Part shown: piece by piece, positions 1-64,000 of the stretch | How positions within the stretch are numbered: position 1 is the first letter of the stretch | Layout of the letters: each line of letters begins with the position of its first letter | Virus record (IMG/VR): IMGVR_UViG_3300044655_001510 | Origin: an uncultured virus (IMG/VR IMGVR_UViG_3300044655_001510) | Lineage: Duplodnaviria > Heunggongvirae > Uroviricota > Caudoviricetes | DNA: 64,000 bases | Direction: 5' to 3' (one strand) | The notes under the pieces: model-generated | What the model saw: only the letters and a program-made list of their open reading frames with translations | The model's database searches: none | What the model was told of the DNA's origin: nothing | Program-made: the position numbers and the translations under genes

Positions 1-363
1 GTGGTATCAAACCATAGATCACCGACTGACGGTGAAGATGGTGCAGTGTCACCAGTAGTAATAGAACCAGAACCTTCTGAACCAGCAGTTTCTGGGTTTG
101 TATCGACCCAAGTATTTGAGTAATACACATACAATCTACCACCGGTGGTATCAAACCATAGATCACCGACTGACGGTGAAGATGGTGCAGTGTCACCAGT
201 AGTAATAGAACCAGAACCTTCTGAACCAGCAGTTTCTGGGTTTGTATCGACCCAAGTATTTGAGTAATACACATACAATCTACCACCGGTGGTATCAAAC
301 CATAGATCACCGACTGACGGTGAAGATGGTGCAGTGTCACCAGTAGTAATAGAACCAGAACCA
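1..363. repeat. Perfect 144-bp tandem repeat (2.5 copies; 48-aa unit in fibre)
   Basis: 1-144 = 145-288, partial third copy 289-363. Confidence 0.95.
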
Positions 364-1952
364 CCTGTTCCACCTGAACCAATAGCGGCTGCGATTAATG
401 CATTTACTTGTGAAACAGTTGTACCGTCTGTTATTCCCAATCCCGCAAGCGTTGTTTCCAATGATGCACTCGTTACCAAGCCTTTATCATTTACTTGAAC
501 TTTATTAAACGTACCGGCTGTTGTAATTGAATTTAAGGTAATGATATTAGTCCCAGCAGAACTAATTACATCGCCTGTTAATGCAGGTAATGCAGTAGCT
601 GAAATTGTACCAGTTAAATCATTTAACGTGAGTGTAACCACACCTGTATGACCATTAACCGATGTTACACCGCCTAATGGGTTTAACATTTCTAGCCAGT
701 TAGCATCAGAACTTGCAGGTAATGCATTTAAGATATAAGTTTTGTTTACTGTACCTGCAACAATTGCAATATCACCAATTGCAGCCGTCAACGCATTTCG
801 TTGAGCGATGGTTGTTACTGCAAATCTATTGTTTATAGTAAATGCTGGTAGATATAAACTATCAATTTTACTATTACTGTTAAGACCTACATATCCGTTA
901 GCTTGATTTAACTTGTTAGTATTCAGCTTTAATGACAGTTGGCTGTCAATTTCAGTTTTATTATAAACTGGAATTATACTTGCCGCAGTGACAATACCTT
1001 TAGCATTAACTGTAATACTATTATAGTTATTACCAGCAGTTACACCAGATGTGCCTAACGTTAATAAGCCAGTACCAACTGAACTAACCACATCACCCGT
1101 GAATGCAGGCAATCTTGCTACGCCTAACGTACCACTAGTTAATAACGATGCGTTTGTGGTTGCATAATCAACAGTTTCTCCGCTGGTTGCTCTGCCTTTA
1201 GAATCAAAAGTAACACGATTGTAAGTACCAGCAGTAATACCACTGGTACTTAATGTTAATACACCAGTACCGGCAGAACTAACTACATCACCAGTCATTG
1301 CTGGTAATTTGGCAACTGTTAGAGTTCCTGGTATATTGGTTAGGGTTAAACTAACAGTACCAGTGTTTCCATTAATAGAGGTTACACCACCTAATGGATT
1401 TAACATTTCTAACCAACTAGCATCGGAACTTGCTGGTAATGCGTTTAAGATATAAGTTTTATTTACTGTACCTGCAACAATTGCAATATCACCAACTGCA
1501 GCGCTTAATGCGTTTCGTTCAGCTAGCGTTGCTACTGCAAATCTATTATTCAAGGTGATTGCTGGTAAAAAGATGCTATCTATTTTAGCGGTATCATTCA
1601 ACCCAGCATAACCACTTGCAATACCTTTATTTGCCAGTGATTCCTTTAATGACAACGCAGCAGCAGTTGCTACGCTAACTGGTTTAGCAGAATCAGCAGT
1701 ATTATCAACGTTTGATAGATTAAAATCTGCTTTCGTTAACACTACCGTACCAGTCTGGCCGTTTACAGAAACAACACCTGCAACCGATGATCCTGATGTG
1801 AAGTAATCTAGTGCAGACCAATTAGCAACACCATCACCGATCTTTAACTTCTTTGTATCTGTTTCAAATCCAAATTCACCTGAACTTAGTGTTGGATTAA
1901 CCTGAGACCAATTATATGCGGTGTCTCTTCTTTGTTGTATTTTATTTGCCAC
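1..1952 (-). CDS. Tail fibre protein with Mtd-N-like N-terminus (partial, runs off window start)
   Basis: GTG at 1952 overlaps the upstream TAG; translates MANKIQQRRDTAYNWSQVNPTLSSGEFGFETDTKKLKIGDG, followed by fibre repeats; absent from the ORF track because there is no stop in the window. Confidence 0.8.
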   Translation of the reverse strand, partial: MANKIQQRRDTAYNWSQVNPTLSSGEFGFETDTKKLKIGDGVANWSALDYFTSGSSVAGVVSVNGQTGTVVLTKADFNLSNVDNTADSAKPVSVATAAALSLKESLANKGIASGYAGLNDTAKIDSIFLPAITLNNRFAVATLAERNALSAAVGDIAIVAGTVNKTYILNALPASSDASWLEMLNPLGGVTSINGNTGTVSLTLTNIPGTLTVAKLPAMTGDVVSSAGTGVLTLSTSGITAGTYNRVTFDSKGRATSGETVDYATTNASLLTSGTLGVARLPAFTGDVVSSVGTGLLTLGTSGVTAGNNYNSITVNAKGIVTAASIIPVYNKTEIDSQLSLKLNTNKLNQANGYVGLNSNSKIDSLYLPAFTINNRFAVTTIAQRNALTAAIGDIAIVAGTVNKTYILNALPASSDANWLEMLNPLGGVTSVNGHTGVVTLTLNDLTGTISATALPALTGDVISSAGTNIITLNSITTAGTFNKVQVNDKGLVTSASLETTLAGLGITDGTTVSQVNALIAAAIGSGGTGGSGSITTGDTAPSSPSVGDLWFDTTGGRLYVYYSNTWVDTNPETAGSEGSGSITTGDTAPSSPSVGDLWFDTTGGRLYVYYSNTWVDTNPETAGSEGSGSITTGDTAPSSPSVGDLWFDT

Positions 1953-2275
1953 TATGCACTGCCTCCGTCAATTAGCATATCTTCTTGTCCATAGACGGAC
2001 GATGCCGAACCACCATCTAAATTTAATAATGAATCAACCGTTAAATCAATCACATTCGCTGCATCATTGTATACGATTGATATACCAGTATGGGTACCAT
2101 TAGTAAACATAGCAGCAGCGTAGTCCTGTACCATTTCTTGTGTTAAGGAACCACCAGTACCAACCAAGCCATACAATTCAGTAAAGTTTGCATTGACTTT
2201 GTTAAATGCAGAATATAGACTATCTGCACTCTTATCGTTTGGTGTTGAACCTGTGTTGATTTTTAACTGGGTCAT
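1952..2275 (-). CDS. Virion/baseplate-fibre associated protein
   Basis: N-terminus INTGSTPNDKSADSLYSAFNKVNANFTELY resembles T4 gp9/gp10-type N-terminal motif. Confidence 0.65.
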   Translation of the reverse strand: MTQLKINTGSTPNDKSADSLYSAFNKVNANFTELYGLVGTGGSLTQEMVQDYAAAMFTNGTHTGISIVYNDAANVIDLTVDSLLNLDGGSASSVYGQEDMLIDGGSA

Positions 2276-2303
2276 CTGTTTTTCTCTTTATTTGTTTTGG
2301 GAA

Positions 2304-2531
2304 CTACCGGATGCCACCTAGACGTTTTACTGCATCTAATTCATCTTCTTTACCTTGACTTTTCATGAACTCCACGATTTTGTTATAATCTGCCATAGTC
2401 ACTGGACCATGCTGCGATAGTTTAGTTACAATTTCTGCAACATCGTGTAAGTCAGCATCTTGCTTCACGTCTTCGCGAGCAAGTTCAAGTAATCTAATGA
2501 ATAGTGGTACGTCTATTTGGATAGTATCCAT
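2304..2531 (-). CDS. Hypothetical phage protein
   Basis: MDTIQIDVPLFIRLLELAREDVK; TAAATA late-promoter-like motif upstream. Confidence 0.7.
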   Translation of the reverse strand: MDTIQIDVPLFIRLLELAREDVKQDADLHDVAEIVTKLSQHGPVTMADYNKIVEFMKSQGKEDELDAVKRLGGIR

Positions 2532-2558
2532 TTTGTTTTTCCTCATTTGTATGGGTAT

Positions 2559-2975
2559 TTAGCTAATTTTGATATCCGACAAGATTAGTTCAATCTCTTC
2601 TTCTACAGTTAATCCTGCTGGAATCGTGATATCCACCTTTGTTGGATTTTCAAAAAGGGCATTGGTATCTGCGAATCGGCCTTCTGTAATTCGATTAACC
2701 CAGATAATATATGCATCACCGAATGCTTCTCTGGTTTCTTTAGTTGGGCATACAAAGTCAGCAATAGCAATGTAACCTGCTTGACTTACTGTATCACATA
2801 GAAATCCCATTCTTCGTGCTTGCTCAATTCTGTCTTCAATTGAGAATCCCAAGTCTTTATTCAAGTTAGCTCTTACTGCATCTGCGTTAAAATGTACCGC
2901 CCGTAATCTTTTAGCCAATTGTGTTGCCAATGCAGTCTTACCAGCATTTGGTAAACCCATTACTAGAATTTTCAT
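2559..2975 (-). CDS. Adenylylsulfate-kinase-like P-loop kinase
   Basis: GLPNAGKT Walker A, NADAVR, DLGFSIEDR and DFVCP motifs. Confidence 0.75.
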   Translation of the reverse strand: MKILVMGLPNAGKTALATQLAKRLRAVHFNADAVRANLNKDLGFSIEDRIEQARRMGFLCDTVSQAGYIAIADFVCPTKETREAFGDAYIIWVNRITEGRFADTNALFENPTKVDITIPAGLTVEEEIELILSDIKIS

Positions 2976-3017
2976 CTGTATTCCTATTAGTTAATATTCA
3001 GTATTTAGTAGGCATTA

Positions 3018-3044
3018 AAAAGCCGTGGCAGAAATGCCACGGCT
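3018..3044 (-). terminator. Intrinsic terminator
   Basis: AGCCGTGGCA-GAAA-TGCCACGGCT hairpin with T-run on minus strand downstream of 3072..4205. Confidence 0.7.
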
Positions 3045-3071
3045 CTTGTGGAAAGCTAATTAGTTAACTAA

Positions 3072-4205
3072 TTAAACGTTACCAGATACTAAAACTTCCG
3101 TCGCTGAAATGTACATAATCGTCAAACCACCACGAATAGCCAAAGTTAAAGAACCTGTTTTAGCAGTTGCAGTACCCATTAGGTAGCATGTAAGACCAGA
3201 ACCAATAGTAATGGTGTTAGTAGCACTGTGCATGTTGTACACGCTGATGATGTCGCCAGCAACGAAAACGTTTGCAGGCATTGTCAATGCAGCAGAAGCT
3301 GTTAGGTTAATGTTTTTACCGTTATCTGCAGCAACTAATGTATATGCAGATGACTTGCTAGCTTGTGGAACTGAACGTAATTTACCAGATTCATCAGAAA
3401 CAGTACCAGTGAATGATGGTGAAGCTATTGGCGCTTTTAATGCTACCGTGTTTGTCAACGCAGCAGCAGCAGTGTTATCAGCTGCCAATTCGTCAGCAAT
3501 TTCTTTTAATGTGTCAAATGCCGCAGGAGCAGCACCAACAACTGCTTGGATAGCAGTCGTTACTTGTGCACCAGTTTGGAAATTAGAATCATTAGTAAAT
3601 GCAGAAACCAATGTTGGTACTGTTGGAATTGTTGGTTTGTTAGTCAAATCGGCATAAGAACCAGAAGTAGCAACAGTCGCTAATGAAGAGCTATCAGCTT
3701 TTAATGCTAAATCAGAAGCAGAAATACCGCCGCTTGCTAAGATGTTAGAAACTACCGCTTGGATTTTTCCATAACCGTAAGTAAATACCAATGTTTTACC
3801 GTCGAAAGCGCTAGTACCGATAGAAATTTGATCAGCCAAAACAGTTGGTGAAATCTCAGCAAGAATGATAGTATCGCCTTCAGCAGTGAGGTCTTGTACA
3901 GTACAACCCCAAACCAAACCACTTTGTGGAATGTTGGTTGCAGTAACTTTACCACCAGCAATAGTTTTAGATTCAGTTACGAATTCCAAACCATCGATGT
4001 TTTCTTTCCAGACCAATAACCATTCAGAAGTTGCTGGTGCTACTCGAGCCATCCATTGGTAAGTTGCTTTGCCACCTTGAGTAAACAGGTCACCAGTAGT
4101 ATCAAGAACAGTGATTCTCATACCATCGAATGGAGTAGTAATCAAGTCACGTGCAGCTAATGTTGCAACAACTCTGTCGCCGTCGTTAGAAATAATAATA
4201 GCCAT
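3072..4205 (-). CDS. Tail fibre-like protein
   Basis: ATSGSYADLTNKP and APAAFDTLKEIA fibre motifs. Confidence 0.75.
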   Translation of the reverse strand: MAIIISNDGDRVVATLAARDLITTPFDGMRITVLDTTGDLFTQGGKATYQWMARVAPATSEWLLVWKENIDGLEFVTESKTIAGGKVTATNIPQSGLVWGCTVQDLTAEGDTIILAEISPTVLADQISIGTSAFDGKTLVFTYGYGKIQAVVSNILASGGISASDLALKADSSSLATVATSGSYADLTNKPTIPTVPTLVSAFTNDSNFQTGAQVTTAIQAVVGAAPAAFDTLKEIADELAADNTAAAALTNTVALKAPIASPSFTGTVSDESGKLRSVPQASKSSAYTLVAADNGKNINLTASAALTMPANVFVAGDIISVYNMHSATNTITIGSGLTCYLMGTATAKTGSLTLAIRGGLTIMYISATEVLVSGNV

Positions 4206-4320
4206 TTTGTAAATCTCCTTGTTAAATGGAACTTCTTAGGAACCCCTAACACTGTTAATTATCGGTACTAGGGGTTATTAATTGGTGTTAACCGAAATTA
4301 CACCGTTGTTAAATTGTTAA

Positions 4321-5463
4321 TTAAGCAGCTGCTTTAACGTATTGAACTTGTACATTGAAACCGAACCACTGACCAGTAATATCAAGTGAAAGTACGAAAG
4401 TTTTACCAGTTGCATCAGCCACGTCTTTTGAAGCAACAGGTGCGTCATATGCAACACCAGTTGAATCGATATAACGTACAGTTGCAAAGTTCATGATACC
4501 ATTAACGCCTTGTTGCGGAGCAGCAGTCAATACGATTTTATCGCCAGCAACAACAGCAACAGTTTCTAATACAGGAACAGCAGATCCAGCTTTACGTTCA
4601 ACCACTTCAGCATCTAATGCAGTAGTCAATACAGTATCAGCAGCTTCGCGTGCAGTAACTTCTGAACTCATTGCTGCAATACGTGCATTCGTTTCAACTA
4701 AGATAGCAGCATCACGTGCAGTAGCTTCAGCTGCGATAGCAGTAGTACGATCAGTAACTTCAGTAGCCAAATTAGTTGTTAATGTACCTTCAGCAGCTTT
4801 AGCGCGAGTAACTTCAGCAGCCAAGTCGGTAGTTAAAACGCCTTCAGCAGCAGTAGCACGAGTAACTTCACCAGCCAATGCAGTACTTGCAGTAGACGCC
4901 AATGTAGTAATCGCACCGTTAATTGTGCTGTCGGCAGCTTGGAACGCAGCTACTACTTCTGTTAATGAATCAAGTGCAGCTGAATCGGTATTACTCAATA
5001 CATTATCAATTCTAGTTGCCAAAACAGCATCAGCAGCTTCGCGTGCAGTAACTTCTGAACTCATTGCTGCAATACGTGCATTCGTTTCAACTAAGATAGC
5101 AGCATCACGTGCAGCAACTTCAGCAGTGATAGCACCTGCACGCGCAGTAACTTCATCTGCCAACGCGCTAGTCAATGCAGAATCAGCCGCGACGCGTGCA
5201 TCGTGTTCAGCAGTAATAGCACCAGCACGTGCAGTAGCTTCAGCTGCGATAGCAGTTTGACGAGCAGATACTTCGGTGCTTAAATCAGCATCTAATTCAT
5301 TAATAGCAGCAACTAAATTGCTTTTTTCAGCAGTTGTTAATGTAGATAAGTCACCATCGTTAGCGGCACGAGTTGCAGCTTCATTGTCGATGTTTGTTTG
5401 TAAAATTGTTAAGCTATCATTTAATTTATAAATGGTACTTTTATTGCGAACGATAATTGCCAT
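4321..5463 (-). CDS. Coiled-coil fibre protein
   Basis: Repeated AEVTARAAA heptads, AALDSLTEVV motif; GGAG RBS. Confidence 0.8.
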   Translation of the reverse strand: MAIIVRNKSTIYKLNDSLTILQTNIDNEAATRAANDGDLSTLTTAEKSNLVAAINELDADLSTEVSARQTAIAAEATARAGAITAEHDARVAADSALTSALADEVTARAGAITAEVAARDAAILVETNARIAAMSSEVTAREAADAVLATRIDNVLSNTDSAALDSLTEVVAAFQAADSTINGAITTLASTASTALAGEVTRATAAEGVLTTDLAAEVTRAKAAEGTLTTNLATEVTDRTTAIAAEATARDAAILVETNARIAAMSSEVTAREAADTVLTTALDAEVVERKAGSAVPVLETVAVVAGDKIVLTAAPQQGVNGIMNFATVRYIDSTGVAYDAPVASKDVADATGKTFVLSLDITGQWFGFNVQVQYVKAAA

Positions 5464-5657
5464 GTGTAAATCTCCTTTTTATTGGGCCTAGTTTTTCCAT
5501 AGACTAGTAAACTGAGAGTAGCTGCGATGCCTCCAATGACTACCGCAAGCGGGGTGATCTAATTATCCAAGAAAATATAATTGTATTTGATACCAGTATT
5601 TACTGGTTAAAACAAAAAATGCCAGAATATAGTTAAATTCTGGCATTTTGATGAAAT

Positions 5658-5855
5658 TTATATGGAACTGTTAATCAATTTAACTAACAAACGTACTCTA
5701 TCAAAAAGGCTTTTGTGAGTACGCGAATATTCTTGTTTTAATTCAGCAAGTTGTATTGAACTAACCTGTAAATCCAGTTTACCGTTTTCAATAACATAAC
5801 CCACGCCTTTGACCTCAATGGCCCAAGCCGCAAAGTAAAAATCACGTATTATCAT
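5658..5855 (-). CDS. Hypothetical protein
   Basis: ORF at end of fibre operon, followed by hairpin at 5616-5650. Confidence 0.6.
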   Translation of the reverse strand: MIIRDFYFAAWAIEVKGVGYVIENGKLDLQVSSIQLAELKQEYSRTHKSLFDRVRLLVKLINSSI

Positions 5856-5858
5856 TCA

Positions 5859-6932
5859 TCAGTCCTTTGACATGTAAGAGACTACTCCGAGTCCCTCAAT
5901 TTCGGTGCTTTCGTTTAAGCACGCGTACCATACTCCATTTTCTTGTGTTGTTGTTATACCATCGTATTCTGTTAATATCCCAGTAGTGAAAACTTGCATT
6001 AACTGAAATGCAACATCACCGAATGGTTTTGTCGGTAGTGGAATACGATTATTTTCAATTGGTGTTTTGTCTGTTGTTTTAAGGCTAAACATTGCACTTG
6101 ATAATAATTCATCAAGTGGTAATTCGCGTACATTACCATTATCTAGTATTAACGCATTTTTATGTGGTCCTTGCGTTGCTAACTCAATAACTAAACCAAT
6201 CTCAGTTTGAATTGCGCATCCACAGAAAGAAAATCCTAACTTCTGTACAATATGACCAGAGCCAGTTGGCGGTATATCAGTATATTGCCCGGGTACTGTA
6301 TCTAGGAATAAAGTACCAATTGGAACTTCAACATCGATGTCATTTTTACCTTGTAGGTAAACTAACGCAATATCACCAATTAACCAGTTTTCAGTAACAA
6401 ATCCGTATGCTTGGAATTCAACAGAAACCGCACTTGCCAATCTGATTTTAGCAACGCCATTATCACTAAAGATATTAACATAAGAACCAGCTGGTAAGTC
6501 TTCATCAACTAAAACTGATAAGGTATTCGCATAACTTGGATCTACCGAGATTCTTCCAACAGTATCAACCAGTAATCCATCACCGATAATGACACCACCA
6601 AGATTACAATCAGATGCTTTTGGTAGAGTATAACGAGGACCTTCTGGACCTACCGGACCGACTTCCCCTTGAGGACCCTGCGGACCTTGTGGTCCTTGTG
6701 CACCATCGTGACCGATAACACCATCTTGTCCTGGTATACCTTGTATACCCTGCGGACCTTGTGGTCCTGGTGGACCTGATGAATATGGTAAGTCATTCCA
6801 ATGACGAATACCGTCACCAAGTTTGAATCGACCAGTATCTATCTCTGTTGCTAACTCGGCTTGTGCCAATATAGGATTAACAATTTCCCATTCTATTGCT
6901 AGACCACGTCTAAGCTGGATTGAAATAGCCAT
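5859..6932 (-). CDS. Collagen-repeat tail fibre with Mtd-N-like N-terminus
   Basis: IQLRRG...ETDTG-like...KLGDG N-terminus; (GPQ)n collagen triplets. Confidence 0.8.
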
Positions 6933-7768
6933 TAGATTCCACCTCCATCAAGTGGTATAACACCACCATAAATTGATGATACACTACCACCATCGTGATT
7001 CACGTAGAACACAGCACTGACAACCCCATTGGAATCCATTTCCAATCCGTCACCTAGTTTAATACCACCAACTGTCGTAGCAGACGCTAGTGGGATGTTA
7101 TCTGCTCTTACATCCACACTAATAGTTCCAGTAGAATCAACTGATAAACCATCACCAATGATAACTCCACCCAAACTACTGGTAGTAGCTTGTGGTAATT
7201 GGTATGATTGAATGTTAACACTAAGTTTACCGTTGGCATCAACGACTAAACCATCACCAATTGTAACACCACCGATAGAAGTAGTAGTGGCTTGTGGTAA
7301 GTGATAAGCCTCAATGTCAACACTAATTTTACCAAATGAATCAACTGCTAATCCATCACCAACAATGACATGACCCAACGAAGTCGTTGTCGCTGGTGAT
7401 ATAATGGCATTTACATCAACTGCCAATACTTTATTTTGATCTAATTTTAAACCATGACCAATAGCCAAATCATCATCTGGTGCCGCGATTGGTTCCCAAG
7501 CACCATTTTGACTAATGTTTAAAGTTGATGTGCTGGTATCATACCACATTGACCCGGATCTACCAACTGGAGGTGCTGTGCTAGATAACAATGCAGGTGC
7601 ACTATCACCAGATTGACCAACAGTTAATGGTATACCACCTTTAGTGATACCATCTGAAAGGCGTAAATCACCTAAATCTTCGTTATAAAATAAGGAACCT
7701 TTGTCACCGATGTGGTCATCGGCAATTACATTATTTACTCTCCCACCTTTAATCTTCTGAATGGCCAT
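6932..7768 (-). CDS. Tail fibre-like repeat protein
   Basis: Four LPxATTxSxGGVxIGDGLxVD repeats. Confidence 0.8.
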
Positions 7769-7785
7769 CTCAATCCCTCCAGTGA

Positions 7786-8139
7786 TTAGTATCTGTTTCT
7801 TATTTGGCGCGTATCGTCTTCGTTATCGTCATACGAAAAAGAATCTTCATCAGGTTCGTTTTCATCTTGAAGTAAATCTTGAATAATAGGACTTTGCTTA
7901 CCAGCCAATGCTTTTTGAATTTCTATTTGCTGTTGCAGTGGTGGCACAAATTTTGGATTTGCATCTAATTCTTGTGGATCTTTTGCCGGAATTTTAGGTA
8001 ATTTAGCAACAGGCATATCAGACGAACGTGGGACTGCCGTGGATTGGTATCCAGGCATATCAAGTACGGGTTCTCCGTTACCGCCGAGTTTAATCTTGAT
8101 CGGCACGTTAACATTAACAACAAATTCTTTTGCACGCAT
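7786..8139 (-). CDS. Hypothetical late protein (MRxxEF N-terminus; VPPLQQ motif)
   Basis: Paralogue of 55825..56049; TAAATA upstream at ~8189. Confidence 0.7.
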   Translation of the reverse strand: MRAKEFVVNVNVPIKIKLGGNGEPVLDMPGYQSTAVPRSSDMPVAKLPKIPAKDPQELDANPKFVPPLQQQIEIQKALAGKQSPIIQDLLQDENEPDEDSFSYDDNEDDTRQIRNRY

Positions 8140-8446
8140 TGGGTTATTTCTCGTAATTGGGCAGTTAATACTGACTTTGGTATCAAGTATTTAGCCAGAT
8201 TTACGAGTTTGTGGGATTGAAAATTACATGCTTTTTGGAGGCAGGATTTTAGTAAAATCCTGCCATATTTTGAATTACTTAAGTACTAGACTGATGTACT
8301 GTTCGGTGAAGTACAGTAGAAAACAGGTTAGGAATATACTAGCAGCTATTATAGACATACCAATGGCCATTCCGTTCTCGCGAACCGCCACTAGAACAAA
8401 CCCAATTAATGCTACCAAACTTATGATTACAACAATGGGTGATATC

Positions 8447-8713
8447 TTAAGCATGTTTACTCACCTTCTTAATTGGTTTAGATTTCACTGCAACTTTCTT
8501 TTTATAGTCAGCAACCTTTTGTTGAAAGAGTAATGCACCTTTACTTGGGCATACGTCAAATAGATTCATTGGATCTGTGCAATGACCTTTGCTCATATAC
8601 CAGCGAGCAGCAGGAACCCATTTAGATGGTGGGATATCATACTGAATTGGATCGACTTTGAAATCTTCAGCCATTACAGAACCAGCTAATAAGAATAAGA
8701 TTAAGTATCTCAT
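8447..8713 (-). CDS. Hypothetical secreted protein
   Basis: Signal-peptide-like N-terminus; coupled to neighbours. Confidence 0.55.
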   Translation of the reverse strand: MRYLILFLLAGSVMAEDFKVDPIQYDIPPSKWVPAARWYMSKGHCTDPMNLFDVCPSKGALLFQQKVADYKKKVAVKSKPIKKVSKHA

Positions 8714-9192
8714 AAGTTACCCGTCGAATAGTTCTTACTTCTTAAACGAGTAGCAGTATAGATATCAATGTTGGTATCCGTTGCCAGTTTCAACAACTTG
8801 TTCACTACGTTAGTTCCGACAATCTCGTCAGACGAATCAATTACAACAACATTAGGCCAACGATAGTCTTCTTCAAAGATCAACTCTTCCAAATAACGAA
8901 TCATCTCACCAGCATAAATCTCGTGGGTATCTCGTACAGCAGTTGATAAGTTAACTGTAATAACTCGAATGTTTTCAACTTCGCTATTGGCATCTGTGAA
9001 CTTAGTATGCTTGATGTTATCTTTGATATCAAAGACCATATGAAATACTAGTTTACCTTTATTGGATTCCCTAGCAGTAACAGCAGTTAATGCTTTGGTG
9101 ATTCCATACTCGTCTTTGTTAAAGTTAAAGATAACTAACTTATTCTTGGACGGTTCTTCGTCAAATGATTGTAATGTAACTACCTCAGCCAT
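8710..9192 (-). CDS. Hypothetical protein
   Basis: 160-aa ORF with RBS, overlapping next gene. Confidence 0.6.
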   Translation of the reverse strand: MAEVVTLQSFDEEPSKNKLVIFNFNKDEYGITKALTAVTARESNKGKLVFHMVFDIKDNIKHTKFTDANSEVENIRVITVNLSTAVRDTHEIYAGEMIRYLEELIFEEDYRWPNVVVIDSSDEIVGTNVVNKLLKLATDTNIDIYTATRLRSKNYSTGNL

Positions 9193-9384
9193 TGGTTATT
9201 CCTCGTCTGTAGTTTTGACAAAACCAGTCGCAATACCAATAATCCAAGCAACTGAAGCGATAATGGTGGTATAAGAACCGAAAATAGGGTTATAATTGGT
9301 TAAAAACATCAAAACCCCAGTAAACATCGCCGAACACGCGACTATTGTAAATATCTCTTCTTTTTTCATGATTGCTCCAATTGA

Positions 9385-9708
9385 TTAAGTAACGTTGTCT
9401 AATAGTTTAAATCCAAGTGCATAAAATTTGATTAACTCAAGTAAAGCATCCGATTGGGTACTGAATACTTTGTTAACCATTCGTTGGCACTCCCATGTTT
9501 TCGGATACAGCTTATCACAGATTTCTTCCTTTAACAAGCAATTAATTGCCCATCCGATGAAATGATCATCTGCAGTGAAATGTGCTTTAACTTTCCCGAA
9601 AACAATACCATTTTCGGTTAACGTGATGGTATCTTCTGTTTTGGTTATTTCTAAATTGCTGAATCTATTTGATACTTCTTCGATTAATACGTCAATTTGG
9701 TCTTTCAT
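9385..9708 (-). CDS. Hypothetical protein
   Basis: Start MKDQIDV after GGAGG RBS. Confidence 0.6.
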   Translation of the reverse strand: MKDQIDVLIEEVSNRFSNLEITKTEDTITLTENGIVFGKVKAHFTADDHFIGWAINCLLKEEICDKLYPKTWECQRMVNKVFSTQSDALLELIKFYALGFKLLDNVT

Positions 9709-9804
9709 GTATCCTCCTAAAAGATAATGCCCAACTGTGAAGTTAGGCATTTGTAATCTACTATTTAGGGTTGTCATGGGTTTTGTAACATATTTGTCAT
9801 GTTA

Positions 9805-10902
9805 TCAAATACACTCCGTAGAATATGATTTTAACCGATATTTCAAGAAGTAGTCAACCCAATCATTTTCTTTACCTCTGAAAGAATTCATCAACAAGAA
9901 GAATAGAGGATGACTTCTGTACTGCAAAGCAAATTCTTTTGGGTTATCAAACTCTTTCAAATCGATAATACCAGTAACTTCACTTATAATAGCATTGATC
10001 TCAGTTACAACCCGTTTTTCAACTCGATTGACCGTTTCCATCATTTCAGGTTCATCAATACTGGCAATATAAGCCTTGAAGTCATCGACTTGTTCAGAAA
10101 CAACCATCTCAGCTACATTACGTTCAGTGGTAAAAGTTACTACATGATGTAAAGTCATGTACCAGTTAGTTTTCATTTTAACCATTTGGCCATTTGAAAA
10201 CTGGATTACGTATCCTTCTTTGTTCGTATCATTCACCACTGAAGTTTTAAACCAATCTAAACCAGATAACTCGTATTCAGTTATAAATGACTTAACATAT
10301 GGTATTTCCCAACCTTTTGCTAATAGAACAAGATCATCACGTGAAAAATATTCACCGGTCTCATTTGATCTAATGGCTAACAAAGTCAACGCAGGTTCTT
10401 TGTACGAACAAACAATTCGATTGGCTCGTGAAGTCAATTCGAATATAGGGGTAAAACCTTGTTCGCACATAAACTTAGAGAATTGGTACTGATGCGACTT
10501 ATAGCAGAACTTCTCATTAGCGTAATTGGCTTCGGCTGAGGTAAATGATCTTTTAGTTTTGAAGATAATTGAACCATCAATCAAAACAGGAGTGATCATA
10601 CTGCCGTCCATTTTGTCCATAACCGAAGTTACTGAGTTCCAATCTAATACACCCTCTTGAGTAAACTGGTTTTCGTTTAAATTAAAGAACTTGTGGAATG
10701 GTCTTGATACAACTTTTCCAGATGGGTCAAATGTAATACCACGACATTCACGTGCATACTCATTCTTGAACACGTCGCTTTCGAGTATATGATACGAAGC
10801 AACGGTATATCCATTGGCATCAGTTTTGAACTCAATACCTTTTACCTCACCAACTTGGGCTTTGAACTCAGCCAAGTTAGTAATAACTGGGAAGTTATTC
10901 AT
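9805..10902 (-). CDS. rnl1: T4 Rnl1-like RNA ligase
   Basis: ECRGITFD, SRPFHKFFN, KMDGS (motif I), EGYV, KMK motifs. Confidence 0.9.
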   Translation of the reverse strand: MNNFPVITNLAEFKAQVGEVKGIEFKTDANGYTVASYHILESDVFKNEYARECRGITFDPSGKVVSRPFHKFFNLNENQFTQEGVLDWNSVTSVMDKMDGSMITPVLIDGSIIFKTKRSFTSAEANYANEKFCYKSHQYQFSKFMCEQGFTPIFELTSRANRIVCSYKEPALTLLAIRSNETGEYFSRDDLVLLAKGWEIPYVKSFITEYELSGLDWFKTSVVNDTNKEGYVIQFSNGQMVKMKTNWYMTLHHVVTFTTERNVAEMVVSEQVDDFKAYIASIDEPEMMETVNRVEKRVVTEINAIISEVTGIIDLKEFDNPKEFALQYRSHPLFFLLMNSFRGKENDWVDYFLKYRLKSYSTECI

Positions 10903-11401
10903 TGGTTTCCTCATCTTTTAGATAATTGGCAATAACAGACTCTAAGGTCTCACCTTCTTTAAACTTACTAAAGTCACCGAACAACATACTGTATCTTAGC
11001 TCTACATCTGGGTTTTCTTTAAACATCTCGTACTCACGAACTGCACTACGGATATTATGTAGTTTCTTATTAACCTTCTGCTTGGCTGGGTAAAGTCGTT
11101 CTTTAATGATATCAGACAACTTCAATGCCACTAAGTCAGGTTTTTCCAGATAACTATTGAATAACTCTCTTGTGGCTTGTCTAGTATCATCGGTACGAAC
11201 CCAGTCAATGAAAATGTTATTAATGACTATCAGCCCAACATTCTCGTGCTCCTCGAACAAGTAATAATTACCAGTAGGTCCATCAAAGTTCTCGTATGAC
11301 TGAACTGGATCCCCTAATGAATACCCGTGTAGCAAGCAATCTAATTGCTTGGTTTGTATTTCTTCGTTATCTTCTATATAAAAGCTGTCAAACATTCCCA
11401 T
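10895..11401 (-). CDS. Hypothetical phage protein (MGMFD..QTK.LDC type)
   Basis: 168-aa ORF overlapping the ligase start. Confidence 0.7.
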   Translation of the reverse strand: MGMFDSFYIEDNEEIQTKQLDCLLHGYSLGDPVQSYENFDGPTGNYYLFEEHENVGLIVINNIFIDWVRTDDTRQATRELFNSYLEKPDLVALKLSDIIKERLYPAKQKVNKKLHNIRSAVREYEMFKENPDVELRYSMLFGDFSKFKEGETLESVIANYLKDEETNE

Positions 11402-11639
11402 CGGATTATCTCTCGTTAATTGGTTAAAAGGTTATTCTTCCCAAACGAAGTAAATGAAGCAAACAGTAATCATGAATGCTATAGCCAAGGTTACGTCACG
11501 TGGTAAATCTGGATCCATTGGTATTCTCCTTTAGGAAGTGATGCAGATAGTAACTGCAAATAGATATGATGTCAACTAGTATTTAATTGAACTGATTAAT
11601 GAACCCACCAGATTTTGGACGTAACTGTCCATTTGAAAG

Positions 11640-12060
11640 AATAATACTAAAAGATAACTTAAAGATGATTGTCTTATAGATGATGTCGATTACTAAAAGA
11701 TGATTGTCTTATAGATGATGTTTATATCTGATCTATTATCTTTTAGTTATGATGTTCTTATTGATGTTTATATTAATGGTCTTATAGATGATGTTATTAA
11801 TGATCTTATAGTTGAGTTATTAATGAATTATCTTTTAGAGTTAAAATGTATGGGTTCGTGGAGTTTATAATGTAGGTGTGCATCTGGTAAAAAGCTAAAA
11901 TGTATGTGCGCGAATGGAAACAGCTATAAGGGAATTATCTTTTAGGTTCAAAATGTATGTGCGCGTGGCTTAAGCAGGTAGGATATAAGGAATTCATTAT
12001 CTTTTAGGATTATCTTATACGCTCCTACAATAATAGATTTAAGATAGAAGCATTAATAGA
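11640..12060. repeat. AT-rich iterated-repeat tract, candidate replication origin
   Basis: Direct repeats AAAGATGATTGTCTTATAGATGATGT x2, AAAATGTATG x3, six CTAAAAGAT sites; no ORF. Confidence 0.45.
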
Positions 12061-12099
12061 TTTAATAATAGAGGCTTTTAATACTGCAGTATGAGGAGC

Positions 12100-12724
12100 G
12101 GAACATCTTAACCAGAAAAACTCGGGCGACTTCTAAGTGTATTTTGGCTATCTTATGTAAAAATAGCCAAAGTGTTCTGCATACAAGTATCGCATCACAG
12201 CAGCAGTAGAGCGTTACAGAGGCGGTCAGCCGGTACCTCGAGCCCAGTCTTATTAATCTGACGGTGGCCATATGAACAACTGCTACCTCATTCATATGAC
12301 GTGGGTTTTCTCAACCCATCTTTAGCCTTTTTTACTAATTTTGCTATAACACAAATGGGTTGTACGAAGGCGTATCCCATAACTCATCTGGCGGGGTAGT
12401 GTGTTATATCTCCGCTGTCAACTTCGGAACTTCCATCCCCTATGATTCAATTAGACTAGGGTTTAAGGGCACGTTATGGTCGCCTATGCACGGCTTTCTT
12501 GACAGTTCTCTCGTCTTTCTATGTCATATCTAGTAATTCGACGAGCATGTTTGGCTGGTGCCTAAAAGATAATTGAGTAATAATAGGAATTAATAGACTT
12601 GGTGTCGATATGGTCTCTAAAAGATAATAGAATAACTGCTTTTGTTGAATATAGACTTGGTGTCGGTAAGATTTGAGATGGTCTCTGTAAACTGCTTTTG
12701 TGTAAACTGCTTTTGTGTAAGTTT
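12100..12724 (-). ncRNA. Large structured non-coding RNA, possibly ROOL-like
   Basis: GC-richer non-coding stretch with many perfect stems (12143-12171, 12269-12298, 12303-12319, 12355-12380, 12510-12546) downstream of a sigma70 promoter; boundaries approximate. Confidence 0.5.
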
Positions 12725-12730
12725 TAATCT

Positions 12731-12759
12731 AGTATAGTCTTTATAATGGGGATTGTCAA
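12731..12759 (-). promoter_or_regulatory. Sigma70-type promoter
   Basis: TTGACA-17-TATACT pointing into the non-coding region. Confidence 0.75.
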
Positions 12760-13620
12760 CCTATTTTTCAAGGTATCTCGTTCACTGCTTTTGGGTAATT
12801 TCACAATATAGTTAATTGTATGCTATTTGGATATTAATGTCAACCTTTATTTTCAATTATCTTTTAGGCACAAAAAAGGGCTACCGGAGTAGCCCTTGAA
12901 TTCAAGAAAGATAGTAATATGCATAATAGGTGAGCAGAGCACCACCTAGTATCAAAGTGGTTTGTACTCCAACCACCACTGACAATCCAAATACAACTTC
13001 CTTGTAACGTTTGATTTGTTCAGCTTGATCTTCAATAATATCAAATTGAGTTTGTGACATTTTTAGCCTAATGATGTCAGGATTAATGTAGTAGCTCCAA
13101 CTAAAAACACAGTTGCAACAATGGATAAGTCGTTCATTAACGCATTGATCTGTTTAGTGCCATGTTCTTTCATGCTATCAACCCCGATAATACCCAAAGT
13201 GCAAAGCCAGTTGAGAATAGTAAAACCCATGGGTTTTCTACAACAGTATGCGCAGAAGGTGGTTCTACGGTTGTTTCGCCAGGACCCCAAAGGTAAGGGG
13301 CAGTAGTTGATCGATTTTTGTTCGATGTTTTCATTGTTTGTTTCCTTGTGAGATATAATGGTATTCGATATAGTATTTATTGCTTAAAAGTAGCAATAAT
13401 TGTTTCCAATTTGGAAATAAACTATTAACAAATAGGTTCTTCCATTAAAGCCTCGTGAGCAACTTGGCGAACCTTTCTAAACAGGGCAGCTTCAGCCCAT
13501 TGTAATTCAGTACCAGTACAATAATCAGCAGCATTCAAAGTAGCAATGCCTAGCAAAATGTTACGTAAACGTTGTTCTTCAGTTTTTGGTTCAATATCGT
13601 CAATAAAGTTAGTATTCATG

Positions 13621-13998
13621 TTAATTCTCAACAGTCATAATTTCAAAACCTTCATCGCCTTCGGAGATGAGGATGGTTGCATCAGATAATTTCTCACCTA
13701 ACGCATTAATCAATTCTTCACGGTTACGGCCTTGTGCAAGAAATCTTGGGTTTTCTTTAGTGTAAGCATACAGTTGGCCGTTAACAGTCTCAACAGTAAT
13801 AGCTACTTCGTTCTCGTCGCATTCGTCTTCCTTCTTGACTAACAACTCTTCTATTTTCATGTTCTCCAAGTCATCTACCGTAATACCAAAGTATTCTAAG
13901 ATATCACCAAAGGTTCGAATGCAATACCAATGTGATATAACCCAGCCTAAGACAAAACAACTTGTACCAACTCCAATGTATGACCAGTAATCATCCAT
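13621..13998 (-). CDS. Hypothetical protein
   Basis: AGGAGG RBS; 125 aa. Confidence 0.7.
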   Translation of the reverse strand: MDDYWSYIGVGTSCFVLGWVISHWYCIRTFGDILEYFGITVDDLENMKIEELLVKKEDECDENEVAITVETVNGQLYAYTKENPRFLAQGRNREELINALGEKLSDATILISEGDEGFEIMTVEN

Positions 13999-14013
13999 CT
14001 AACCTCCTATATT

Positions 14014-14343
14014 TTAAAATTTAAACTTGTCTTCGAAGTAAATGAAGACGGTTAGTGTATCGCGTAAAAACTTGTTTGAACAATAGTAACCCAATTTGAT
14101 CAATCTATCCTCAATATAATAAGCATCATCAGGTAAATCCAAGTTTGGTCGATAGATTTCTAAAGTAGCACCAGTCGATACTTCACGATTCTCTTTGAAT
14201 ATATAAACTGTGCAATGTTCTCTACCAGCATCTTTGGCTTTTTCAATTGCCTGTTCTACTTGTTCGAACATAAGTTCTTGATCGGTTTTCTCAACATGGT
14301 TCTTACCCTTGCGGAAAAACTTGCTAAACTTCTCTTTTGCCAT
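14014..14343 (-). CDS. Hypothetical protein
   Basis: AGGAG RBS; 109 aa. Confidence 0.7.
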   Translation of the reverse strand: MAKEKFSKFFRKGKNHVEKTDQELMFEQVEQAIEKAKDAGREHCTVYIFKENREVSTGATLEIYRPNLDLPDDAYYIEDRLIKLGYYCSNKFLRDTLTVFIYFEDKFKF

Positions 14344-14395
14344 CTTGTCTCCTGTTATTCTGATGATTGGTAGTATACCCTATATTTACCGGATG

Positions 14396-14716
14396 TCAAG
14401 AGATTATTCTACATGGTTTTGTTAATCTGCGATATTCCTTGCCCTCTGTGCTGTAGATAATACCCCGATCACAGTGAACCCACGCGGTATCTTGTTGATC
14501 TTCATTTTCGGTTGAAGTCCAACAGAAATGTACAGGTAACGCGATATCAAACTCACGAACACCAGCATACTCAGAACTGGCAGTCCATTCAGCAAATTCT
14601 TCGAATGTAGGTAAACGCCAGCCAGTCATACCATCTACATTCAAGGCAAAGCAATAGACCTTGGCATCCCACCAATTTAAGTATATACAATATTCTTCAG
14701 GGGCGAATTCAATCAT
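14396..14716 (-). CDS. Minimal DUF1566/Lcl-C-like (CLec) domain protein
   Basis: EFAP..AKVYCFALNVDGMTGWRLPT..WTS..PCR. Confidence 0.8.
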   Translation of the reverse strand: MIEFAPEEYCIYLNWWDAKVYCFALNVDGMTGWRLPTFEEFAEWTASSEYAGVREFDIALPVHFCWTSTENEDQQDTAWVHCDRGIIYSTEGKEYRRLTKPCRIIS

Positions 14717-14723
14717 GGGTTGT

Positions 14724-14751
14724 ATTATAACTAAAAGATCAGGGATGTCAA
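14724..14751 (-). promoter_or_regulatory. Sigma70-type promoter with CTAAAAGAT motif in spacer
   Basis: TTGACA-16-TATAAT; ATG only 7 nt after the -10 box (leaderless). Confidence 0.7.
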
Positions 14752-14835
14752 TATATTATTTTTGTGGAATTGGTGAGATGCGAGCACCGCTAGGCTCGAG
14801 CCATAAATACACCATACCAATATGAGAGTAACTAA

Positions 14836-15426
14836 ATGAGAATATCCGAGTTTGTAACAGAAAATACAGTTGAATTATCAAAAGAGCCAGGAACCATGAG
14901 TTTGTGGCATGGTGGAAACTTAACCAGCGACTTAGTCTTAATTCCACAAAAGACTGGTAGATTTGAATACGGTGCTGGTTTATACGCAACTACGCATTAC
15001 GATACTGCCAGAAAATACAGTAAAGGTTCACGTAAACTATATAAGATTACGTTAAGACAAGGCACAGATGCAAATAAATCATATGTTGAACTGGATAAGG
15101 CACTTGGGTTTGTTAACCAATTTGTAACTAAAGCAAAGCGTAAAGAAATTATGCAACAGCTTGAGAAGTACAATAAAAATAACATGATACCAGCGTATGT
15201 ATTCAACAACGTCATCTTAAACGAAAAAGCAATTAAGGCAACCGATACAGTTAATTTAAGTCGGTTCTTTGTTGATAACGGTATCGATTATCTACTCGTA
15301 CCAAATGCATTCGGATGGGGTGAAATGATGGTAGTTATTTTCAACTTACAGAAAATCTCAGACGTGCAACAGATCAAACCAACCGATACGATTGTTGACT
15401 ACGATTTACCAGTAAACTTTAATTAA
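14836..15426 (+). CDS. Putative ADP-ribosyltransferase-fold internal head protein
   Basis: MRISEFVTE N-terminus; LWHGG..GAGLYAT..ARKY motifs; TAAATA upstream. Confidence 0.55.
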   Translation: MRISEFVTENTVELSKEPGTMSLWHGGNLTSDLVLIPQKTGRFEYGAGLYATTHYDTARKYSKGSRKLYKITLRQGTDANKSYVELDKALGFVNQFVTKAKRKEIMQQLEKYNKNNMIPAYVFNNVILNEKAIKATDTVNLSRFFVDNGIDYLLVPNAFGWGEMMVVIFNLQKISDVQQIKPTDTIVDYDLPVNFN

Positions 15427-15455
15427 AAAAGGCACCCGTATCGGTGCCTTATCTT

Positions 15456-15638
15456 TTAGATTACCGAAGCGTAACGAAAAACTTCTTTAGCAGAAAGGTA
15501 TTTACCTTGCAATGGGTCGTAGTAAACAACCTTATCTTGTTTATCTCTGAATGGTCCTTCCATTCCGGTTACAGAACCATATCCATCAATTAGCGATGAT
15601 TTCTTAACATCACGATGTTTAGTATAATGTACGGTCAT
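15456..15638 (-). CDS. Hypothetical phage protein
   Basis: GMEGPF..YYDP..GKYL motif. Confidence 0.6.
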   Translation of the reverse strand: MTVHYTKHRDVKKSSLIDGYGSVTGMEGPFRDKQDKVVYYDPLQGKYLSAKEVFRYASVI

Positions 15639-16420
15639 AAGTCAAAATACCTCATTTGAAAATTACGGTGACTTGGTTCGTGAGGATACCCACGAGGGTT
15701 TGTAATAACGTGGCAGTCACCATGGACCACGTCTAATCCAGAATGCATATGTCCATAAATGAAATAATCAATCCCTTCCATGTATTCGGTCAAATCCGAC
15801 GAGAACAATCCGTTCATGTGGTATTGGTCTTTGTATATTGGATTGATAGTCGCATGTGAAGGTGAATGATGACTCACAACAACTGTCCGGTTCTTAGTAG
15901 TATTTAAGAACTTGTCCAATCCAATCAAGTATTGTTTGTGTAGTTTTAATGCAGTGCTAGGTAAGAACTTACCAGTGCCTTCTTTTATAACACGGAAGTC
16001 CATTAAAGTCTTTGGTGCTAGTAACATGGTTTGTGGATCTTCTCGATTGAAGTCAGTCCAGCACGTACCACCATAAAAATCAATACCTTCTAAGGTAATC
16101 GATTCACAATCTAAAACATGGATATTGGTATACTCAGCCAATGCGCGTTTTAAGTTACCAATACAATTATATTGGGATCCATACAATGAATGATTCCCAG
16201 CAATATAAATGACATGCTTGTACTTAAACGAAATAATCTCGAAAAAGTCAACAAAATCAGTACTAGTAGGATCTGGGTGATTCTGTTGGAATATTAGACT
16301 CGCAGTAGGAACAATATCACCAGCTAATACTAAAATGCTATTTGGAATCGGATGTATAATCCCGTAATCCAATTGGCGATGTTCTAAATGTAAATCTGAT
16401 GCGTAGTATATTCTAGTCAT
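15635..16420 (-). CDS. Calcineurin-like metallophosphoesterase
   Basis: SDLHLE, LAGDI, AGNH, HHSP, GHMH, NPRGY. Confidence 0.9.
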   Translation of the reverse strand: MTRIYYASDLHLEHRQLDYGIIHPIPNSILVLAGDIVPTASLIFQQNHPDPTSTDFVDFFEIISFKYKHVIYIAGNHSLYGSQYNCIGNLKRALAEYTNIHVLDCESITLEGIDFYGGTCWTDFNREDPQTMLLAPKTLMDFRVIKEGTGKFLPSTALKLHKQYLIGLDKFLNTTKNRTVVVSHHSPSHATINPIYKDQYHMNGLFSSDLTEYMEGIDYFIYGHMHSGLDVVHGDCHVITNPRGYPHEPSHRNFQMRYFDL

Positions 16421-16617
16421 TTTCGTACAAAGTAAGCAATTATGTGTGTGAATACAATAATAGATAATAGGTAACCAAACTCATACCAGTGTTTGGTAGG
16501 AATGTTGTAGTGCTGGATTTGATCAATAACCGTGGTTAACATCCATGCTAAACCGTAAGTGAGTGCGACGTAAATTAAGAATTTCATACCGGTATTTAGG
16601 TGGCACTCGCGATTGAT

Positions 16618-16833
16618 TCAACCATCTTTTAGATCTCGCACTGGGACTACTGGCCACATTCTACCACAATTATTTGCCGGGTCGCCTTGATACCAGCATG
16701 CACCAACTGATTCCTGATTAGCGTAGTATTCCGCTTGTGTTGGTAACCGCCAACCATCACCTAAACAAAAACAATACAAAACTGCCTCGTCATAACTTAT
16801 GCCAAATTCTGATGCTTTTCCGATTTCAATCAT
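16618..16833 (-). CDS. Minimal DUF1566/Lcl-C-like domain protein (array 1)
   Basis: MIEIG..YCFCLGDGWRLPT..PVRDLK. Confidence 0.85.
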   Translation of the reverse strand: MIEIGKASEFGISYDEAVLYCFCLGDGWRLPTQAEYYANQESVGACWYQGDPANNCGRMWPVVPVRDLKDG

Positions 16834-17062
16834 CTTTTAGATCTCGTACTGGGATTACTCGATATTTTTTAGTCTCACTGTCATCACGGACTTCACCATA
16901 CCAATATTTCCACGTATTCGTGTAACCAACGATAATGCGTATTTCGTCATACGTCGGTAATCTCCAACCAACATCACCTTCAATATTAAGTGAGAAACAA
17001 TAGAAGATTGCTTCCGCCCACGTCAACTCTGCTTCGTATTCTTTTGGTGCTAGTTCAATCAT
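16826..17062 (-). CDS. Minimal DUF1566/Lcl-C-like domain protein (array 1)
   Basis: Family motifs; 8-nt ATGATTGA overlap. Confidence 0.85.
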   Translation of the reverse strand: MIELAPKEYEAELTWAEAIFYCFSLNIEGDVGWRLPTYDEIRIIVGYTNTWKYWYGEVRDDSETKKYRVIPVRDLKDD

Positions 17063-17288
17063 CTTTTAGATCTCGTACTGGGATAATAGTTCCAAGATTA
17101 GTTAATCGATCACTTCGTTCACCTGGACCGTCAGCATACCAACCGTATATGTTTCTGTTATTGAAAAATTCTTTTTGCGTTGGTAATCTCCAACCAACCT
17201 TACCATCTATATTCAAAGAAAAACAATATAACTTGGCATCCGTATACGTTAATTTTTTGTGATATTCAACAGGTGCTACTTCAATCAT
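17055..17288 (-). CDS. Minimal DUF1566/Lcl-C-like domain protein (array 1)
   Basis: Family motifs; 8-nt overlap. Confidence 0.85.
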   Translation of the reverse strand: MIEVAPVEYHKKLTYTDAKLYCFSLNIDGKVGWRLPTQKEFFNNRNIYGWYADGPGERSDRLTNLGTIIPVRDLKDD

Positions 17289-17532
17289 CTGTTAGATCTC
17301 GTACTGGGATTAACCAATATTTAATTTTATGTGAAATGTTATCAACCGTGTCATTAGAATTCCACATCCCACGAATGCCATGAACTCTTACAACTCGAGT
17401 TTCTTCTAGGGTTGGAATTCGCCAATCCCGTTTACCATCAATGTCCAATAACATAAGATAAAGTCGAAGATTAGTCACCTCGGTTTCTATCCAGTACTCT
17501 TCAGGTGCTACTTCGAGTCTTGGTTCAATCAT
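17281..17532 (-). CDS. Minimal DUF1566/Lcl-C-like domain protein (array 1)
   Basis: Family motifs; 8-nt overlap. Confidence 0.85.
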   Translation of the reverse strand: MIEPRLEVAPEEYWIETEVTNLRLYLMLLDIDGKRDWRIPTLEETRVVRVHGIRGMWNSNDTVDNISHKIKYWLIPVRDLTDD

Positions 17533-17734
17533 CTTTTAGATCTCGTACTGGAGTTACATGCAACGTATGATGATGCATACTAGCACGTTCGTCATAGCAC
17601 CAGTCTGCATACATGGTATGCGTATGGTACTCGTTGATCGATGGTAATCTCCAGCCATCACCTAGACAAAAACAGTAGAATACTGCATCCTCATATGTCA
17701 TCTCACATTCTGATCTTTTACCTATTTCAATCAT
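17525..17734 (-). CDS. Minimal DUF1566/Lcl-C-like domain protein (array 1)
   Basis: Family motifs; 8-nt overlap. Confidence 0.85.
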   Translation of the reverse strand: MIEIGKRSECEMTYEDAVFYCFCLGDGWRLPSINEYHTHTMYADWCYDERASMHHHTLHVTPVRDLKDD

Positions 17735-17939
17735 CTTTTAGATCTCGTACTGGAGTTACCGGCCAAAGACTAACTCCATGACGCAGAAAGTCGTCTTTTA
17801 ACCAACCAATGTGTCCTGGTATGTAACGCGCGGATTCCCCTTCAGTTGGTAATCTCCAGTCATCACCTAGACAAAAACAGTAAAATACGGCATCGGCGTA
17901 GGTCATTCTTGAATTTGTAGTTTCACCTATCTCAATCAT
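17727..17939 (-). CDS. Minimal DUF1566/Lcl-C-like domain protein (array 1)
   Basis: Family motifs; 8-nt overlap. Confidence 0.85.
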   Translation of the reverse strand: MIEIGETTNSRMTYADAVFYCFCLGDDWRLPTEGESARYIPGHIGWLKDDFLRHGVSLWPVTPVRDLKDD

Positions 17940-18193
17940 CTTTTAGATCTCGTACTGGAATAATAACAAGTTCAGGTTCTCCCTGATCCTCAATATAACA
18001 AAGTTCATCTGAAAACCAATAATTACCCATCCAATGGTTTGGGTCACTTGCATCATACACGTAATAAATCCATTCGTCGCTGGTAGGCAATCTCCAACCA
18101 ATCTTATCATCAATCTTCAAAACAAACAAGTACAAATCGATATTGTGGATGGTCGATTTTTTTCCAATACTCTTCCGGTGCTATCTCAATCAT
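17932..18193 (-). pseudogene. Minimal DUF1566-like gene frameshifted at an A7 run
   Basis: MIEIAPEEYW start at 18193 is 1 nt out of frame with LYLFV..WRLPT..PVRDLKDD; A6 restores the frame. Confidence 0.7.
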
Positions 18194-18458
18194 CTTTTAT
18201 ATCTCGTACTGGGATTAACAAAAACTTGGATCCAACTCGAGTATACCATTCTTCATCCAACGAATCTGCGGTAGTCCAAGGTTCTCGACTGTGAGATATA
18301 TCATTTGTGGGAGGGATTTCATTAATCCAAACATGCAGATCATAATCACTTGGTAATCTCCAATCCTGTTTGCCATCAATCGTCAAAACAAACAAATACA
18401 GCTTGATTTCTTGCCACGTACATTCAACCCAGTATTCTTCAGGTGCTATCTCAATCAT
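18186..18458 (-). CDS. Minimal DUF1566/Lcl-C-like domain protein (array 1)
   Basis: Family motifs; near-duplicate of the next gene. Confidence 0.85.
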   Translation of the reverse strand: MIEIAPEEYWVECTWQEIKLYLFVLTIDGKQDWRLPSDYDLHVWINEIPPTNDISHSREPWTTADSLDEEWYTRVGSKFLLIPVRDIKDD

Positions 18459-18708
18459 CTTTTATATCTCGTACTGGGATTAACAAAAACTTGGATCCAA
18501 CTCGAGTATACCATTCTTCATCCAAAGTATCCGTAATTGTCCATCGTTCAGCCTTGATATTCGGTATGCTAACAAACCAATCCTCTTGTTCCTCTTCGGT
18601 TGGTAATCTCCAATCCTGCTTACCATCAATAGTCAATACAAACAAATACAGCTTGATTTCTTGAAACGTACATTCAATCCAGTATTCTTCAGGTGCTAGT
18701 TCAATCAT
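18451..18708 (-). CDS. Minimal DUF1566/Lcl-C-like domain protein (array 1)
   Basis: Family motifs. Confidence 0.85.
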   Translation of the reverse strand: MIELAPEEYWIECTFQEIKLYLFVLTIDGKQDWRLPTEEEQEDWFVSIPNIKAERWTITDTLDEEWYTRVGSKFLLIPVRDIKDD

Positions 18709-18919
18709 CTTTTAAATCTCGTACTGGCATGACTCTATAAACATCAGAACGATTCCGCCATGGATCATCTTGATACCAACCCAGTAAATTGTGGTTTTCG
18801 AATTCGTCAGCTGTTGACAATCTCCATCCATCACCTAAACAAAAGCAATACATAACCGCCTCGTCATAGGTCATTTTGAATGTTGATCGTTCACCGATTT
18901 CAATTTTTGGTTTAATCAT
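18701..18919 (-). CDS. Minimal DUF1566/Lcl-C-like domain protein (array 1)
   Basis: Family motifs. Confidence 0.85.
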   Translation of the reverse strand: MIKPKIEIGERSTFKMTYDEAVMYCFCLGDGWRLSTADEFENHNLLGWYQDDPWRNRSDVYRVMPVRDLKDD

Positions 18920-19127
18920 ATTTTAAGTCTCGTACTGGGATTACATGCCAACATAGATTACGGTTAGTTTGGTCATTAAAGTTCCAAACAAAGTCTACAT
19001 TGCCGTCGAATTCTTCAATGGTTGGTAATCTCCAGCCAATCTTACCATTAACGTTTAATGAAAAACAATACATAACCGCCTCGTCGTATGTCATTCTTGC
19101 ATCTGTTGTTTCACCTATCTCAATCAT
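18912..19127 (-). CDS. Minimal DUF1566/Lcl-C-like domain protein (array 1)
   Basis: Family motifs. Confidence 0.85.
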   Translation of the reverse strand: MIEIGETTDARMTYDEAVMYCFSLNVNGKIGWRLPTIEEFDGNVDFVWNFNDQTNRNLCWHVIPVRDLKYD

Positions 19128-19434
19128 CTTTTAGATCTCGTACTGGTCTAACTAAGTTATCGTCATAACCCTTATTCTCAGGCGATGACTTGTAATCCAT
19201 ACCTTGTCGATTAAAATCTACATCAATAGCATACCCAATGTCACCTTCTTCACATGACCAGTAATACCATCTAGCAAAATCGCATCCGGGCATAGCCCAG
19301 ATACTATTCAACTCCTTAACAGTTGGCAACCTCCAACCAGTTTTACCATCTATGTTGAGAGCAAAACAATACAAACGGGCATCATCCCAGCTTGATCGTA
19401 TTTCATACTCTTTTGGTGCTATCTCAATGTTCAT
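19120..19434 (-). CDS. DUF1566/Lcl-C-like domain protein (array 1)
   Basis: SWDDARLYCFALNIDGKTGWRLPTVKEL..YYWS..VRPVR. Confidence 0.85.
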   Translation of the reverse strand: MNIEIAPKEYEIRSSWDDARLYCFALNIDGKTGWRLPTVKELNSIWAMPGCDFARWYYWSCEEGDIGYAIDVDFNRQGMDYKSSPENKGYDDNLVRPVRDLKDD

Positions 19435-19703
19435 GGTTTGTCTCTCACTGGAATTAACTTGTAGTTTGAAAATCCATGTTTAGTATGTTCGTTAAAATAT
19501 AGAACAGCTTCACTGTACCAAACAAGTTCACCGGATTGCCAACATATGCCTTTTAATTGGGTGAGTTCATAGTTAGTGGGCACCCGCCAGTCTGTTTTAC
19601 CATCAATATTCAACGAGAACAGGTAAAGACGGATTTCCTCATGCGACATACAATTCCAGTATTTTTCTGGTGCGAGTTCAAATTTTATGTCTAGTCTTGC
19701 CAT
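19431..19703 (-). CDS. Minimal DUF1566/Lcl-C-like domain protein (array 1)
   Basis: Start MARLDIKFELAP coupled by TAATG. Confidence 0.8.
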   Translation of the reverse strand: MARLDIKFELAPEKYWNCMSHEEIRLYLFSLNIDGKTDWRVPTNYELTQLKGICWQSGELVWYSEAVLYFNEHTKHGFSNYKLIPVRDKP

Positions 19704-19975
19704 TATAAGTCTCTTACTGGTATGGTTATAAACAGCGGATCTTTCCACTCATTTAATTTGTCTGGTGTAACGCAATCTAAGTCTTCCAGCAGCCAGTAAT
19801 CAGAAAAGAATTGCTTGTATTCTGATGTAAAGTCGTATATCTCGTGAAGCCATTCATCTCTCGTGGGAAATCTCCAGCCTGCCTTGTTATCGATTAACAG
19901 TGAAAACAAATATAACCTAGCATCATTAAATTCGAGTTTTTTCCAGTATTCTTCAGGTGCTATTTCAATTGCCAT
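19703..19975 (-). CDS. Minimal DUF1566/Lcl-C-like domain protein (first of array 1)
   Basis: Start MAIEIAPEEYW after AGGA RBS and sigma70 promoter. Confidence 0.85.
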   Translation of the reverse strand: MAIEIAPEEYWKKLEFNDARLYLFSLLIDNKAGWRFPTRDEWLHEIYDFTSEYKQFFSDYWLLEDLDCVTPDKLNEWKDPLFITIPVRDL

Positions 19976-20003
19976 GCTTGTTCCTATATTGAATTTTTGA
20001 CGT

Positions 20004-20032
20004 ATTGTACTTAGAGATTGGTTGGATGTCAA
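20004..20032 (-). promoter_or_regulatory. Sigma70-type promoter driving array 1
   Basis: TTGACA-17-TACAAT. Confidence 0.75.
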
Positions 20033-20127
20033 GTGGATTTGTTGGTTTATGATTGAATTCAACTTAGAGGTGCGAGGAGCTATTGTAATATCGCGAGCAC
20101 CGCTAGGTTGGATTTTATTTTAGTGAT

Positions 20128-20150
20128 GCGAGTGCCGATAGGCACGAGCC
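20128..20150 (+). repeat. GCGAG-NNN-cGNTAg-N'N'N'-CGAGC hairpin element (representative of ~18 copies)
   Basis: GCGAG TGC CGATAG GCA CGAGCC; other copies listed in findings. Confidence 0.85.
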
Positions 20151-20304
20151 TTAAGGCATTATCTTTTAGACAAAAAGAAACCCGAGCTAAGTCGGGTTCC
20201 TTGGGTTTCATTATCTTTTAGATTCGAAAAGATAAATACTCATAGTAAAAGATATCGGGAAATATCTTGAACTACTAATCAACGTCTATAGAGGAGACAT
20301 CAAT

Positions 20305-21495
20305 ATGACAGTATTTAGCCCAGAAAAAACACAAGAGTTTATCACGTTAGCAACTGAAAAACATGGTAATAAGTATACCTATGAAAAAGTTCAAGTTAGA
20401 GACGGGACGGGTTATAAAAAAGATAAACTGACAATCTATTGTCTGAAGCATGGTTATTTCGATCAATCATGGAATTCGCATCTTTCATCTAGTGGATGTA
20501 TTAAATGTGCACACGATAGGGTAAATGAAGCAAACACCAAAACACAGGAACAAGTTATTGCGGAATTCCAAGAAGTTCATGGGACCCGTTACAAATATCA
20601 TTTAGTGGACTATAAAAAAGGACATATACCAGTATTGATTGAATGTACAAAGCACGGTGTGTTTTCTCAAACACCATCAAATCACCTGCAAGGTGGATGT
20701 GAAACATGTTCATATGAGTTGAGATCAGAGAATCTTCGACAGGATAGAGACAGTTTAATTGCTGATTTTAATCGAATCCATAACTCGGTATATGATTATT
20801 CACTAATGGAAGATTACAAAAATGGAAATGATAAAATAACAGTCATATGTAAAAAGCATGAACCATTTAAGATTTCAATTTTAAAACATAAGGCGGGTCA
20901 GGGATGTAAAGAATGCGGGAAATTGGCAGCAGCTGATATTCGTAGATTAGACCAGAGTGTTATGTTGGAAAGATATAGAGAAGCACACGGCGATCGTTAT
21001 GGATACGACTATTTTGAGTATAAAACAGCACATACTAAGATAAAGGTAGAGTGTTTTGATCATGGTATATTTGAAATTACGGCGAGAGATCATGTTAAAA
21101 GTGGCTGTCCAAAATGTAGATTAGCTGAACAATCATCACATATTTCACATAGATGGTTGGATAGTTTGGGAATACCATTAGAAAAAGAATATAGATTCCC
21201 GCAATATAAAGGTAGACCAGTGGATGGATTTCACGTCGAATCTAACACAATCTATCAATTTCATGGTGATTATTTTCATGGAAATCCAGTAGTATATGAT
21301 GCTAACGAATATAATGCATTGGTGAAAAAGACGTTTGGTGCGATATATGAAAATAGTTGCCGCGTTGATCAAGATTTTAGAGATCTTGGTTGTAATTTAG
21401 TTATTATGTGGGAGCATGATTGGAAAATTCATGAACGAGAACAACGTGAATTACGAAAACAGCAAGTATTGGAAGAACGGAAAAATAAGCAGTAG
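20305..21495 (+). CDS. Homing-endonuclease-like protein: four Zn-binding (DUF723-like) repeats plus C-terminal Vsr/PD-(D/E)xK-type nuclease
   Basis: Repeats C.KHG.F..H..GC..C; C-terminal VDG..YQFHGDYFHG..MWEHDW. Confidence 0.8.
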   Translation: MTVFSPEKTQEFITLATEKHGNKYTYEKVQVRDGTGYKKDKLTIYCLKHGYFDQSWNSHLSSSGCIKCAHDRVNEANTKTQEQVIAEFQEVHGTRYKYHLVDYKKGHIPVLIECTKHGVFSQTPSNHLQGGCETCSYELRSENLRQDRDSLIADFNRIHNSVYDYSLMEDYKNGNDKITVICKKHEPFKISILKHKAGQGCKECGKLAAADIRRLDQSVMLERYREAHGDRYGYDYFEYKTAHTKIKVECFDHGIFEITARDHVKSGCPKCRLAEQSSHISHRWLDSLGIPLEKEYRFPQYKGRPVDGFHVESNTIYQFHGDYFHGNPVVYDANEYNALVKKTFGAIYENSCRVDQDFRDLGCNLVIMWEHDWKIHEREQRELRKQQVLEERKNKQ

Positions 21496-21503
21496 GATAA
21501 AAG

Positions 21504-21528
21504 AAAGGCCACCGCAAGGTGGCCTTTT
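21504..21528. terminator. Bidirectional intrinsic terminator
   Basis: AAAGGCCACC-GCAA-GGTGGCCTTTT between convergent genes. Confidence 0.8.
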
Positions 21529-21531
21529 GCA

Positions 21532-22125
21532 TTAAATAGATTTCAATTGTCGTTTAGTTACAATCTCATCGGCTAGCCCGTATGCAATTGCTTCTTCGGC
21601 TGAAAGGAAGAAATCACGTGACATATCGTGTTCTAGTTTTTCGAAAGTTTGCCCAGTGTTTTTGACATATATATTTGTTAGTAATGTATTCAATCTCAAC
21701 GTCTCAGCCATTGCAATTTTCATATCAACCGCAGTTCCTTGGTTTCCACTTGACACGCAGTGTAATAAATGTCTAGCATTTGGTAGCATAAAACGCTTAC
21801 CTTTAGTTGCTGAACTAGCTATGATAGATCCCATCGATGCTGATTGGCCCATTGTGTAACTAAAAATATCGTTAGAAATCATGGACATACAATCTACGAT
21901 CGCAAGACCACTTAACACGGATCCTCCGGGGCTATTGATATACATGTGAATGTCTTTTGTTGGATCTTGTGCTTCAAGAAATAACAATTGCGCTGTTACA
22001 GAAGCAGCCATTTGATCGTTGATATCGGTCGAAATCACAATTATGCGATCTCTGAGTAATTGTGAAAAAATATCAAAAACTCTTTCACTGTTGCTCGTTT
22101 TCTCTACTACCATTGGTACCATCAT
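21532..22125 (-). CDS. clpP: ATP-dependent Clp protease proteolytic subunit
   Basis: DIFSQLLRDRII, YINSPGG, SASMG (Ser), H, RDFFLSAEEAIAYGLAD. Confidence 0.95.
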   Translation of the reverse strand: MMVPMVVEKTSNSERVFDIFSQLLRDRIIVISTDINDQMAASVTAQLLFLEAQDPTKDIHMYINSPGGSVLSGLAIVDCMSMISNDIFSYTMGQSASMGSIIASSATKGKRFMLPNARHLLHCVSSGNQGTAVDMKIAMAETLRLNTLLTNIYVKNTGQTFEKLEHDMSRDFFLSAEEAIAYGLADEIVTKRQLKSI

Positions 22126-22331
22126 GCTGTAACTCCTAAGTTTTAAATTGTAAGAAAGGTTAGTATAACCCTGATAAGAAAGTAAGTCAATCGTTAATTC
22201 ATATTAGTTTTACATTGGCTCGCACCTAGCGGTGCTCGCAACATTAATATTGTCAAGATGCTCGGCGGCTATCGCGCCTCGCAAACAATATAATACAACA
22301 ATACCACAATACCACAAAACCCAAAACAAAA

Positions 22332-22607
22332 CTATTCTAAATCACGAACAGGGTGCACACCTAATTGATAATCATTCACACCGAACCTAGTACTGAATGG
22401 TGACAAATACTTGATGTGGTTGTTGGCGGTAACTTCAGACGACCAGTAATTTCCGGGTTCGATCAATCCTCGACCTAGCATCACATGTAGTTCAGCGATC
22501 GTAGGTAATCTCCAACCGGTCTTACCCCCAATATTAAGAGCAAAACAGAACAATCGGGCTTCGTCCCAAGTTGCCTTAATCCAAACTGGTGCTATTTCGA
22601 ATTTCAT
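22332..22607 (-). CDS. DUF1566/Lcl-C-like domain protein
   Basis: Family motifs, NYWSS. Confidence 0.85.
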   Translation of the reverse strand: MKFEIAPVWIKATWDEARLFCFALNIGGKTGWRLPTIAELHVMLGRGLIEPGNYWSSEVTANNHIKYLSPFSTRFGVNDYQLGVHPVRDLE

Positions 22608-22948
22608 GATAAATCCCTTACTGCTCTGACTGTGAATCGATTGAACTTCGGGTGTTGTCCTGACAATTGATTCATGAAATTAAATCCAAACGCAGTGACT
22701 GTGGAATCCCATGTAGTGGCAGTAGATGACCAATAGTATAGATAGTCAAAATCATTGGCAGTAGATGACCAATAGTGTAGATATTCAAAATCATACTCAT
22801 TGGGAGCGTCGTAAATATTCTGTAATTCAAAAATTGACGGTAATCTCCAACCCGTTTTACCATCGATATTAAGAGAGAAACAGAACAATCGTGCATCATC
22901 CCAGTTGGCTTGGATCTCAGTTGATTTAGGTGCTATTTCGAATTTCAT
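22604..22948 (-). CDS. DUF1566/Lcl-C-like domain protein with internal 13-aa duplication
   Basis: APKSTE..WRLPS..(YWSSTA)x2..VRAVR. Confidence 0.85.
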   Translation of the reverse strand: MKFEIAPKSTEIQANWDDARLFCFSLNIDGKTGWRLPSIFELQNIYDAPNEYDFEYLHYWSSTANDFDYLYYWSSTATTWDSTVTAFGFNFMNQLSGQHPKFNRFTVRAVRDLS

Positions 22949-22978
22949 AGTGTTAACTGCTTTTGTTAAGATTCTAGT

Positions 22979-23006
22979 AGTATAAACGGATTTTCTGAAA
23001 TGTCAA
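22979..23006 (-). promoter_or_regulatory. Sigma70-type promoter
   Basis: TTGACA-16-TATACT upstream of 22948. Confidence 0.7.
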
Positions 23007-23070
23007 GTGGTTAATTGCTCGCCACTAGCGTGGCTCGCGATAATATCAATCAACCTAGGTTAATTATCTT

Positions 23071-23862
23071 TTAGTATGGGAATTCAGTTTTATTTGCGTA
23101 GGTTGGGCGGTAAGCAATAACAAAACCACCTACTTGGATTAGCTGTTCTGCTGCTACAATAGGTTGCATATTGTTTCTGTCATAGAAGTAAGCGTGACGT
23201 TCTGGATCCATACCAACTTGTTTCCAAGCTGGATTTTTCATTGCTTTTTCTGCATAGGCTTTTGCTTGCTCGGAACTCATTGGTACCCAATTACCTTTCA
23301 TCACAGCGATTGTACCTTTTTCATTTCCTTTGGCGATCTTCATTGCTGCGTTTGGATGTACACCTAGGGTTGCATTAGTTATGATTGCGGTTGAAGTATA
23401 GGCTATTGGTGTTCCAGCATCCCAACCTTTCTTTTGTTCGTGAACAGCAACCACCCAAGTATCTTTATCACGGTAAGATGGGATATCTAATCTTAATCCA
23501 ACTGGGTATCCTTTTGGTAGCAATTCCATCGGATCTTTTACTTTTTCAGTTTTGTCTTTTGTTATTACATCTTTGATTTTTTCAATAGCTGCATACATAG
23601 GAACTTCTTCATATGGGTAAACGGCTTTGACTTTGTTGACAAGTTGATCGTATTCTTGTTTAGACATTTCACCTGCTTCAACCTTTTTAATTGCGGCTTG
23701 TAGGTCTTTAGACCGTTTGGTTACATCCTTATAATGCATTGCTTGTCTGGATGTACCTTTCTCTGGTGCTGGTTGAAATTCTGGTTCGGTATTGAACGAG
23801 AGTATGTCAGCAGTTTTGGTATCGGTTTTTTTTATTGCTTCAACGATTTCGTGAATTCGCAT
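23071..23862 (-). CDS. Putative internal head protein (MRIHEIVE N-terminus)
   Basis: 263 aa; TAAATA upstream; VGLRLDIP and QVGMDPERHAYFYD motifs. Confidence 0.7.
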   Translation of the reverse strand: MRIHEIVEAIKKTDTKTADILSFNTEPEFQPAPEKGTSRQAMHYKDVTKRSKDLQAAIKKVEAGEMSKQEYDQLVNKVKAVYPYEEVPMYAAIEKIKDVITKDKTEKVKDPMELLPKGYPVGLRLDIPSYRDKDTWVVAVHEQKKGWDAGTPIAYTSTAIITNATLGVHPNAAMKIAKGNEKGTIAVMKGNWVPMSSEQAKAYAEKAMKNPAWKQVGMDPERHAYFYDRNNMQPIVAAEQLIQVGGFVIAYRPTYANKTEFPY

Positions 23863-23992
23863 TGGGTAACTCCTTTGGCGTATTGGTATATTTAGTGGTT
23901 GGTATTGTAGTTTTGTTTGGTCGGGTTGTCAAGTGGTTATTGTTGTGGATTTTGTTTGGTAGCGAGCACCGCTAGGTGCGAGCCATATAACA

Positions 23993-24018
23993 GAAAACCC
24001 ACTTTAGGGTGGGTTTTC
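23993..24018. terminator. Hairpin downstream of the VR-like gene (terminator and/or DGR-type target hairpin)
   Basis: GAAAACCCAC-6nt-GTGGGTTTTC, 22 nt after stop at 24041. Confidence 0.6.
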
Positions 24019-24040
24019 AATATTACGTTACAAAAAAAGC

Positions 24041-24581
24041 CTAAATGGTTGATCGCCGGGTGGCTCTAACGACGCGGTAGATGTCGTTCTTCTTGATGTT
24101 GCTCTGGTTGCCATTGCTTAAATTCTGCATCCAGACGTCAACGTCATTGTACTCAGTAGAGGACAAGTAGTAGTTACCAACACCAGTACCGAACGCATTA
24201 GCGGTGGCGAATGGAGTTGCTGATTTATTTGAATACATGGTAAGTAATTCGTTTTTAGCTGGTAGGTACCAGGTACTATAACCACCGGTGGTTAATGATT
24301 TTGCGTAATAAGCCGCTGGGTGCGCGGCAGAACCAAAACTATGTAGGGTTGTGGTATTATCTACGCCATTGGTGGTACTGGTGGTGCTACGAACTGTTCC
24401 ATAACTACCCCATGTTTTTCCTACTTCAGTCGATTTAGGTGCTACGTATAAATTAAAGTTTCCACTGGCACCGAGGCAATAACCTTTTGTGGAAGAACCA
24501 GAACCAATTGGTACATTAGGCCAAGCAGGACCCCCCCCCCGATACCTGGGTTCGTCTATGAAATTTTTGTAAACTACTCAT
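24041..24581 (-). pseudogene. Full-length DUF1566/CLec DGR-target-like protein interrupted by G10 tract (possibly phase variable)
   Basis: ATG at 24581 with AGGAG RBS; G10 (24531-24540) gives a stop after 21 aa; G9 gives a 179-aa ORF ..VAPKSTE..AKSLTTGGYSTWYLPAKNEL..YYLSSTEY..VRATRR. Confidence 0.8.
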
Positions 24582-24735
24582 TTTACTTCTCCTTTTATAA
24601 TATATACTTGTATTTACCGAGTTTTTGACAATCCACTATCAATATAACTGTAAAATATGAGCATCCAGCATACACTTAAGCTCGTCACTTCGTTCCTCGC
24701 AACAACTCAATATATAATAAGGAGTAAACTAACGG

Positions 24736-24763
24736 TTGACATTCTGATTTTATACAGTATACT
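24736..24763 (+). promoter_or_regulatory. Sigma70-type promoter
   Basis: TTGACA-16-TATACT upstream of 24794. Confidence 0.7.
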
Positions 24764-24793
24764 ACCGGTAATTTAATCAAGCAGGAACATAAT

Positions 24794-25084
24794 ATGAACA
24801 TTGAAATAGCACCAACGGTGATAACAGCTAACTGGGACGATGCCAGGTTGTATTGTTTTTCTCTTAATGTTGATGGTAAAACTGGATGGAGATTACCAAC
24901 CAGATTGGAATTACTCGAAATATATCAGTCTGGTAGATATGTACGATTAAATTTTTGGTGTTGGTCTGCTACTGAGTACAATGATGTTGGAGCTTGGGTT
25001 AAACTATTTGGAAATGGTAGAGACGATGTCCGTCTTAAAGAGACCAGCCACGGTCTAGTTATGGCTGTGAGGGATTTGGTATGA
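24794..25084 (+). CDS. DUF1566/Lcl-C-like domain protein
   Basis: Family motifs, CWSATEYN. Confidence 0.85.
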   Translation: MNIEIAPTVITANWDDARLYCFSLNVDGKTGWRLPTRLELLEIYQSGRYVRLNFWCWSATEYNDVGAWVKLFGNGRDDVRLKETSHGLVMAVRDLV

Positions 25085-25398
25085 ACATTGAAATAGCACC
25101 AGAAGAATATCGAAAATACGAGTTGACGTGGGATGAAGCAAAGATGTATTGTTTTAGTCTTAATATAGATGGTAAGGTTGGATGGAGATTACCAACAATT
25201 GACGAACTGATAGGCATTCGTGATACGTTTTACTTAGACTTTAATGACCCATCAGTTTGGGTGTGGACTATTGAATGTACCGACGATGATCAGGCGACTC
25301 AAGTTGATTTAACTGATTTTGAGACGTTGACGTATTACAAAACCGATGGTGATTCGGTTTGGGCTTATCCTGTGAGGGATGTATGTACTTTGAAATAG
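25081..25398 (+). CDS. DUF1566/Lcl-C-like domain protein
   Basis: Family motifs. Confidence 0.85.
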   Translation: MNIEIAPEEYRKYELTWDEAKMYCFSLNIDGKVGWRLPTIDELIGIRDTFYLDFNDPSVWVWTIECTDDDQATQVDLTDFETLTYYKTDGDSVWAYPVRDVCTLK

Positions 25399-25631
25399 CA
25401 CCCAAATCAACAGAGATAGAAGCCACTTTGGGTGAAGCTAGGATGTATTGCTTTTCTCTTAATATAGATGGTAAAGTTGGATGGAGATTACCTACAGGAG
25501 AAGAACTAAACGAGATTTACGAATCAGAAAATGAGTATGCAACCACTTGGTATCATTGGACTGCAGACGATGATGTGGAGAGTGATGGCAGACTTTATGT
25601 TAGACCTATTCGAGATCTAAAAGATAATTGA
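25383..25631 (+). CDS. Minimal DUF1566/Lcl-C-like domain protein
   Basis: Start MYFEIAPKSTE. Confidence 0.85.
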   Translation: MYFEIAPKSTEIEATLGEARMYCFSLNIDGKVGWRLPTGEELNEIYESENEYATTWYHWTADDDVESDGRLYVRPIRDLKDN

Positions 25632-25720
25632 ACCATTTTGATACCTCGTGAGCAATAAAACACTTGACAACCTAGACTAACTACAGTAAACTTGCTGCAA
25701 CATTAACAGAGGAGTGCAAT

Positions 25721-26101
25721 ATGATTACCGAAGAATTACGCACATATATTGACATGGTTGCCACGGAATGGGAATCAGATCAGTTGTACGAGATGGCCAA
25801 TGTATTCCCAAAACGGCATGGTATAGAGAATGTTGTCATTTGGGTTGGTAAGGCTCCGAAGCAGCATGGCTTACGAGTAAAGGTTTCTAACATACCAAAC
25901 AAAATGAGCATGCCGGATAGCTTCGTAATCATGATTCCAAGTTTGGATTACGACCCACTGCAAGTAGCGGATTGGATTACTACTAAAACAATGAATCGAA
26001 TACTTGATTGGATTAAACTGAATCAAGCCTTGTTAAATGACTATGAAACCGGTATCCTTGATGATACTGAGTTGTTTTTAAACAATATATCTAAGGTATG
26101 A
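25721..26101 (+). CDS. Hypothetical phage protein
   Basis: GAGGAG RBS; EMAN..GIENVVIWVG..HGLRVKVSN. Confidence 0.75.
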   Translation: MITEELRTYIDMVATEWESDQLYEMANVFPKRHGIENVVIWVGKAPKQHGLRVKVSNIPNKMSMPDSFVIMIPSLDYDPLQVADWITTKTMNRILDWIKLNQALLNDYETGILDDTELFLNNISKV

Positions 26102-26493
26102 ATATGGAAAACGAACACACCGATTTCAACTTTGATTTAGAACGTATGAAAGAGGCAGTTGAATCAAAAACAGTTTCAATTCCAGTAGCGGCATTGGAAA
26201 ATTTCGAGGCATTTGATGCTTGGCTTAATACAGAAGAAAACGGGTATAGCAAACTAAGAAGTCGATTACCAAATCCATTTGCAGTTGATTATCAGCACGA
26301 ATCTGGTCCACTAGACATATACACTGAAGTTGAAATGATGAAGTTTGCTGAATCAATTATCAAGGAAGCTGTGAAAGTTCTCGACGACTATAGTGAATCA
26401 CTTGATTGCGGTACTGACTACAAAAATGGATATAGTCACGGATTTGAATGGGCTATCAACGTATTAGAAAATCACTTTGGAGTTAAATCATGA
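26098..26493 (+). CDS. Hypothetical protein
   Basis: Coupled ORF. Confidence 0.65.
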   Translation: MNMENEHTDFNFDLERMKEAVESKTVSIPVAALENFEAFDAWLNTEENGYSKLRSRLPNPFAVDYQHESGPLDIYTEVEMMKFAESIIKEAVKVLDDYSESLDCGTDYKNGYSHGFEWAINVLENHFGVKS

Positions 26494-26891
26494 ATCATTC
26501 TGCTATCTTCAACCTAGTTGAAGAAATTGACAAGCCAACCAAAGCATCCGAAATGATGGAATACTCTAATTCTTATTACAGACAAATGAATCCTAGGGAA
26601 TGGGATATTCCATTTGCTGATAAGGACATTCAATATGTAAAACTGTTCGAGAAATTGGATTGTACTGAAAGAGAAAAAGACATCGCGTTTATTTCTAATT
26701 TCTTCCATTCAGTATACGTTACTCTACATGTAACGATTCTTGCTTTAGGCGAACGACCTAGTCCTAGTGCAATTGATGATTTAAACAGAACCTTTGTGAC
26801 TTTACAAAGATTAGATGCAGTAGAAACATTACTGAATGGTAAGATTACAACTGAAGAACTTTATCGAATTATTGGAGAGTTGACAAAATGA
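26490..26891 (+). CDS. Hypothetical protein
   Basis: Coupled ORF. Confidence 0.65.
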   Translation: MNHSAIFNLVEEIDKPTKASEMMEYSNSYYRQMNPREWDIPFADKDIQYVKLFEKLDCTEREKDIAFISNFFHSVYVTLHVTILALGERPSPSAIDDLNRTFVTLQRLDAVETLLNGKITTEELYRIIGELTK

Positions 26892-27057
26892 ACGAACAGA
26901 TTAAACAAGCAGCATTAAACGCAGCAAATGCGATCGCAGATGATTTCGTAGTGGGTTTCTGTGACCATCGAATGGTTGAGCACTTTGCTGCTCATATTGA
27001 AAAACATATTGCACTGTTGGTTGAATCAATAACCAACGAACAGTTCGGAGTTGAGCA

Positions 27058-27315
27058 ATGAATGGTAGAATCAAAGAACTGTTGTATCAGGCCAACTTAC
27101 TCGATGACGATGGTTGGAGTACAAGCAACTTGACAAGGGATGTAGAGCAGTTTGCGCAGTTGGTTATCCAAGAATGTATTGATCAAATAGAATCCTATCA
27201 AATTCCTGTTGGTAATAGTCCTGCTGGTGAACTAGCCAGTGAATGGACATACGATGCGTTATCTACAATTAGAGATAACATTAAAGAACATTTAGGGATC
27301 AAGCCATGCGAGTAG
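27058..27315 (+). CDS. Hypothetical phage protein (MNxRIKEL..FAQLVIQEC type)
   Basis: Coupled ORF. Confidence 0.7.
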   Translation: MNGRIKELLYQANLLDDDGWSTSNLTRDVEQFAQLVIQECIDQIESYQIPVGNSPAGELASEWTYDALSTIRDNIKEHLGIKPCE

Positions 27316-27752
27316 TAAAAGGTGATCTAATACAATTGGCATTACAACAACGATTTGATGTGATCGTGCATGGTTGTAATTGCTTCAATAATATGGGTGG
27401 TGGGATTGCAAGACAACTTGCAATTCGGTGGCCTGAAGTAGCAGTAGTTGACCGTGATACAAACATGGGAGACAAGAACAAACTTGGTACTTTTACAATC
27501 GCAGAAACTCCTGTGTGTAAAGTTGTGAATGCGTATACACAGTATCACTACGGACAAGCCACTGGTCCGCATTTCGATTATGCCGCATTTGGTTTAGTAC
27601 TTGAAAACTTAGAAAAACGATTTAGTCCAGAAACTAAGTTTGGATTCCCATTAATCGGTTGTGGACTGGCTGGTGGTGACGAGATCCGTATTTTACGCAT
27701 GATCAAAGAATGGTCAACGTTTAGGGACGTTACTGTTGTTCGCTTTGACTAA
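27306..27752 (+). CDS. Macrodomain protein (T4 Tk.4-like)
   Basis: GDL, HGCNCFNNMGGGIA, NAYTQ, PLIGCGLAGG. Confidence 0.9.
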   Translation: MRVVKGDLIQLALQQRFDVIVHGCNCFNNMGGGIARQLAIRWPEVAVVDRDTNMGDKNKLGTFTIAETPVCKVVNAYTQYHYGQATGPHFDYAAFGLVLENLEKRFSPETKFGFPLIGCGLAGGDEIRILRMIKEWSTFRDVTVVRFD

Positions 27753-27768
27753 AAGATAATAGACTAAT

Positions 27769-28062
27769 ATGAACTTTGAAATAGCACCTAAATCCACTGA
27801 GAGTCAATTAACATGGGATGATGCCCGTTTGTATTGTTTTGCTCTCAATATTGATGGTAAGACCGGTTGGCGTTTACCCACTAAAGCAGAGCTAGTTGAG
27901 ATATTTCAGTCGGCAAATGACTTTAGGGGATTTTGGTACTGGTCATCTACTGAGTACAATGGCAAGAATGTATGGGTTCAAACATTCAACAATGGTTTTC
28001 AAAGTCTACTCGGGAAATACGATAACGTCTCATACGTTAGAGCCATTAGGGATTTATCATGA
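27769..28062 (+). CDS. DUF1566/Lcl-C-like domain protein with VR-like C-terminus
   Basis: WYWSSTEYN..W.Q.FNNG.Q..YVRAIR. Confidence 0.9.
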   Translation: MNFEIAPKSTESQLTWDDARLYCFALNIDGKTGWRLPTKAELVEIFQSANDFRGFWYWSSTEYNGKNVWVQTFNNGFQSLLGKYDNVSYVRAIRDLS

Positions 28063-28370
28063 AATACGAAATAGCACCTAAATCCACTGAAACGAAACTC
28101 AATTGGAATGATGCCAGATTATATTGCTTCTCTCTTAATATCGATGGTAAGACTGGATGGAGATTACCGACCAAGGACGAATTGAACGAAATATACGAAT
28201 CAGAAAATGATTTTGAAAACCGTTGGTACTGGTCCTCTACTGAGTACGATGACAGATACGCCTGGGGTCAGCAGGCTTGGAGTCAGGATTTGGGTCAGTA
28301 TGGCAAGGGCATCGATGGTAAAAACGGCGTCAACTACGTTAGAGCCATTCGAGATCTAAAAGATAATTGA
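28059..28370 (+). CDS. DUF1566/Lcl-C-like domain protein with VR-like C-terminus
   Basis: WYWSSTEYD..AW..NYVRAIR. Confidence 0.9.
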   Translation: MKYEIAPKSTETKLNWNDARLYCFSLNIDGKTGWRLPTKDELNEIYESENDFENRWYWSSTEYDDRYAWGQQAWSQDLGQYGKGIDGKNGVNYVRAIRDLKDN

Positions 28371-28479
28371 ACCACACGATTGCGAGCACCGCTAGGTGCG
28401 AGCCAATAACAAAAACACTTGACAACCTAGACTAACTACTATATACTCCACCCAACATTAACCACAACGGAAAATTAAA

Positions 28480-29799
28480 ATGAGAACACAACCACAAGAC
28501 ATTATCAAACAATTAGAAAGTGACAACAGCAGATTGGTTAAAGAAGCAGTACTAGCCGATGCAATGAAAGAAGAACTTGACGAGTTTTTCGAAGGTGTTA
28601 AGTTAGCATTGGATAACTTAATTGTATTTGGTGTGAAGCAAGTACCCGTAAAAGAAGAAGATGCTGGTCAAGGATTGCCTTGGACTGCGTTTGTTGAAAT
28701 GGCTGATGCCTTAAGATTCCGAACTATTACAGGTAATGAAGCAAAGGATGCCATTAAGTTAGCGATGGATGTTGCCACCCAAGACCAGTGGAATAACTGG
28801 TATCGTAGAATCTTAATTAAAGATTTACGTTGTGGTGTTACCGAGAAAACAGTTAATACAGTTGCTAAGAAAGCGAAAAAACCACAGTACAAAGTTCCTG
28901 TATTTGATGTTCAACTGGCAACTGATGGGTTGAAACACGATGCTAAGATGGTTGGTAAGAAGATCCTCCAGGAGAAGCTAGACGGCACGCGTTGTATAAC
29001 GATTGTAGACTACGAAGCACGTGAAATAACACAATACACTCGTAATGGAAAAGAGTTAGTTAATTTCCCACATGTAACAGAAGCCTTACTAAAACACATA
29101 GATGACTTTGGTCGTAGTTATGTATTAGATGGTGAAATCATGAGTGAGAACTTTCAAGCACTTATGAAGCAACTTAATAGAAAATCGGATGTTAAAACTG
29201 AAGATGCTTATCTTAATGTATTTGACATTATGCCATTGGTAGAGTTTAAAGCTGGTATTAGTGAAATGGGACAACGTCGCAGACTTAACTTTTTAAACTC
29301 ATTCAAAGGCATACTAGAAGATACTGGTTGCATCAAAGTATTACCTTGGATTGAAGTAGACTTAGATACCTTTATTGGTGAAATGGAATTCAAAGACTTT
29401 AATCAAAAATGCTTAGATGAAGGCTTTGAAGGTATTATGGTTAAAGACCCAGATGCAAAGTATGAATGTAAACGTGGAACTTCTTGGTTGAAAATCAAAC
29501 CATTTATTACAGTTGACTTAGCCATTGTTGGATTTGAAGAAGGTACTGGTAAAAACGAAGGTCGTTTAGGAGCTATCATCTGTGAAGGTGAAGATGATGG
29601 TAGATTGATTTCAGTTAATGTCGGTGGTGGATTTACTGATGAAGAACGTACTTCTAACTGGGCTTGTAAAGATAATATGCTTGGTCAAGTAGTAGAAGTT
29701 CGTGCCGATGCAGTTTCACAAAATCAAGATGGTACTTTTAGTTTACGTTTTCCACGATTCATTAGATTCCGTGGATTTTCAAGAGGTGAAAAAATCTAA
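28480..29799 (+). CDS. lig: ATP-dependent DNA ligase
   Basis: EKLDG motif I, VLDGE, FD, EGIMVK, WLKIK, SLRFPRF. Confidence 0.95.
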   Translation: MRTQPQDIIKQLESDNSRLVKEAVLADAMKEELDEFFEGVKLALDNLIVFGVKQVPVKEEDAGQGLPWTAFVEMADALRFRTITGNEAKDAIKLAMDVATQDQWNNWYRRILIKDLRCGVTEKTVNTVAKKAKKPQYKVPVFDVQLATDGLKHDAKMVGKKILQEKLDGTRCITIVDYEAREITQYTRNGKELVNFPHVTEALLKHIDDFGRSYVLDGEIMSENFQALMKQLNRKSDVKTEDAYLNVFDIMPLVEFKAGISEMGQRRRLNFLNSFKGILEDTGCIKVLPWIEVDLDTFIGEMEFKDFNQKCLDEGFEGIMVKDPDAKYECKRGTSWLKIKPFITVDLAIVGFEEGTGKNEGRLGAIICEGEDDGRLISVNVGGGFTDEERTSNWACKDNMLGQVVEVRADAVSQNQDGTFSLRFPRFIRFRGFSRGEKI

Positions 29800-30074
29800 T
29801 GACTGAACAATCAGAATTACTATGTAAAGATTGTGTTTACTCTAGCGTCAGTTTAATTGATAAGGTAATCACGTTTGGTAATCCACAAAGTTACAATTAC
29901 AAGTGTTCACTGTATGTTATTGAAGCAGAGTACGATCCAGTAATAGGAAAAACCACACCGGCTAGTATTGGTTACTGCTCTTCTGCTAGACATAGCGAAA
30001 AGATATGTGGACCTAATGCAACTAAGTGGATACCCAAGTCTAAGTACGGGTTGTTTACTTTGTTGAAGAAATAA
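29799..30074 (+). CDS. Hypothetical Cys-rich protein
   Basis: CKDC..C..C..CGP. Confidence 0.65.
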   Translation: MTEQSELLCKDCVYSSVSLIDKVITFGNPQSYNYKCSLYVIEAEYDPVIGKTTPASIGYCSSARHSEKICGPNATKWIPKSKYGLFTLLKK

Positions 30075-30178
30075 CTACATTGGCTCGCACCTAGCGGTGC
30101 TCGCGACTTGTATCTTAACTTAGATATTGCGAGCACCGCTAGGTGCGAGCATTAAATACCTATTTAAAGGAAACAAAA

Positions 30179-30394
30179 ATGAAAGAATATCACATTAGAT
30201 TTAACACGAAGCACAACAACGAAACTCCGCTAGTATGGCGTGTGTTTGAAGATGGCGTTGAGAATTTGGTTAAATCGTTAAATATTACAGTACCAGTTAC
30301 TGATTCAGCTACAGTTGAGTATGGAGAAACAAAATGGAATATTTGTTGTAAGGGTACTATGACTATCATCGATGACGTTGCTCATATCAAATGA
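30179..30394 (+). CDS. Hypothetical phage protein
   Basis: MKEYHIRFN..WRVFE..KWNICC. Confidence 0.7.
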   Translation: MKEYHIRFNTKHNNETPLVWRVFEDGVENLVKSLNITVPVTDSATVEYGETKWNICCKGTMTIIDDVAHIK

Positions 30395-30627
30395 AACTAG
30401 AATTTACGCCAACCGAATATCAACAGGTAATGTCGTACAGTGATGCTAAACTCTATTGTTTTTCTTTGAATATTGATGGTAAGACTGGTTGGCGATTACC
30501 AACAATGATTGAATTGGGTGAGTTGTACAAGCAAACTAATGATAGTATGTGGTGTTTAGCTTATTGCGAATCTGACCACGATGAGTTTAATAGACTTTGT
30601 TGGCCAGTAAGAGAGATGGGTGCATAG
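30391..30627 (+). CDS. Minimal DUF1566/Lcl-C-like domain protein
   Basis: Family motifs. Confidence 0.85.
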   Translation: MKLEFTPTEYQQVMSYSDAKLYCFSLNIDGKTGWRLPTMIELGELYKQTNDSMWCLAYCESDHDEFNRLCWPVREMGA

Positions 30628-30642
30628 AGCACCCATTATTGT

Positions 30643-31197
30643 TTAAAGCCATTTGTTTATTGCTTGATGTGCACTTAGCATAGTAGCTGAATGCCATAAG
30701 TCTTCGATTGGTTCTTCCATTATCCAATTTGGATCTGGATTATCTGCAATTAACCAAGAAGTATGAGGTGACCAAGGTTCATTCCCAGCCAATTCTGCTT
30801 CTAGTTGACCTCTACCCCAAGAACAAAAACCATACATGAGTCTGAAATATTTGGGAACATTCCCATCAGCCATCATGTAAAGCATGTCTTTATTAGAAGT
30901 CATTGCCCAATCTTTGTGAAATTGAATTGTACTACCACATTCCCATTCAGCATCATGTAGCATCCAAACCGAAGTTGGATCTACTGGACCACCCCAATAT
31001 ATTGGAAAGTTAACATCAGCCGCGATATTCAAGTCAACTAAAACATCTTGAAGTGTTAAGTCTGTTGGTTGATTTAAGCAAAGTGCAAAAGTACCACCTT
31101 TTGTATGGTGTGTTACCAAATGAACTGTTTCTGTGAAGCATCCTTCTGGAAATGTAGGTGGTGCAATAAGTAACGAGCCTGAACTAACTTTAGTCAT
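30643..31197 (-). CDS. YqgE/AlgH (DUF179) family protein
   Basis: LLIAPP, LNQP, WGGPV, GFCSWGRGQLEAEL. Confidence 0.85.
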   Translation of the reverse strand: MTKVSSGSLLIAPPTFPEGCFTETVHLVTHHTKGGTFALCLNQPTDLTLQDVLVDLNIAADVNFPIYWGGPVDPTSVWMLHDAEWECGSTIQFHKDWAMTSNKDMLYMMADGNVPKYFRLMYGFCSWGRGQLEAELAGNEPWSPHTSWLIADNPDPNWIMEEPIEDLWHSATMLSAHQAINKWL

Positions 31198-31204
31198 CGG
31201 CAAA

Positions 31205-31402
31205 TTACTGTTGGTCAGTAGCGCACACAATTTTGATTGTGTTAGGATCAAGCACTTCATGAACTTGTGCTTGGATGATTGCTCTACCTGCTTCTGGGGC
31301 CTTGCAGTAATCCGCAACTACTTCTGATAATATTAACTCTGTTGTTTTAATGGCAGCACAACCTGACATTAATAACGCAAGAACAACTACTAGTTTCTTC
31401 AT
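31205..31402 (-). CDS. Small lipoprotein
   Basis: MKKLVVVLALLMSGC lipobox. Confidence 0.7.
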   Translation of the reverse strand: MKKLVVVLALLMSGCAAIKTTELILSEVVADYCKAPEAGRAIIQAQVHEVLDPNTIKIVCATDQQ

Positions 31403-32142
31403 TTTGATATCTCCTGTAAATTCCTGACGTAGTTAGTAATAGAATGGTTTTCATAGAAGTTAATCTGACCTTTCTTAATACCAACCCAAAATCCTTTTAA
31501 TCTGTCAATCACTCTACGCAACCAACTCATCACTGCTACATGTCCATCGTGGTCCATGTAATTTAATTCACCATGATGAATATAACTGCCTATTGGATTT
31601 CTAGTAACGATATCCGAGTTATTAACCCATCTATGATGTTCGATATTCAAACTATTCATAAACTCAACGTATTCAGCATTACCGACTCTTGGGCTACCGA
31701 ATGTGAATAGCACTGGATTTTGTAGATAAGTTAATTGATGGCATCTTGACGTAATCAAGGTTGCCATCGCTGCACCTAAACTATGACCCGTACACCAAAG
31801 TTGTCTATTGCTTCCAAACTTTTTCAATAAGAAAAGTAAATCAGGCCAAACGTTGTCTACATATTGTTTAAATCCATGATGAACCAATCCATGATGGCTG
31901 CTACTTGGAACTAGTTTAAATTCTAAATCTGTCTTTATGTCATTCCATTGAGTCGGTTGTGTACCACGGCATACAATGATAGCATCGCTACCATTCCAAA
32001 GGAAATAGGCTTCTGAATCGTTCGTTGATAGAAAAATACTATCATAACCAAAGTCGTTAAACAGTTGGTTATCGTTATATGCTAAATCGCTCAGTTGAGC
32101 CATTAGTAGTGCTTGCTTGTATACTGTTAACTGTGAAATCAT
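31399..32142 (-). CDS. Class 3 lipase
   Basis: CRGT, VHHGF, GHSLG, TFGSPRVG, DIV, H. Confidence 0.9.
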   Translation of the reverse strand: MISQLTVYKQALLMAQLSDLAYNDNQLFNDFGYDSIFLSTNDSEAYFLWNGSDAIIVCRGTQPTQWNDIKTDLEFKLVPSSSHHGLVHHGFKQYVDNVWPDLLFLLKKFGSNRQLWCTGHSLGAAMATLITSRCHQLTYLQNPVLFTFGSPRVGNAEYVEFMNSLNIEHHRWVNNSDIVTRNPIGSYIHHGELNYMDHDGHVAVMSWLRRVIDRLKGFWVGIKKGQINFYENHSITNYVRNLQEISK

Positions 32143-32153
32143 TTGATTAATCC

Positions 32154-32414
32154 TTAATCGTCGTAAGGGAACTCTCCACCGAATAGTTCACTTTTTTCTT
32201 TTTGTCCGTAGACAGAACGCATCTTACCATCTTGACCACGAATCTTTCTATGATTGGAACGTGCGATATGACCACGAGCTTTACATTTGCTCAATTCAAC
32301 TGCAGACATTGATGTTGGGTTGATGCTAGTACAACGTTTCTTTGTACCTAGTTTCTTGTACCCAGCTGCGTTTTCATCGAGTTCTAAATCTGCGATTACT
32401 TCTGAAATTCTCAT
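32154..32414 (-). CDS. Small late protein (MRISEV N-terminus)
   Basis: TAAATA upstream; basic C-terminus. Confidence 0.65.
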   Translation of the reverse strand: MRISEVIADLELDENAAGYKKLGTKKRCTSINPTSMSAVELSKCKARGHIARSNHRKIRGQDGKMRSVYGQKEKSELFGGEFPYDD

Positions 32415-32505
32415 GTATTTGTCACCTATAATATGTTAATATAAAGGTATTTAGCCAGTAACCTAAAAGATAATCGAGTAAATACTAGACAACCTTGGAG
32501 AAACA

Positions 32506-32748
32506 ATGCAAACTATTAAACTCAGTCTACTCAAAGAAATCTTAACCTATGATACAATCTACTCGGTACCAAAAGCGTTTGAGATTAGTGTCATGGTTGG
32601 GATTTCATCAATTAAACTAATTCAGATTATCGAAAAAGAAGATAAAATCGAGTTAGTAGACAGTAACTATAATCACCACATTTATACATGGGATACAGAA
32701 CTTGATGTTACTATCTACAAACGGGTGGAATATTACATTGGGGAATAA
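32506..32748 (+). CDS. Hypothetical protein
   Basis: GGAG RBS; TAAATA upstream. Confidence 0.6.
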   Translation: MQTIKLSLLKEILTYDTIYSVPKAFEISVMVGISSIKLIQIIEKEDKIELVDSNYNHHIYTWDTELDVTIYKRVEYYIGE

Positions 32749-33704
32749 CCCCATTCATGAATTGAGTTACCATCGGTATACAAGTCCTTCGCTTTAACAG
32801 TCTTTGTGATAACTTTAAACTTATTACCAAGATTTGCTCTACCGTGATCGATGGCATACTGCTTAGAAATAGAAACCCAATCACCTGGATTAATTCCTAT
32901 TTTGGTAGCAGCTGTGGCAGGTGTATTCGCTAATCGTTCTAGCTCATTGGATACAAACTCGTAGTACTGACTTTTCGTATAACCAGTGATACCAGTTGGA
33001 AGTCTACCAGTTTTAAGCATATGTGCTTTTTCTTTTTCATACTTTTTAACCAATTCATCATTGGTCAATTCGTGAGGTACTGCGCGGTAGATTTTAATTG
33101 CTTGATTAGGTCTACCACGCGCACCTTGCATGATACTAATACTCGCATTGTCGTAAGATTCACCTGAACTATACAACCTAGCAGCATTACTCGAATAGAT
33201 ATCATCTGGATAGATACCAGTCAAATCATGTAGCGGTCTATCATAGCCATTATTATAGGGTGCGGTATGCTCACCGCGATAATCTTCATCTTCTTTAATA
33301 CGACGTTTTTTCGCATTAGGAAATCCAAGTAACTTCTCAACTGCTTTTAAGTTAATGCGTTCCACTTCAGCCGTGATAGTTGGCATTTTTAGTTTACGAG
33401 CAGCGAATACTCGGTGATGCCCATCTTCTAAGTACCAATCTTCTTTAGTATGGTTTCCATCCAAACCTAGAGATACCTGAACTGGCTCGTCAAACTTAAC
33501 AGTACGAACCCAAGCCATACCATACTTGTTGAATAAGTCCTGTGGATTTTCCATATCGGTATATTTGATTTTGATTTTTCTTGGATCAAGTTGGATAATG
33601 TCACCGGTCTTGACTCCATAGGCCATTTCACATAGCTCATCCCAATCAAGTTCTAGTAACTCATCTCTGGTGTATTGGGATTCTTTTAGTTCGTGCAATC
33701 TCAT
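32733..33704 (-). CDS. Putative internal head protein: ParB/Srx-like domain plus C-terminal domain
   Basis: MRLHELKE; LEDGHHRVFAA; IYRAVP..INPGDWVS..YA..HG. Confidence 0.7.
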   Translation of the reverse strand: MRLHELKESQYTRDELLELDWDELCEMAYGVKTGDIIQLDPRKIKIKYTDMENPQDLFNKYGMAWVRTVKFDEPVQVSLGLDGNHTKEDWYLEDGHHRVFAARKLKMPTITAEVERINLKAVEKLLGFPNAKKRRIKEDEDYRGEHTAPYNNGYDRPLHDLTGIYPDDIYSSNAARLYSSGESYDNASISIMQGARGRPNQAIKIYRAVPHELTNDELVKKYEKEKAHMLKTGRLPTGITGYTKSQYYEFVSNELERLANTPATAATKIGINPGDWVSISKQYAIDHGRANLGNKFKVITKTVKAKDLYTDGNSIHEWGYSPM

Positions 33705-33801
33705 TGGTTATTCCTGGTTAATAGCTATATTTACTTAAATATTATTAGTTGACAGTTTCTGTTTTTGGCTATATACTACTCAATCATTAACAGGAGGACG
33801 T

Positions 33802-34041
33802 ATGTCACTAGAAGAAAAAACAGTAACAATCAACTATACAAACTATCGTGGTGAAACTGCTGATAGAAACATTGTGCCTAAAGGTATCTTTTTTGGAACA
33901 ACAAAGTTTCATACACAGAAACAATGGATGCTACATGCTTACGATGTAGCAAAGCAAGACTATAGAGATTTCGCGTTACGCGATATTCATAACTGGGGAG
34001 AGGTGGTCAAACATGAAGCCAAGAATATCACTTGGGCCTAG
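33802..34041 (+). CDS. Stand-alone WYL-domain protein
   Basis: YTNYRGE..R..P..QWMLHAYD..RDFAL. Confidence 0.8.
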   Translation: MSLEEKTVTINYTNYRGETADRNIVPKGIFFGTTKFHTQKQWMLHAYDVAKQDYRDFALRDIHNWGEVVKHEAKNITWA

Positions 34042-34278
34042 TCCAAGTATCATGGGAAAAGGTGGTTCTCATCAAATCAAAAATGAGTACATACCGGATG
34101 TTCAATCTGAACTAGACGAGTATTATCAATATTTGTCAGATATGCAAATCAACTTGAATTGTTCCGAGGAGGGCGATCAGCCCTCCTCGGCTTTAAACCT
34201 CGCATTTCACGCCTAAAACCTAAATATCAACTTCCTAAAAATTGATAAATACGGTTGTCAACTTTAGGAGATTTTAAA

Positions 34279-34437
34279 ATGGAATACATCAAAGCTAGAT
34301 TGAAAGAACCATCAACTTGGGTTTCTTTGGTATCACTAGGTGCAGCATATAACTTATACACAGCAGACCAATCACAAGCTATTATTGCAGTTGTATTGGC
34401 TTTATCTGGTGTGCAAGGCGCTGTAACTAAAGCATAG
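34279..34437 (+). CDS. Small membrane protein (holin-like)
   Basis: RLKEPSTW plus two hydrophobic segments; TAAATA and AGGAG upstream. Confidence 0.6.
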   Translation: MEYIKARLKEPSTWVSLVSLGAAYNLYTADQSQAIIAVVLALSGVQGAVTKA

Positions 34438-34503
34438 AAAGTTGTTGACAAGGCATACCAATTCCGGTAAACTAAGATTTTACAAACAACAGAGGATCAA
34501 CCT

Positions 34504-34707
34504 ATGACATCACCAGATGAAAGATATCGCGCAGTCCAAATGGCTGGGCAATTCTTGAAAGATATCAGCACTCGACCAAACATGAACAAAGACGTAGTAG
34601 CACGTGCTAGAAGCATTTTACGTCATTATCCAAGTACTTATGACTTACATCGTGCAGCATTAGAAATGCCCGACTTCTTTGCTGAAGAAGTGGAAACGGA
34701 AGCGTGA
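34504..34707 (+). CDS. BPSL0761-like small protein
   Basis: MT.PDERYRAV..FL..ARSILRHYP. Confidence 0.7.
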   Translation: MTSPDERYRAVQMAGQFLKDISTRPNMNKDVVARARSILRHYPSTYDLHRAALEMPDFFAEEVETEA

Positions 34708-34955
34708 TGTTATCGGCTGAGGATTGCACTATGATACTATATGCTGTTATTTCGGTGGTTTCGATGTTGGTTGGTTATGCTTTGTCAATTTCATCTATCA
34801 TGAAACAATGTGATATTAATACAGAATTACGAGTGCAAATCCTCGAAACGTTAAACCGTGAACGTAAGTTAATTGACGAATACCGCGAGTTCGTATTAGA
34901 AACCAAAACTGTAAATTCCCAATTGCAAAAGCTACTTGATAGCTTAACCAAGTGA
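34704..34955 (+). CDS. Hypothetical membrane protein
   Basis: N-terminal TM segment, coiled coil. Confidence 0.55.
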   Translation: MMLSAEDCTMILYAVISVVSMLVGYALSISSIMKQCDINTELRVQILETLNRERKLIDEYREFVLETKTVNSQLQKLLDSLTK

Positions 34956-35410
34956 ACTTAATATTCCTGGATTTTGACGGGGTATTAAACAATACCGCAT
35001 CCTTGGCTGAAGGTATTCACCTTTGTCCAGAAAAGGTTATCATGGTTAGAAACTTGTGCATCGAGTTAGATTGCCAGGTAGTTATCAGTTCATCATGGCG
35101 CGTCATACACACGTTGGCTGAAATAAAGGAATTACTTTACCGTACCGGTTTTCATTGTAGAACGCGTATTATCGATACAACTCCAATAAATGGTATTATG
35201 GATGCTGGATTGAATAGATATCGACGTGGATACGAGATAGAAAAGTGGTTATGTTCTAAGGCAGAAGATTACAACTATGCGATAATCGATGATATTGACG
35301 AGTTCTTACCATATCAAAAATCACGGTTTGTCAGAACAAACGATCATACGGGTATAACATCCGATGACATTTTCAAAATTAAACAAATTTTAACGAGGGA
35401 GACCAAATGA
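34952..35410 (+). CDS. HAD-family phosphatase (RNA-repair-associated type)
   Basis: FLDFDGVLN, ISSSWR, RGYEI..W, IIDD. Confidence 0.85.
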   Translation: MNLIFLDFDGVLNNTASLAEGIHLCPEKVIMVRNLCIELDCQVVISSSWRVIHTLAEIKELLYRTGFHCRTRIIDTTPINGIMDAGLNRYRRGYEIEKWLCSKAEDYNYAIIDDIDEFLPYQKSRFVRTNDHTGITSDDIFKIKQILTRETK

Positions 35411-36051
35411 GTATTCCAGGTTTACCAGATATGTCAGTTGCAACAAAAGCGTTGTCAGCTGATATGGATTCACTCACTGCAAAAGCCGGTAGTGGATGTG
35501 ATATATTCGGAACATTAGGCACTATGGTTAGTATCGAAACTTCTGCGTTGTTTGCCAATATACAAAAAGGTATAACAGAAGCGATGAAGACTATTGGTAA
35601 TGTTATAAAAGGTATTACTGATATGATCGATGCGGTTGCAGGTAAAGTTCAGGCATTCATGGCTAAGATTGGTGAACTAGCCAGTGCCGCGATTGCTAAA
35701 ATTAATGCGGTTATTGCCAAGATTGGATCAATGATCACCGGTGCTATCAATACATTAAAATCAGTTATCTCAGATATCATTGGTGTGATTGATGATATGG
35801 CTTCTGTACTTGGTAAAGCAGTTCGTGCGTTGATTGCTAAAGGCTGTTCTTTAGTTATGGGCGCAGCATCGGCTATCGGTAGTGGTGTTTCTGATATGAT
35901 TGATTCAATGACTTCAGAAGATCCATTTCCAGCAGAAGCAAGTATCAAAGCAGCTGCAGATAAAGCATTGGGTTCGGTCGGCGCTTCAAGTACAGCATTA
36001 GGCGATTCAGGCTTTGACTCAAACGTACTAGGCGAACTGGACGCAATCTAA
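35407..36051 (+). CDS. Hypothetical helical protein upstream of PAAR
   Basis: Ala/Ile-rich amphipathic repeats; coupled to PAAR. Confidence 0.7.
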   Translation: MSIPGLPDMSVATKALSADMDSLTAKAGSGCDIFGTLGTMVSIETSALFANIQKGITEAMKTIGNVIKGITDMIDAVAGKVQAFMAKIGELASAAIAKINAVIAKIGSMITGAINTLKSVISDIIGVIDDMASVLGKAVRALIAKGCSLVMGAASAIGSGVSDMIDSMTSEDPFPAEASIKAAADKALGSVGASSTALGDSGFDSNVLGELDAI

Positions 36052-36356
36052 TGGCTAGAGGCGTAGCACGACTAGGAGACACAACACATGGTACTTGTTC
36101 ACATCCATCACATGGACCAAAAGAAGTAACTGGTAAGATTATCACTGCATCAGGTAATGTATCTGCGAATAATCGCAAAGTTGCTAGATTGGGTGATACC
36201 GTTGAAACGGATTGTGGACACTACAGTATTATTATCACTGCATCCGGTAATAGCAGTGATAATAACAGACACACCGCGAGACTCGGTGATAAGATCGGTG
36301 ATGGACCTTATGATGCAGTAATCATAACAGCATCACCAAATGTTTTTTGTAATTAA
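36051..36356 (+). CDS. PAAR-repeat spike tip protein
   Basis: Three ARLGD repeats with His/Cys ligands. Confidence 0.9.
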   Translation: MARGVARLGDTTHGTCSHPSHGPKEVTGKIITASGNVSANNRKVARLGDTVETDCGHYSIIITASGNSSDNNRHTARLGDKIGDGPYDAVIITASPNVFCN

Positions 36357-36375
36357 CTTCCATTTAGGAGAAAAG

Positions 36376-36819
36376 ATGACAGCTTGTGCAATTGGAGTTC
36401 AACAAGGGGATATGTTTGTAGGGATTTACGTTCACCAAAACGGTGAACCCGAAAATGTAGGTGCGATTTTAGACAAATACTATGACAGTGTACGTTCAAA
36501 TACACTAGTTAGATACGGTGATGTTTATGAATTAGGAGCTACTATCGGTTCAATCCATACAGCAGAAACCGAAATTCCAAAAACAAAAGTTCAAGGAATT
36601 GATGCGCCAGTACCAGAAGAAACAACGTTTTATGGTCGCGACTTAGGTGATACCGAGTTGACCAGTGAGCAATTCTTTAATGCGGATAAACTAAAGGATT
36701 TCTACACAAAGCACCGTGGTAGTAAACATGTCTACGTTCGTGGAAGACATGGTTGGATGTACTACGTTGCAGATGAAGATGAATGGGTTTCAGTCTCGGA
36801 CGTGCTAGAACATGCTTAG
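36376..36819 (+). CDS. Hypothetical phage protein
   Basis: IYVH.NG.P..VG.IL..YY..FYGRDLG; AGGAG RBS. Confidence 0.7.
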   Translation: MTACAIGVQQGDMFVGIYVHQNGEPENVGAILDKYYDSVRSNTLVRYGDVYELGATIGSIHTAETEIPKTKVQGIDAPVPEETTFYGRDLGDTELTSEQFFNADKLKDFYTKHRGSKHVYVRGRHGWMYYVADEDEWVSVSDVLEHA

Positions 36820-36934
36820 TTATCTGGCACTTTCAGTAATACTAGCATTGATGATATCAATTATTTCAACAAAAGGTTGACAAAATGGCAGAATACTAGT
36901 ATTCTGCCATTCTACTTTTAACAAGGAGAACATC

Positions 36935-37255
36935 ATGAAATCAAAAATCGTAGCATTGACATTATTGATAGCTTCAAGCGCATCTATCGCAGGTGAACGT
37001 ACTTACTTCTACTCAGAAACAGTACCATACGGTACACGTAAAGATGCTATCTATCAATACAACTTACAATTACACAGAGAACTAGCGAATCAACGTGAAA
37101 TGGATGAACTTAGATTTCAATATGAATTAGAGCGTGAACGTGAAATGCGTAGACAAGAAGAATTTAACTATGTTGAAACTTGGCGTGAACGTGCTTGCGA
37201 TGAATATATTATCTTAAATCGCAACTCAAATTACTACAAACGCGATTGCAGATGA
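36935..37255 (+). CDS. Hypothetical secreted protein
   Basis: Signal peptide; promoter and AGGAG upstream. Confidence 0.65.
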   Translation: MKSKIVALTLLIASSASIAGERTYFYSETVPYGTRKDAIYQYNLQLHRELANQREMDELRFQYELEREREMRRQEEFNYVETWRERACDEYIILNRNSNYYKRDCR

Positions 37256-37496
37256 AGAAGTTACCGGTCAAAGTAGCATTGACGAGAGAAGATATTGCGA
37301 AGATGCCAGATCCAATATTCAAGTATCTTGTTGATGCTATGGTAGAAAAAGCGAAGCAAGAAGGGTATGACGTACCAAACGACCCTAATCTAGTATTTGG
37401 CAATTGGAAGATTAAATGTGAAATAGTAAATACTAAAGATTGACATTACTTACTAAATCAAATATACTTACATTTACTACATCACAGGACATCCAA

Positions 37497-38285
37497 ATGA
37501 AAATTACAGAAACAGAAACCGACGAACAAATTATCACCAGAATTAGAGAACGCTTTGAAGTGCTGGATCACATGACTAGTGCAGTAAAAGATGGCAACAT
37601 CAGAGCCTTAATTGTCACAGGCCCACCAGGAGTTGGCAAGAGTTTTGGGGTCGAAAACATCCTATCCAAACAAGATCTTTTCGACACAATCGCCAACAGA
37701 AAACCAAAATACGAAATCATTAAAGGTGCTATCAGTGCACTAGGCCTATACCGTAAACTCTATGAATATAGTGGTGAAGGTAATGTTTTAGTATTTGATG
37801 ACGCAGATGGTATCTTCATGGATGAAGTTTCTCTTAACATCGTTAAAGCCTGTTTAGATACATCTAAAAGACGATGGGTCAGCTGGAATACAGATAGTCA
37901 CCTCTTAAGACGTGAACATATCCCAGAAAGATTCGAGTTTAAAGCAGGTGTTATTTTCATTACTAATGTCCAGTTTGGTTCTATCAAAAGCAAAAAGCTA
38001 CAAGAACACTTGGCTGCTTTAGAATCAAGATGCCACTTTATTGATCTAAAAATGAATACCCAACACGAACGTATTCTTAGAATCAAACAAATCGTCAGTG
38101 ATGGTCTACTTGATGACTATGAATTCCCAACACACCACGAAGACGAAATCGTTCATTTTGTCATGAGTAATGCAGACAAGCTAAGAGAATTATCTATCAG
38201 AACCGTTCTCAAAGCAGCAGACCTTAAAAAGTCATTTGCAGATACTTGGCAAAAGATGGCTCATGTTACCATCATGAAACATTAA
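37497..38285 (+). CDS. AAA+ ATPase
   Basis: GPPGVGKS, VFDDAD, FITN, ALESR. Confidence 0.9.
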   Translation: MKITETETDEQIITRIRERFEVLDHMTSAVKDGNIRALIVTGPPGVGKSFGVENILSKQDLFDTIANRKPKYEIIKGAISALGLYRKLYEYSGEGNVLVFDDADGIFMDEVSLNIVKACLDTSKRRWVSWNTDSHLLRREHIPERFEFKAGVIFITNVQFGSIKSKKLQEHLAALESRCHFIDLKMNTQHERILRIKQIVSDGLLDDYEFPTHHEDEIVHFVMSNADKLRELSIRTVLKAADLKKSFADTWQKMAHVTIMKH

Positions 38286-38365
38286 AAATACCGCAATCCA
38301 GCTATCCTACCTCTAAAAATCAGGTAAATACTAGTATAATATTAGTAAAGGGAGGTAGGATATAA

Positions 38366-38989
38366 ATGTTCAAGGCCGAACAAGTTTGGGCAGCTGCTAT
38401 CGCCGCCCATCGAATCAATGGAGAGTATCTTCAAAATTCAGACGAATGGAGTTCAGAATCTCCACGTCTTTCAAACAAAGCCTTAATCAAACAATGGCTT
38501 TACTCTAATACGATTCCAGCAACCGATGAAGACTACAAAGCAGCTATCGAGTGCCGTAATCATATCAAGGGATACTTGTTCCTAGAAATCGCAAATACCA
38601 TATCAGAATTTCAACATATAGCACTTAAGATTGCTCAAATGGATACCTTTACAAGCCATCATCTTTTCGAGTTTTCAGTCGTTGCTTGCTTACCAATGGT
38701 AATGCAAATGGATTTGGTTCGTAAAACAGTTGATATGACTCCTTATCTAACCTTACCAGGCCATGCCGGTGATAAAGTCGTGGATACTATATCCGTTGTT
38801 TCTTGTGTCTATAACGAGAACTATCGTAAGTATAAAGTCACAGCTATCCTAGGTGAAACCTTAGTTGAATTCTGGAATCGTGAGTTTATCGACGGGCACT
38901 ATCATATTGATGCTAGTATCAAATCAGTCAATGTGGATCATACTACGAAATTAAATCACGTAAAGAGGTTGACTCCTATATATCTATAG
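38366..38989 (+). CDS. Hypothetical protein with OB-fold-like C-terminus
   Basis: GGAGG RBS; TTKLNHVK terminus. Confidence 0.7.
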   Translation: MFKAEQVWAAAIAAHRINGEYLQNSDEWSSESPRLSNKALIKQWLYSNTIPATDEDYKAAIECRNHIKGYLFLEIANTISEFQHIALKIAQMDTFTSHHLFEFSVVACLPMVMQMDLVRKTVDMTPYLTLPGHAGDKVVDTISVVSCVYNENYRKYKVTAILGETLVEFWNREFIDGHYHIDASIKSVNVDHTTKLNHVKRLTPIYL

Positions 38990-39038
38990 TATACAATTCG
39001 TTCCGTGGTTGGCAGTAATGGCCTAAAAGATAATTGTG

Positions 39039-39066
39039 TTGACAACCTGATCTTTTAGTCTATAAT
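39039..39066 (+). promoter_or_regulatory. Sigma70-type promoter with ATCTTTTAG in spacer
   Basis: TTGACA-16-TATAAT. Confidence 0.7.
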
Positions 39067-39174
39067 AGCCACATCGTCACTGAGACGAGAAACCTAAAAG
39101 AAACTACTTGACAACATCATCTTTTAGATTTAAACTACAACCTTAACATTAACTTTTTCAAAAGCGAGATTACA

Positions 39175-40260
39175 ATGAGCACAGATATCAGCACACGTTT
39201 AGTTGGCCCTAAAGCAGCAAAAAAAGCAATTCAACACTCAATCAAAAAACGCCGTCCTATTTTTGTCTGGGGCGCACCAGGAATTGGTAAGTCGGATCTG
39301 GTCAAACAAATCGGTCAAGAACAACACCGTGAAGTTATTGACATCCGTTTAGCTTTATGGGAACCTACCGATATCAAAGGTATTCCTTACTATAACCAAG
39401 AAGCTAAAACCATGCTATGGGCAGAACCTGCTGAATTACCTAGTGATCCAGAATCAACTGCAATTCTCTTCTTAGACGAATTAAACTCAGCACCACCAGC
39501 AGTTCAAGCCGCTGCTTACCAACTTATCTTAAACCGTAGAGTAGGTAACTATGTCTTACCAGACGGTGTAGATATCGTAGCAGCTGGTAACCGTGATGGC
39601 GATAGAGGTGTAACATTCCGTATGCCAAGTCCTCTAGCAAATCGATTTGTACATTTAGAAACTACCACGGATTTCGATGACTGGCAAGAATGGGCAATCC
39701 AAAACCAAATCCATCCAGAAGTTATTGGTTACTTGGGTTTTGCTAAACAAGACTTGTATGACTTTAAACCAGCAAGCTCTAGTAAAGCATTCGCTACACC
39801 ACGCTCTTGGTCTTTCGTATCTGAATTGCTAGATGATGAATCTACTATCGACAGCGAAACTTTACATACATTAGTTGCTGGTGCTATCGGTGATGGTCTA
39901 AGTATCAAGTTTATGGCTCATCGCAAAATCGCAGGTAAAATGCCAACTGCTGATGATATCTTAGATGGTAAAGTAACTAAGCTAGACGTTAAAGAAATCT
40001 CGGCTATGTACTCGTTGACTATTTCACTTTGCTACGAGTTAAAAGATCGTGCTGAAAAGAAAGCAGCCGGTTGGAATGACATGGCTAACAACTTCTTTAC
40101 TTATATGATGGCTAACTTCCCAACTGAATTAGTTGTGATGGGTGCAAGAACCGGATTGGTATCTTATAACTTACCATTCGATGCAACTAAAATGCCTTCA
40201 TTCCATCAGTTCTCTGAAAAATATGGCAAATTGATCATCCAAGCGATGTCAGATAAGTAA
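39175..40260 (+). CDS. MoxR/dynein-related AAA+ ATPase
   Basis: GAPGIGKS, LFLDELN, AAGNR, PLANRF, TPRSW. Confidence 0.9.
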   Translation: MSTDISTRLVGPKAAKKAIQHSIKKRRPIFVWGAPGIGKSDLVKQIGQEQHREVIDIRLALWEPTDIKGIPYYNQEAKTMLWAEPAELPSDPESTAILFLDELNSAPPAVQAAAYQLILNRRVGNYVLPDGVDIVAAGNRDGDRGVTFRMPSPLANRFVHLETTTDFDDWQEWAIQNQIHPEVIGYLGFAKQDLYDFKPASSSKAFATPRSWSFVSELLDDESTIDSETLHTLVAGAIGDGLSIKFMAHRKIAGKMPTADDILDGKVTKLDVKEISAMYSLTISLCYELKDRAEKKAAGWNDMANNFFTYMMANFPTELVVMGARTGLVSYNLPFDATKMPSFHQFSEKYGKLIIQAMSDK

Positions 40261-40268
40261 GTTCTTCT

Positions 40269-40298
40269 GGTAGCGGTGTAAAAGCCGCTACCTTTTTT
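40269..40298 (+). terminator. Intrinsic terminator
   Basis: GGTAGCGG..CCGCTACC followed by T6. Confidence 0.75.
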
Positions 40299-40318
40299 CA
40301 ATTCTAAGAGGTTCTCAA

Positions 40319-40603
40319 ATGATTCAACCTTTAAACGACCGACTCTTTATCAAAAAGATTCCAACTGGAACTGTTACCGCAGGCGGTATCGTACTCCCTG
40401 GTGCAGCTGCCGAAAAACCAAGCATCGGTGAAGTCATTGCAGCAGGTCCAGGTAAAGAAATGCCAGATGGCTCTACCAGACCAATGCACGTAGCAGTCGG
40501 TGATCGAGTTCTTTTCCTTAAAACCGCTGGTACCGATATCAAAATCGACGACGATACCCTAACCCAAATGATCGAAGATGACGTATTGGCTATCTTAGCT
40601 TAA
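40319..40603 (+). CDS. groES: Co-chaperonin GroES
   Basis: PLNDR, TAGGIVLPG mobile loop, EKP..GEVIAAGPG, VGDRVLF. Confidence 0.95.
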   Translation: MIQPLNDRLFIKKIPTGTVTAGGIVLPGAAAEKPSIGEVIAAGPGKEMPDGSTRPMHVAVGDRVLFLKTAGTDIKIDDDTLTQMIEDDVLAILA

Positions 40604-40918
40604 AACTTAATAGACTAGAAGATGATGGCGTTGTAGTCTATTATCTTTTAGTCTCATTTCAGGAGAATAATAATGAAAAACGACTCATTTCTAATAGTAC
40701 TCGTAATCCTAGCAATTGTCATACCCATTGCTGCAATGATCCTCGGTATCAGCAAATATCAATCAAGAACTCAACTAGCAACAGATTCGGGTTGTACTTA
40801 CCTAGGTTCTCCGCGTGATCTAACGCAGGTTGGATTCTACAATTGCAACGGTTCCGTAGTTATGAAACTGGATAAGTAATACCCATAAATACGAGTAAAT
40901 CTTATTCGGAGAAATATC

Positions 40919-42370
40919 ATGACAGCACCTTTGCTGAAATCACAAGAAATACTTTTAGTTAGTAGTAATGACACCACCGTGAATGGTGATGCAGGATCAG
41001 GCATTGAAGTTGTTATAATCGGACAGGGCGTTACCGGAGCTATACTAGATATAAACGTAGAACGTGTTGCACTAAATGGCAACTCGTCTGACTTTACTTT
41101 CCAAAAACAAGGCAGTGATTTGGTGATTATAAGTGGATCGTCAACTGTAGCAACTATATCAATCCAAGCAGATGCTAACGGAACGCAAGTAACATTCAAT
41201 AACGGTACAGTTAATGTTTTTGCAGGCCAAGCTGGTATGACATTCGGTGGAGTAACCGTAGGCACCATCGCAGCCAATATAACACCTCTATCAATAGATC
41301 CATACTTAATTACTTCTAGTACAACACCTCCGCCAGTCCCTGGCGATACAACACCACCGACATTAGTAAGCGCAGATACTAGTACAGCTGGACAGATTAG
41401 ATTAACATTCGACGAGGATTTGAACACAACCACCGCACCGCCAACTGCATTTGAGGTTACCGTGGATGGTGTACTTAGATCCATTGCTTCGCTGGGAGTT
41501 ATGGGAACCACCGTATATTTGTCGTTATCAACTCCTGTATACACTGGACAATTGGTGACTGTCACGTACACAGACCCAACTGCTGGCGATGACGCAAATG
41601 CAATTCAAGATTTAGCTGGAAATGATGCTGCTTCAATTACAAGCACGCAAGTAACAAATAACAGCACAGTACCAGTTCCACCACCAGATACCACACCACC
41701 GACTTACCAGGGTGTATCTGTAGACTGGACTGGTGATGGAATTTTAATACTATATAGTGAACAATTAACCGACACTACAACCGTACCAACATCTGCATTT
41801 GTTGTAAAAGCAAATGGTGTGTCAGTGACTGTTGATAGTATGCGGGTAATTAATAGTCAGCCGTTCGTGAGATTGTTCTTACCAACTGGGTCTATACTAA
41901 AAGGCCAAACAGTAACGGTAGGTTATGTAGCACCAGGTGGTTCAGGACCAGATGTTCTAAAAGACTTGGCTGGAAATCCAGCAGCAACATCCCCTGAATA
42001 TTTGGCTTATAATTTCAGCACAGTAACTAATCCAAGTGATCTTACCTTACCTATATTGATGGGTGCTTTTAGTGGCGGTGGTAATACTTTATTGGGGTTG
42101 TCTTATAACGAACCGTTAGGAGGCGCAGTAGTACCGCCATCTGCGTTTACGGTTACAGTCAATGGATCACCAGTAAACGTTGTTAGTGTTCAGCCTATTA
42201 TAGCAGAATCAAATAGCGTTTATATGGAGTTAGCTAGTGCTGTACCATTGGGTTCTACTGCTACGATTAGTTATACAGACCCAGGAGGTGCCAATGGTAT
42301 TATAGACGTGGCTGGTAATCGCGCAGCATCGTATACAAATCGGGCAGTTTACACCGGCGTTGCTCCTTAA
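40919..42370 (+). CDS. Surface protein with three SwmB/Ig-like repeats
   Basis: DTTPPT..L.F/Y.E.L..AF.V.V.G..VTV.Y..DLAGN.A repeats; TAAATA upstream. Confidence 0.75.
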   Translation: MTAPLLKSQEILLVSSNDTTVNGDAGSGIEVVIIGQGVTGAILDINVERVALNGNSSDFTFQKQGSDLVIISGSSTVATISIQADANGTQVTFNNGTVNVFAGQAGMTFGGVTVGTIAANITPLSIDPYLITSSTTPPPVPGDTTPPTLVSADTSTAGQIRLTFDEDLNTTTAPPTAFEVTVDGVLRSIASLGVMGTTVYLSLSTPVYTGQLVTVTYTDPTAGDDANAIQDLAGNDAASITSTQVTNNSTVPVPPPDTTPPTYQGVSVDWTGDGILILYSEQLTDTTTVPTSAFVVKANGVSVTVDSMRVINSQPFVRLFLPTGSILKGQTVTVGYVAPGGSGPDVLKDLAGNPAATSPEYLAYNFSTVTNPSDLTLPILMGAFSGGGNTLLGLSYNEPLGGAVVPPSAFTVTVNGSPVNVVSVQPIIAESNSVYMELASAVPLGSTATISYTDPGGANGIIDVAGNRAASYTNRAVYTGVAP

Positions 42371-42398
42371 TTCATTTATCTATTGAGTTTTGATGGGT

Positions 42399-42565
42399 AC
42401 CTTATCTTTTAGATTTGGTACCTTATTTTTTAATTATCTTTTAGATTGGGTATTGTGTACATTATCTTTTAGAAAACAGTTGACAGTCAATTATCTTTTA
42501 GATTGGGTATTGTGTACATTATCTTTTAGAAATACCTTGACAGTCAATTATCTTTTAGCTACAAT
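42399..42565 (+). repeat. Six tandem ATCTTTTAG boxes at ~29-bp period, ending in a sigma70 promoter
   Basis: ~58-bp duplicated unit; TTGACA-17-TACAAT at 42537-42565. Confidence 0.85.
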
Positions 42566-42603
42566 ACAAACACCTTAACAACTAAACAACAGGAATATAC
42601 CTT

Positions 42604-43806
42604 ATGTTACTAACTCCCATCGAAGAAAAACTCACGGTTGCTCGCATCGGTCTCATGCTACGGGCTAGCTTTTTTGGTAATTTGGCATCTCGGATGAAAC
42701 TTATAAAAAGTGACGATTGGTGCTCAACTGCCGCGACTAACGGCCGCGACTTCTACTACAACTCCGAATTTGTTGAAAAACTATCGGTTAAGAATCTCGA
42801 ATTTTTATTTGGTCATGAGATTCTACATTGTGCCTTGGATCATATGACAAGAACAGGATCACGTAATAGACGCATCGCAAATATCGCACAAGACTATGCC
42901 GTAAATTCGATTTTAATTGACGAAAAAATCGGAACACCGATTGATTTAGTACCCATACTCCATGACCCTCAGTATAGAAGCATGGCCTGGGAGCATATCT
43001 ACGATCTTCTTTTAGAAAACGCACAGACCATCTCGTTAGAAGATATACTTTCTGGCCAAGATTCGCTGGATGATCATCTTTCACCTGATGATAATGAAAT
43101 TGGAGATGGTGACGGTGATGGAAAAGAAGGTAGTGGTAAACCTAAGTTTTCAAAAGAAGAATGGCAGGAAATTAAAGATTCTCTCAAAGAAGCAATAGTC
43201 CAAGCACATGCAGCGGCTGCTGGTAACGTACCTGCTGCTATTAAACGACTAATTCAAGACATGACTGAACCTAAAATGAATTGGCGTGAATTGTTACAAA
43301 TGAATATTCAATCGGTTGTTCGTAGCAACTATTCATTTAGTAGACCTAGCCGTAAAGGTTGGGCTTCTGGTGCTATTCTTCCTGGTATGATACCAGAACA
43401 AACCATTGACATCGCAATTGCTTTAGACATGAGTGGATCTATCAGTAATACACAAGCGAATATTTTCTTATCAGAAGTGAACGGTATTATTAGTCAGTAC
43501 ACTGATTATAAAATCGATTTGTTCTGTTTTGATACAGCTGTGTACAATTCAAAAACCGTGACACATGACAATTCAGAGGATTTGTTAACCTATGAGGTTG
43601 TTGGTGGTGGTGGTACTGATTTCGCGTGTATATTAGAACATCTGAAAGAAAATAACATAACACCCAAAAAACTTGTAATATTTTCAGATGGTTACGTGAG
43701 TGATTGGATTAGTGAAATGGGTCAATACACAGATTGTCTTTTTATTCTACATGACAATCCTGGCTGCGAACCTCCATACGGGCAGTTCGTGCATTATACT
43801 GACTAA
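42604..43806 (+). CDS. Metallopeptidase-vWA (DUF2201-type) protein, partner of MoxR ATPase
   Basis: TAATNG, HEILH, DMSGS MIDAS, GGGGTDF, FSDG. Confidence 0.9.
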   Translation: MLLTPIEEKLTVARIGLMLRASFFGNLASRMKLIKSDDWCSTAATNGRDFYYNSEFVEKLSVKNLEFLFGHEILHCALDHMTRTGSRNRRIANIAQDYAVNSILIDEKIGTPIDLVPILHDPQYRSMAWEHIYDLLLENAQTISLEDILSGQDSLDDHLSPDDNEIGDGDGDGKEGSGKPKFSKEEWQEIKDSLKEAIVQAHAAAAGNVPAAIKRLIQDMTEPKMNWRELLQMNIQSVVRSNYSFSRPSRKGWASGAILPGMIPEQTIDIAIALDMSGSISNTQANIFLSEVNGIISQYTDYKIDLFCFDTAVYNSKTVTHDNSEDLLTYEVVGGGGTDFACILEHLKENNITPKKLVIFSDGYVSDWISEMGQYTDCLFILHDNPGCEPPYGQFVHYTD

Positions 43807-43885
43807 AAGATAATAGAAAAGCCAGTAGACTTATAATCCACTGGCTTTTTAGTAATAGGCTCGCACCTACCGGCGCTCGCAATAA

Positions 43886-45295
43886 TTACTTTTGTTTTTT
43901 ACGTGATGTTAACGGTTTATCCGATGGTAACTTACCAGGCAACCAATCAAGACCAACAGTTTCATGTTTTCGCAATATTTTAGTTTCTCGGGTAATCGGG
44001 TTGTGTACTCTTACCGGAACTGTACCACCAACTTCATGTGGTAGTTGTGTATAATCAGAAGAAACTCTGCGATTACCAATTGCATGAATAGACCGTATTG
44101 TTTTCTGGCCTGACTGTGCGGTATAGTAGAGGTGTTTATTGGTGTTATATTCCTCCTTAGTGATAAAAACCTTTTCATTAGATGTTTTAATGAATGCAGT
44201 TAGCATACCATCTGTCACCGTTCTGTATATATGTTTATTATTCTGATATACGGACTTATGAAGAAATACACCTTCACCAGTTTCGATGTTTATGACATAT
44301 ACCATACCAACGGTGTGAGATTCGTATAACTCTCGGTTATTTGCAAACTCTTCGCTTGAAATGCGAGTATATTCACCAGTAGCTAATACTTTTACATATG
44401 CAGTACCAGCAGTTAATACTTCGTAAACATCGAGATTCGAATAGTATTCTGATGTAGTGATGTGTACCATTTCACCTGTTGTCCTAATTTTCACGGCAAT
44501 CATTCCAGAAAATATGCTTTGATATTTGTCTGGGTTGCTGTAAAACTCATCTACTGAAAGATGCACGATATTTCCAGTGGTAATCTCTCTGGCATTTAGC
44601 ATACCAGTTGAAAACGATGCGTATTTTTCCTTATTAGCGTGGTATTCATCCACATCAACCCATCTAACCTCACCAGTTTGCACATCGGTGACAATAACAG
44701 TTCCTTGCTTGATTGAAACGTATTTGTCTTTATTCGAATAATACACTTCACATGGGATGCTTTTTGTTGCATTCGTTGAAATCTCACGTACCGTGACCAT
44801 CCCCGTACATGCAGTCTCATACAAATCAATATTTCCATGATATTCTTCCACCGGTATGGTCATGTATTCACCAGTTTCTTTGCTTTTAGCAGTAGTCATA
44901 CCAACGAATGAGTTGGCAACTTTAGTGCGAGCGTCCACATAGTAAGTTTGTAGTTCTTTAAACTTAAGGGTGACAGCATGATTTCTGTGACTAGCCTTGT
45001 TACACATTATACAAAATGCACTGGCCATAGCAACCTCGTTTGGGTATGCGTTTGTAAGAATTAAGTGTGCTATGAAGTGTTGTCCTAGGGTTAATTGAAT
45101 ACCATTCCATTTATGGTTTATGAGGTTTTCATATTCTGGAAACATCGACTTGGGGCAGATATGATGAAGCTCGGTATAAGTGCCTTCTGGTAGATTCTCG
45201 TTTAATAATCTGCATCTATTGATGAATAGTTTGTAGATTTTAAGTTGGCGATTGTTGTGTTCTTTGCTCGAAAGAATTGAAGCATAAATATCCAT
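43886..45295 (-). CDS. HNH-type endonuclease with eight 33-aa tandem repeats
   Basis: ELHHICPKSMFPEY..LTLGQHFIAHLIL; repeats GMxxV..TGE..v..eeY..Nk..Y. Confidence 0.75.
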   Translation of the reverse strand: MDIYASILSSKEHNNRQLKIYKLFINRCRLLNENLPEGTYTELHHICPKSMFPEYENLINHKWNGIQLTLGQHFIAHLILTNAYPNEVAMASAFCIMCNKASHRNHAVTLKFKELQTYYVDARTKVANSFVGMTTAKSKETGEYMTIPVEEYHGNIDLYETACTGMVTVREISTNATKSIPCEVYYSNKDKYVSIKQGTVIVTDVQTGEVRWVDVDEYHANKEKYASFSTGMLNAREITTGNIVHLSVDEFYSNPDKYQSIFSGMIAVKIRTTGEMVHITTSEYYSNLDVYEVLTAGTAYVKVLATGEYTRISSEEFANNRELYESHTVGMVYVINIETGEGVFLHKSVYQNNKHIYRTVTDGMLTAFIKTSNEKVFITKEEYNTNKHLYYTAQSGQKTIRSIHAIGNRRVSSDYTQLPHEVGGTVPVRVHNPITRETKILRKHETVGLDWLPGKLPSDKPLTSRKKQK

Positions 45296-45378
45296 GTTGG
45301 AACTCCTATAGTAAAATGAATAAGTTCTAAAGTAGTCAGAATCGGCAAAATTCGTGGACTACACCCTTATTTATCCTT
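45296..45378 (-). promoter_or_regulatory. Late promoter plus structured leader with RBS-sequestering hairpin
   Basis: GATAAATA, GTAGTC..GACTAC stem, GAACT..AGTTC stem over AGGAG; conserved at 51476-51553. Confidence 0.7.
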
Positions 45379-45561
45379 CCATTAAGAAAACCCCTTGACA
45401 CTCACCCTAAAAGATAATAGAATCTACCTAAACAAAGGCTCGGCCCTGTTAACGCGGTAATTGCATAAGGCTCGGCCCTATCAGGCCTCGCAACCAATCA
45501 TGAAACAAACTCATTAATGATTCTCTTGACACCAATTATCTTTAAGTTATAATCTCAAACA

Positions 45562-45855
45562 ATGTCTATACAAATAGCACCAATCGAATACTGGAAAGAT
45601 TTGACTATAAATGAAGCAAAGTTGTATTGTTTCTCGCTTACAATAAACGATCAAGTAGGATGGAGATTTCCTACTTATGCAGAATTGTTTTCGCTATGTG
45701 GAAAAGCCCACGCGGTTGCGACGTTTGCGTACCTAGACTTTTGGTATATATGTGATACTGGTATAGTTGACATAAGAACTGGATACTTGGAACTGGGTGA
45801 TGGTGAGAAATTAAGATTGCATTATAGTATTGTACCAGTGCGAGATATATACTAA
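45562..45855 (+). CDS. Minimal DUF1566/Lcl-C-like domain protein
   Basis: Family motifs; promoter TTGACA-16-TATAAT at 45526-45553. Confidence 0.85.
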   Translation: MSIQIAPIEYWKDLTINEAKLYCFSLTINDQVGWRFPTYAELFSLCGKAHAVATFAYLDFWYICDTGIVDIRTGYLELGDGEKLRLHYSIVPVRDIY

Positions 45856-46082
45856 TATACCTAGGAGAAAAACCATGCCAAAACGAATAGCAGATATCGG
45901 AGTACCCTTAATGTTTGCCTTATCTGCAGCAATAATAGTTGACGAATATTTGAAAGAAATTGAAACTTTTGAAGCTGATTTGAAATTCTTTCTGTTTAAC
46001 GATTCGATCTTAGTCATCTTGTATTTCTTAGCCTTTTACAAACCAGTTAAATAGCCTTAAACAACCACAAAAGAGGATTAGT

Positions 46083-46571
46083 ATGAAGTTCACAACAGAC
46101 CAAGTCAATGCCACTGGTGCCCATCAACAAGGCCAGATAGCCACTGACTACGATACCTTAGTCAATACCTTTGGACAACCAAACATTGGACCATCACCAG
46201 ACCCAGTAGATTCGAAAGTCACTTGCATGTGGACAATCCAGTTCGAGGATGGTATAGTAGCGACTATCTATGACTGGGATACGATTACTACGCCATTTCA
46301 TTTACATTCTTGGATTATTGGTGGGTATGACGCAAGGGCAGTTGATAAGGTTCTTGAAACTATAGACTTGCTGAAAGTTGATTATGCTTGGCAGAACAAA
46401 ACAGAAAGTCCACCTGCTAAACTTGAAAGTATTATTAGTATTATTGAGACTGGGTTATTCAGATTAAAAACTGCAGAAACACCGATGCAAACAGCTGAGT
46501 ACTTAAACTCATTAGGTGATATTTTAAAGTATCATGCACAGAAAATAGAAAATGGTCAATCATCCGAGTAA
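46083..46571 (+). CDS. Hypothetical phage protein
   Basis: QG..T.Y..LV..FG.P..KV..W..ATIYDW..W.IGG. Confidence 0.7.
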   Translation: MKFTTDQVNATGAHQQGQIATDYDTLVNTFGQPNIGPSPDPVDSKVTCMWTIQFEDGIVATIYDWDTITTPFHLHSWIIGGYDARAVDKVLETIDLLKVDYAWQNKTESPPAKLESIISIIETGLFRLKTAETPMQTAEYLNSLGDILKYHAQKIENGQSSE

Positions 46572-46589
46572 TCTAAAATGGGAGTTGTT

Positions 46590-47120
46590 ATGTTAAACAA
46601 AGTTACCAACATTGTAAAGTTACAACATTCAGATGCTACTGCATTAAGTCGAGCAGTGGCTGGTTTTAATGGTTCTGGTTTGTTACGTGCGTTGATGCCA
46701 ATTCCGCGTGAATTGTTTTTGGACGTTGAGTCTGAAGACATTGACTTGACAAGAGAAGCCAATAGACTTGAGTTTGGCTATTCCGATGCTTACGAGTTTT
46801 GTATTGCAGAATGGGGATGTACACGTGATATTGATTCTACATTCTTGAAATCGGAAGTGGTTGATGGCACTGCCGTACTAGAGTTTGATACTGTTGATAC
46901 AGCACCATTTGATGTGTATGAACGGTTGGTTGAACTTGGGTTTGATGTGGTTGCTTATTATTGGGAAAGAAGATTGGGTTATTGTGGTATTTGGGACAAT
47001 GGGTTAGATGACTTTGTTGACATTAGTCATTATTCGTCAGAGACAGTTAAGAACCTAATCGATCCAGAATTAGATTCTATTTTTGGGATAACAGCGAGTA
47101 TAGAGGAGCAGTTTGCGTGA
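46590..47120 (+). CDS. DUF1281/YubB ferredoxin-like protein
   Basis: LMPIP.EL..YEFC..WG..FDT..AP..AYY.E..CG. Confidence 0.7.
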   Translation: MLNKVTNIVKLQHSDATALSRAVAGFNGSGLLRALMPIPRELFLDVESEDIDLTREANRLEFGYSDAYEFCIAEWGCTRDIDSTFLKSEVVDGTAVLEFDTVDTAPFDVYERLVELGFDVVAYYWERRLGYCGIWDNGLDDFVDISHYSSETVKNLIDPELDSIFGITASIEEQFA

Positions 47121-47286
47121 GAAAATATCAGTATATGTTCACCATTGAATGTGGTGGTGATGGACGGGCTAACGTCGGGATGGTCGAGAATATGATCGAC
47201 TTGACTATGCAGGAACTAATCCACGATGATTCGTTTATCGAAGCATTAGATGAAAAGATAAGTGTAACTATTCAAGTCTTGCCAGT

Positions 47287-47679
47287 ATGATCAATTTACG
47301 TGCTATTCCTAACCAAACGTTGGAACAATGCCTTGCGTCAGTACGACGTGATGGTATGACTTTGGAATGGGTTGATACGCAAACTTTTGAAATTTGTTTG
47401 GCTGCAGTGACTCAAAACGGTTTAGCACTTCAATTTGTAGAACAACAAACTGCTGCTATTTGTGAAGCAGCAGTTGCACAAAACTTAGAAGCTCTGTTGT
47501 ATGTTTATGAGTTAACACCTGCGGTTTGTCTTGTTGCAGCACTACAAGATGACAGCGCGTTTAGGTATTTTGATTTAGATGTATTACCTGAATGCGAAGA
47601 GAAAGAAGAACTTAAGAACTTACACATGATTTCAATATTAAGTATAAAAGAGAGACTATATGATTCTGGCACCAGATGA
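47287..47679 (+). CDS. DUF4116-like repeat protein
   Basis: QT.EICLAAV.QNG.ALQFV repeats. Confidence 0.75.
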   Translation: MINLRAIPNQTLEQCLASVRRDGMTLEWVDTQTFEICLAAVTQNGLALQFVEQQTAAICEAAVAQNLEALLYVYELTPAVCLVAALQDDSAFRYFDLDVLPECEEKEELKNLHMISILSIKERLYDSGTR

Positions 47680-47870
47680 TACAAAACTAAACGGCTATTT
47701 GAATATTGGAGAATCCATTTCTTGGTCAGATACGATTGATTCAAAACCGCGAATGATAATTACTGTACGTGGAGATGCGATCAAAGCATCCGTACTTTGT
47801 AGTGATCTAAAAGATAATGAACGCATTAGTGTTTTAAAGTGGGTTAAAGCAAACTTAGATAGGTTTTGAT

Positions 47871-48134
47871 ATGGACGATAAAACTACTGATTTTGAAATC
47901 AATAGCGATTGGTTTAATGTGACTATGGAAGAGTTATTAGCATTGGAAGTTGACAACTCAGATGAAGATGCAGTAGAATACTGCCCATGCGGTGAATATT
48001 TAAGTGGTGAAGACATTGCTACAATAATCGCTGCTGAGAATGGTCCTTGGACTGGAATGACAGTCGAAGAAGCGATTGCACATAATAGAAAACTATGCGG
48101 AAGAGATAACGGAGAAAACGATGAGATTAAATGA
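47871..48134 (+). CDS. Small acidic protein (antitoxin-like)
   Basis: EDIA.II.AE.G.WT.MT.EE motif shared with next gene. Confidence 0.6.
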   Translation: MDDKTTDFEINSDWFNVTMEELLALEVDNSDEDAVEYCPCGEYLSGEDIATIIAAENGPWTGMTVEEAIAHNRKLCGRDNGENDEIK

Positions 48135-48288
48135 ATTTGTAAGACCATCTGATGAAGATATGTACAGTGAAGAAGACATTGCTAGAGTAATTGACGCAGA
48201 AGTTAATGGTAAGTGGACTAAGATGACATTAGAAGAAATCCTTGCATTTCACGATAAGATTGGAGGTATTGATAATGGCAAGTTATGA
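48121..48288 (+). CDS. Small acidic protein (antitoxin-like)
   Basis: MRLNEF start; paralogous to previous gene. Confidence 0.6.
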   Translation: MRLNEFVRPSDEDMYSEEDIARVIDAEVNGKWTKMTLEEILAFHDKIGGIDNGKL

Positions 48289-48655
48289 AATGTGTGATGT
48301 GTATATTGAAACTATACAAAAGTATCCGAACCTAGCACAGAAAATGAAAGACTTCATTCAGTTAAAAACAACCAACCCATCTCAGAGATTTGGGTCATCG
48401 GATTATCCATTCAACTCAGATGGTCCGTTAGGTAAGATGAAACTTAAACATGCACATATAACACAAGACATAAGTATATTCTACAAAATGGCGGGATCTC
48501 CATCCACATTATATCTATATGGCTTGTTCTCGCATAACGAATCTGGCACTGGTAATACTAAGAATAATAAACTACAGAAGTCATTGGCTGCTAGGCTAAA
48601 GAACCAATTCCCAGACCTAAAAGATGATTTAGATTACGACTTGGACCGGTTTTAG
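48275..48655 (+). CDS. RelE/YafQ-like ribonuclease toxin-fold protein
   Basis: KDFI..K..DYP..G.L..LKHAHITQDISIFY..LYLYGLFSH; GGAGG RBS. Confidence 0.55.
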   Translation: MASYEMCDVYIETIQKYPNLAQKMKDFIQLKTTNPSQRFGSSDYPFNSDGPLGKMKLKHAHITQDISIFYKMAGSPSTLYLYGLFSHNESGTGNTKNNKLQKSLAARLKNQFPDLKDDLDYDLDRF

Positions 48656-48658
48656 AAT

Positions 48659-48877
48659 ATGAAACCTGCATTGATTAATTATACGCAATATACCAAGATG
48701 GTCGAAGAAGCTGCTTATTACCGGTGGTTAAATGGTAGTTTGGATACTGAAGCCAATTGGCATGCCGCAGTATCCGAAATAGCAAGCCAGTACAGAATTA
48801 AAACAAAGGTTGATCCAACAGAGATTCCGCGCAAGTTAACTGCGGCTCTTGCGGAAAGCCAACTTGCTTTAAAATAG
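48659..48877 (+). CDS. DUF2934-like small protein
   Basis: EEAAYYRW..G....NWHAA..EI. Confidence 0.55.
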   Translation: MKPALINYTQYTKMVEEAAYYRWLNGSLDTEANWHAAVSEIASQYRIKTKVDPTEIPRKLTAALAESQLALK

Positions 48878-49538
48878 CAGTAAGCATTGCGAATCGTTCA
48901 CGACGAGTACCTGTTGATTTTAACAGTGCTGCTGTAAATGCACCTTGATAGGTACCATCTAAGAATGCATCAGCAGATGTTTGTTCGTCTTTGCATCCAG
49001 ACCAACAGATAACTTCTCTAGTACACGAGACATTGAATTTAACAACTGTTGGTTCTGAATTTAAAACGCCTGCGCTGATGTAACGATAAGCAACATTTGG
49101 TTTTAAATCCCTAGTTGCAGTACCTGAGTGACAGCAATCAAGTAAGCATTCGATTTCAACACCAGGTGCAAACTGGCAGAATATGTCATGCAACTCGTTA
49201 TCCATGATGAAGGTATTATTCCAACTGCCATCTGGGTTGATTAAATCAAATGGACAAAGCACTTCCATTAAGTCATCGGTTTCAGTGCCATCGTTGCATG
49301 GAATTTGTGAACCATGACCAGAATAGTGGAACATAAACTTATCACCGGCTACTAGTTCTTTACTGATTTCTAGCAACTTAGTCATAATATTGTGTTTGGT
49401 TGCTTGGTCTTCAATCAGTTGAACTGTTTGATAACCATTAGCTGCGCACACAGCTAGTATATTATTGCTGTCGTTTACGCAACCGCGTAGCGGTGCAACG
49501 TTGTAGCTATTAATAGCTACCGTTAATAATTTTTTCAC
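48798..49538 (-). CDS. Metacaspase (peptidase C14)
   Basis: LRGCVND, HYSGHG, LCPFD, LDCCHSG, SGCKDEQTSADA, GAFT, QEPQL. Confidence 0.92.
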   Translation of the reverse strand: MKKLLTVAINSYNVAPLRGCVNDSNNILAVCAANGYQTVQLIEDQATKHNIMTKLLEISKELVAGDKFMFHYSGHGSQIPCNDGTETDDLMEVLCPFDLINPDGSWNNTFIMDNELHDIFCQFAPGVEIECLLDCCHSGTATRDLKPNVAYRYISAGVLNSEPTVVKFNVSCTREVICWSGCKDEQTSADAFLDGTYQGAFTAALLKSTGTRRERFAMLTAILKQVGFPQEPQLTCAESLLDQPLF

Positions 49539-49711
49539 GCACAAACCCTCCATAGTTTTAGTACCTATAGGTATTTATTGGGTGGTTGTTAAATACTCTT
49601 AGTAATGATGCGAGGCACGTTAGTGCCGAGCCATTGTGAGTATATGAATATGCGAGAGCCGATAGGCTCTAGCCATTGTGATTGATTATCTTTTAGGACA
49701 TAAATACAGAC

Positions 49712-50047
49712 ATGAGAATACATGAAATTATAACAGAGTTGACTTTTAATGGTTTGCCATGCACGAAGGATTGTTCTGGAAATTCTGCAGGCTTCAGCTA
49801 TAGTCGCCTCCATAACTACACCGATCCAGATAAATGTAGATCACGGAATGGTCATCCAAGTTTTTTAAACGCATGTCGTAAGAATGCTGCGGATCAACGT
49901 GATGGGAAATACAAGATCAAACCACCAGTTCGTGGAAATCAAGGCAGGTTCCAAAAGTTTCAACCTGAAAAACCTGATAGAAAGAAGTTCCATCAAAAAC
50001 CTGAAGTGCAGGAACCGCGAAACGATTCCCACACGATGGGGTACTAA
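49712..50047 (+). CDS. Small late protein (MRIHEIITE N-terminus)
   Basis: TAAATA immediately upstream; CTKDCSG motif. Confidence 0.7.
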   Translation: MRIHEIITELTFNGLPCTKDCSGNSAGFSYSRLHNYTDPDKCRSRNGHPSFLNACRKNAADQRDGKYKIKPPVRGNQGRFQKFQPEKPDRKKFHQKPEVQEPRNDSHTMGY

Positions 50048-50059
50048 AAAATAAGCATT

Positions 50060-51475
50060 CTAAAATGGATTGCGGTATGGTTTACTTAGTTTTTTGCACA
50101 TTTCGTGAGACATACCACCAAACCAACCTTCACCAGCCACTTCAGATTTTGATATTTTCATTGATTCACCAGTAGTTGGATTATGAACCCAAGTGGCTTG
50201 ATTTGCAGAAATCTCGTGCGGTAATTTCACATAACCAGAAGGTTTTTGATACGTTCCAACCGAGTGGATTGATCTGATGTATGAAACTCCACTTGAATTC
50301 CTCGTGTAAAGCTGTTTATTCAAGTTGTATTCTTCCGTTGTGACACGGCGTGCCTCACCTGTTAATTTGAGTTTCACCGGTATCATACCAGCGGCCGTTG
50401 ATTTGTATAAATGTTTGTTTTTCTGAAATTCGATACTAGTAATATAAACATTTTCTCCGGTACTTAGATCGATTGCGGTGACCATACCGGCCGTGTGTAT
50501 TTGGTACAAATCCTTATTTGCCTCATATTCCGAACTTGTCAATCTTACCGATTCGCCGGTTAATTTGTTCTTAGCTGTTAATAAACCAGTTGTCGCCGTT
50601 TCGTACAAATCTCTATTTGCACGATAGGTTTCTACTGGTATCGATACCAGTTTACCGGTTGCAATTTCTTTAGCACTGGTCATACCAGTGTATATACTTT
50701 CGAACTTATCTTTGTTGTTCTCGTAATCATCTACTGATACCCTAATTACATTTCCGGTGGATAATTCTCTCACCGTGGTCATACCAGAAGAAGCCGTTGT
50801 GTACTTTTCCTTATTAGTTTGATATTCTTCCGAAGGTATCCGTTTTTTCTCACCGGTGAACGTATCAACTACTTGTACGAGTCCTGTATTCATCGCAGCA
50901 TACTTGTCCTTATTCGCGTGGTAAATTTCACATGACAAACTCATTATTTCACCAGTTTCAATATCGCGAACTGTTACCATACCAGTCGTAGCAGTTTCGT
51001 ATAAATCAGGATTTGCGGTGTATTCTTCAACTGGAACCATTCCGAATATTCCGGTTTCTTTGTTTTTAACCATAGTTAAACCGCGTTGAGAGTTGATGAC
51101 TAGGTTACGAGCATCTTCGTAATAGGTTTTCAAGTTTTTGAACCTATCAACGACTGCTTGACCTTTACTTCCATTCTGTGTGCACATGAGGTAAAATGCT
51201 TGTGACATAGCACCGTTAAACGTATATGCGTTTGAAAGGATCAAATGGGCTGTGAAGTGTTGGCCTAGTGTTAATCGTATCCCATTCCAAGGGTGATCTT
51301 TTAGATTTTTGTATTCAGGAAAGAATACTCGAGGGCAGATATGATGAAGCTCGGTGTATGTGTCTTCTGGAAGATTCTCGTTTAATACTGCACATTTTGC
51401 GATGTATTTTACGTAGATTCTTAATTGACGTTCGTTGTGTTCTTTTGTTGCTAAAATTTTGGCATAAATAGTCAT
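50060..51475 (-). CDS. HNH-type endonuclease with eight 33-aa tandem repeats (paralogue of 43886..45295)
   Basis: ELHHICPRVFFPEY..LTLGQHFTAHLIL; same repeat array. Confidence 0.75.
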   Translation of the reverse strand: MTIYAKILATKEHNERQLRIYVKYIAKCAVLNENLPEDTYTELHHICPRVFFPEYKNLKDHPWNGIRLTLGQHFTAHLILSNAYTFNGAMSQAFYLMCTQNGSKGQAVVDRFKNLKTYYEDARNLVINSQRGLTMVKNKETGIFGMVPVEEYTANPDLYETATTGMVTVRDIETGEIMSLSCEIYHANKDKYAAMNTGLVQVVDTFTGEKKRIPSEEYQTNKEKYTTASSGMTTVRELSTGNVIRVSVDDYENNKDKFESIYTGMTSAKEIATGKLVSIPVETYRANRDLYETATTGLLTAKNKLTGESVRLTSSEYEANKDLYQIHTAGMVTAIDLSTGENVYITSIEFQKNKHLYKSTAAGMIPVKLKLTGEARRVTTEEYNLNKQLYTRNSSGVSYIRSIHSVGTYQKPSGYVKLPHEISANQATWVHNPTTGESMKISKSEVAGEGWFGGMSHEMCKKLSKPYRNPF

Positions 51476-51553
51476 AGTTGGAACTCTCCTCTGAAATGTA
51501 AGTTCTAAAGTAGTCAGGATCGCCAAATCCGTGGACTACACTTATTTATCCTT
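51476..51553 (-). promoter_or_regulatory. Late promoter plus structured leader (second copy)
   Basis: Aligns with 45296-45378 with compensatory GAAT/ATTC to GGAT/ATCC change. Confidence 0.7.
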
Positions 51554-51698
51554 ATAACAGAAAAAGAGAGATTAGCTCGGCACTAACGTGCCTCGCAATC
51601 ATAACCATAATATTAACACACACTCGGTTATTAGGCTCGCACCTAGCGGTGCTCGCATAGCCAACTAGTATTAATCATGAAACGCGTGAGATTATACC

Positions 51699-51986
51699 AT
51701 GCACTTTGAAATATCACCACCCGAATACGAAAAGACCTTAACTATTGATGAAGCAATTGTATATTGTTTTTCGTTAAACATTGACGGTAAAACTGGATGG
51801 CGTTTACCTACTATATCTGAAATGCAAGAGTTAGGAAGAATGGATATTGAAGTTCCAGGCTCATGCTGGATAAATGCAAAAGACAATAACCATGGATGTA
51901 TCTTCCATATCCAATACGGTGGAGTCACTACATTAGAGCACTTACCCACCATGCTTTCGCAGGCTAGACCAGTCAGAACGCTATGA
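51699..51986 (+). CDS. Minimal DUF1566/Lcl-C-like domain protein
   Basis: Family motifs. Confidence 0.85.
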   Translation: MHFEISPPEYEKTLTIDEAIVYCFSLNIDGKTGWRLPTISEMQELGRMDIEVPGSCWINAKDNNHGCIFHIQYGGVTTLEHLPTMLSQARPVRTL

Positions 51987-52228
51987 TTGAGTTATCACCA
52001 ATCGAAACCGAAACGTTCACTAATTCATTCGATGCTGCAAAATTGTATTGCTTTTCTCTTAGTGTTGATGGTAAGATAGGTTGGAGATTACCAACAAGTG
52101 ACGAACTTAAAGAGCTTTCTAAAAATTCCGAATCTTCGCACTGGGCTTGGTATTGGTCATCTGATGACGATTACTTGGTTGATCAGAACTTGTCAGTTAG
52201 AGCAGTACGAACCGTTGACAATCCGTAA
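51983..52228 (+). CDS. Minimal DUF1566/Lcl-C-like domain protein
   Basis: Family motifs, WYWSS. Confidence 0.85.
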   Translation: MIELSPIETETFTNSFDAAKLYCFSLSVDGKIGWRLPTSDELKELSKNSESSHWAWYWSSDDDYLVDQNLSVRAVRTVDNP

Positions 52229-52270
52229 ATAGTAGCATATACTATCCACTTTTAACAGAGAGGTGTCACA

Positions 52271-52624
52271 ATGAAAGCAGCAGTAATTGGTTCACGCACA
52301 ATTGTTAGTTACCCAACCATCGAACGCATTCTAAAAGATTATAATCAATTGGATGCGATCAGTACATCACACGCATCTGGAGTTGATGGCAATGCCGTGA
52401 TGTATGCTTATCGAAATCTTAGACAACCACCGCAGGTCTTTGCGGAAAATGATTCACCAGAAAGAAATCATGCTATTATTGATTCAGCTGACATGTTGAT
52501 TGCCATATGGGATTCTGAATCGGTTGGTACTCGAGAATCGATTGAATATGCCAAATCAAAAAAGAAACCAGTCCACGTTTGGTCTGTTACTGAAACCACA
52601 GTTACCCTAGAAGCAATCCAATGA
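52271..52624 (+). CDS. SLOG/DprA-like small protein
   Basis: AVIGSR, A.GVD, RN..I...D.LIAIWD..S.GT. Confidence 0.75.
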   Translation: MKAAVIGSRTIVSYPTIERILKDYNQLDAISTSHASGVDGNAVMYAYRNLRQPPQVFAENDSPERNHAIIDSADMLIAIWDSESVGTRESIEYAKSKKKPVHVWSVTETTVTLEAIQ

Positions 52625-53151
52625 ACGTTAAAAGTTTAATATCAGTTACTAAACCGTATACATCTTCTATTGACTTTGAAATTAAGAATCCAGCGACTAT
52701 TAGTTGGGCTTCCATTGGAGAAGTTGATACTGTTACTGCTCGTGAATTTGCAATTGAGTTGTTACGTCAAGTAGACGCCCTAGATTATTCAAGGCTCGAG
52801 ATTGCACCATACGAATACTGGAGCGAAGAACTGTTGTTTGAGGAAGCCAAGTTATATTGCTTTTCATTGAACATCGATGGTAAGATTGGTTGGCGGTTTC
52901 CAACACTACAAGAATGTGATATGATTCGTAAGCAAGCCGATTCTAATTTATTTCGTCGGTTATCAGAAAAAAACTGGGTATATACTTCGACTGAACCGTT
53001 TGAAGATATCGATGGATATAATACTATACGTTCAAGACCGTATGAATATTCTAATGATGGACCAGTGACAACCTATGGTTTCAGTGATGATGAATACGAC
53101 TTTGAGCAATTGGATGATTTACGTGCAACCGTTCCAGTTAGAACTCGCTAA
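52621..53151 (+). CDS. DUF1566-like domain fused to an unrelated ~57-aa N-terminal domain
   Basis: Family scaffold starts at LEIAPYEYW. Confidence 0.8.
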   Translation: MNVKSLISVTKPYTSSIDFEIKNPATISWASIGEVDTVTAREFAIELLRQVDALDYSRLEIAPYEYWSEELLFEEAKLYCFSLNIDGKIGWRFPTLQECDMIRKQADSNLFRRLSEKNWVYTSTEPFEDIDGYNTIRSRPYEYSNDGPVTTYGFSDDEYDFEQLDDLRATVPVRTR

Positions 53152-53184
53152 AAGATAATTAGAGTATTGTTGTGTGTAGCGAGC

Positions 53185-53436
53185 CTAAATCCAGGGATGA
53201 TGTGGCAATAAATCCCCTAAATTATCAACCAAAGTGTTACCACTATACTTAGTTGGTAATAGATTGATGTCGGCTGTATGCAATGCTCTGTAATAAGGTT
53301 TGGTTGGGTCAATAGAACCAGTGATAGTACCATCAGCGGCTACGACTTTACCTTGGCGTTTTGCTTCAGCCAAAGCTATCTTACCTTCGAGTCTTAATTG
53401 TCTAGTTGCTAATGTTGAAATACCGTTTAGTGACAT
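53185..53436 (-). CDS. Hypothetical late protein
   Basis: MSLNGISTLATRQLR; TAAATA and AGGA upstream. Confidence 0.7.
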   Translation of the reverse strand: MSLNGISTLATRQLRLEGKIALAEAKRQGKVVAADGTITGSIDPTKPYYRALHTADINLLPTKYSGNTLVDNLGDLLPHHPWI

Positions 53437-53465
53437 TGTCTTTTCCTTTTATTAATATTTATCCG

Positions 53466-53798
53466 ATGAACATAGAACTTGCACCTTTAGAATACATCAA
53501 AGCACTCACGTGGGATGAAGCCCGTTTGTATTGTTTTTCGTTGAACATCGATGGGAAGGTTGGTTGGAGATTACCAACTATGCGAGAATTGCATTGGCTT
53601 GGGTCAAGAGGGTTAATCACTTCGGAACATACCCAAACAATGAATTATCGGAAGTATCCTAGATACTGGTCCAGCGAGGAGCATTCTGATTACTCAGGAT
53701 GTGCGTGGCTTGCGATGCCACTTCTGGTTGATATGCATACAACTTGGGATGACAAATACGTGAATACTACCCTAGTTAGACCAGTGCGAGATTGCTAA
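53466..53798 (+). CDS. DUF1566/Lcl-C-like domain protein
   Basis: Start MNIELAP; RYWSSEE..AW..VRPVR. Confidence 0.85.
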   Translation: MNIELAPLEYIKALTWDEARLYCFSLNIDGKVGWRLPTMRELHWLGSRGLITSEHTQTMNYRKYPRYWSSEEHSDYSGCAWLAMPLLVDMHTTWDDKYVNTTLVRPVRDC

Positions 53799-53857
53799 AA
53801 GATAATTGCTTTATATGGCTCGCTCCTAGCGGAGCTCGCAGGAATTATCTTTTAGTC

Positions 53858-55822
53858 TTATGCACCACGCAACATACATCCTTGGAATGCGGTGAATGGT
53901 TGTCCACTTGTCGTATTTCTATCAGCACCAGCACCCTGTTGAACAAACACTTCAAAGTAATCACCAGTACCATTAGCATGTACTTGGCATGAAATATCCA
54001 GTTGAAACCAATTATCACCAACACTGGCAGTACCTTTAGAGTTCATACCTCGTCGATATTCTGTACCGTTTTTCTTAATACAAATCATACGTTCGCCTGT
54101 ACCGATATCACCATCAATCCTAACTGTTGCACCAAGGGCATAGTAACCTGCAACGGTTGGTGTGAATCTAGTTGATGTTACGCAGTTATGGGTATCGTAC
54201 TCTTCCGCTGTCCAAGTCACTGCGGTTAACACATCAGTTGGTATGGTTTGCACTGCATCTCGATACACACTAAATGCCGGACCATTAAGTGCACTCGCAT
54301 CGGTTCTTAGTAGATATTGTGGATGGTCATCGTCTAGCAATCCACTTAGAGACCCATGATCGGTATAAGTAGCCATTGCTGATGTGGTGCTACTAAAACT
54401 TCTTAAGTCAAATACGGATGTAAGTCTAGCATGTACCGTATTGGTGTAACTTGTTTTGCATTGGAATACCAGTTTATATAGCTGTCTTAATTCCACAACT
54501 GGGAATCCTGGTAAGGATAGATCAGTGAAATTAACTGCTTCTGCATCACCTTGGTTGGCATGTGAAGATTGACCAATAATTCCGATAACTGGATAATTGA
54601 TGTTATTGGTTGCTAAGATGAAACTAACACCAAACTTGTTATTATCGATATCAGGTGTAGTCCAGTTACCACCGCTATACAAGTTATACTTTGGTAAAAT
54701 ACCTTGTTTGACTGGAAAGTCAGTAGCTGGATCCATTACCCAACCACCACCACTGTTGATATAAAACATTGGTATTTTAGATGGGCCGGTTAAGTCTTGT
54801 TCCCAGGTATTTGGGGTTGGGGTGTTAGTACTAATGATATCAACTTGTAAATCTTCATCAAAGAACGTACCATCCGATATATCTATTTGAAGGTGTGTAT
54901 TAAGAGAACCATCACCATTTATTATAAAATTGGAGGCAGTAAAACCACTTGCAATGGCTGCACCACGGGTTCTGTGTAGATATTCATGGGTTTGCCAATC
55001 TAGGGTTATACCATGTCTTTCGTCTGCAACGTATGGTGCTTTACCGGTTAGTTTGTTCCAATAGACATACGCGGTCATACAATCATTTGGCCAATCAAAG
55101 AACGTTGTTTTGTATTGCAACGTACCATTGGAATCAAAATAAATGTAATACAGACCAGTATTATCTGGTATGGTTACTGATCTTGCGTTGGTGATTACCC
55201 ACTTAGTTCCTTTTACCCAAACATCATACGAACTATTCACTGGTGATATAGTGAAAGTTCTATTTGCGTCATCAAATGAAATCAACGAATGGGTTTTGTC
55301 AGCATGACCCATAGGTTCACCGGTTGCCGCAAACACTTCTGTTATACCAGTGATATCTGGTATAGTTGGTTTGTTTAGGATTTCGGCAACGCCACTTGTT
55401 GCCAACCAATCCGATTGAACCTGAGCCGCTGGGATAGTAGGCTTATTGGTTAAATCATTATAGTTACCACTGAACAGAACTGGTTTATTCGTTAGGTCGT
55501 TATAATCTCCACTAAACAGAACTGGTTTGTTAGACAACGAATTATAGTTACCATCAAATCCACTAATAACTTCATTAGTGATTGTGATAGAAGTTCCGTC
55601 AATTTTAACACCACCTTTTACGGTAGTGCTGGCAGTTGGTAACACATAACTTCCATCACCTGTACCGCCACCACAGACAATAATACCACCAGGCGTAACA
55701 TTATCTCCAATTCGGATAGTGTTATCTGAGCTCGAATACCAGAGGCGATCATGTTCACCGATTCTGGTACTACCATCGTCGTTGTTTCTTCTACTAGTAA
55801 GAAAGTCTTGAGTAAAACCCAT
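53858..55822 (-). CDS. Tail fibre protein with C1q-like C-terminal domain
   Basis: SG.YNDLTNKP repeats, QVQSDW, PAFSVY..RFTPTVAGYY..GDYFEVFV. Confidence 0.8.
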   Translation of the reverse strand: MGFTQDFLTSRRNNDDGSTRIGEHDRLWYSSSDNTIRIGDNVTPGGIIVCGGGTGDGSYVLPTASTTVKGGVKIDGTSITITNEVISGFDGNYNSLSNKPVLFSGDYNDLTNKPVLFSGNYNDLTNKPTIPAAQVQSDWLATSGVAEILNKPTIPDITGITEVFAATGEPMGHADKTHSLISFDDANRTFTISPVNSSYDVWVKGTKWVITNARSVTIPDNTGLYYIYFDSNGTLQYKTTFFDWPNDCMTAYVYWNKLTGKAPYVADERHGITLDWQTHEYLHRTRGAAIASGFTASNFIINGDGSLNTHLQIDISDGTFFDEDLQVDIISTNTPTPNTWEQDLTGPSKIPMFYINSGGGWVMDPATDFPVKQGILPKYNLYSGGNWTTPDIDNNKFGVSFILATNNINYPVIGIIGQSSHANQGDAEAVNFTDLSLPGFPVVELRQLYKLVFQCKTSYTNTVHARLTSVFDLRSFSSTTSAMATYTDHGSLSGLLDDDHPQYLLRTDASALNGPAFSVYRDAVQTIPTDVLTAVTWTAEEYDTHNCVTSTRFTPTVAGYYALGATVRIDGDIGTGERMICIKKNGTEYRRGMNSKGTASVGDNWFQLDISCQVHANGTGDYFEVFVQQGAGADRNTTSGQPFTAFQGCMLRGA

Positions 55823-55824
55823 TG

Positions 55825-56049
55825 TTATCCTTCGAATGGTTCGTCTTCTTCAGCCGCTGCTGTATTAAAGTTATCATCATCCGAGTTTGTCATCTTTTTC
55901 ATCAACTCGATCTTTTGCTGTAGAGGTGGTACCATTATATCACCAGAATCCATTGGTGTTTCTGATTCAGATGATTTTGTATCATCGGTTTTGTTTTCTA
56001 ACTGGTCGATTAAATCCGCCAGGGTTCGCATAAACTCTGCTGCTCTCAT
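55825..56049 (-). CDS. Hypothetical late protein (MRAAEF; VPPLQQ)
   Basis: Paralogue of 7786..8139. Confidence 0.7.
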   Translation of the reverse strand: MRAAEFMRTLADLIDQLENKTDDTKSSESETPMDSGDIMVPPLQQKIELMKKMTNSDDDNFNTAAAEEDEPFEG

Positions 56050-56381
56050 GTTTGGTTTCCTTTGTGGTAAGATTAGTTATATTTAGTTGCTGTTTTGTAG
56101 TTGACAACCGATAGATTGTTCGATAGAATAGCCCTTTCTAAATTACAAACGGAGACCAACATGGCACTTAAAGAATCAAACAAAAATCGTATCAAACCAG
56201 AAGTTCAATCAGAAGAACCTGTGGTTGATAGTGAAATCTGTGGTTATGTTACAAGATTGGTTTTAGGACCATTGTTGATTCTTGGTGGGATATTACTCAT
56301 CATTAACAACTGGGTATTACCTAACCTTTAATAACCTGGTGGCTTGTTAAGGTTTAGCAAGCCACCAACCGAGGGCTACCA

Positions 56382-56624
56382 ATGATAGAAGTATCGCCAA
56401 TAGAATTACGCCCAACCCATAATATATCACGATCCGATGCAGAATTGCATCTATTAAAATTAGATATTGGATGGCGACTGCCGACTAGAAGTGAACTTAA
56501 CAACATCATGGCTGTTATCCACGGTGAATCGCCAACCATAATGCATGCCTGGGTTGCTGAAGACTCGATTCATAGTGTTGGGTTATGCCCACTTGTACCA
56601 GTGAGAGATATTGACGATGATTGA
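56382..56624 (+). CDS. Minimal DUF1566-like protein (array 2)
   Basis: GWRLPT..PVRDIDD. Confidence 0.8.
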   Translation: MIEVSPIELRPTHNISRSDAELHLLKLDIGWRLPTRSELNNIMAVIHGESPTIMHAWVAEDSIHSVGLCPLVPVRDIDDD

Positions 56625-56820
56625 GATTGGGAAGTACTATAACAAACGAATCACGTATGACGAGGCAATCTTATATTGTTTTTGCTTGGGTGATGGTTGG
56701 AGATTGCCATCTGAAGCCGAATACATTGAGTATGAATTGCAAGGTTCTTGGTATGTTGATAGAATCTCACAAGTTAGTACGTTTTTTGTTAGACCAGTGC
56801 GAGATATAAAAGATGATTAA
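56617..56820 (+). CDS. Minimal DUF1566-like protein (array 2)
   Basis: 8-nt overlap; family motifs. Confidence 0.85.
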   Translation: MIEIGKYYNKRITYDEAILYCFCLGDGWRLPSEAEYIEYELQGSWYVDRISQVSTFFVRPVRDIKDD

Positions 56821-57034
56821 ACTGCAAATGGGTAAACCAACCATGTCGAGAATCACATACGAGAATGCACAGTTCTACATATTCTGCCTAGGTGATGGCT
56901 GGAGAATGCCAACTCTGAATGAGTGCATAATATATCAAATGTACGGTGATTGGTGGTATACTGAACGACGTTGTTACAGTGTAGATGATGTATACCTTTT
57001 ACAACCTGTTCGCGAGGTACCTGAAGATGATTGA
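56813..57034 (+). CDS. Minimal DUF1566-like protein (array 2)
   Basis: 8-nt overlap; family motifs. Confidence 0.85.
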   Translation: MIKLQMGKPTMSRITYENAQFYIFCLGDGWRMPTLNECIIYQMYGDWWYTERRCYSVDDVYLLQPVREVPEDD

Positions 57035-57287
57035 AATAGCCACTGAGGATCTTGTAGCAATGCTTACCTTCGACGAAGTAAAACTGTATTTGTTTTCTTT
57101 AGGTGATGGATGGCGATTGCCAGCAATCACTGAGGTAGTTCTATGCCGACAAAAACATCCCATTCTTGGACTAGCCGGAACGCTGTGGAGTGATGTTTGG
57201 TTTAATTTTATTCAAGCACAAACCCATCCAGGTAGAGGTAGATCCTCACACTTATTAATCCCAGTACGAGATCTAAAAGATGATTGA
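57027..57287 (+). CDS. Minimal DUF1566-like protein (array 2)
   Basis: 8-nt overlap; family motifs. Confidence 0.85.
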   Translation: MIEIATEDLVAMLTFDEVKLYLFSLGDGWRLPAITEVVLCRQKHPILGLAGTLWSDVWFNFIQAQTHPGRGRSSHLLIPVRDLKDD

Positions 57288-57495
57288 AATAGCACCAATG
57301 GACCGTGAGATCCTCCTAAATTACGAGGAAGCAATGATATATTGCTTTTCGTTAAACATCGATGGTAAAATAGGTTGGCGATTACCAACCAAAGATGAAT
57401 GGTACGATAACGATCAATTAATGGGTTGTTGGTATATTGGTAGACCCAGTAAAGGTAAATGGTTGCTTGCACCAGTACGAAGCATTGACAATTAA
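57280..57495 (+). CDS. Minimal DUF1566-like protein (array 2)
   Basis: 8-nt overlap; family motifs. Confidence 0.85.
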   Translation: MIEIAPMDREILLNYEEAMIYCFSLNIDGKIGWRLPTKDEWYDNDQLMGCWYIGRPSKGKWLLAPVRSIDN

Positions 57496-57542
57496 ACCAA
57501 AGTAAGCTATTATCTTTTAGAAAATCACCAAAGGAAAATCAA

Positions 57543-57911
57543 ATGGCAGAAAACAAATGGCATTATCACGATTGGTATGCAGTACAAAGAACCCATGTGG
57601 AATTCGATACTGTAAAACTATTAACACTAGAAACAAACAAAGGCGTAGTTCATAAACTTGTACCAAACAAAATCATTGGTAAACTAGAATATGAGTTTGG
57701 TAATAACTGTTTGAAATACTTGATTCATACTGCTACCCTAGAGAAACTACAAGATGCGGATATCTTCTATGAGTGTGAAGACAAGTTGTTTAAGTTTATT
57801 TCTTGTAATGGAGACTTAGCCGTTATAGCAGCAAAAGCCATGCGATACGAAATTCCATTTGCTGATATCGCATACAAAGAATTTGAATTAAAAACTGCAT
57901 TAAAGTGGTGA
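57543..57911 (+). CDS. Hypothetical protein
   Basis: AGGA RBS; 122 aa. Confidence 0.65.
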   Translation: MAENKWHYHDWYAVQRTHVEFDTVKLLTLETNKGVVHKLVPNKIIGKLEYEFGNNCLKYLIHTATLEKLQDADIFYECEDKLFKFISCNGDLAVIAAKAMRYEIPFADIAYKEFELKTALKW

Positions 57912-57915
57912 AGCT

Positions 57916-58149
57916 ATGATAATTGAAGAATTTGGGATTGAACTAGCACCACTGTCAGAATCCGCGATGTCATATACCGAAGCAAAAATGTATTGCTTCA
58001 CATTAACGTATGATGATAAGATCGGTTGGAGATTACCAAGCTACGATGAATGGGAAATCATTCCACATATCGTCGGATGGCACGAAAACAAGTTGGCAAG
58101 CGATAGTACTTTTCCACGACGAGTTATGCCAGTGAGAGATTTGAGATGA
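57916..58149 (+). CDS. Minimal DUF1566-like protein
   Basis: Family motifs. Confidence 0.85.
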   Translation: MIIEEFGIELAPLSESAMSYTEAKMYCFTLTYDDKIGWRLPSYDEWEIIPHIVGWHENKLASDSTFPRRVMPVRDLR

Positions 58150-58229
58150 TTGAAATAGGTGAACGAACAAAATTCGAAATGACGCATGATAATAACAACT
58201 TCTTAACAAACAACATAATGGAGTTACGC

Positions 58230-58421
58230 ATGATTGAACAATTTTCACATATAGGTACCGACCATATTTGCAATGTTTGTTCTTGCGAATTTTCGGATGA
58301 CGAAGGCGGAATTCAAGGATACTTTGGAATACTTCCAGTTGCATTTTGTCCAACCTGTTACAGTAGTATGTACGATATGGTTCAGCAAGACATGGAATAC
58401 ATGGACGACCTCGACGAATAG
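58230..58421 (+). CDS. Small Zn-finger-like phage protein
   Basis: CNVC..GGIQGYFGILPVAFCPTC; GGAG RBS; preceded in frame by a truncated family N-terminus from 58146. Confidence 0.7.
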   Translation: MIEQFSHIGTDHICNVCSCEFSDDEGGIQGYFGILPVAFCPTCYSSMYDMVQQDMEYMDDLDE

Positions 58422-58479
58422 TAGTTGACATCCAGTCAACTACAGGTATAATACTCTTAACTTAACACAGGAGTACAAC

Positions 58480-58788
58480 ATGCAAAAACTACACAGAGAC
58501 TTTAAACGATGGTTGAAATCAAATGGATTGCAACCAGAAGGTCGAAAAAAATCAAAAAGCTGGAGACGGCTATTCTCAACTTGCCCACCTTACTTTATTG
58601 GCAATGATCGCAGATGGCGTTTCTTGGTACCAGAAAACGGACAACTCAGATTTCAAGTTTCTTGTCCATTAGAACACTTTGATCGTTGGGCTAACAGTGC
58701 TGGTGAAAGTATTCCACTACCACAAACTAAAGAAGAGTTTGACAAAGCTATCCAACAACTGATATTATCTTCTAAGGATTTGACATGA
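58480..58788 (+). CDS. Hypothetical protein
   Basis: Promoter and AGGAG upstream. Confidence 0.65.
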   Translation: MQKLHRDFKRWLKSNGLQPEGRKKSKSWRRLFSTCPPYFIGNDRRWRFLVPENGQLRFQVSCPLEHFDRWANSAGESIPLPQTKEEFDKAIQQLILSSKDLT

Positions 58789-58794
58789 TAAACC

Positions 58795-58990
58795 CATTCA
58801 CAACAGGTATACAAGTCAACTACCCGACGACTAAAGATCGTCGGGCTTGCTTACTCCCATGACTAACTACTGGTGATTTAGTAGATCTCTCGATTTTAGA
58901 AGTCATTTTCAGTAAAGCCTCTGGGATTACTCCCACATCGCCTGTTGCGTGCGATGATAATTTGGTTCCATAATTGAGTCTTTGCCCTTC
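58795..58990 (-). ncRNA. Predicted TnpB omega/reRNA scaffold plus flank-derived guide
   Basis: By analogy with TnpB systems: overlaps the tnpB 3' end, ends at GTTGAC (58815), guide from flank TTGTATACCTGTTGTGAATG; 5' boundary uncertain. Confidence 0.5.
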
Positions 58991-60237
58991 ATGGAGAATA
59001 TTTGTGGCAGCATTCAAGTCTCTGTCATGGACTTCGCCACAAGAAGGGCATTCCCATTCACGAGTTGCTAAATCCAATGATTCGAGTTTATGGCCACAGC
59101 AAGAACAGGTCTTGCTACTTGGATAAAACCTGCCTACTTGTTGAACAAGAACGCCAGCCCATTCCGCTTTATATTTGATCATTTCTGAAAGAGTAGACCA
59201 AGCGATTTCGTGGATTGCTCTGCTGAGTTTCCGGTTCTTAAGTAAATTACTGACTGCCAAATCTTCTAAATAAATCACGTCATTGGTAGCCACTAGGTAT
59301 TTACTAAGGATATGATAATACTCATTTCGCTGTCGCGTAATCTTGGAATACAAACGAGCCACCTGAATCCGTAGTTTCTCGTGGTTTTTGCTGCCTTTGG
59401 TAGTTCTTGCAAACTGCTTTTGTTTGCGTTTCAATAGCTGCTTGGTTTTCGCATGGTATAGCAACGCATCTGGTTTTAAAAATCGAAGACCACTTGAAGT
59501 AATCATCAAATCTTTAATACCTAAATCAAAACCGACTTCTCGATTTTTGTAATCTTGGGTGGGTACATCTGTTTCTATTAGCACAGATGCATAATACCGA
59601 TCATCTGGATTTTTAGGAACGGTTATTGATTTAACAACTGCACCTTCAGGGATTGGTCTATGGATAACTGCTTTTACTTCTTTTAATTTTGGAAGTTTAA
59701 TGGCATTATCTAGTACTTTGGTTCCTCGACCAGGGGTTCGATATGACTGACGTCCATGTTTTGATTTGAACCTTGGCTCTTCTACTCGTTTACCTTTTCT
59801 GTTTCCAGCACGGGATTTGAACATGTTATCATATGCAGCTGCGAGGTCAGCTGATGCGCCTTGTAAGGCATTCATGTCTACTTCGCAAAGGAATTCCAGT
59901 TCTTTCTTTAACGGGGTAATGAGTTTATTGACCGCGAATCCATTCAGGTGTGGTTCACCTGCCAAATATCTTCGTTCATTTTCTGCTTTAAATCGGTTAT
60001 AGATCAGTCTCTTGCAACCAAATGTCTTCCCAATCAGAATTTGTTGCTCTGATGTCGGGTATATACGATATTTGATTGCAATTAATCTTTTCATGTCTGT
60101 ATTTAGCATTTGACAAAGAACGACTTATGGATTAACGTATGGTTTTATTACTTGATGGGGAATTAAACATGAATAGCGAATTACCACACGCATTCCTCCC
60201 GGCGACTAAAGATCACCGGGTTTCCTGCGCGAATCAG
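58815..60237 (-). mobile_element. Non-autonomous IS200/IS605-family (IS1341-like) element
   Basis: Subterminal hairpins CCCGACGA-CTAAAG-ATCGTCGGG (right end, ...GGGTAGTTGAC) and CCCGGCGA-CTAAAG-ATCACCGGG (left end); tnpB only, no tnpA; adjacent TTCAT as probable TAM. Confidence 0.8.
58820..60094 (-). CDS. tnpB: RNA-guided endonuclease TnpB
   Basis: KYRIYPT HTH, GFDLG (RuvC-I), LEDL (II), CSCC/CPSC Zn ribbon, DRDLNAA (III). Confidence 0.95.
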   Translation of the reverse strand: MKRLIAIKYRIYPTSEQQILIGKTFGCKRLIYNRFKAENERRYLAGEPHLNGFAVNKLITPLKKELEFLCEVDMNALQGASADLAAAYDNMFKSRAGNRKGKRVEEPRFKSKHGRQSYRTPGRGTKVLDNAIKLPKLKEVKAVIHRPIPEGAVVKSITVPKNPDDRYYASVLIETDVPTQDYKNREVGFDLGIKDLMITSSGLRFLKPDALLYHAKTKQLLKRKQKQFARTTKGSKNHEKLRIQVARLYSKITRQRNEYYHILSKYLVATNDVIYLEDLAVSNLLKNRKLSRAIHEIAWSTLSEMIKYKAEWAGVLVQQVGRFYPSSKTCSCCGHKLESLDLATREWECPSCGEVHDRDLNAATNILHEGQRLNYGTKLSSHATGDVGVIPEALLKMTSKIERSTKSPVVSHGSKQARRSLVVG

Positions 60238-60504
60238 ATGAATCTAAGAAATCTGTTTGCAGATGCAATTGAAGATTGTATATTTTTAGACACCGGTGAT
60301 GACAAAGATGTTGCATTAGAACCGTATAAAGGTAGTCTTCTTTACTGGATAGAAGACAAACCAGAAAATGCAATGGTTGGTTTTAAATTAGGATTACGTC
60401 CTATATTAATGGAACATAAACACAACCAGCATGCACGATGGGATCCATATCCTTGTGTAAGTAATTGGAAAGATATCTATCAAACAATCCAACGCGATCA
60501 GTAA
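60238..60504 (+). pseudogene. C-terminal part of T4 gp30.2-like HAD protein truncated at the IS end
   Basis: MNLRNLF..LDTG.DKD.ALEPY..WIEDKPENA..G; N-terminal DxDG motif absent. Confidence 0.6.
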
Positions 60505-60562
60505 CCCAAACTAAAAGATAATGTCCTCTAAATACTTCAATACCAAAAGAGGACATTATCCA

Positions 60563-61375
60563 ATGCGAATTCACGAACTACTAGAACCAAAGAAACCTTT
60601 AACTGCAGTTAAAAGTTCAACTGTATCAAAATCTGGGATGCAAGGTTCTAAGAACAAAATAGCACAACGTACTTTTACCACAAACAAAGGTAATCAAGTA
60701 GACATTCAATTCAAAACAACAACCGATGGCGATGAGAAAACAACCGATGTTGTTTTCTATGTTAATGGTACAATGTATGATACCGCATCGACTGAAGGAA
60801 AAGATATTGATAATGATTTTGATATTCTATCTGGGGTTGGCTACATTGTTAAAACCTATCTTGACAAAGCCAAAATCGACCGATGCACTTTCTCTGCACA
60901 TTCAACTCCTAGTGATACAAAACACAAATTCAATATACCAGTAGAAAGACCTAAAAGAGAATTACTCGCATCATTGCAAGGTTTAAGTTCAGTGACAAAC
61001 GAGTTACTAAAAACTGAAGAAGATGAGATTAGAAAGAATAAGTACAATGTGGTATTAGAAACAATCGAGGCAATCAAACAATATCTTACCCAGCCAGTTG
61101 AAAAATATAGTTCAAGTGAGTTTGATAAACTATACTGGCAAATACGCAAAGCTGCTGACATGAAACTCAGCAAATATCCAGAGATGAACGAAGCCTTCAA
61201 ACAACTAGAACGATTCATGTCAGTGATCACTAGTTACTCTCCAGAAGGCGTACACGTTAGACAAAATCGTAGATTCGCAGTCTATTCTAAAATCCTTAAC
61301 AAGTTCTTCTCTAGCACTTGGGATATCGAAACCTACGGTGATAGCTTCATCCTTACTAGAAAGGCATCAGTATGA
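60563..61375 (+). CDS. Putative internal head protein (MRIHELLE)
   Basis: TAAATA and GAGGA upstream. Confidence 0.7.
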   Translation: MRIHELLEPKKPLTAVKSSTVSKSGMQGSKNKIAQRTFTTNKGNQVDIQFKTTTDGDEKTTDVVFYVNGTMYDTASTEGKDIDNDFDILSGVGYIVKTYLDKAKIDRCTFSAHSTPSDTKHKFNIPVERPKRELLASLQGLSSVTNELLKTEEDEIRKNKYNVVLETIEAIKQYLTQPVEKYSSSEFDKLYWQIRKAADMKLSKYPEMNEAFKQLERFMSVITSYSPEGVHVRQNRRFAVYSKILNKFFSSTWDIETYGDSFILTRKASV

Positions 61376-62178
61376 GAATCGCAGAAATCTTAAGTGAACG
61401 TATATCGTTATCAACCTACACCCCAACAATAAACCGAGCACTACATAACGCTGTTGTAAACATATTCAAAACGCCAACGCAACCACCATCGAAAATGGAT
61501 ATGCAGTTTATGGTCAAGTACAACACTGCGTTTGTTAATGCGATCAAACCTATTCTAACAGATTACGCAAAACAAATAACAAACAGTGAGGTTACTATTC
61601 AGTTTAAATCCCTACCCAATGGAACCGGCCAGTACATAGAAGATACCAACACGATAACTATTTCACCTAAAGTACTTTCAAAATTAATAACACTGTTATA
61701 TAAACAGTTGACAGATAAGATTGACGTTTCTACTGAACTAGATACTATCATTGGTTACTTGACTTCAGTATTCCTGCATGAAGTTACTCATGCCACACAA
61801 GTAAGTCACGGACAACGATACGAATACAAACATGGCTATATCGAAAAGGACAAAATCAAATTCTTTACAGCCTTGATTCAGGATGAATTCAAATCAGAAG
61901 AAGAGAAAGTAAGAGCACACGAAATCTACAAATCTCAACCAGATGAAATAGCAGCATACGCACAAGAAGCTGCATCGGATCTAATCAATAATATTCATAA
62001 GTTACCTGTAGCTGAACAAGCCACTGCTATTACTGTATTCCTAAAAGAAATCTCAAAGCAAGCAACTACCTATTCTGATTTTAAGAATAGACAAGAACCA
62101 GGCTACGAGAAAGTATATCGCAGATACTTGAAATCAATCTACCAACATCTTACTGATTATCAATCAAGTTTAAGTTGA
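61372..62178 (+). CDS. Zincin-like metallopeptidase, putative internal head protein (MRIAEILSE)
   Basis: FLHEVTHATQ..Y..QPDEIAAYA. Confidence 0.75.
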   Translation: MRIAEILSERISLSTYTPTINRALHNAVVNIFKTPTQPPSKMDMQFMVKYNTAFVNAIKPILTDYAKQITNSEVTIQFKSLPNGTGQYIEDTNTITISPKVLSKLITLLYKQLTDKIDVSTELDTIIGYLTSVFLHEVTHATQVSHGQRYEYKHGYIEKDKIKFFTALIQDEFKSEEEKVRAHEIYKSQPDEIAAYAQEAASDLINNIHKLPVAEQATAITVFLKEISKQATTYSDFKNRQEPGYEKVYRRYLKSIYQHLTDYQSSLS

Positions 62179-62203
62179 CCGAAACTAAAAGATGATGTAG
62201 ACA

Positions 62204-62446
62204 ATGACTATCGAAATAGCACCCATCGAATACCATGACGCAATGACATGGAATCAAGCTAAACTCTATTTGTTTGCATTGAACATAGATGGTAAGATTG
62301 GTTGGAGACTACCAACAAGAAAAGAGTTTAGCGTGGATATGCATGGCCTGTATTTATGTTGGGTACAAGAAGATCAATCATCATTGATGGATTCAGAACT
62401 AGATACATTACAATACATATGTTATCCAGTCCGAGATGTCAAATAG
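62204..62446 (+). CDS. Minimal DUF1566-like protein
   Basis: Family motifs. Confidence 0.85.
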   Translation: MTIEIAPIEYHDAMTWNQAKLYLFALNIDGKIGWRLPTRKEFSVDMHGLYLCWVQEDQSSLMDSELDTLQYICYPVRDVK

Positions 62447-62521
62447 TTCCCTGTCGAGAATATGAGTTTGCTATTCACGGAAAATACCAAATAAATACAC
62501 AAAATTAAGAGGATTACCAAA

Positions 62522-63241
62522 ATGCGCATCTGTGAACTAATTACAGAATCAAAACAACGCCTAGACCCAAGTTGTTGGAAGGGCAAACACAAAGAAGGTA
62601 CCAAGATGAAAGGTGGTATCCGAGTCAATAACTGTGTACCAAACGAAAACTTCAATGCAGTATATGATGACGAAGCTGGGATGGCTCACAGCAATCTTCA
62701 TACGCTTCGAAGAGCAGTCGATGGGCTACTCGATACAATCGACGATCATGAAAACTTACCAGAATGGGCTCAAGAGAAAATCGCAAAAGCAGAAAGCATG
62801 CTGGTTTCTGTTTGGGATTACCTACAAAGCCAAGAGGATCAAGGAGTCAACCCAACAGTTGACGAGATGTTCGACATGATAGAAGATATGGTAGAAAGTT
62901 TAGCCATCAAACATAACATTGATAGCGATCTTATATGGGAAGACTTTGAATCAGTCAGTGATCGTGAACTCTTTGAAACAGCCGCGTGGCAACGCAAAGA
63001 AGGCAAGAACAAGAAAGGTGGTTTGAACAAGAAAGGTGTAGCAAGTTACCGCAGAGAACATCCCGGTAGCAAACTTCAAACTGCAGTTACTACCAAACCA
63101 AGTAAACTCAAACCAGGTAGCAAAGCAGCCAAAAGACGTAAAAGTTTTTGTGCTCGAATGAGTGGTATGAAAGGACCAATGAAAGACGACAACGGCAAGC
63201 CAACCAGAAAAGCACTGGCACTGAGAAAGTGGAACTGCTAA
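62522..63241 (+). CDS. Putative internal head/late protein of T4-like phages (MRICELITE)
   Basis: CWKG..GTK..NNCV and KGGLN.KG..KRRKSFCARM..W.C modules. Confidence 0.75.
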   Translation: MRICELITESKQRLDPSCWKGKHKEGTKMKGGIRVNNCVPNENFNAVYDDEAGMAHSNLHTLRRAVDGLLDTIDDHENLPEWAQEKIAKAESMLVSVWDYLQSQEDQGVNPTVDEMFDMIEDMVESLAIKHNIDSDLIWEDFESVSDRELFETAAWQRKEGKNKKGGLNKKGVASYRREHPGSKLQTAVTTKPSKLKPGSKAAKRRKSFCARMSGMKGPMKDDNGKPTRKALALRKWNC

Positions 63242-63246
63242 TCAAC

Positions 63247-63272
63247 AAGGGTATCTAAGTATACCCTTTTTT
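63247..63272 (+). terminator. Intrinsic terminator
   Basis: AAGGGTAT..ATACCCTTTTTT. Confidence 0.7.
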
Positions 63273-63337
63273 GTTATTGACATAATTGATTGTTTCGGTA
63301 TAATACACGGTAACTCAATTATCTTTTAGAGAATCGC

Positions 63338-63571
63338 ATGGCCATCGAAATAGCACCAGAAGAATATCACAAAGAAGAAATAACCTACTCGGAAGCATTG
63401 GTCTATTGCTTCTCCCTTGATATCGATGGTAAGATAGGATGGCGATTACCGACAGATCAAGAATACGTCTTTGAACTACCAGACCGGTACAATGTACTTT
63501 TTCAAAATTGCAATTACTTTGATCATAATACAGCAACCTGCATACCAGTACGAGATGTAAAAGATGATTGA
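63338..63571 (+). CDS. Minimal DUF1566-like protein (array 3)
   Basis: Family motifs; promoter TTGACA-16-TATAAT at 63277-63304. Confidence 0.85.
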   Translation: MAIEIAPEEYHKEEITYSEALVYCFSLDIDGKIGWRLPTDQEYVFELPDRYNVLFQNCNYFDHNTATCIPVRDVKDD

Positions 63572-63869
63572 AATAGCACCTAAAGAAACTGTAGCAAAAC
63601 TTACGTGGGAAGATGCCAGACTCTACTGCTTCGCACTCAATGCAAACAACAAAACTGGATGGCGTTTACCTACCCTCGAAGAACTCTATTACGTCAGAGA
63701 AAACTTAGATTATAAATTCGGTCATGATTACTACTGGTCGTCTGAGTCTACAGCAGATAGAGCTAATTGCGTTTTCATGGGAGGCTACAAGTATCCTAGT
63801 AAGGATTGTACAAGAAACTCACCAACCACTTTTACTTTCTACGTAAGAGCAGTCAGAGATATAACATGA
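63564..63869 (+). CDS. DUF1566-like protein (array 3)
   Basis: YYWSSE..YVRAVR. Confidence 0.85.
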   Translation: MIEIAPKETVAKLTWEDARLYCFALNANNKTGWRLPTLEELYYVRENLDYKFGHDYYWSSESTADRANCVFMGGYKYPSKDCTRNSPTTFTFYVRAVRDIT

Positions 63870-64000
63870 ACATCGAAATTGCACCAAAAGAAACTGAGGT
63901 CATAGCCAATTGGGAAGATGCCAAACTCTACTGCTTCGCACTTAATACAAATAACAAAACTGGTTGGCGTTTACCCACTAAAGAAGAACTTAATGAGATC
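63866..64000 (+). CDS. DUF1566-like protein (array 3, partial)
   Basis: MNIEIAPKETEVIANWEDAKLYCFALNTNNKTGWRLPTKEELNEI. Confidence 0.85.
   Translation, partial: MNIEIAPKETEVIANWEDAKLYCFALNTNNKTGWRLPTKEELNEI

Follow-up and report, generated by a model that had tools for sequence, protein, structure and literature searches.

Results

The DNA analyzed here, a window of 64,000 nt from an uncultured virus of the Caudoviricetes (IMG/VR record IMGVR_UViG_3300044655_001510), carries a large family of very small genes. A profile HMM derived from the copies in the window and run on the window ORFs recovered 38 paralogues with E-values of 4e-18 to 4e-33, as well as one weak match (24044-24577; E 5e-3). 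Since the next-best ORF only reached an E-value of 0.76, the family stands out far beyond chance, and the approximately 40 paralogues proposed by the first-pass annotation can now be given as 38 members plus one divergent DUF1566 ORF, in the same layout of arrays (14, 5, 3 and at least 3 units), pairs and singletons. The members have a length of 67-114 aa, complemented by a single 176-aa form, and occupy 20% of positions 14396-64000. All but two of the 38 reading frames are open, the exceptions being one frameshifted unit and one unit cut at the window end. Hundreds of homologues exist in metagenomes, and we found no published description of this mini-lectin gene family.

Members were assigned with the HMM and by comparison with the nearest relative, a syntenic 327-kb contig of a T4-like jumbo phage (G001); promoters come from a scan for sigma-70 sites, scored over 12 positions. 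The minus strand contains a singleton of 106 aa with a deviant C-terminus (..KPCRIIS; 14396-14716; HMM E 7e-27, Lcl_C 33.9 bits, orthologue 90% identical), whose start at 14716 lies 8 nt behind a consensus promoter (12/12; 14724-14751, minus strand). Further along lies a contiguous minus-strand array of 14 units (16618-19975), located 29 nt behind an 11/12 promoter-like site (20004-20032, minus strand). In the direction of transcription, it comprises two members of 90 aa (19703-19975, 19431-19703), a 104-aa member (19120-19434; Lcl_C 40.6 bits, orthologue 97%), a 71-aa member (18912-19127), a mini member of 72 aa (18701-18919; best G001 match 60%), members of 85 aa (18451-18708; orthologue 94%) and 90 aa (18186-18458), the frameshifted unit (17932-18193), two mini members of 70 aa (17727-17939; orthologue 99%) and 69 aa (17525-17734; no G001 orthologue, best match 51-55%), members of 83 aa (17281-17532), 77 aa (17055-17288; orthologue 97%) and 78 aa (16826-17062; Lcl_C 30.3 bits) and, in last position, a mini member of 71 aa (16618-16833). 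A minus-strand pair (22332-22948) consists of a 114-aa member without G001 orthologue (22604-22948; best match 53%, Lcl_C 51.9 bits) and a 91-aa member (22332-22607), with an 11/12 site (22979-23006, minus strand) 31 nt before 22948. The divergent but canonical DUF1566 ORF (24044-24577, minus strand; Pfam Lcl_C E 3.9e-10) belongs to an insertion of about 740 bp that is specific to the window; an ATG with a ribosome-binding site is found at 24580, and a G10 tract (24531-24540) puts the domain out of frame.

All remaining members are encoded on the plus strand. An 11/12 site (24736-24763) lies 31 nt before a three-unit array (24794-25631) composed of members of 96 aa (24794-25084; Lcl_C 42.1 bits, positional G001 counterpart only 56% identical), 105 aa (25081-25398; orthologue 99%) and 82 aa (25383-25631). 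It is followed by a pair (27769-28370) with members of 97 aa (27769-28062; no syntenic G001 orthologue) and 103 aa (28059-28370; Lcl_C 49.3 bits), a 78-aa singleton (30391-30627) and a 97-aa singleton (45562-45855), the latter 9 nt behind a consensus promoter (12/12; 45526-45553), with a second site at 45395-45423. A further pair (51699-52228) has members of 95 aa (51699-51986) and 81 aa (51983-52228). Next come the 176-aa form (52621-53151; HMM E 5e-21) and a 110-aa singleton (53466-53798; Lcl_C 41.4 bits). The five-unit array (56382-57495) contains members of 80 aa (56382-56624), 67 aa, the shortest of all (56617-56820; orthologue 99%), 73 aa, a mini form (56813-57034), 86 aa (57027-57287; no G001 orthologue, best match 43-45%) and 71 aa (57280-57495). 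Beyond it are singletons of 77 aa (57916-58149) and 80 aa (62204-62446), and a consensus promoter (12/12; 63277-63304), positioned 34 nt before the last array of three units (63338-64000), with members of 77 aa (63338-63571) and 101 aa (63564-63869; Lcl_C 35.7 bits) and a copy truncated by the window end (63866-64000; HMM E 4e-23).

The computed family consensus, MxIEIAPxEYxxxxTxxEAxLYCFSLNIDGKxGWRLPTxxE...VxPVRDL, agrees with the motif noted initially. The claim that the segment between its conserved ends differs in every copy holds in large part, given a mean identity of 0.24 for the tails versus 0.51 for the heads (6216 pairs among 112 members of window and G001), tail lengths of about 20 to about 60 residues and indels among the tails in the family alignment. 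However, this segment retains some conservation, including the nearly invariant W58 and, in the longer subfamily, shared WYWSSTE-type positions. Each copy encodes only the fold core and a private loop segment. The core consists of a strand at the N-terminus, helix 1, the strand carrying GWRLPT, the beginning of helix 2 and a final strand (VxPVRD); the longer relatives are nothing but tandem fusions of the same domain.

AlphaFold2 models indicate that both a 103-aa member (28059-28370; pLDDT 88.6) and a 71-aa mini member (16618-16833; pLDDT 93.1) fold confidently as C-type-lectin-like domains (CTLDs). The top Foldseek match of the 103-aa model is the C-terminal domain of Legionella Lcl (8q4e_A; E 4.7e-6, TM 0.77), its closest solved structure, with other CTLDs ranking next. 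For the 71-aa model, all recognized entries among the 50 VIA-align matches listed are C-type-lectin-like or Link-type domains, with a best Z-score of 7.3 and with the DGR proteins TvpA and Mtd among the matches. The Pfam Lcl_C cut-off was passed by six of the ten members tested, and the mini forms, in which most of the loop region is missing, stay below it. The initial assignment to the CLec/DUF1566 fold is thus supported by both profile scores and models. As also anticipated, the domain normally forms part of a larger protein, and among the BFVD matches from other phages it is mostly the terminal domain of a large fibre-like protein.

The relative G001, which is about 90% identical to the window phage, contains 83 family copies, amounting to about 7% of its 327 kb. 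The median best-match identity of a member is 0.46 to a window paralogue versus 0.89 to a G001 copy. Among the 37 whole members, 20 have a G001 match of at least 85% identity, 11 fall between 60 and 85% and six below 60%. The main array has 14 units in the window versus 17 in G001, with different inserts. A chimera, P0165, combines the head (97%) of one unit (17727-17939) with the tail (97%) of the adjacent one (17525-17734). Unit 18912-19127 represents a head swap, its tail being 86% and its head 54% identical to one and the same G001 unit, and unit 18186-18458 is a recent duplicate of 18451-18708 in which an internal block of about 88 nt has been replaced. Whole units of the repertoire are thus gained, lost, duplicated and recombined, in line with the turnover by duplication and recombination suggested in the first-pass annotation. 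The pseudogene, fusion and stub that it listed were all located. In unit 17932-18193, an extra A in an A-run (A7 near 18163 versus A6 in G001) shifts the frame, reflecting either a pseudogene or a homopolymer read error. The 176-aa form (52621-53151) joins an N-terminal extension of roughly 60 aa to the family domain; it has no Pfam match, and its G001 counterpart is 67% identical. At 58146-58421 (plus strand), 15 family-head codons are joined to a zinc-ribbon-like CxxC..CxxC gene, where G001 has three additional family units; this locus is a deletion stub. The frameshifted unit and the stub show that individual copies are dispensable. The junction between units, CCAGTACGAGATCTAAAAGATGATTGA, is conserved at the DNA level and has a more uniform codon choice than WRLPT, a motif conserved to the same degree. 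Its relics are found at the ends of arrays, such as GATAATTGA, which terminates 25383-25631.

Comparing regions separately, we obtained a pooled dN/dS of 0.20 for the scaffold and 0.20 for the variable segment across 23 window/G001 orthologue pairs, a set limited to pairs of at least 80% identity (23 of 37) and thus leaving out the fastest-changing positional pairs, which carry indels in the variable segment. Both regions are under purifying selection rather than evolving neutrally. Neighboring genes show a value of 0.10 (n=35), half that of the family. The family consists of genuine single-domain genes maintained by purifying selection and, as such, constitutes a genomically encoded library. 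Because the variable segment is as conserved between orthologues as the scaffold, each member has a fixed private loop, so that the term "antibody-like" applied at first overstates the case. The proposal of a diversification system, in any active sense of the term, likewise found no support. No reverse transcriptase (RVT_1) was detected among 56 window ORFs, or in the 327-kb relative and a 306-kb contig, with roughly 8% of the genome unsampled, whereas the same search recovers the enzyme in the record of a distant viral contig (L017). There is no TR/VR pair, the direct repeats falling on the conserved heads rather than the tails, and no adenine bias, with adenine involved in 52% of the differences in the variable segment versus 66% in the scaffold.

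The window contains 23 sigma-70 sites matching at least 11 of 12 positions, compared with 3.2 ± 1.7 in simulations; eight lie upstream of family genes, six of them within 8-34 nt. The block of G001 with the capsid gene has few such sites, whereas they are common where the family is located. A candidate late-type motif, GCTAAATA, occurs upstream of tail-fibre operons, with a weak enrichment (17/117 upstream regions versus 4/147), and was not found before family genes (0/3 in the window, 0/17 in G001). A sigma-70-like promoter at 33749 precedes an operon encoding, among others, a PAAR protein, a structural type. None of the 38 members has a signal peptide, the longest hydrophobic run within the first 30 residues being at most 6. 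The proteins are acidic (median pI 4.7), and the EPN/QPD and WND motifs for sugar and calcium are absent from the family. Collagen-repeat fibres that contain an Mtd_N domain are also encoded in the window.

Discussion

Taken as a whole, the first interpretation of this locus is partly supported. The reading that in our view fits best, and to which we would give about an even chance, is that of a T4-like jumbo phage whose germline library consists of mini-CTLD binders that are cytoplasmic and probably made early. The arrays would be transcribed by host RNA polymerase from the consensus sigma-70 promoters as polycistronic messages, and their translation may be coupled via the stop/start overlaps, which measure 8 or 4 nt. 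By analogy with T4, from which the timing is inferred, the proteins would be made early in infection. They could then act as small protein binders in the host cytoplasm, with one target each. The putative targets are most plausibly strain-variable host proteins, involved in defence or other aspects of takeover, or proteins of competing phages. Targets of this kind would account for the conservation of many specificities as well as for turnover at the repertoire's edges.

Several observations sit less easily with this picture. The nearest structural relatives (Lcl, Bd2740, Mtd, TvpA) are extracellular adhesin tips, and the usual place of the domain in other phages is the terminus of a large fibre-like protein. 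Moreover, the dN/dS of the family is double that of its neighbors, and the PAAR operon also lies behind a sigma-70-like promoter.

The proteins might also be early and intracellular but share one housekeeping or takeover task, such as chaperoning, control of a single host complex or exclusion of superinfecting phages, the copies serving dosage or subfunctionalization. The promoter and location evidence is identical for this scenario and for a binder library, and the 20 of 37 members that are at least 85% identical across the two phages suggest a mostly stable repertoire rather than an arms race. However, tails that are on average 24% identical and vary in length between about 20 and about 60 residues fit poorly with a single ligand, as do gain and loss of units between such closely related phages with a common task, and we regard this scenario as unlikely.

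Rather less probable still, the mini domains may be detachable or secreted adhesin modules that widen host or surface recognition, either as lectin-like tips docking on collagen-like fibres or the capsid or as proteins freed at lysis. The closest solved relatives (the C-terminal domains of Lcl and Bd2740, Mtd and TvpA) are indeed adhesin or fibre tips, the BFVD matches include peptidase-S74 (594 aa), collagen-repeat (1034 aa) and tail fibre (1417 aa) proteins, and the collagen-repeat fibres of the window could offer a docking site. Tip adhesins with a gene of their own are also known among T-even phages (gp38). However, the members lack an anchor or stalk domain as well as a signal peptide, their longer relatives merely repeat the same domain, the arrays follow sigma-70-type promoters instead of the candidate late motif, and the calcium and sugar motifs are missing. 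In addition, their acidic character differs from the basic GAG-binding face of Lcl described in its structural report (PMC11162425).

It is highly improbable that the units are selfish or decaying repeats that unequal crossing-over has spread and that evolve neutrally. The conserved junction DNA, the gain and loss of units, the frameshifted unit and the stub would be in line with this notion, but it is contradicted by the dN/dS of 0.20 in both scaffold and variable segment (23 pairs) and disfavored by the 36 open frames, the two confident predicted folds and the hundreds of metagenomic homologues. That a DGR writes the tails, as in other DUF1566 proteins, is barely credible: although the domain class is a known DGR target and, in contig L017, an RT-15 RNA and a reverse transcriptase lie behind a DUF1566 gene, this idea is contradicted by the lack of a reverse transcriptase and a TR/VR pair in the sequence searched, the adenine figures and the conserved orthologue tails, with head-centered repeats and indels among tails adding to the mismatch.

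The longer members belong to the same sequence family as the C-terminal domain of Lcl from Legionella pneumophila (DUF1566, PF07603), which is also the best structural match of the 103-aa model, and the conserved R and E of GWRLPTxxE appear equivalent to the intradomain salt bridge of Lcl (PMC11162425). The same source portrays Lcl as a trimer that is secreted and carried on a collagen-like stalk; the window proteins, by contrast, are free-standing, leaderless and acidic. The C-terminal domain of Bd2740 from Bdellovibrio bacteriovorus (8oks) gives the 71-aa model its top VIA-align match (Z 7.3, rmsd 1.9, 67 residues) and the 103-aa model its second Foldseek match, but it ends a much longer chain (aligned residues 532-627) rather than forming a small stand-alone gene. 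The CLec DGR proteins Mtd of a Bordetella phage (1yu0; Z 4.7) and TvpA of Treponema (2y3c; Z 6.6) share the fold of the 71-aa model and the logic of a constant scaffold bearing a variable binding segment. However, they each represent one gene rewritten by a reverse transcriptase, whereas the window has many fixed genes, its diversity being stored in the genome and not generated.

A conceptual parallel is provided by the multigene CTLD families of large animal viruses (fowlpox virus, canarypox virus, ranid herpesvirus 3). The fold matches include several CTLD proteins from one and the same virus, such as four from ranid herpesvirus 3, at a sequence identity of just 8-13% in the BFVD alignments, and the mini form has the compact poxvirus A33/A35 domain among its best matches. 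These are membrane-bound or secreted proteins of eukaryotic viruses, each genome encoding a handful of them. The expansion itself has a counterpart in Bacillus phage G, in which a zinc ribbon has reached about 35 copies (Iyer et al., 2021; PMC7824862). There, too, one small domain is present in dozens of copies in a single jumbo phage, although the fold is a different one and G001 has 83 copies in one genome.

Results

Family members were detected by a regular-expression pass and then with an HMM trained on the copies present in the window (window HMM), which recovered 38 ORFs at E-values of 4e-18 to 4e-33, the next ORFs reaching only 5e-3 and 0.76. The largest array comprises 14 units (16618-19975, minus strand) and a second one five units (56382-57495, plus strand), and two triplets are found on the plus strand at 24794-25631 and 63338-64000, the last unit of the latter being cut by the window end. 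Beyond these groups, there are three pairs and six singletons, and together the family occupies 10,074 nt, or 20% of the region 14396-64000. The first-pass annotation had described arrays of paralogues accompanied by a pseudogene, a fusion and a stub; the window HMM bore this out, and each of these oddities could be located. The pseudogene owes its frameshift to an A7 run near 18163, which may alternatively be a homopolymer read error. Alignment of the proteins yielded the consensus MxIEIAPxEYxxxxTxxEAxLYCFSLNIDGKxGWRLPTxxE...W...VxPVRDL, with L26, W34, R35 and R98 being invariant. The members come in two flavours, a form of ~95-114 aa that resembles canonical DUF1566 and a mini form of 67-90 aa, from which the NIDGK loop and the greater part of the loop region are missing and which in most cases ends in PVRDLKDD.

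The original assignment of the family to DUF1566 (now Pfam PF07603, Lcl_C; gathering cut-off 34.9 bits) stands for the longer members, which account for all of the six among ten tested proteins that scored above the cut-off (35.7-51.9 bits), but the tested mini members (67-80 aa) fall below it, with 15.5 to 30.3 bits or no match. At E ≤ 0.01, Lcl_C was matched by 20 of 36 members. The mini forms are placed in the family because of the window HMM, their common head, i.e., the conserved N-terminal part with the GWRLPT motif, and their fold. AlphaFold2 models built with alignments of metagenomic homologues reached a pLDDT of 88.6 and a pTM of 0.81 for a 103-aa member (28059..28370, plus strand) and values of 93.1 and 0.80, respectively, for a 71-aa member (16618..16833, minus strand). 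In a Foldseek search, the best PDB match of the 103-aa model was the C-terminal domain of the Legionella pneumophila adhesin Lcl (8q4e_A, E 4.7e-6, TM 0.77), followed by the C-terminal domain of the Bdellovibrio protein Bd2740 and then by many C-type-lectin-like domains (CTLDs). For the 71-aa model, Foldseek gave no match at E < 1e-3. An exhaustive VIA-align search aligned 61-69 of its 71 residues with a best Z of 7.3, a value that is middling in absolute terms, yet comes from a uniform list: all recognisable entries among the best 50 are CTLD or Link-type proteins, including poxvirus A35, TvpA, invasin, Lcl and Mtd. As anticipated by the first-pass annotation, the models thus extend the predicted fold to a mini member, and long and mini forms are predicted to share the C-type-lectin-like domain.

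The nearest record found is a 327,256-bp IMG/VR contig (G001; estimated to be 92% complete), whose ~111-184 kb region corresponds, inverted, to the entire window, with conserved synteny and a nucleotide identity of mostly 85-95%. Its major capsid protein is of the T4 type (Gp23 family, E 3e-96), and it carries 83 family ORFs across several regions, corresponding to ~7% of the genome. Arrays are also borne by other viral contigs, among them the 306-kb contig L006, which has 10 domain copies. Several of these lie in proteins with two or three copies fused in frame (8654-9601, 13614-14306 and 15527-16393; 316, 231 and 289 aa), so that the units function as stand-alone genes as well as in domain chains. 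Searches of metagenomic proteins returned 355 sequences related to the long form and 54 related to the mini form; two further large contigs, of 271,688 and 256,506 bp, are among the sources of these proteins. When clusters formed at 50% identity were searched with a mini-form profile, 886 matched at E ≤ 1e-3, of which 104 reached E ≤ 1e-10, and 78 of the best 150 were no longer than 120 aa. Longer relatives revealed no new partner domain, either among the 11 with a precomputed Pfam annotation, all of which contain PF07603 (one together with PF26707), or among the five of these that were rescanned, which have two domain stretches in three cases and one in two. An Atlas look-up returned viral PF07603-bearing clusters only, which we treat as leads, not evidence. 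The GenBank phage collection gave no nucleotide match to the window, tblastn with the 103-aa member returned nothing at E ≤ 1e-3, and DNA ligase matches in the phage collection did not exceed 33% identity. Representative bacterial genomes contained only seven distant, partial relatives (35-46% identity); the window HMM detected the domain in three of these loci, twice at the end of a 204-299-aa ORF and once in a 93-aa ORF at a contig end, and did not detect it in the other four.

No tRNA was found within the window. A Polynucleobacter-1 RNA (RF01718, 66.6 bits; 12344-12494, minus strand) lies inside an ORF-poor ~1.3-kb repeat (11585-12867), downstream of two near-consensus sigma-70 promoters (12843, 12759). 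The G001 contig has four copies, each at most ~2 kb from a family array, and on contig L008 a single copy follows a family pair at a distance of 1.5 kb. A published table gives Burkholderiales and fresh water or estuary samples as the sources of this motif (PMC2864571), which hints at freshwater Burkholderiales as hosts.

C-type-lectin scaffolds of this kind are familiar targets of DGRs, and the first-pass annotation had envisaged a diversification system acting on hypervariable tails. None of the hallmarks of a DGR-type system was detected. No RVT_1 domain was detected among the 56 window ORFs of at least 100 aa, and no reverse transcriptase was found in either large contig (the 327-kb relative, estimated to be 92% complete, and the 306-kb L006). 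As a positive control, the same search matched the reverse transcriptase of a distant viral contig, L017, at E 5e-18; this contig displays the canonical DGR order at 10206-12387, with a DUF1566-ending gene followed by an RT-15 RNA (RF03018, 143.5 bits) and then the reverse transcriptase. Moreover, none of the 12 direct-repeat families of at least 60 nt in the window forms a template/variable repeat pair, all 12 lying on conserved heads or junctions or in other genes and never over tails. Differences involving A make up 69 of 132 (52%) in the variable segment, the private loop region between GWRLPT and PVRD, compared to 142 of 214 (66%) in the scaffold formed by the conserved parts. DGR-written tails are thus contradicted by the lack of a reverse transcriptase, of a repeat pair and of an adenine bias as well as by purifying selection on the variable segment.

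This selection was evident from 23 of 37 window-G001 orthologue pairs, pre-filtered to at least 80% identity, whose pooled dN/dS was 0.20 for both the scaffold and the variable segment (dS 0.18 and 0.16, respectively). The value for 35 neighbouring genes was 0.10. More diverged positional pairs outside this set show changes in head and tail and indels in the variable part. Since the variable segment and the scaffold are under equal constraint, each copy keeps its private loop. The tails are therefore hypervariable, as originally described, only in that they differ among paralogues; over time, they are conserved. Variability sits between paralogues, without variability inside a lineage, and the individual copies are under purifying selection, as in a functional multigene family rather than in decaying repeats. 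Neutral selfish repeats are contradicted by the dN/dS of 0.20 in both regions.

The repertoire as a whole does change. Identity to the best in-window paralogue has a median of 0.46 and a maximum of 0.71, compared to a median of 0.89 for the best G001 copy, indicating that the paralogues are old. In G001, 20 of the 37 whole members have a match at ≥ 85%, 11 at 60-85% and six at < 60%. The main array has 14 units in the window and 17 in G001, of which about ten are common and in the same order, both phages owning units absent from the other. Turnover by duplication and recombination, as proposed in the first-pass annotation, takes place at the level of whole units. A metagenomic chimeric protein (P0165) combines a head from unit 17727-17939 with a tail from the adjoining unit 17525-17734 (97% identity each), the product that would be expected of unequal crossover within the conserved YCFCLGDGWRLP stretch. 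Unit 18912-19127 shares 86% identity with a G001 unit in its tail and only 54% in its head. Units 18186-18458 (minus strand) and 18451-18708 represent a recent duplicate pair with flanks 93-100% identical, and the former contains an internal ~88-nt block, including a 15-nt indel, that is almost unrelated to its duplicate; no donor for this block was found in the window or G001. Of the unit at 58146, a stub of 15 codons is left that is joined to the following gene; G001 has three extra units at this place.

The junctions between units are themselves conserved. Mini arrays show next to no variation in their junction DNA, CCAGTACGAGATCTAAAAGATGATTGA, where each stop overlaps the next start by 8 nt; longer forms show a 4-nt ATGA stop/start overlap, and decayed junctions (GATAATTGA) occur at array ends. 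Codon choice is more uniform in PVRD than in the equally conserved WRLPT, which points to a possible constraint at the DNA or RNA level, such as translational coupling or recombination.

A further DUF1566 domain (Pfam E 3.9e-10), canonical in type, lies in a ~740-bp insertion at 23943-24679 that is absent from G001. Its frame (ORF 24044-24577, minus strand) has no start codon, and a reading frame that opens with an ATG at 24580, preceded by a good ribosome-binding site, leads into a G10 tract (24531-24540), where one G less would fuse both frames. The tract could reflect phase variation or a homopolymer assembly error.

None of the 38 members has a hydrophobic leader, their median pI is 4.7 and their cysteine count ranges from 0 to 5. 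Judged from sequence, such leaderless acidic proteins would fit a cytoplasmic location. Sigma-70 sites that match at least 11 of 12 positions number 23 in the window, compared to 3.2 +/- 1.7 in simulations, and every one has an intact TTGACA. An ATG follows after 8-42 nt in the majority of cases. Family genes or arrays lie downstream of eight sites, at a distance of 8-34 nt for six of these. Along G001, sites of this type are rare in the 0-60 kb capsid-gene block and frequent at the family (rho 0.36, p 0.04). The T4 late promoter TATAAATA has no occurrence in the window, so that this signal was unusable and a weaker, related motif, the 8-mer GCTAAATA (7-mer CTAAATA), was derived instead. In G001, it is over-represented ahead of genes that lie in the structural, promoter-poor blocks (17/117 vs 4/147); in the window, it sits upstream of both tail-fibre operons (8195 and 56086, minus strand), and it may represent this phage's version of the T4 late promoter. 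Upstream of family genes, it was found in neither the window (0/3) nor G001 (0/17). As a counter-case, one sigma-70-type promoter heads an operon with a PAAR gene. Sigma70_r2 had no match in G001. Promoter usage in early versus late genes is well established for T4; used as an analogy, it suggests that the arrays may be transcribed early by the host polymerase, as coupled polycistronic messages.

The arrays are interspersed with other genes. A TnpB/IS605 OrfB-type gene (Cas12f1-like TNB domain) is located at 58820-60109 (minus strand); its G001 copy, 80% identical, lies ~57 kb from the syntenic place, indicating that the element has moved. Two large paralogous homing-endonuclease-type genes (phrog_655) with shared internal repeats are found at 43886-45295 and 50060-51526 (both minus strand), and an HNH-type gene (20305-21495) is located upstream of the main array and encoded on the other strand. 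Host-like or conflict-type genes (21532-22125, 30643-32142, 34952-35410, 39175-43806 and 48798-49553) include ClpP, which is only 48% identical to the syntenic G001 gene, an AlgH-like protein, a class-3 lipase, the HAD domain of RNA-repair proteins, a MoxR-type AAA protein with a VWA/DUF2201 metallopeptidase and a caspase-family peptidase C14. The region 5859-6932 (minus strand) encodes a tail-fibre-type protein with an Mtd_N domain, followed by collagen repeats. Mtd_N is the N-terminal domain of the Bordetella phage tropism determinant.

Discussion

Our results are best explained by a germline library of small, putatively cytoplasmic CTLD binders, each with a fixed specificity, that turns over at its margins via unit-level recombination. 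The odds that the family proteins indeed act as intracellular binders are, in our estimation, about even. Host defence or takeover proteins are plausible candidate targets.

The main rival interpretation holds that the family proteins are detachable adhesin modules, a notion favoured by the close structural relatives, all of which are extracellular tip domains. However, Lcl-type adhesins possess a collagen-like stalk and are exported, whereas the family proteins start at the domain and have neither repeats nor a hydrophobic leader. The lack of any anchor, the promoter context of the genes and the acidic surfaces of the proteins all argue against a role as adhesin modules. EPN or QPD together with WND constitute the sugar/calcium motifs of classical Ca2+-dependent C-type lectins. 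This pair occurs in none of the 38 window members or 82 G001 members, so that by motif the family falls outside the classical Ca2+-dependent carbohydrate-binding lectins. For DUF1566 itself, the Lcl structure paper considers a possible role as a carbohydrate-recognition or trimerisation module (PMC11162425).

A more far-reaching version of the intracellular-binder model, which we regard as rather unlikely, is a DGR-independent cassette repertoire driven by recombination. Here, homology handles would be provided by the conserved head and by the stop/start junction with its DNA-level conservation. Through them, private loop cassettes could be swapped, duplicated or deleted, both within the set of more than 80 paralogues and between relatives that infect the same cell, and the neutralisation of different host defence proteins would fall to individual members. 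If this were true, the family would be the first described bacteriophage example of a germline 'binder library'.

Among the titles and abstracts reached by our searches on phage DUF1566 and jumbo-phage gene families, we found no description of a mini lectin-fold expansion, and DUF1566 in phages appears there mainly as a DGR target. A survey of 224 jumbo phages reported no CLec (FGS) domain and called the ~35 copies of a zinc ribbon in phage G an unprecedented expansion (PMC7824862). The phage family devotes ~7% of a 327-kb genome, and 20% of the region 14396-64000, to one tiny putative-binder fold. Should its members bind host proteins, they would amount to an existing collection of small inhibitors that fold well, and would help to reveal the host systems that have to be disarmed by a jumbo phage. 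Few CTLDs are smaller than the 67-71-aa forms, which may serve as minimal scaffolds in protein engineering.

Both lineage-specific multigene families of viruses and the CLec scaffold as a variable binder are already known, and the family is a variant of both. In DGRs, this scaffold tolerates hypermutation, whereas in the present phage it has been diversified via gene multiplication, and the logic of the putative cassette repertoire would be comparable to that of the multigene families of large eukaryotic viruses.

Follow-up and report, generated by a model that had tools for sequence, protein, structure and literature searches.

Short hairpins are scattered between the genes of the window, a 64,000-nucleotide stretch of DNA from an uncultured virus (IMG/VR record IMGVR_UViG_3300044655_001510), and they raise the question of what such a repeat is and what it does in this genome. 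The source is a jumbo phage from lake water that belongs to the Rak2/GAP32 group within the T4 superfamily. It carries a T4-like gene set (major head protein, sheath, and gp32-like, UvsX-like, gp55-like late sigma and gp46/47-like proteins), and its capsid protein shares 65-68% identity with the counterparts in Vibrio phage 2.275.O, Phosso, CBB and GAP32. The main comparison genome is a 327-kb relative, 92% complete, which holds 58 copies of the hairpin.

The hairpin unit and its copies

The dispersed G.A hairpin is confirmed as real. Searching the window for GCGAG-N3-CGNTAG-N3-CGAGC with at most two mismatches gives 15 matches, against 0.01 expected from 100 shuffles. The sequence-only reading had listed about 18 intergenic copies, and all 18 are present (15 by pattern, and 20093, 22260 and 24680 besides); their positions hold, except that several minus-strand coordinates were off by one (now 22218, 30083, 43859, 45470, 51635 and 53818). 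Fifteen window copies and 53 of the relative, 68 in all, went into a covariance model; at E < 0.01 it finds 17 matches in the window, all within 14.7-53.9 kb. The copies are as follows.

14780..14801, plus strand: hairpin, stem CAC/GCT with two pairs broken, 34.8 bits, orthologue intact in the relative; 28 nt from the -35 of an opposite-strand 12/12 promoter, with the ATG of 14836-15426(+) 34 nt downstream
20093..20114, plus strand: truncated hairpin, 5' arm and loop only, 3' arm replaced just after TAGG
20128..20149, plus strand: hairpin, stem TGC/GCA, loop GATA, upstream of HNH gene 20305-21495(+)
22218..22239, minus strand: hairpin, sense, between two minus-strand genes, 52 bits; promoter 27 nt downstream
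22260..22282, minus strand: variant hairpin with an extra base in the 3' stem, in tandem with 22218, 22.6 bits, E 9e-5
23017..23038, minus strand: hairpin, stem CCA/TGG, sense; 11/12 promoter 10 nt downstream
23962..23983, plus strand: hairpin marking the left end of a 737-bp cassette that the relative lacks; antisense to its neighbours, bidirectional terminator 9 nt further on
24680..24700, minus strand: variant hairpin, cGAAg triloop, stem GAA/TGA, second tandem G.A, 19.3 bits; coincides exactly with the right edge of the 737-bp insertion, copy also in the relative
28382..28403, plus strand: hairpin, sense, 11 nt after the stop of an Lcl_C gene and 15 nt before the 11/12 promoter of the DNA ligase gene
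30083..30104, minus strand: hairpin, antisense half of an inverted pair; its partner 30129 is 24 nt away
30129..30150, plus strand: hairpin, sense half of the inverted pair, overlapping the called GTG start of 30143-30394
43859..43880, minus strand: hairpin with a G.T wobble (CGC/GTG), 5 nt past the stop of HNH gene 43886-45295(-); bidirectional terminator 10 nt later
45470..45491, minus strand: hairpin whose closing pair is T.G, upstream of the HNH gene
49610..49631, plus strand: hairpin, stem GCA/TGC, in tandem with 49652
49652..49673, plus strand: hairpin, stem AGC/GCT; 3' arm CTAGC, one mismatch in the G.A motif
51575..51596, minus strand: hairpin upstream of HNH gene 50060-51526(-)
51635..51656, minus strand: hairpin at a homology break with the relative, where stem and loop differ
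53818..53839, minus strand: hairpin, stem CTC/GAG, inside the inverted repeat CTAAAAGATAATT...AATTATCTTTTAG

The unit spans about 26 nt, TT-GCGAG-stem-cGNTAg-stem-CGAGC-C. In 37 dereplicated, unrelated flank contexts the units are identical, conservation is bounded at -2 and +2, farther flanks carry no information, and the same stem types recur at unrelated loci. Covariation of the stem, proposed earlier, is borne out: 98.7% of 455 cells in the 68-copy alignment are standard pairs (six are unpaired), double changes occur at 6/7 stem pairs, 0/500 shuffles reach the observed covariation score, and slid controls pair in only 19-40%. All seven stem types named earlier are present, and wobbles do fall on the GCGAG strand (seven G.U/U.G cells, about four independent events). 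A wider exact-pattern set comprises 158 instances (13 in the window and 145 IMG/VR loci, some of whose contigs may be overlapping assemblies). The three variable positions are all paired in 128 of these, with 17 stem types, while the 30 without pairing are probably chance matches in unrelated contigs. The loop has the general form G-N-T-A and reads GCT or GTT in 108/158 exact copies. Across variants the basal GCGAG/CGAGC tandem G.A part is invariant, whereas apical stems and loops differ (GNTA, GTCA, GTAA, AAC, AAA, GAA). The GAA triloop is found in two variants, including, as had been claimed, the 24680 copy, whose stability is not predicted by standard energy rules; GAA triloops are typical of stable DNA mini-hairpins. 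Comparison with Rfam returned no family match.

In ten orthologous unswapped pairs shared with the relative, hairpin cores differ at 4/220 positions (1.8%) and the 40-nt flanks on either side at 126/800 (15.8%). Judged from these alignments, conservation above the flanks points to selection or homogenisation. Antisense copies are as intact as sense ones.

Strand asymmetry as RNA and as DNA

The hairpin favours one strand, as had been proposed. Folded as RNA, the G.A strand is more stable than its complement in 68/68 copies; folded as DNA, in 67/68. Nearest-neighbour energies are -11.5 kcal/mol for the G.A strand and -8.5 kcal/mol for the other as RNA, and -5.35 and -4.57 kcal/mol as DNA, a gap of about 0.8. 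Since the preference for the G.A strand is larger in RNA than in DNA, the description of these features as ssDNA-specific finds no support; 5'-CGAG-3' tandem sheared G.A pairs are a classic stable motif of RNA as well. Stability z-scores of the RNA hairpin are -3.2 and -4.7.

Placement relative to genes, promoters and terminators

Copies are intergenic, and the regions that house them abound in C-type-lectin-like paralogs and homing endonuclease genes. Hairpins cluster clearly beside C-type-lectin-like (Pfam Lcl_C) genes in the relative (21/41 hairpin junctions vs 76/416 others, Fisher P = 7e-6); the window shows the same direction (8/12 junctions vs 37/107), but with P = 0.055. Clustering beside endonuclease genes holds both in the window (4/12 junctions vs 2/107, P = 8e-4) and in the relative (4/41 vs 12/416, P = 0.046). 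Between co-directional genes, raw counts favour the sense orientation (45 sense vs 17 antisense, P = 5e-4), contrary to the earlier statement that orientation is independent of transcription; that statement does stand once copies with common flanks are merged, which reduces 88 copies to 37 clusters (16 sense vs 11 antisense, P = 0.44).

Ten copies follow the order of the promoter-early stem-loops (PeSLs) of T4-type phages, namely gene, hairpin and then a sigma-70-type promoter 10-58 nt downstream, and another ten have a strong opposite-strand promoter 8-34 nt away. In 37 kb scanned, 6/14 strong promoters (at least 11/12) have a full copy 10-35 nt upstream; a promoter adjoins fewer than half of the copies. 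Hairpins stand 14-15 nt ahead of SD-ATG in Lcl_C arrays, others 4-14 nt past stop codons, and some at convergent gene ends or directly ahead of terminators. Little transcription is expected of several antisense copies, which have a canonical terminator on one side and the next promoter on the other. No U tract follows the hairpins (mean of about 2.6 T per nine bases after the hairpin), for which reason they are not simply RNA terminators. Their 3' flank is A-rich and terminator calling accepted 0/17 copies; canonical terminators are called beside several copies.

Copies at cassette junctions

Individual copies mark the edges of exchanged segments, as the sequence-only reading anticipated. Copies bound the 737-bp cassette on both sides, and the 35-nt segment with the 53818 copy stands where the relative has 13 unrelated nt. 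At the 51635 break, the 3' flank is conserved and the 5' flank unrelated, and at the 20128 site the relative has another stem and loop (5/22 bases differ) beside a 3' flank that is 39/40 identical. The 43859 copy lies within a cassette that another gene replaces in the relative, and the 45470 site has one copy in the window vs three in the relative. Truncated copies are broken just past the loop, and a truncation like that of the 20093 copy is also found in the relative. Among lake-water contigs, the cassette at 22609-23071, with the 23017 copy, is absent as a whole from those of two runs, and loose ends fall at 20148 and 22242. Copies occur as singles, tandems and inverted pairs. At the one clean insertion, that of the 35-nt segment, no target-site duplication was seen. 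Breakpoint mapping gave no general association: synteny breaks are not enriched at hairpins relative to other intergenic DNA (6/40 within 25 nt, P = 0.71).

The enzymes whose co-occurrence had been proposed as a check are missing from the 92%-complete relative, where no Y1 HUH of the RAYT kind (Y1_Tnp), no reverse transcriptase (RVT_1) and no tyrosine or serine recombinase (Phage_integrase, Resolvase) was detected. Pfam and PHROGs scans of 424/458 called proteins returned no candidate enzyme. The suggested folded-ssDNA recombination signal is partly supported: its one-strand fold, mixed orientation and some junctions hold, its ssDNA specificity finds no support, and the enzymes of the named systems are missing from the relative.

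Distribution and comparison with known systems

A scan of four cultured relatives gave 0 matches, whereas the positive control yielded 58. In 185,579 prokaryote species genomes, one of the two commonest variants had 0 matches and the other 2, both stray and in Halobacteriales MAGs; the hairpin is therefore not a host REP. On these searches, the family appears restricted to one phage lineage.

By analogy, its distribution resembles that of bacterial REP repeats and of T4-type stem-loop cassettes. Like REP/BIME elements (REPINs), the hairpins are short imperfect palindromes between genes, in tens of copies and both orientations, occurring as singles, tandems and inverted pairs, with strand-defining asymmetry, stems covarying between subfamilies and conservation above the flanks. 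Unlike REP/RAYT, the hairpins lack a GTAG head and are accompanied by neither a RAYT nor a Y1 HUH gene in the 92%-complete relative, and the setting is a virulent-type phage genome rather than a chromosome, with the repeat not found in prokaryote reference genomes. The intercistronic C(UUCG)G hairpins of phage T4, reportedly described by Tuerk et al. in 1988, are likewise very stable tetraloop hairpins between T4-type-phage cistrons, but these are loop-defined and sense-directed, whereas here the basal G.A platform is conserved and orientation mixed. Hairpins of attC and diversity-generating (DGR) systems are also single-strand folds 3' of exchangeable or variable genes, those of DGRs having the C-type-lectin fold; here, however, integrase and reverse transcriptase are absent from the 92%-complete relative, and the unit is far shorter than attC and has no box structure.

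PeSLs, in the parts of the published accounts that describe them, are cassettes made up of an early promoter together with a stem-loop that bring about indels between closely related T4-type phages, with crossovers mapped in or next to the loop, one in the loop itself (Arbiol et al. 2010, PMC2839356; Comeau et al. 2014, PMC4122927). As so described, they share with the G.A hairpin a repeated intergenic stem-loop in hyperplastic regions of T4-superfamily phages, a position beside sigma-70-type early promoters and flanking small accessory genes, and occurrence at the junctions of indels or replacements that set close relatives apart; the truncated copies broken just past the loop recall the PeSL crossovers. 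In the same accounts, a PeSL is a composite of about 100 bp defined mainly by its promoter, with varied G-tract/C-tract stem-loops, whereas here the hairpin alone is conserved (about 26 nt), with invariant tandem G.A and GNTA loop, in either orientation and with a promoter beside fewer than half of the copies. Terminator activity and mini-circles have been demonstrated for PeSLs.

Candidate roles of the hairpin

The tentatively preferred explanation is a lineage-specific, REP/PeSL-like boundary hairpin, strand-specific and under selection, that may be bound by a putative protein at cistron and cassette borders. The invariant G.A platform, the loop G..TA and the C at +1 would form the docking site for a phage or host protein. 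Where transcribed in sense, a copy would yield a stable RNA stem-loop (about -12 kcal/mol) that could punctuate the message as a 3'-exonuclease barrier or read-through attenuator rather than an intrinsic terminator. Identical arms and hairpin formation in ssDNA could make copies crossover or template-switch points, at which mostly Lcl_C paralog and homing-endonuclease cassettes would be duplicated, swapped or inserted; the selected role may lie at the RNA or the DNA level. This explanation draws on the fold, the G.A-strand preference, core conservation, the T4-like phage, PeSL-like promoter layouts and junctions at copies. Against it stand the near-random dereplicated orientation (16:11), intact antisense copies, some where little transcription is expected, the promoter beside fewer than half of the copies, the lack of a U tract, the unenriched breakpoints (6/40, P = 0.71) and the failure to find a binding protein. 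A lesser but real possibility is that the hairpin represents a REP/MITE-like ssDNA element, small and either mobile or copy-driven, whose 26-nt unit a putative nuclease or transposase other than Y1 HUH copies or inserts; covariation would then reflect the enzyme's needs on the folded G.A strand, and RNA effects would be by-products. Near-random orientation with intact antisense copies, identical units in 37 unrelated contexts, stem types recurring across loci, the sharp-edged presence or absence of the 35-nt segment, stems swapped at orthologous sites, tandem and inverted pairs, restriction to one lineage (0 in four cultured relatives vs 58) and GAA triloops in two variants all fit this proposal. 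It has to contend with the absence of HUH, recombinase and reverse transcriptase from the 92%-complete relative, the lack of an enzyme candidate among 424/458 proteins, a clean insertion without target-site duplication, TnpB elements with end hairpins unlike the G.A hairpin, and DNA energies that part the strands by only about 0.8 kcal/mol.

Compared with the preferred boundary hairpin, other roles fare less well. It is unlikely that the hairpin is an RNA operator, in which a phage RNA-binding protein or endoribonuclease would read the G.A platform and GNUA loop in mRNAs and so control stability, processing or translation of an early or accessory-gene regulon. The raw sense bias (45:17), positions in Lcl_C arrays (14-15 nt ahead of SD-ATG) and past stop codons (4-14 nt), the stable RNA fold (z -3.2 and -4.7), strictly conserved loop and flank bases, and the encoded RNA ligase, 3'-5' exoribonuclease-like protein and RNA-repair HAD domain agree with such a role, but dereplication removes the bias (16:11), conservation is equal in antisense and probably untranscribed copies, and neither an Rfam match nor an RNA-binding protein was found. 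A DNA-hairpin start signal, whether primase/primosome entry site or N4-type hairpin promoter, is very improbable. GCT and GTT, found in the GNTA loop of 108/158 copies, are T4 primase recognition triplets, and the phage encodes a DnaG-type primase and a DnaB-like helicase; a promoter would nevertheless be senseless at convergent gene ends or directly before terminators, no T7/N4-like RNA polymerase was detected in a search whose control was uninformative, and the phage genome has no strand switch. Ordinary intrinsic terminators have almost no probability: GC-rich stem-loops after genes would suit them, but the U tract is absent, the 3' flank A-rich, 0/17 copies were called terminator-like while canonical terminators were called beside several of them, and the antisense share among dereplicated copies is large (16:11). 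Only slightly better placed, and largely refuted, is a known recombination system (REP/RAYT, integron attC/IntI or a DGR target hairpin): Y1_Tnp, RVT_1, Phage_integrase and Resolvase are all absent from the 92%-complete relative, as are the GTAG head and attC box layout from the hairpin. What speaks for such a system is the REP-like distribution, the presence in the phage of Mtd_N-domain tail fibre genes, and hairpins found 4-14 nt past the stop codons of C-type-lectin-fold genes, like DGR target hairpins.

Copies, covariation and conservation of the hairpin

The pattern GCGAG-N3-CGNTAG-N3-CGAGC, with at most two mismatches, has 15 matches in the window against 0.01 expected. Together with three variant copies, these matches recover all of the approximately 18 copies listed in an earlier, sequence-only reading. 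Copies are named by window start and strand, and the variants are as follows:

20093 (+), copy truncated past the loop
22260 (-), copy with one stem base more
24680 (-), copy whose loop is a cGAAg triloop and whose stem has a second tandem G·A

A covariance model trained on 68 copies gives 17 window matches at E<0.01, ranging over 14.7-53.9 kb. In the 68-copy alignment, standard pairs occupy 98.7% of 455 cells and compensatory double changes occur at six of the seven pairs; the observed covariation score was reached by none of 500 shuffles, and pairing was only 19-40% once the 3' partner was slid as a control. Compensation is also seen at the pair closing the loop (C-G to T-A and T·G) and at the one above the G·A step (G-C to A-T). 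Across the window and IMG/VR loci, the three free positions are all paired in 128 of 158 exact-pattern instances, with 17 stem types. The fold and its stem covariation are thereby borne out. Wobble pairs on the strand carrying the GCGAG/CGAGC tandem G·A pairs (the G·A strand) account for seven cells, representing approximately four independent events.

Across 37 dereplicated contexts, only TT-[22 nt]-C-(A/T) carries information; flanks further out are unrelated, and no consistent pairing extends the stem into them. The cores of 10 orthologous pairs shared by the window and its relative G002, a 327,256-bp IMG/VR contig of a related jumbo phage, differ at 4 of 220 positions, compared with 126 of 800 in the ±40-nt flanks. 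Two further orthologous sites have exchanged the entire stem and loop, with 5 and 7 of 22 bases differing, and retain well-conserved 3' flanks; 5' flanks are more diverged than 3' flanks (317 versus 357 of 400 positions identical). In three further relatives (28 matches), the apical part is variable, comprising 3-bp stems with a GTTA loop, bare C-GTCA-G or C-GTAA-G, AAC or AAA triloops, or a longer stem with GCGAAGC. Basal GCGAG/CGAGC(C) is retained in every variant, indicating that the tandem G·A step is the constant feature. No copy matched Rfam at gathering scores (whole window) or at E<=5 (19900-24900).

Phage lineage and distribution

The window encodes Mtd_N tail fibres, an RNA ligase, a DNA ligase, ClpP, one TnpB and three HNH homing endonucleases, and is collinear, in inverted orientation, with G002 (92% complete) at approximately 80-96% identity. 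G002 carries T4-type core genes for a major head protein, sheath, gp32-like, UvsX-like and gp46/47-like proteins, a clamp loader and a gp55-like late sigma factor, and its capsid protein shares 65-68% identity with the counterparts in Vibrio phage 2.275.O, Sinorhizobium phage Phosso, CBB and GAP32; this combination places the phage in the Rak2/GAP32-like jumbo group. Public runs with window sequence bear the labels of lake-water or other aquatic metagenomes, two being labelled just 'metagenome'. Part of the window occurs in 24 public runs, one of them a metatranscriptome with 6% of the sampled words; available as contigs and aligned to 14700-34699, it carries no information on strand, ends or level.

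The model recovers 58 copies from G002 but no copy from the four cultured relatives named above, and the two commonest variants have zero and two matches in 185,579 prokaryote species genomes, both being single copies in Halobacteriales MAGs. These counts indicate that the hairpin family belongs to one phage lineage, and a host REP origin is rejected on the same prokaryote counts. A near-identical search against GenBank phages gave no match. No description of the hairpin was found in the literature searched; term-matched passages of the CBB genome paper describe RpoD-like, TGAAACG-type and ATAAATA promoters and contain no such hairpin.

Genomic placement and orientation

All copies are intergenic with respect to called genes or overlap weak small ORFs only, in agreement with the placement originally proposed. 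Within the window they are concentrated between 14.7 and 53.9 kb, and those in G002 fall into five regions of small ORFs; large structural and replication blocks are without copies. Proximity to C-type-lectin-like (Lcl_C) units and to endonuclease genes was also confirmed: Lcl_C neighbours occur at 21 of 41 hairpin junctions of G002 versus 76 of 416 others (P=7e-6), and endonuclease-gene neighbours at 4 of 12 hairpin junctions of the window versus 2 of 107 others (P=8e-4). The Lcl_C genes beside hairpins belong to a very large paralog family with products of approximately 97 aa. Small Lcl_C/DUF1566 genes of about 70-115 aa are hugely expanded throughout G002 and in parts of the window (among them 16618-19434 and 24794-28370), comprising 33 of 120 called window genes and 72 of 458 in G002 by iterated profile search.

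Ten copies stand after a gene and 10-58 nt ahead of a sigma-70-type promoter that precedes the next gene, and ten others have a strong opposite-strand promoter 8-34 nt from the hairpin 5' end. Some copies lie 14-15 nt ahead of an SD-ATG within paralog arrays. Canonical bidirectional terminators are found within 15 nt of seven copies, six of which have the hairpin 3' end toward the terminator. A full copy lies upstream of 6 of 14 strong promoters, which is similar to a rough chance estimate within intergenic gaps.

Between co-directional genes, 45 copies are sense and 17 antisense, an excess inflated by the duplication of gene-plus-hairpin units. Clustering by flank similarity reduces 88 copies to 37 clusters, of which 16 are sense and 11 antisense (P=0.44), so the proposed independence of orientation from transcription holds for dereplicated copies and fails for raw counts. 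A layout resembling terminal inverted repeats at Lcl_C genes, with the 5' end gene-facing in 13 of 17 clusters, was rejected, as it vanishes when all neighbours are counted (31 versus 29).

Junctions and possible cassette exchange

Exact junctions between the window and G002 occur at hairpins 20128, 24680, 51635 and 53818. A 737-bp cassette (23943-24679), which carries a terminator and a DUF1566-like gene, is missing in G002 and in one lake-water contig. This insert begins 20 nt ahead of hairpin 23962(+), and its other end exactly abuts hairpin 24680(-), a copy also present in G002. Its DUF1566-like protein is approximately 190 aa and encoded on the minus strand; the frame is broken near the gene start by a C10 run at 24531-24540 (G on the coding strand), which may reflect a slip in sequencing or a slippery tract. 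At 53818, a 35-nt hairpin segment stands in place of 13 unrelated nt of G002, and at 51635 the homology breaks at the hairpin. Truncated copies at 20093-20149 are broken just past the loop in both phages and differ in copy number, and contigs of two runs lack a cassette that contains hairpin 23017, a promoter and gene 22604-22948. However, hairpins lie within 25 nt of only 6 of the 40 synteny breakpoints between the window and G002, which does not exceed the intergenic expectation (P=0.71); indel-breakpoint mapping shows no excess at hairpins over intergenic DNA. A recombination role is illustrated by these individual cases, not demonstrated by them.

A joint 20149->22213 appearing in all four runs was discarded, since one of its sides comprises only 23 letters; most likely it reflects a cross-match with a different locus that has an inverted hairpin pair, like 106849/106876 of G002. 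An HNH homing-endonuclease gene at 43886-45295(-), within 43849-45360, occupies a slot that holds an unrelated gene in G002. Its closest G002 copy is the HNH gene at 124137-125444 (approximately 70% DNA identity), to which window gene 50060-51526 is orthologous.

Relation to known systems and possible function

Modular gene shuffling in T4-type phages is attributed to repeated stem-loops, the known examples of which, PeSLs, are loose composites. The hairpin described here is compact, sharply delimited and strongly covarying, and its invariant tandem G·A platform is unusual; it occurs in tens of copies in each genome and is restricted to a single uncultured freshwater lineage. It therefore offers a clean handle on whether a dedicated reader protein exists, on whether the element acts as RNA or DNA, and on how giant-phage accessory-gene arrays are built.

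The closest known elements are the PeSL cassettes of T4-type phages, as described in PMC2839356 and PMC4122927, and bacterial REP elements. As with PeSLs, copies are intergenic in hyperplastic regions of a T4-type phage. A PeSL combines its stem-loop with an AT-rich upstream region and a sigma-70-like early promoter; here, promoters scoring at least 10/12 lie within approximately 60 nt, in either orientation, of about 7 of 17 window and 21 of 53 G002 copies (manual count). The PeSL stem-loop acts as a terminator or attenuator; no U tract follows the present hairpin in any copy. PeSLs also mark indel or replacement junctions between close relatives, and here the four exact junctions stand beside a breakpoint frequency at intergenic expectation.

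The hairpin resembles REP elements in forming many short, imperfect intergenic palindromes, in both orientations and in pairs, but it has no GTAG head at its foot, being flanked by 5' TT and 3' C(A/T). Six-frame searches of G002 found no Y1 HUH gene of the RAYT type (PF01797; control matched 6 of 14 genomes), no tyrosine recombinase such as the IntI of integron attC systems (PF00589; control matched 14 of 14), and no reverse transcriptase as in DGRs (PF00078) or serine recombinase, with controls working for both. The REP-, attC- and DGR-like identities first suggested are not supported, their enzymes being missing from this 92%-complete genome. Nor are the elements simply RNA terminators, as none of the 17 is flagged terminator-like and no U run lies directly 3' of the stem. 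IS200/IS605 end hairpins were rejected because the ends of the resident TnpB elements read CCCGRYGA-TCTTTAG-TCRYCGGG. Membership in REP/RAYT, attC, DGR, intrinsic terminators and IS605 ends thus fails, and some PeSL features are shared. The TnpB (IS605 OrfB) gene of the window, at 58820-60109(-), has its end hairpins at 58823-58845 and 60198-60220, and the stretch 58797-60499 is without counterpart in the syntenic block of G002. G002 itself carries four or more additional TnpB copies and lacks TnpA.

Calculated energies favour the G·A strand in all 68 copies as RNA (mean -11.5 versus -8.5 kcal/mol) and in 67 of 68 as DNA (-5.35 versus -4.57 kcal/mol). Folding of one strand was correctly anticipated, but the asymmetry, though real, is not DNA-specific and with these parameters is larger as RNA; the proposed ssDNA specificity is not supported. 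The preferred reading, held tentatively and at somewhat less than even confidence, is that the hairpin is a selected boundary element whose G·A platform would be read by a putative protein, that sense copies would form a stable RNA stem-loop, and that the repeated arms may serve as crossover points. The main rival, a DNA-level copy or mobile mechanism, would account for the sharply bounded 35-nt segment and exchanged stems, has the enzyme searches against it, and is rather unlikely.

A specific proposal, considered improbable, is that jumbo phages have an undescribed system for exchanging or copying cassettes and that the hairpin serves as its recognition signal. Here, a non-HUH, non-integrase protein would read the tandem-G·A ssDNA hairpin and use it to move, duplicate or swap cassettes, chiefly C-type-lectin-like paralogs and homing-endonuclease genes; if true, this would be a phage-borne counterpart of REP/RAYT or of integrons. 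A pure RNA operator, which would suit the stable RNA hairpin, ranks after the main rival and is unlikely: antisense copies score equal to sense copies, and some are located downstream of a terminator and ahead of the following promoter, a position in which transcription should be low. Family scans with PHROGs (124) and Pfam (300), covering 424 of the 458 called G002 proteins, gave no candidate binding or mobilising protein; 26 small proteins and eight large ones crossing locus borders fell outside these scans. A T7-like RNA polymerase search of G002 gave no match, but its control likewise matched nowhere. Any cognate enzyme, should one exist, would represent a novel type of DNA or RNA machinery guided by hairpins. 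Further products encoded by G002 are ribosomal protein S21, Cpn10, small WYL and WYL_2 proteins, a queuine-tRNA-ribosyltransferase-like protein, an Rv2179c-like 3'-5' exoribonuclease and two ART-PolyVal ADP-ribosyltransferases.

Other repeats and RNA features

A second dispersed repeat, CTAAAAGAT(A/G)ATT, has 45 window matches with at most one mismatch against 0.33 expected, for example at 11647-12007, 42432-42558, 23062-23074 and 53795-53807/53843-53855, the last being an inverted pair that brackets hairpin 53818. Its arrays have a period of 28-29 nt. Within paralog arrays it forms the overlapping stop/start junction (...CTAAAAGATGATTGA), and elsewhere it occurs at gene ends beside terminators; a role as a further cassette linker or as a promoter element is possible. 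The Rfam Polynucleobacter-1 RNA is matched over its full model at 12344-12494(-), with 66.6 bits (gathering score 37), in a stretch where genes are sparse and the CTAAAAGATAATT repeat is abundant.

Follow-up and report, generated by a model that had tools for sequence, protein, structure and literature searches.

A tandem array of putative mini-lectin genes in a giant lake-water phage and its probable turnover by recombination at gene boundaries

Many small genes in large phages have no assigned role, and it is mainly in T4-type phages that the turnover of such gene sets is known in detail. Integrons, to which a sequence-only reading had likened the locus described here, are composed of the parts IntI, attI, attC and Pc. 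In T4-type phages, modular shuffling at promoter-early stem-loops (PeSLs) has been described (PMC2839356; also PMC4122927). PeSLs are portrayed as intergenic elements of about 100 bp, comprising a sigma-70 promoter and a terminator stem–loop, at which recombination deletes, inserts or replaces whole genes with expression signals left intact; mini-circles have been shown, the flanked genes are small, non-essential and situated in plastic regions of large lytic phages, and closely related T4-type phages differ mainly by PeSL events (PMC2839356). With regard to diversity-generating retroelements (DGRs), DUF1566/Fib_succ_major targets account for 14% of them, about half being short single-domain proteins (PMC5758913), whilst in the ‘genomic accordions’ of poxviruses recombination alters tandem-gene copy number and homogenises arrays (PMC6115191, PMC9973261).

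Array anatomy and predicted proteins

The window analysed herein, a stretch of 64,000 nt, belongs to a giant phage of lake water, as yet uncultured and about 330 kb in size. As the sequence-only reading had proposed, its minus strand carries 14 small ORFs of 67–105 aa, arranged head to tail from 19975 to 16618 (Table 1). When aligned, the 14 proteins display a mean column identity of 37%, and 29–47% identity to the first. The Lcl_C domain (PF07603) is matched by seven of them, one (gene 3) above the curated cut-off and six below. For the modelled protein of gene 13, the Lcl C-terminal domain ranks first among PDB matches (probability 0.99, TM 0.62, E 0.034), ahead of poxvirus A33 and snake-venom C-type lectins, and the best viral structure match is a DUF1566 protein (probability 1.00), with none of these structure matches at E 0.001 or better. 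One family member of ~97 aa additionally matches, weakly, the C-termini of adhesin_Lcl and of the FimD tip adhesin. As the profile matches and the modelled fold show, the array genes encode minimal C-type-lectin-like Lcl_C/DUF1566 domains, in which two terminal beta-strands and a WRLP core are conserved and the middle loop is hypervariable in both sequence and length (16–72 residues among paralogues).

Table 1. Positions of the array genes, neighbouring signals and further arrays of the family in the window (bracketed letters identify genes in the array versions; dN/dS is against the relative G002)
Feature	Coordinates	Strand	Remarks
Gene 1 (A)	19703..19975	-	90 aa; ends IPVRDL; TAATG 1-nt overlap with gene 2; present in G002 and L013
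Gene 2 (B)	19431..19703	-	90 aa; ATGA 4-nt overlap with gene 3; weak Lcl_C match, E 0.0012; dN/dS 0.25
Gene 3 (C)	19120..19434	-	104 aa; full Lcl_C domain; PF07603 E 3.6e-10, 40.6 bits (cut-off 34.9); dN/dS 0.08
Gene 4 (D)	18912..19127	-	71 aa; variant joint ATGATTAA after gene 4
Gene 5 (E)	18701..18919	-	72 aa
Gene 6 (F)	18451..18708	-	85 aa; dN/dS 0.48
Gene 7 (F')	18186..18458	-	90 aa; tandem paralogue of gene 6 (71% aa identity); missing from G002 array
Gene 8 (G)	17932..18212	-	Frameshifted; intact 86-aa gene in G002
Gene 9 (H)	17727..17939	-	70 aa; dN/dS 0.03
Gene 10 (I)	17525..17734	-	69 aa; missing from G002 and L018; N-terminal half within L013 chimera
Gene 11 (J)	17281..17532	-	83 aa; dN/dS 0.22
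Gene 12 (K)	17055..17288	-	77 aa; J>K joint is a hybrid; K start is the variant at the P1 start in G002
Gene 13 (L)	16826..17062	-	78 aa; modelled protein (AlphaFold2 pLDDT 92.7; best PDB match 8q4e)
Gene 14 (M)	16618..16833	-	71 aa; last in array; tail GATGGTTGA; dN/dS 0.71
Sigma-70-like promoter	20004..20032	-	TTGACA-17 nt-TACAAT; 11/12 consensus positions; predicted
Terminator-like hairpin and T run	20175..20202	-	Upstream of promoter; 11 pairs, 5 G-C
Two-gene array	22332..22948	-	ATGA overlap
Three-gene array	24794..25631	+	Last gene ends GATCTAAAAGATAATTGA, the exact 12-mer read in frame
Two-gene array, ~97-aa subfamily	27769..28370	+	ATGA overlap
Second array	56382..57495	+	5 genes with 8-nt overlaps; 80/67/73/86/71 aa
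Third array	63338..64000	+	At least 3 genes; runs off window end

For eight orthologous pairs (window versus G002, a 327-kb relative with ~90% nucleotide identity to the window), dN/dS ranges from 0.03 to 0.71, indicating that the array genes are functional. Gene 8 may be a pseudogene; its frameshift corresponds to a run of A7 in the window versus A6 in G002, and difference-free pieces spanning its region (17929–18206) occur in runs X1 and X2. The family itself reaches well beyond the array and the recurrences that had been read from the sequence, as an HMM built from the 14 proteins recovers 38 of the window's 745 stop-to-stop ORFs and gives 83 matches in G002. The highest amino acid identity between paralogues is 77%, and no cassette above that value is common to two arrays; hence there is no sign of cassettes having been duplicated, or passed from one array to another, in the very recent past.

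Upstream of gene 1, the promoter that had been proposed stands as a strong sigma-70-like site heading the array, and both G002 and L014, a more distant relative, retain its two hexamers and the 17 nt between them, although the spacer sequence itself has changed. Promoter-like sites inside the array are at chance level (19 found versus 18.4 expected), and the array genes would presumably be expressed as one transcript with coupled translation. Further upstream, two copies of a 12-mer motif (20158 and 20210) flank the terminator-like hairpin. An HNH-type endonuclease gene (20305–21495) adjoins the promoter, and a divergent version of 492 aa occupies this place in G002. Several homing-endonuclease genes occur in the phage.

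The joint and the genome-wide motif

Using the pattern CCAGTACGAGATCTAAAAGATGATTGA with up to 3 mismatches, and 100 dinucleotide-preserving shuffles as a control, 14 joint matches were found in the window (shuffles: mean 0, largest count 0). Eleven lie on the minus strand (16618–19146) and three on the plus strand (56794, 57261 and 63545), the latter confirming the recurrence previously noted near 56598–57290 and ~63545–63571. The 8-nt stop/start overlap that had been described between successive genes holds for 11 of the 13 internal joints, ten being ATGATTGA and one, at 18912–18919 and beyond the 3-mismatch pattern, being ATGATTAA; it does not hold for the first two, which have overlaps of 1 nt (TAATG, 19703) and 4 nt (ATGA, 19431–19434).

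Synonymous positions at the joint are conserved to a degree that would not be expected from the protein alone. Tail codons of the 14 genes are CCA in 14/14, GTA in 12/14 and, for arginine, CGA in 12/14, although CGA accounts for 14% of genome usage and the WRLP arginine inside the same genes is AGA in 10/14. In a pooled comparison of the window and G002, in which orthologues are counted twice, 8-nt joints use CGA in 32/43 and CTA in 27/30 cases, whilst for the same residues 4-nt joints use AGA/AGG in 21/23 and TTA/TTG in 14/17. With a rare codon at nearly every tail, and other codons for the same residues in the 4-nt joints, nucleotide conservation of the joint exceeds what protein or overlapping-frame constraint explains, in agreement with the synonymous-site conservation claimed beforehand; motif function, start-site context or gene conversion could each be the force involved. 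Joints of the distant relative L014 have GAC in 4/5 cases and those of the window GAT in 11/12, a pattern indicative of concerted evolution of joints. When six 81-nt joint regions were folded as single-stranded DNA, z-scores were 0.22 to 1.33 in five and −0.88 in one, and no attC-like hairpin was shared among the six.

Within the joint lies a sequence that differs by one base from the most frequent 11-mer of G002, CTAAAAGATAA; the latter is present in 169 copies and the joint variant in 49. Exact 12-mers in G002 are intergenic in 102 of 139 cases. Where forward copies separate genes of one strand (30 cases), the upstream gene uses the TAA within the motif as its stop in 11, and reverse-orientation copies are found just downstream of a TTGACA-like hexamer in 21/139 cases versus a background of 7%. 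The 12-mer, which overlaps other genes' stops and resembles the joint, may constitute a novel signal, regulatory or processing in nature, in this group of uncultured phages.

Array versions in relatives and their possible origin

Four versions of the array were compared, all of them metagenome assemblies with a joint repeat of 27–37 nt. The window has the order A B C D E F F' G H I J K L M, G002 has A B C D* n1 E/D F G H J P1 P2 K n2 n3 L M, L018 has ..B C J P1 P2 K L M, and L013 has A B C I* J P2 K... In G002 and L018, both P1 and P2 thus separate J from K, and L013 has only P2 at that place. Differences are internal (C–J, J–K and K–L), leaving the leading three genes (A B C) in place, and shared genes retain the same order across versions. 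As the four versions differ in gene content, the fixed arrangement that was named in advance as evidence against recombination at the junction is not what these relatives display. Rather, whole genes are gained or lost at the joint, as that proposal predicted, with 4/4 breakpoints examined lying inside the identical joint tract, and one joint being a hybrid.

Chimeric genes also break elsewhere, namely in the GDGWRLP core and in the 5′ start region. In G002, the C-terminal half of gene 4 and the N-terminal half of gene 5 form one chimera, and a single hybrid gene, with its crossover in the conserved 5′ start region, takes the place of the two-gene array of the ~97-aa subfamily. The G002 counterpart of the second array (80/67/81/74/75 aa) differs in content from that of the window, and the gene at 57027–57287 has no counterpart in the relative L001 by BLAST map. 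Nor are all changes confined to the joint: near 58149–58190 there is a cassette remnant, followed by a deletion with a breakpoint inside a gene body. In the G002 counterpart of the third array, the first gene ends in the GATAAT form of the motif, and no family gene directly follows.

We consider it likely that the locus is a 14-gene operon of mini-lectins, in the form of tandem paralogues that are gained and lost via homologous recombination at gene boundaries. The tract of 27–37 nt encodes both the closing strand of one gene (C-terminal, PVRDLKDD) and the opening strand of its successor (N-terminal, MIEIAP); it contains the ribosome-binding region and start codon of the latter, overlapping the stop (ATGATTGA), and also carries the one-base variant of the 12-mer that overlaps other genes' stops genome-wide. 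Due to the near-identity of this tract at every boundary, any two boundaries could be paired by the homologous-recombination machinery of the phage, presumably of the RecA/UvsX type (G002 has a RecA-like gene, E 5e-12). Unequal exchange between boundaries would then delete or duplicate whole genes, exchange in other conserved tracts would create chimeric genes, and the same exchanges would keep the joints alike by concerted evolution. With the recombination substrate built into the stop/start overlap, every exchange would yield intact genes that are in frame and translationally coupled. Most differences between versions may have arisen as an originally larger array lost genes, and therefore, of the ‘expandable’ array proposed earlier, the varying content stands, but ‘contractible’ seems the better-evidenced term.

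Conceivably, assemblers jumped between identical joints, thereby dropping or reordering cassettes; all of the sequences are metagenomic, Logan contigs (k=31) break at every joint, and a hybrid joint looks alike whether it comes from a cell or from an assembler. Such artefacts are nonetheless an unlikely source of the differences, as the identical tract does not exceed about 37 nt, and a repeat of that length falls below the usual length of short reads and of the k-mers used in final assemblies. P1 and P2 moreover recur in the same place in the contigs G002, L018 and L013, and skipping alone cannot create chimeric genes or cassettes without a window counterpart.

Also improbable is an integron-like or nuclease-driven process, whereby a dedicated enzyme recognises the joint or the 12-mer and moves cassettes as circles, possibly between arrays and co-infecting phages. 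Consistent with such an enzyme, arrays of G002 more than 100 kb apart (116–119, 157–161, 230–232 and 324–326 kb) have the joint in common, the joint resembles a motif lying over the stop codons of unrelated genes, and an HNH-type gene sits beside the array promoter in a phage with several homing-endonuclease genes. However, tyrosine recombinases (PF00589) gave 0 matches in the 92%-complete G002, with the control ringing in 14/14 genomes; no resolvase/serine recombinase was found there either, nor did either type appear among the 65 ORFs of the window that were scanned (49 by Pfam, 16 by PHROGs). The joint is without a hairpin, cassette order is kept with gains and losses internal, chimeras break in other conserved tracts too, and no near-identical cassette occurs at two sites, none being shared above 77% identity, so that the term ‘integron-like’ is not retained. 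Finally, a fixed tandem family, with its joint kept solely for two structural strands and an overlapping stop/start and no special recombination, would account for the conserved terminal strands and the 8 nt read in two frames, but is very improbable and already contradicted by the gene-content, breakpoint and codon results, given that dual-frame reading covers only 8 of 27 nt, rare CGA codons sit at single-frame synonymous sites and 4-nt joints encode the same residues with other codons.

If arrays do turn over by recombination at gene boundaries, the phage represents an unusually clean natural example, with one fold at 83 matches in 327 kb. The proteins may form a hard-wired binder repertoire that acts inside the infected cell. 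A bolder and rather doubtful extension is that this clade replaced DGR-style hypermutation with a germline repertoire of ~80 mini-lectins, and that the joint, derived from a gene-end motif, became a dedicated shuffling signal for excision, duplication and exchange between arrays or co-infecting phages. If true, the phage population would be a combinatorial binder library against variable host targets, such as defence proteins and surface structures. More generally, the array links the lectin scaffold of DGRs to a second diversity route, paralogue expansion, a link that makes binder recognition directly testable.

Comparison with known systems

Similarly to PeSLs as described, the locus has short conserved sequences beside small genes in a large phage, recombination at these probably removes, adds or replaces whole genes with expression signals left intact, and it is at the conserved element, here the joint, that close relatives differ. 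Unlike PeSLs, the joint is only 27–37 nt in length and is located inside coding sequence at a stop/start overlap, with no promoter above chance and no stem–loop, and all cassettes are paralogues of one fold. As in integrons, small and apparently promoterless genes follow one another in a single direction, behind what is predicted to be one promoter, and array content varies between relatives; in contrast to integrons, no IntI was found in G002 or among the window ORFs scanned, and there is no attC hairpin and no promoter-proximal insertion, the cassettes again being paralogues rather than unrelated genes. The poxvirus accordions resemble this locus in that recombination changes tandem-gene copy number in a large DNA virus, but they involve recent identical copies of one gene under acute selection, whereas the phage copies are old and diverged, with only their boundaries homogenised.

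The Lcl_C/DUF1566 domain also occurs, within a protein library, as 2 to 17 tandem repeats in one polypeptide. Such multi-domain proteins have short linkers where the phage has its joint (e.g. RDLVKSKLPFEIA), whilst the phage domains are separate cistrons with overlapping stop and start. The fused form P0129 has a lipoprotein-like leader, as judged by eye, and the array proteins of the window begin with MIEIAP or MIEIG. Lastly, the scaffold is the same DUF1566 C-type-lectin fold that is reported for DGR targets. Unlike a DGR, however, G002 yields no match to reverse transcriptase (PF00078, 0 matches), and the diversity does not appear to stem from mutagenic retrohoming; it resides in dozens of hard-wired paralogues (≤77% identity) with loops of varying length.

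Organisation of the array and its encoded proteins

The 14 ORFs of the array (67-105 aa) run head to tail on the minus strand from 19975 down to 16618, and alignment of their proteins gives a mean column identity of 37 %, with a Y..L helix, a WR core, one W and a C-terminal PVRD as invariant residues. Successive genes meet at a near-identical 27 nt tract, hereafter the joint, the pattern of which has 14 matches in the window (≤ 3 mismatches), compared with 0 in 100 shuffles. Eleven of the 14 lie on the minus strand and three on the plus strand (see table), and thus two claims of a sequence-only reading of this DNA, that the junction is nearly identical and that it recurs outside of the main array, are both upheld. 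The same reading described an 8 nt stop/start overlap, which holds for 11 of the 13 internal joints (ten ATGATTGA and one ATGATTAA), but not for the first and second, which overlap by 1 nt (TAATG) and 4 nt (ATGA), respectively. Gene 8 is frameshifted, with an A7 run near 18163 compared to A6 in the related contig G002; zero-difference Logan contig pieces from two runs cover the site, and either the gene is a possible true pseudogene or the site may be prone to slippage.

At the head of the array is a strong predicted promoter, TTGACA-17-TACAAT, which is kept in three lineages with a differing spacer, in agreement with the promoter previously placed at 20004-20032. Promoter-like sites inside the array are at chance level, and together these observations make it likely that the array forms, as predicted from sequence, one coupled operon. 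Divergent from this promoter is an HNH-type endonuclease gene (PHROG 559/681), with the HNH-type endonuclease at the same place in G002 being much diverged (492 aa; locus L002 3028-4506, minus).

With regard to the encoded proteins, seven of the 14 have matches to Pfam Lcl_C (DUF1566), of which that of gene 3 exceeds the curated cut-off. Gene 14 has a weak match to the related lectin-fold family FGE-sulfatase, and no NCBIfam match was returned for four of the five family members searched. A structure model of gene 13, built from an alignment of 114 family members (pLDDT 92.7), has the Legionella Lcl C-terminal domain (8q4e) as its best PDB match (probability 0.99, E 0.034); poxvirus A33 and snake-venom C-type lectins come next. 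The best viral match of the model is to an uncultured-phage protein with DUF1566. As none of the structure matches of this model reaches E 0.001, the fold assignment rests on profile and structure evidence jointly. Family proteins possess conserved ends (N-terminal 40 and C-terminal 12 residues, entropy 1.6-1.7 bits) and a hypervariable middle (3.07 bits) of 16-72 residues. Values of dN/dS from 0.03 to 0.71 across eight orthologous pairs between the window and G002 indicate that the array genes are working protein genes, any function of their proteins being putative.

The family HMM identifies 38 members in the window and has 83 matches in G002. Amongst public proteins, a word-indexed search matched 560 clusters, all metagenomic, with family members on contigs of 256 kb and 271 kb, and a full HMM scan matched 14,655 representatives, the top matches being proteins with 2-17 in-frame tandem domain copies per chain (P0121-P0268) and short linkers at positions equivalent to the phage joint. 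These proteins, amongst them P0129, P0132 and P0135, extend to chains of 3,600-5,900 aa, and one with four domains begins with a lipoprotein-like leader. In appearance, the phage arrays resemble this tandem-domain architecture split into separate cistrons.

Nucleotide conservation of the joint and a related 12-mer

Reading in two frames is limited to 8 of the 27 nt of the joint. In the single-frame part of the tails of the array genes, the Pro codon is CCA in 14 of 14 (genome usage 61 %), Val is GTA in 12 of 14 (32 %), Arg is CGA in 12 of 14 (14 %) and Leu is CTA for 8 of the 11 Leu present (18 %). Whilst the tail Arg is thus a rarely used codon, that of the internal WRLP core is the preferred AGA in 10 of 14 genes, so that the comparison of synonymous sites in joint and scaffold, proposed as a check on the junction, points to conservation of the joint at the nucleotide level. 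When the window and G002 are pooled, with orthologues counted twice, genes with an 8 nt joint mostly use CGA for Arg (32 of 43) and CTA for Leu (27 of 30), and those with a 4 nt ATGA joint spell the same R-D-L with AGA/AGG (21 of 23) and TTA/TTG (14 of 17). Different codons for the same residues argue that each joint type is a nucleotide 'allele' rather than a protein requirement. With an any-codon DNA pattern for VRDLKDD*, searched in IMG/VR, every family gene recovered was spelt GATCTAAAAGATGATTGA; apart from one locus, L044, in which the family HMM found no member, all of the matches were fragments belonging to this phage clade.

The joint corresponds to a 12-mer motif with an A to G change, which creates the ATG of the next gene. 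This 12-mer, CTAAAAGATAAT, together with its reverse complement, is the most over-represented word of the phage. The commonest 11-mer of G002, CTAAAAGATAA, has 169 copies and the joint form, CTAAAAGATGA, has 49; the exact 12-mer has 139, of which 102 are intergenic, even though crude gene calls assign approximately 89 % of the genome to coding sequence. Between same-strand genes, forward copies lie on the end of the upstream gene, their own TAA being the stop codon in 11 of 30, and reverse copies are positioned 8-9 nt or ~30-40 nt before the next start. Where a family gene closes an array, it often reads through the exact motif in frame (GAT CTA AAA GAT AAT TGA), and in other cases the TAA of the motif serves as the stop in a different frame, indicating that DNA, not peptide, is conserved there. 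The 12-mer also has 21 occurrences as inverted pairs, and a tandem run of six reverse copies is present in the window.

That the 12-mer is simply a sigma-70 promoter spacer was rejected, as no more than 21 of 139 reverse copies lie in such a spacer (7 % background). The leader of the first cassette in the more distant locus L014, GGAGACCTAAAAATGATT, resembles the joint, which fits a putative role of the tract as a ribosome-binding region. Within G002, the 77-101 kb region holds ~23 copies of a conserved promoter-and-leader block, in which TTGACA-17-TAGAAT precedes CCACCTTAACAAAGCACTACGGAG and the spacer contains the 12-mer; these copies probably act as strong early promoters.

Genome setting and versions of the array amongst relatives

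The window is a portion of a large phage genome, with a GC content of ~38 %, and carries tail-fibre genes, RnlA, DNA ligase, ClpP, several HNH/homing endonucleases and a TnpB; no tRNAs were found within it. Amongst its accessory genes are several unexpected in most phages (see table). A search of 50,697 GenBank phage records returned no DNA match to the array, and no tblastn match to gene 3 or to the family gene at 28059, and the best match to RnlA, from a Ralstonia jumbo phage, is only 40 % identical. G002, an IMG/VR contig of 327,256 bp (92 % complete; 482 genes by crude calls), is syntenic with the window at ~84-97 % nucleotide identity. The TnpB gene of the window (Cas12f1-like TNB, OrfB_IS605 and HTH domains) has a counterpart elsewhere in G002, near 172.5 kb, and in the related loci L014/L015 TnpB is inserted beside the downstream flank of the array; these differing positions indicate that it is mobile within the phage clade. 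An intergenic, GC-rich element of 22 nt, GCGAGCACCGCTAGGTGCGAGC, occurs in both orientations, 11 times in the window (≤ 4 mismatches) and 32 times in G002. A conserved hairpin is suggested by the seemingly compensatory nature of some of its variants (CAC..GTG, TCC..GGA).

Positions of features in the window
Feature	Position	Strand
Main array, 14 genes	16618-19975	minus
Gene 8, frameshifted	17932-18212	minus
Joint matches, main array	16618-19146	minus
Joint matches, elsewhere	56794, 57261, 63545	plus
HNH-type endonuclease	20305-21495	plus
ClpP protease (unexpected accessory)	21532-22125	
Caspase-family peptidase (unexpected accessory)	48798-49553	
PAAR protein (unexpected accessory)	36051-36356	
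Class-3 lipase (unexpected accessory)	31399-32142	
RNA-repair HAD domain (unexpected accessory)	34952-35410	
TnpB/IS605 OrfB	58820-60109	minus
Five-gene array	56382-57495	
Cassette remnant	58149-58190	plus
22 nt GC-rich element	14780, 20093, 22218, 23017, 23962, 28382, 30083, 30129, 43859, 51635, 53818	
12-mer, example copies	20158, 20210, 25617, 28356, 42433-42547, 53148, 57509, 63318	
12-mer, six reverse copies in tandem	42401-42558	

Four versions of the array locus with the same flanks were compared, every sequence being a metagenome assembly. Their gene orders are A B C D E F F' G H I J K L M in the window, A B C D* n1 E/D F G H J P1 P2 K n2 n3 L M in G002, ..B C J P1 P2 K L M in the related contig L018, and A B C I* J P2 K.. 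in contig L013. With regard to cassette order, the comparison called for by the sequence-only reading gave a divided answer: the order of shared genes is the same in all four versions, but these differ by whole genes, and in four of the four breakpoints examined the sequence of one gene runs up to the identical tract and that of another continues beyond it. The J>K joint of the window is a hybrid, carrying a variant seen at the start of P1 in G002, and in the chimeric genes D*, E/D and I* the change of partner falls at the conserved GDGWRLP core. A two-gene array of another subfamily is represented in G002 by a single hybrid gene, whose crossover lies within the conserved 5′ start region.

Other arrays also vary between the window and G002, with the five-gene array changed in content, the array at 57916 having one gene in the window and four in G002, and that at 63338 having at least three and one, respectively. 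At the cassette remnant, the first 38 nt of a cassette are followed by the downstream promoter region, where G002 has three more cassettes, and the breakpoint of this deletion is within the gene body, not at a joint. In L014/L015 (flanks 75-80 % identical), a seven-gene array has the same joint, with GAC in four of five joints compared to GAT in 11 of 12 in the window, a lineage-specific synonymous variant of the kind that concerted evolution predicts. Logan contigs from four runs, compared for cassette order, break at joints; amongst the matches listed, the joints have short sides (23-57 nt), were recovered at 88 % likeness, and may come from paralogues.

The simplest reading is that homologous unequal recombination between identical 27-37 nt boundaries drives array change. 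Unequal exchange at these boundaries would delete, duplicate and recombine cassettes, and the same exchanges would keep the boundaries alike. Cassette losses are better documented than gains, and no paralogue pair exceeds 77 % identity, giving no sign of recent copying between arrays. A RecA-like gene is present in G002.

Comparison with known systems

Within the literature library searched, papers on DUF1566 with phages or paralogues described no such arrays, yielding DGR papers and unrelated genome reports, and that on jumbo-phage tandem paralogues yielded unrelated plant and animal papers only. The integron-like reading initially proposed was rejected: three of four integron features tested are missing from the phage array and the fourth, a single promoter, is predicted, searches of the 327 kb, 92 %-complete G002 contig found no tyrosine recombinase and no resolvase, and folding leaves the joints unstructured as single strands. 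Diversity-generating retroelement (DGR) activity was likewise rejected: DGRs diversify the DUF1566 scaffold that the phage array also uses (PMC5758913), but no retroelement was found, reverse transcriptase being absent from G002 in the same searches. The closest known process to homologous exchange between the phage joints is PeSL-mediated modular shuffling in T4-type phages, from which, going by its description (PMC2839356), the present system differs in that its exchange tract, without promoter or stem-loop, is a coding stop/start overlap.
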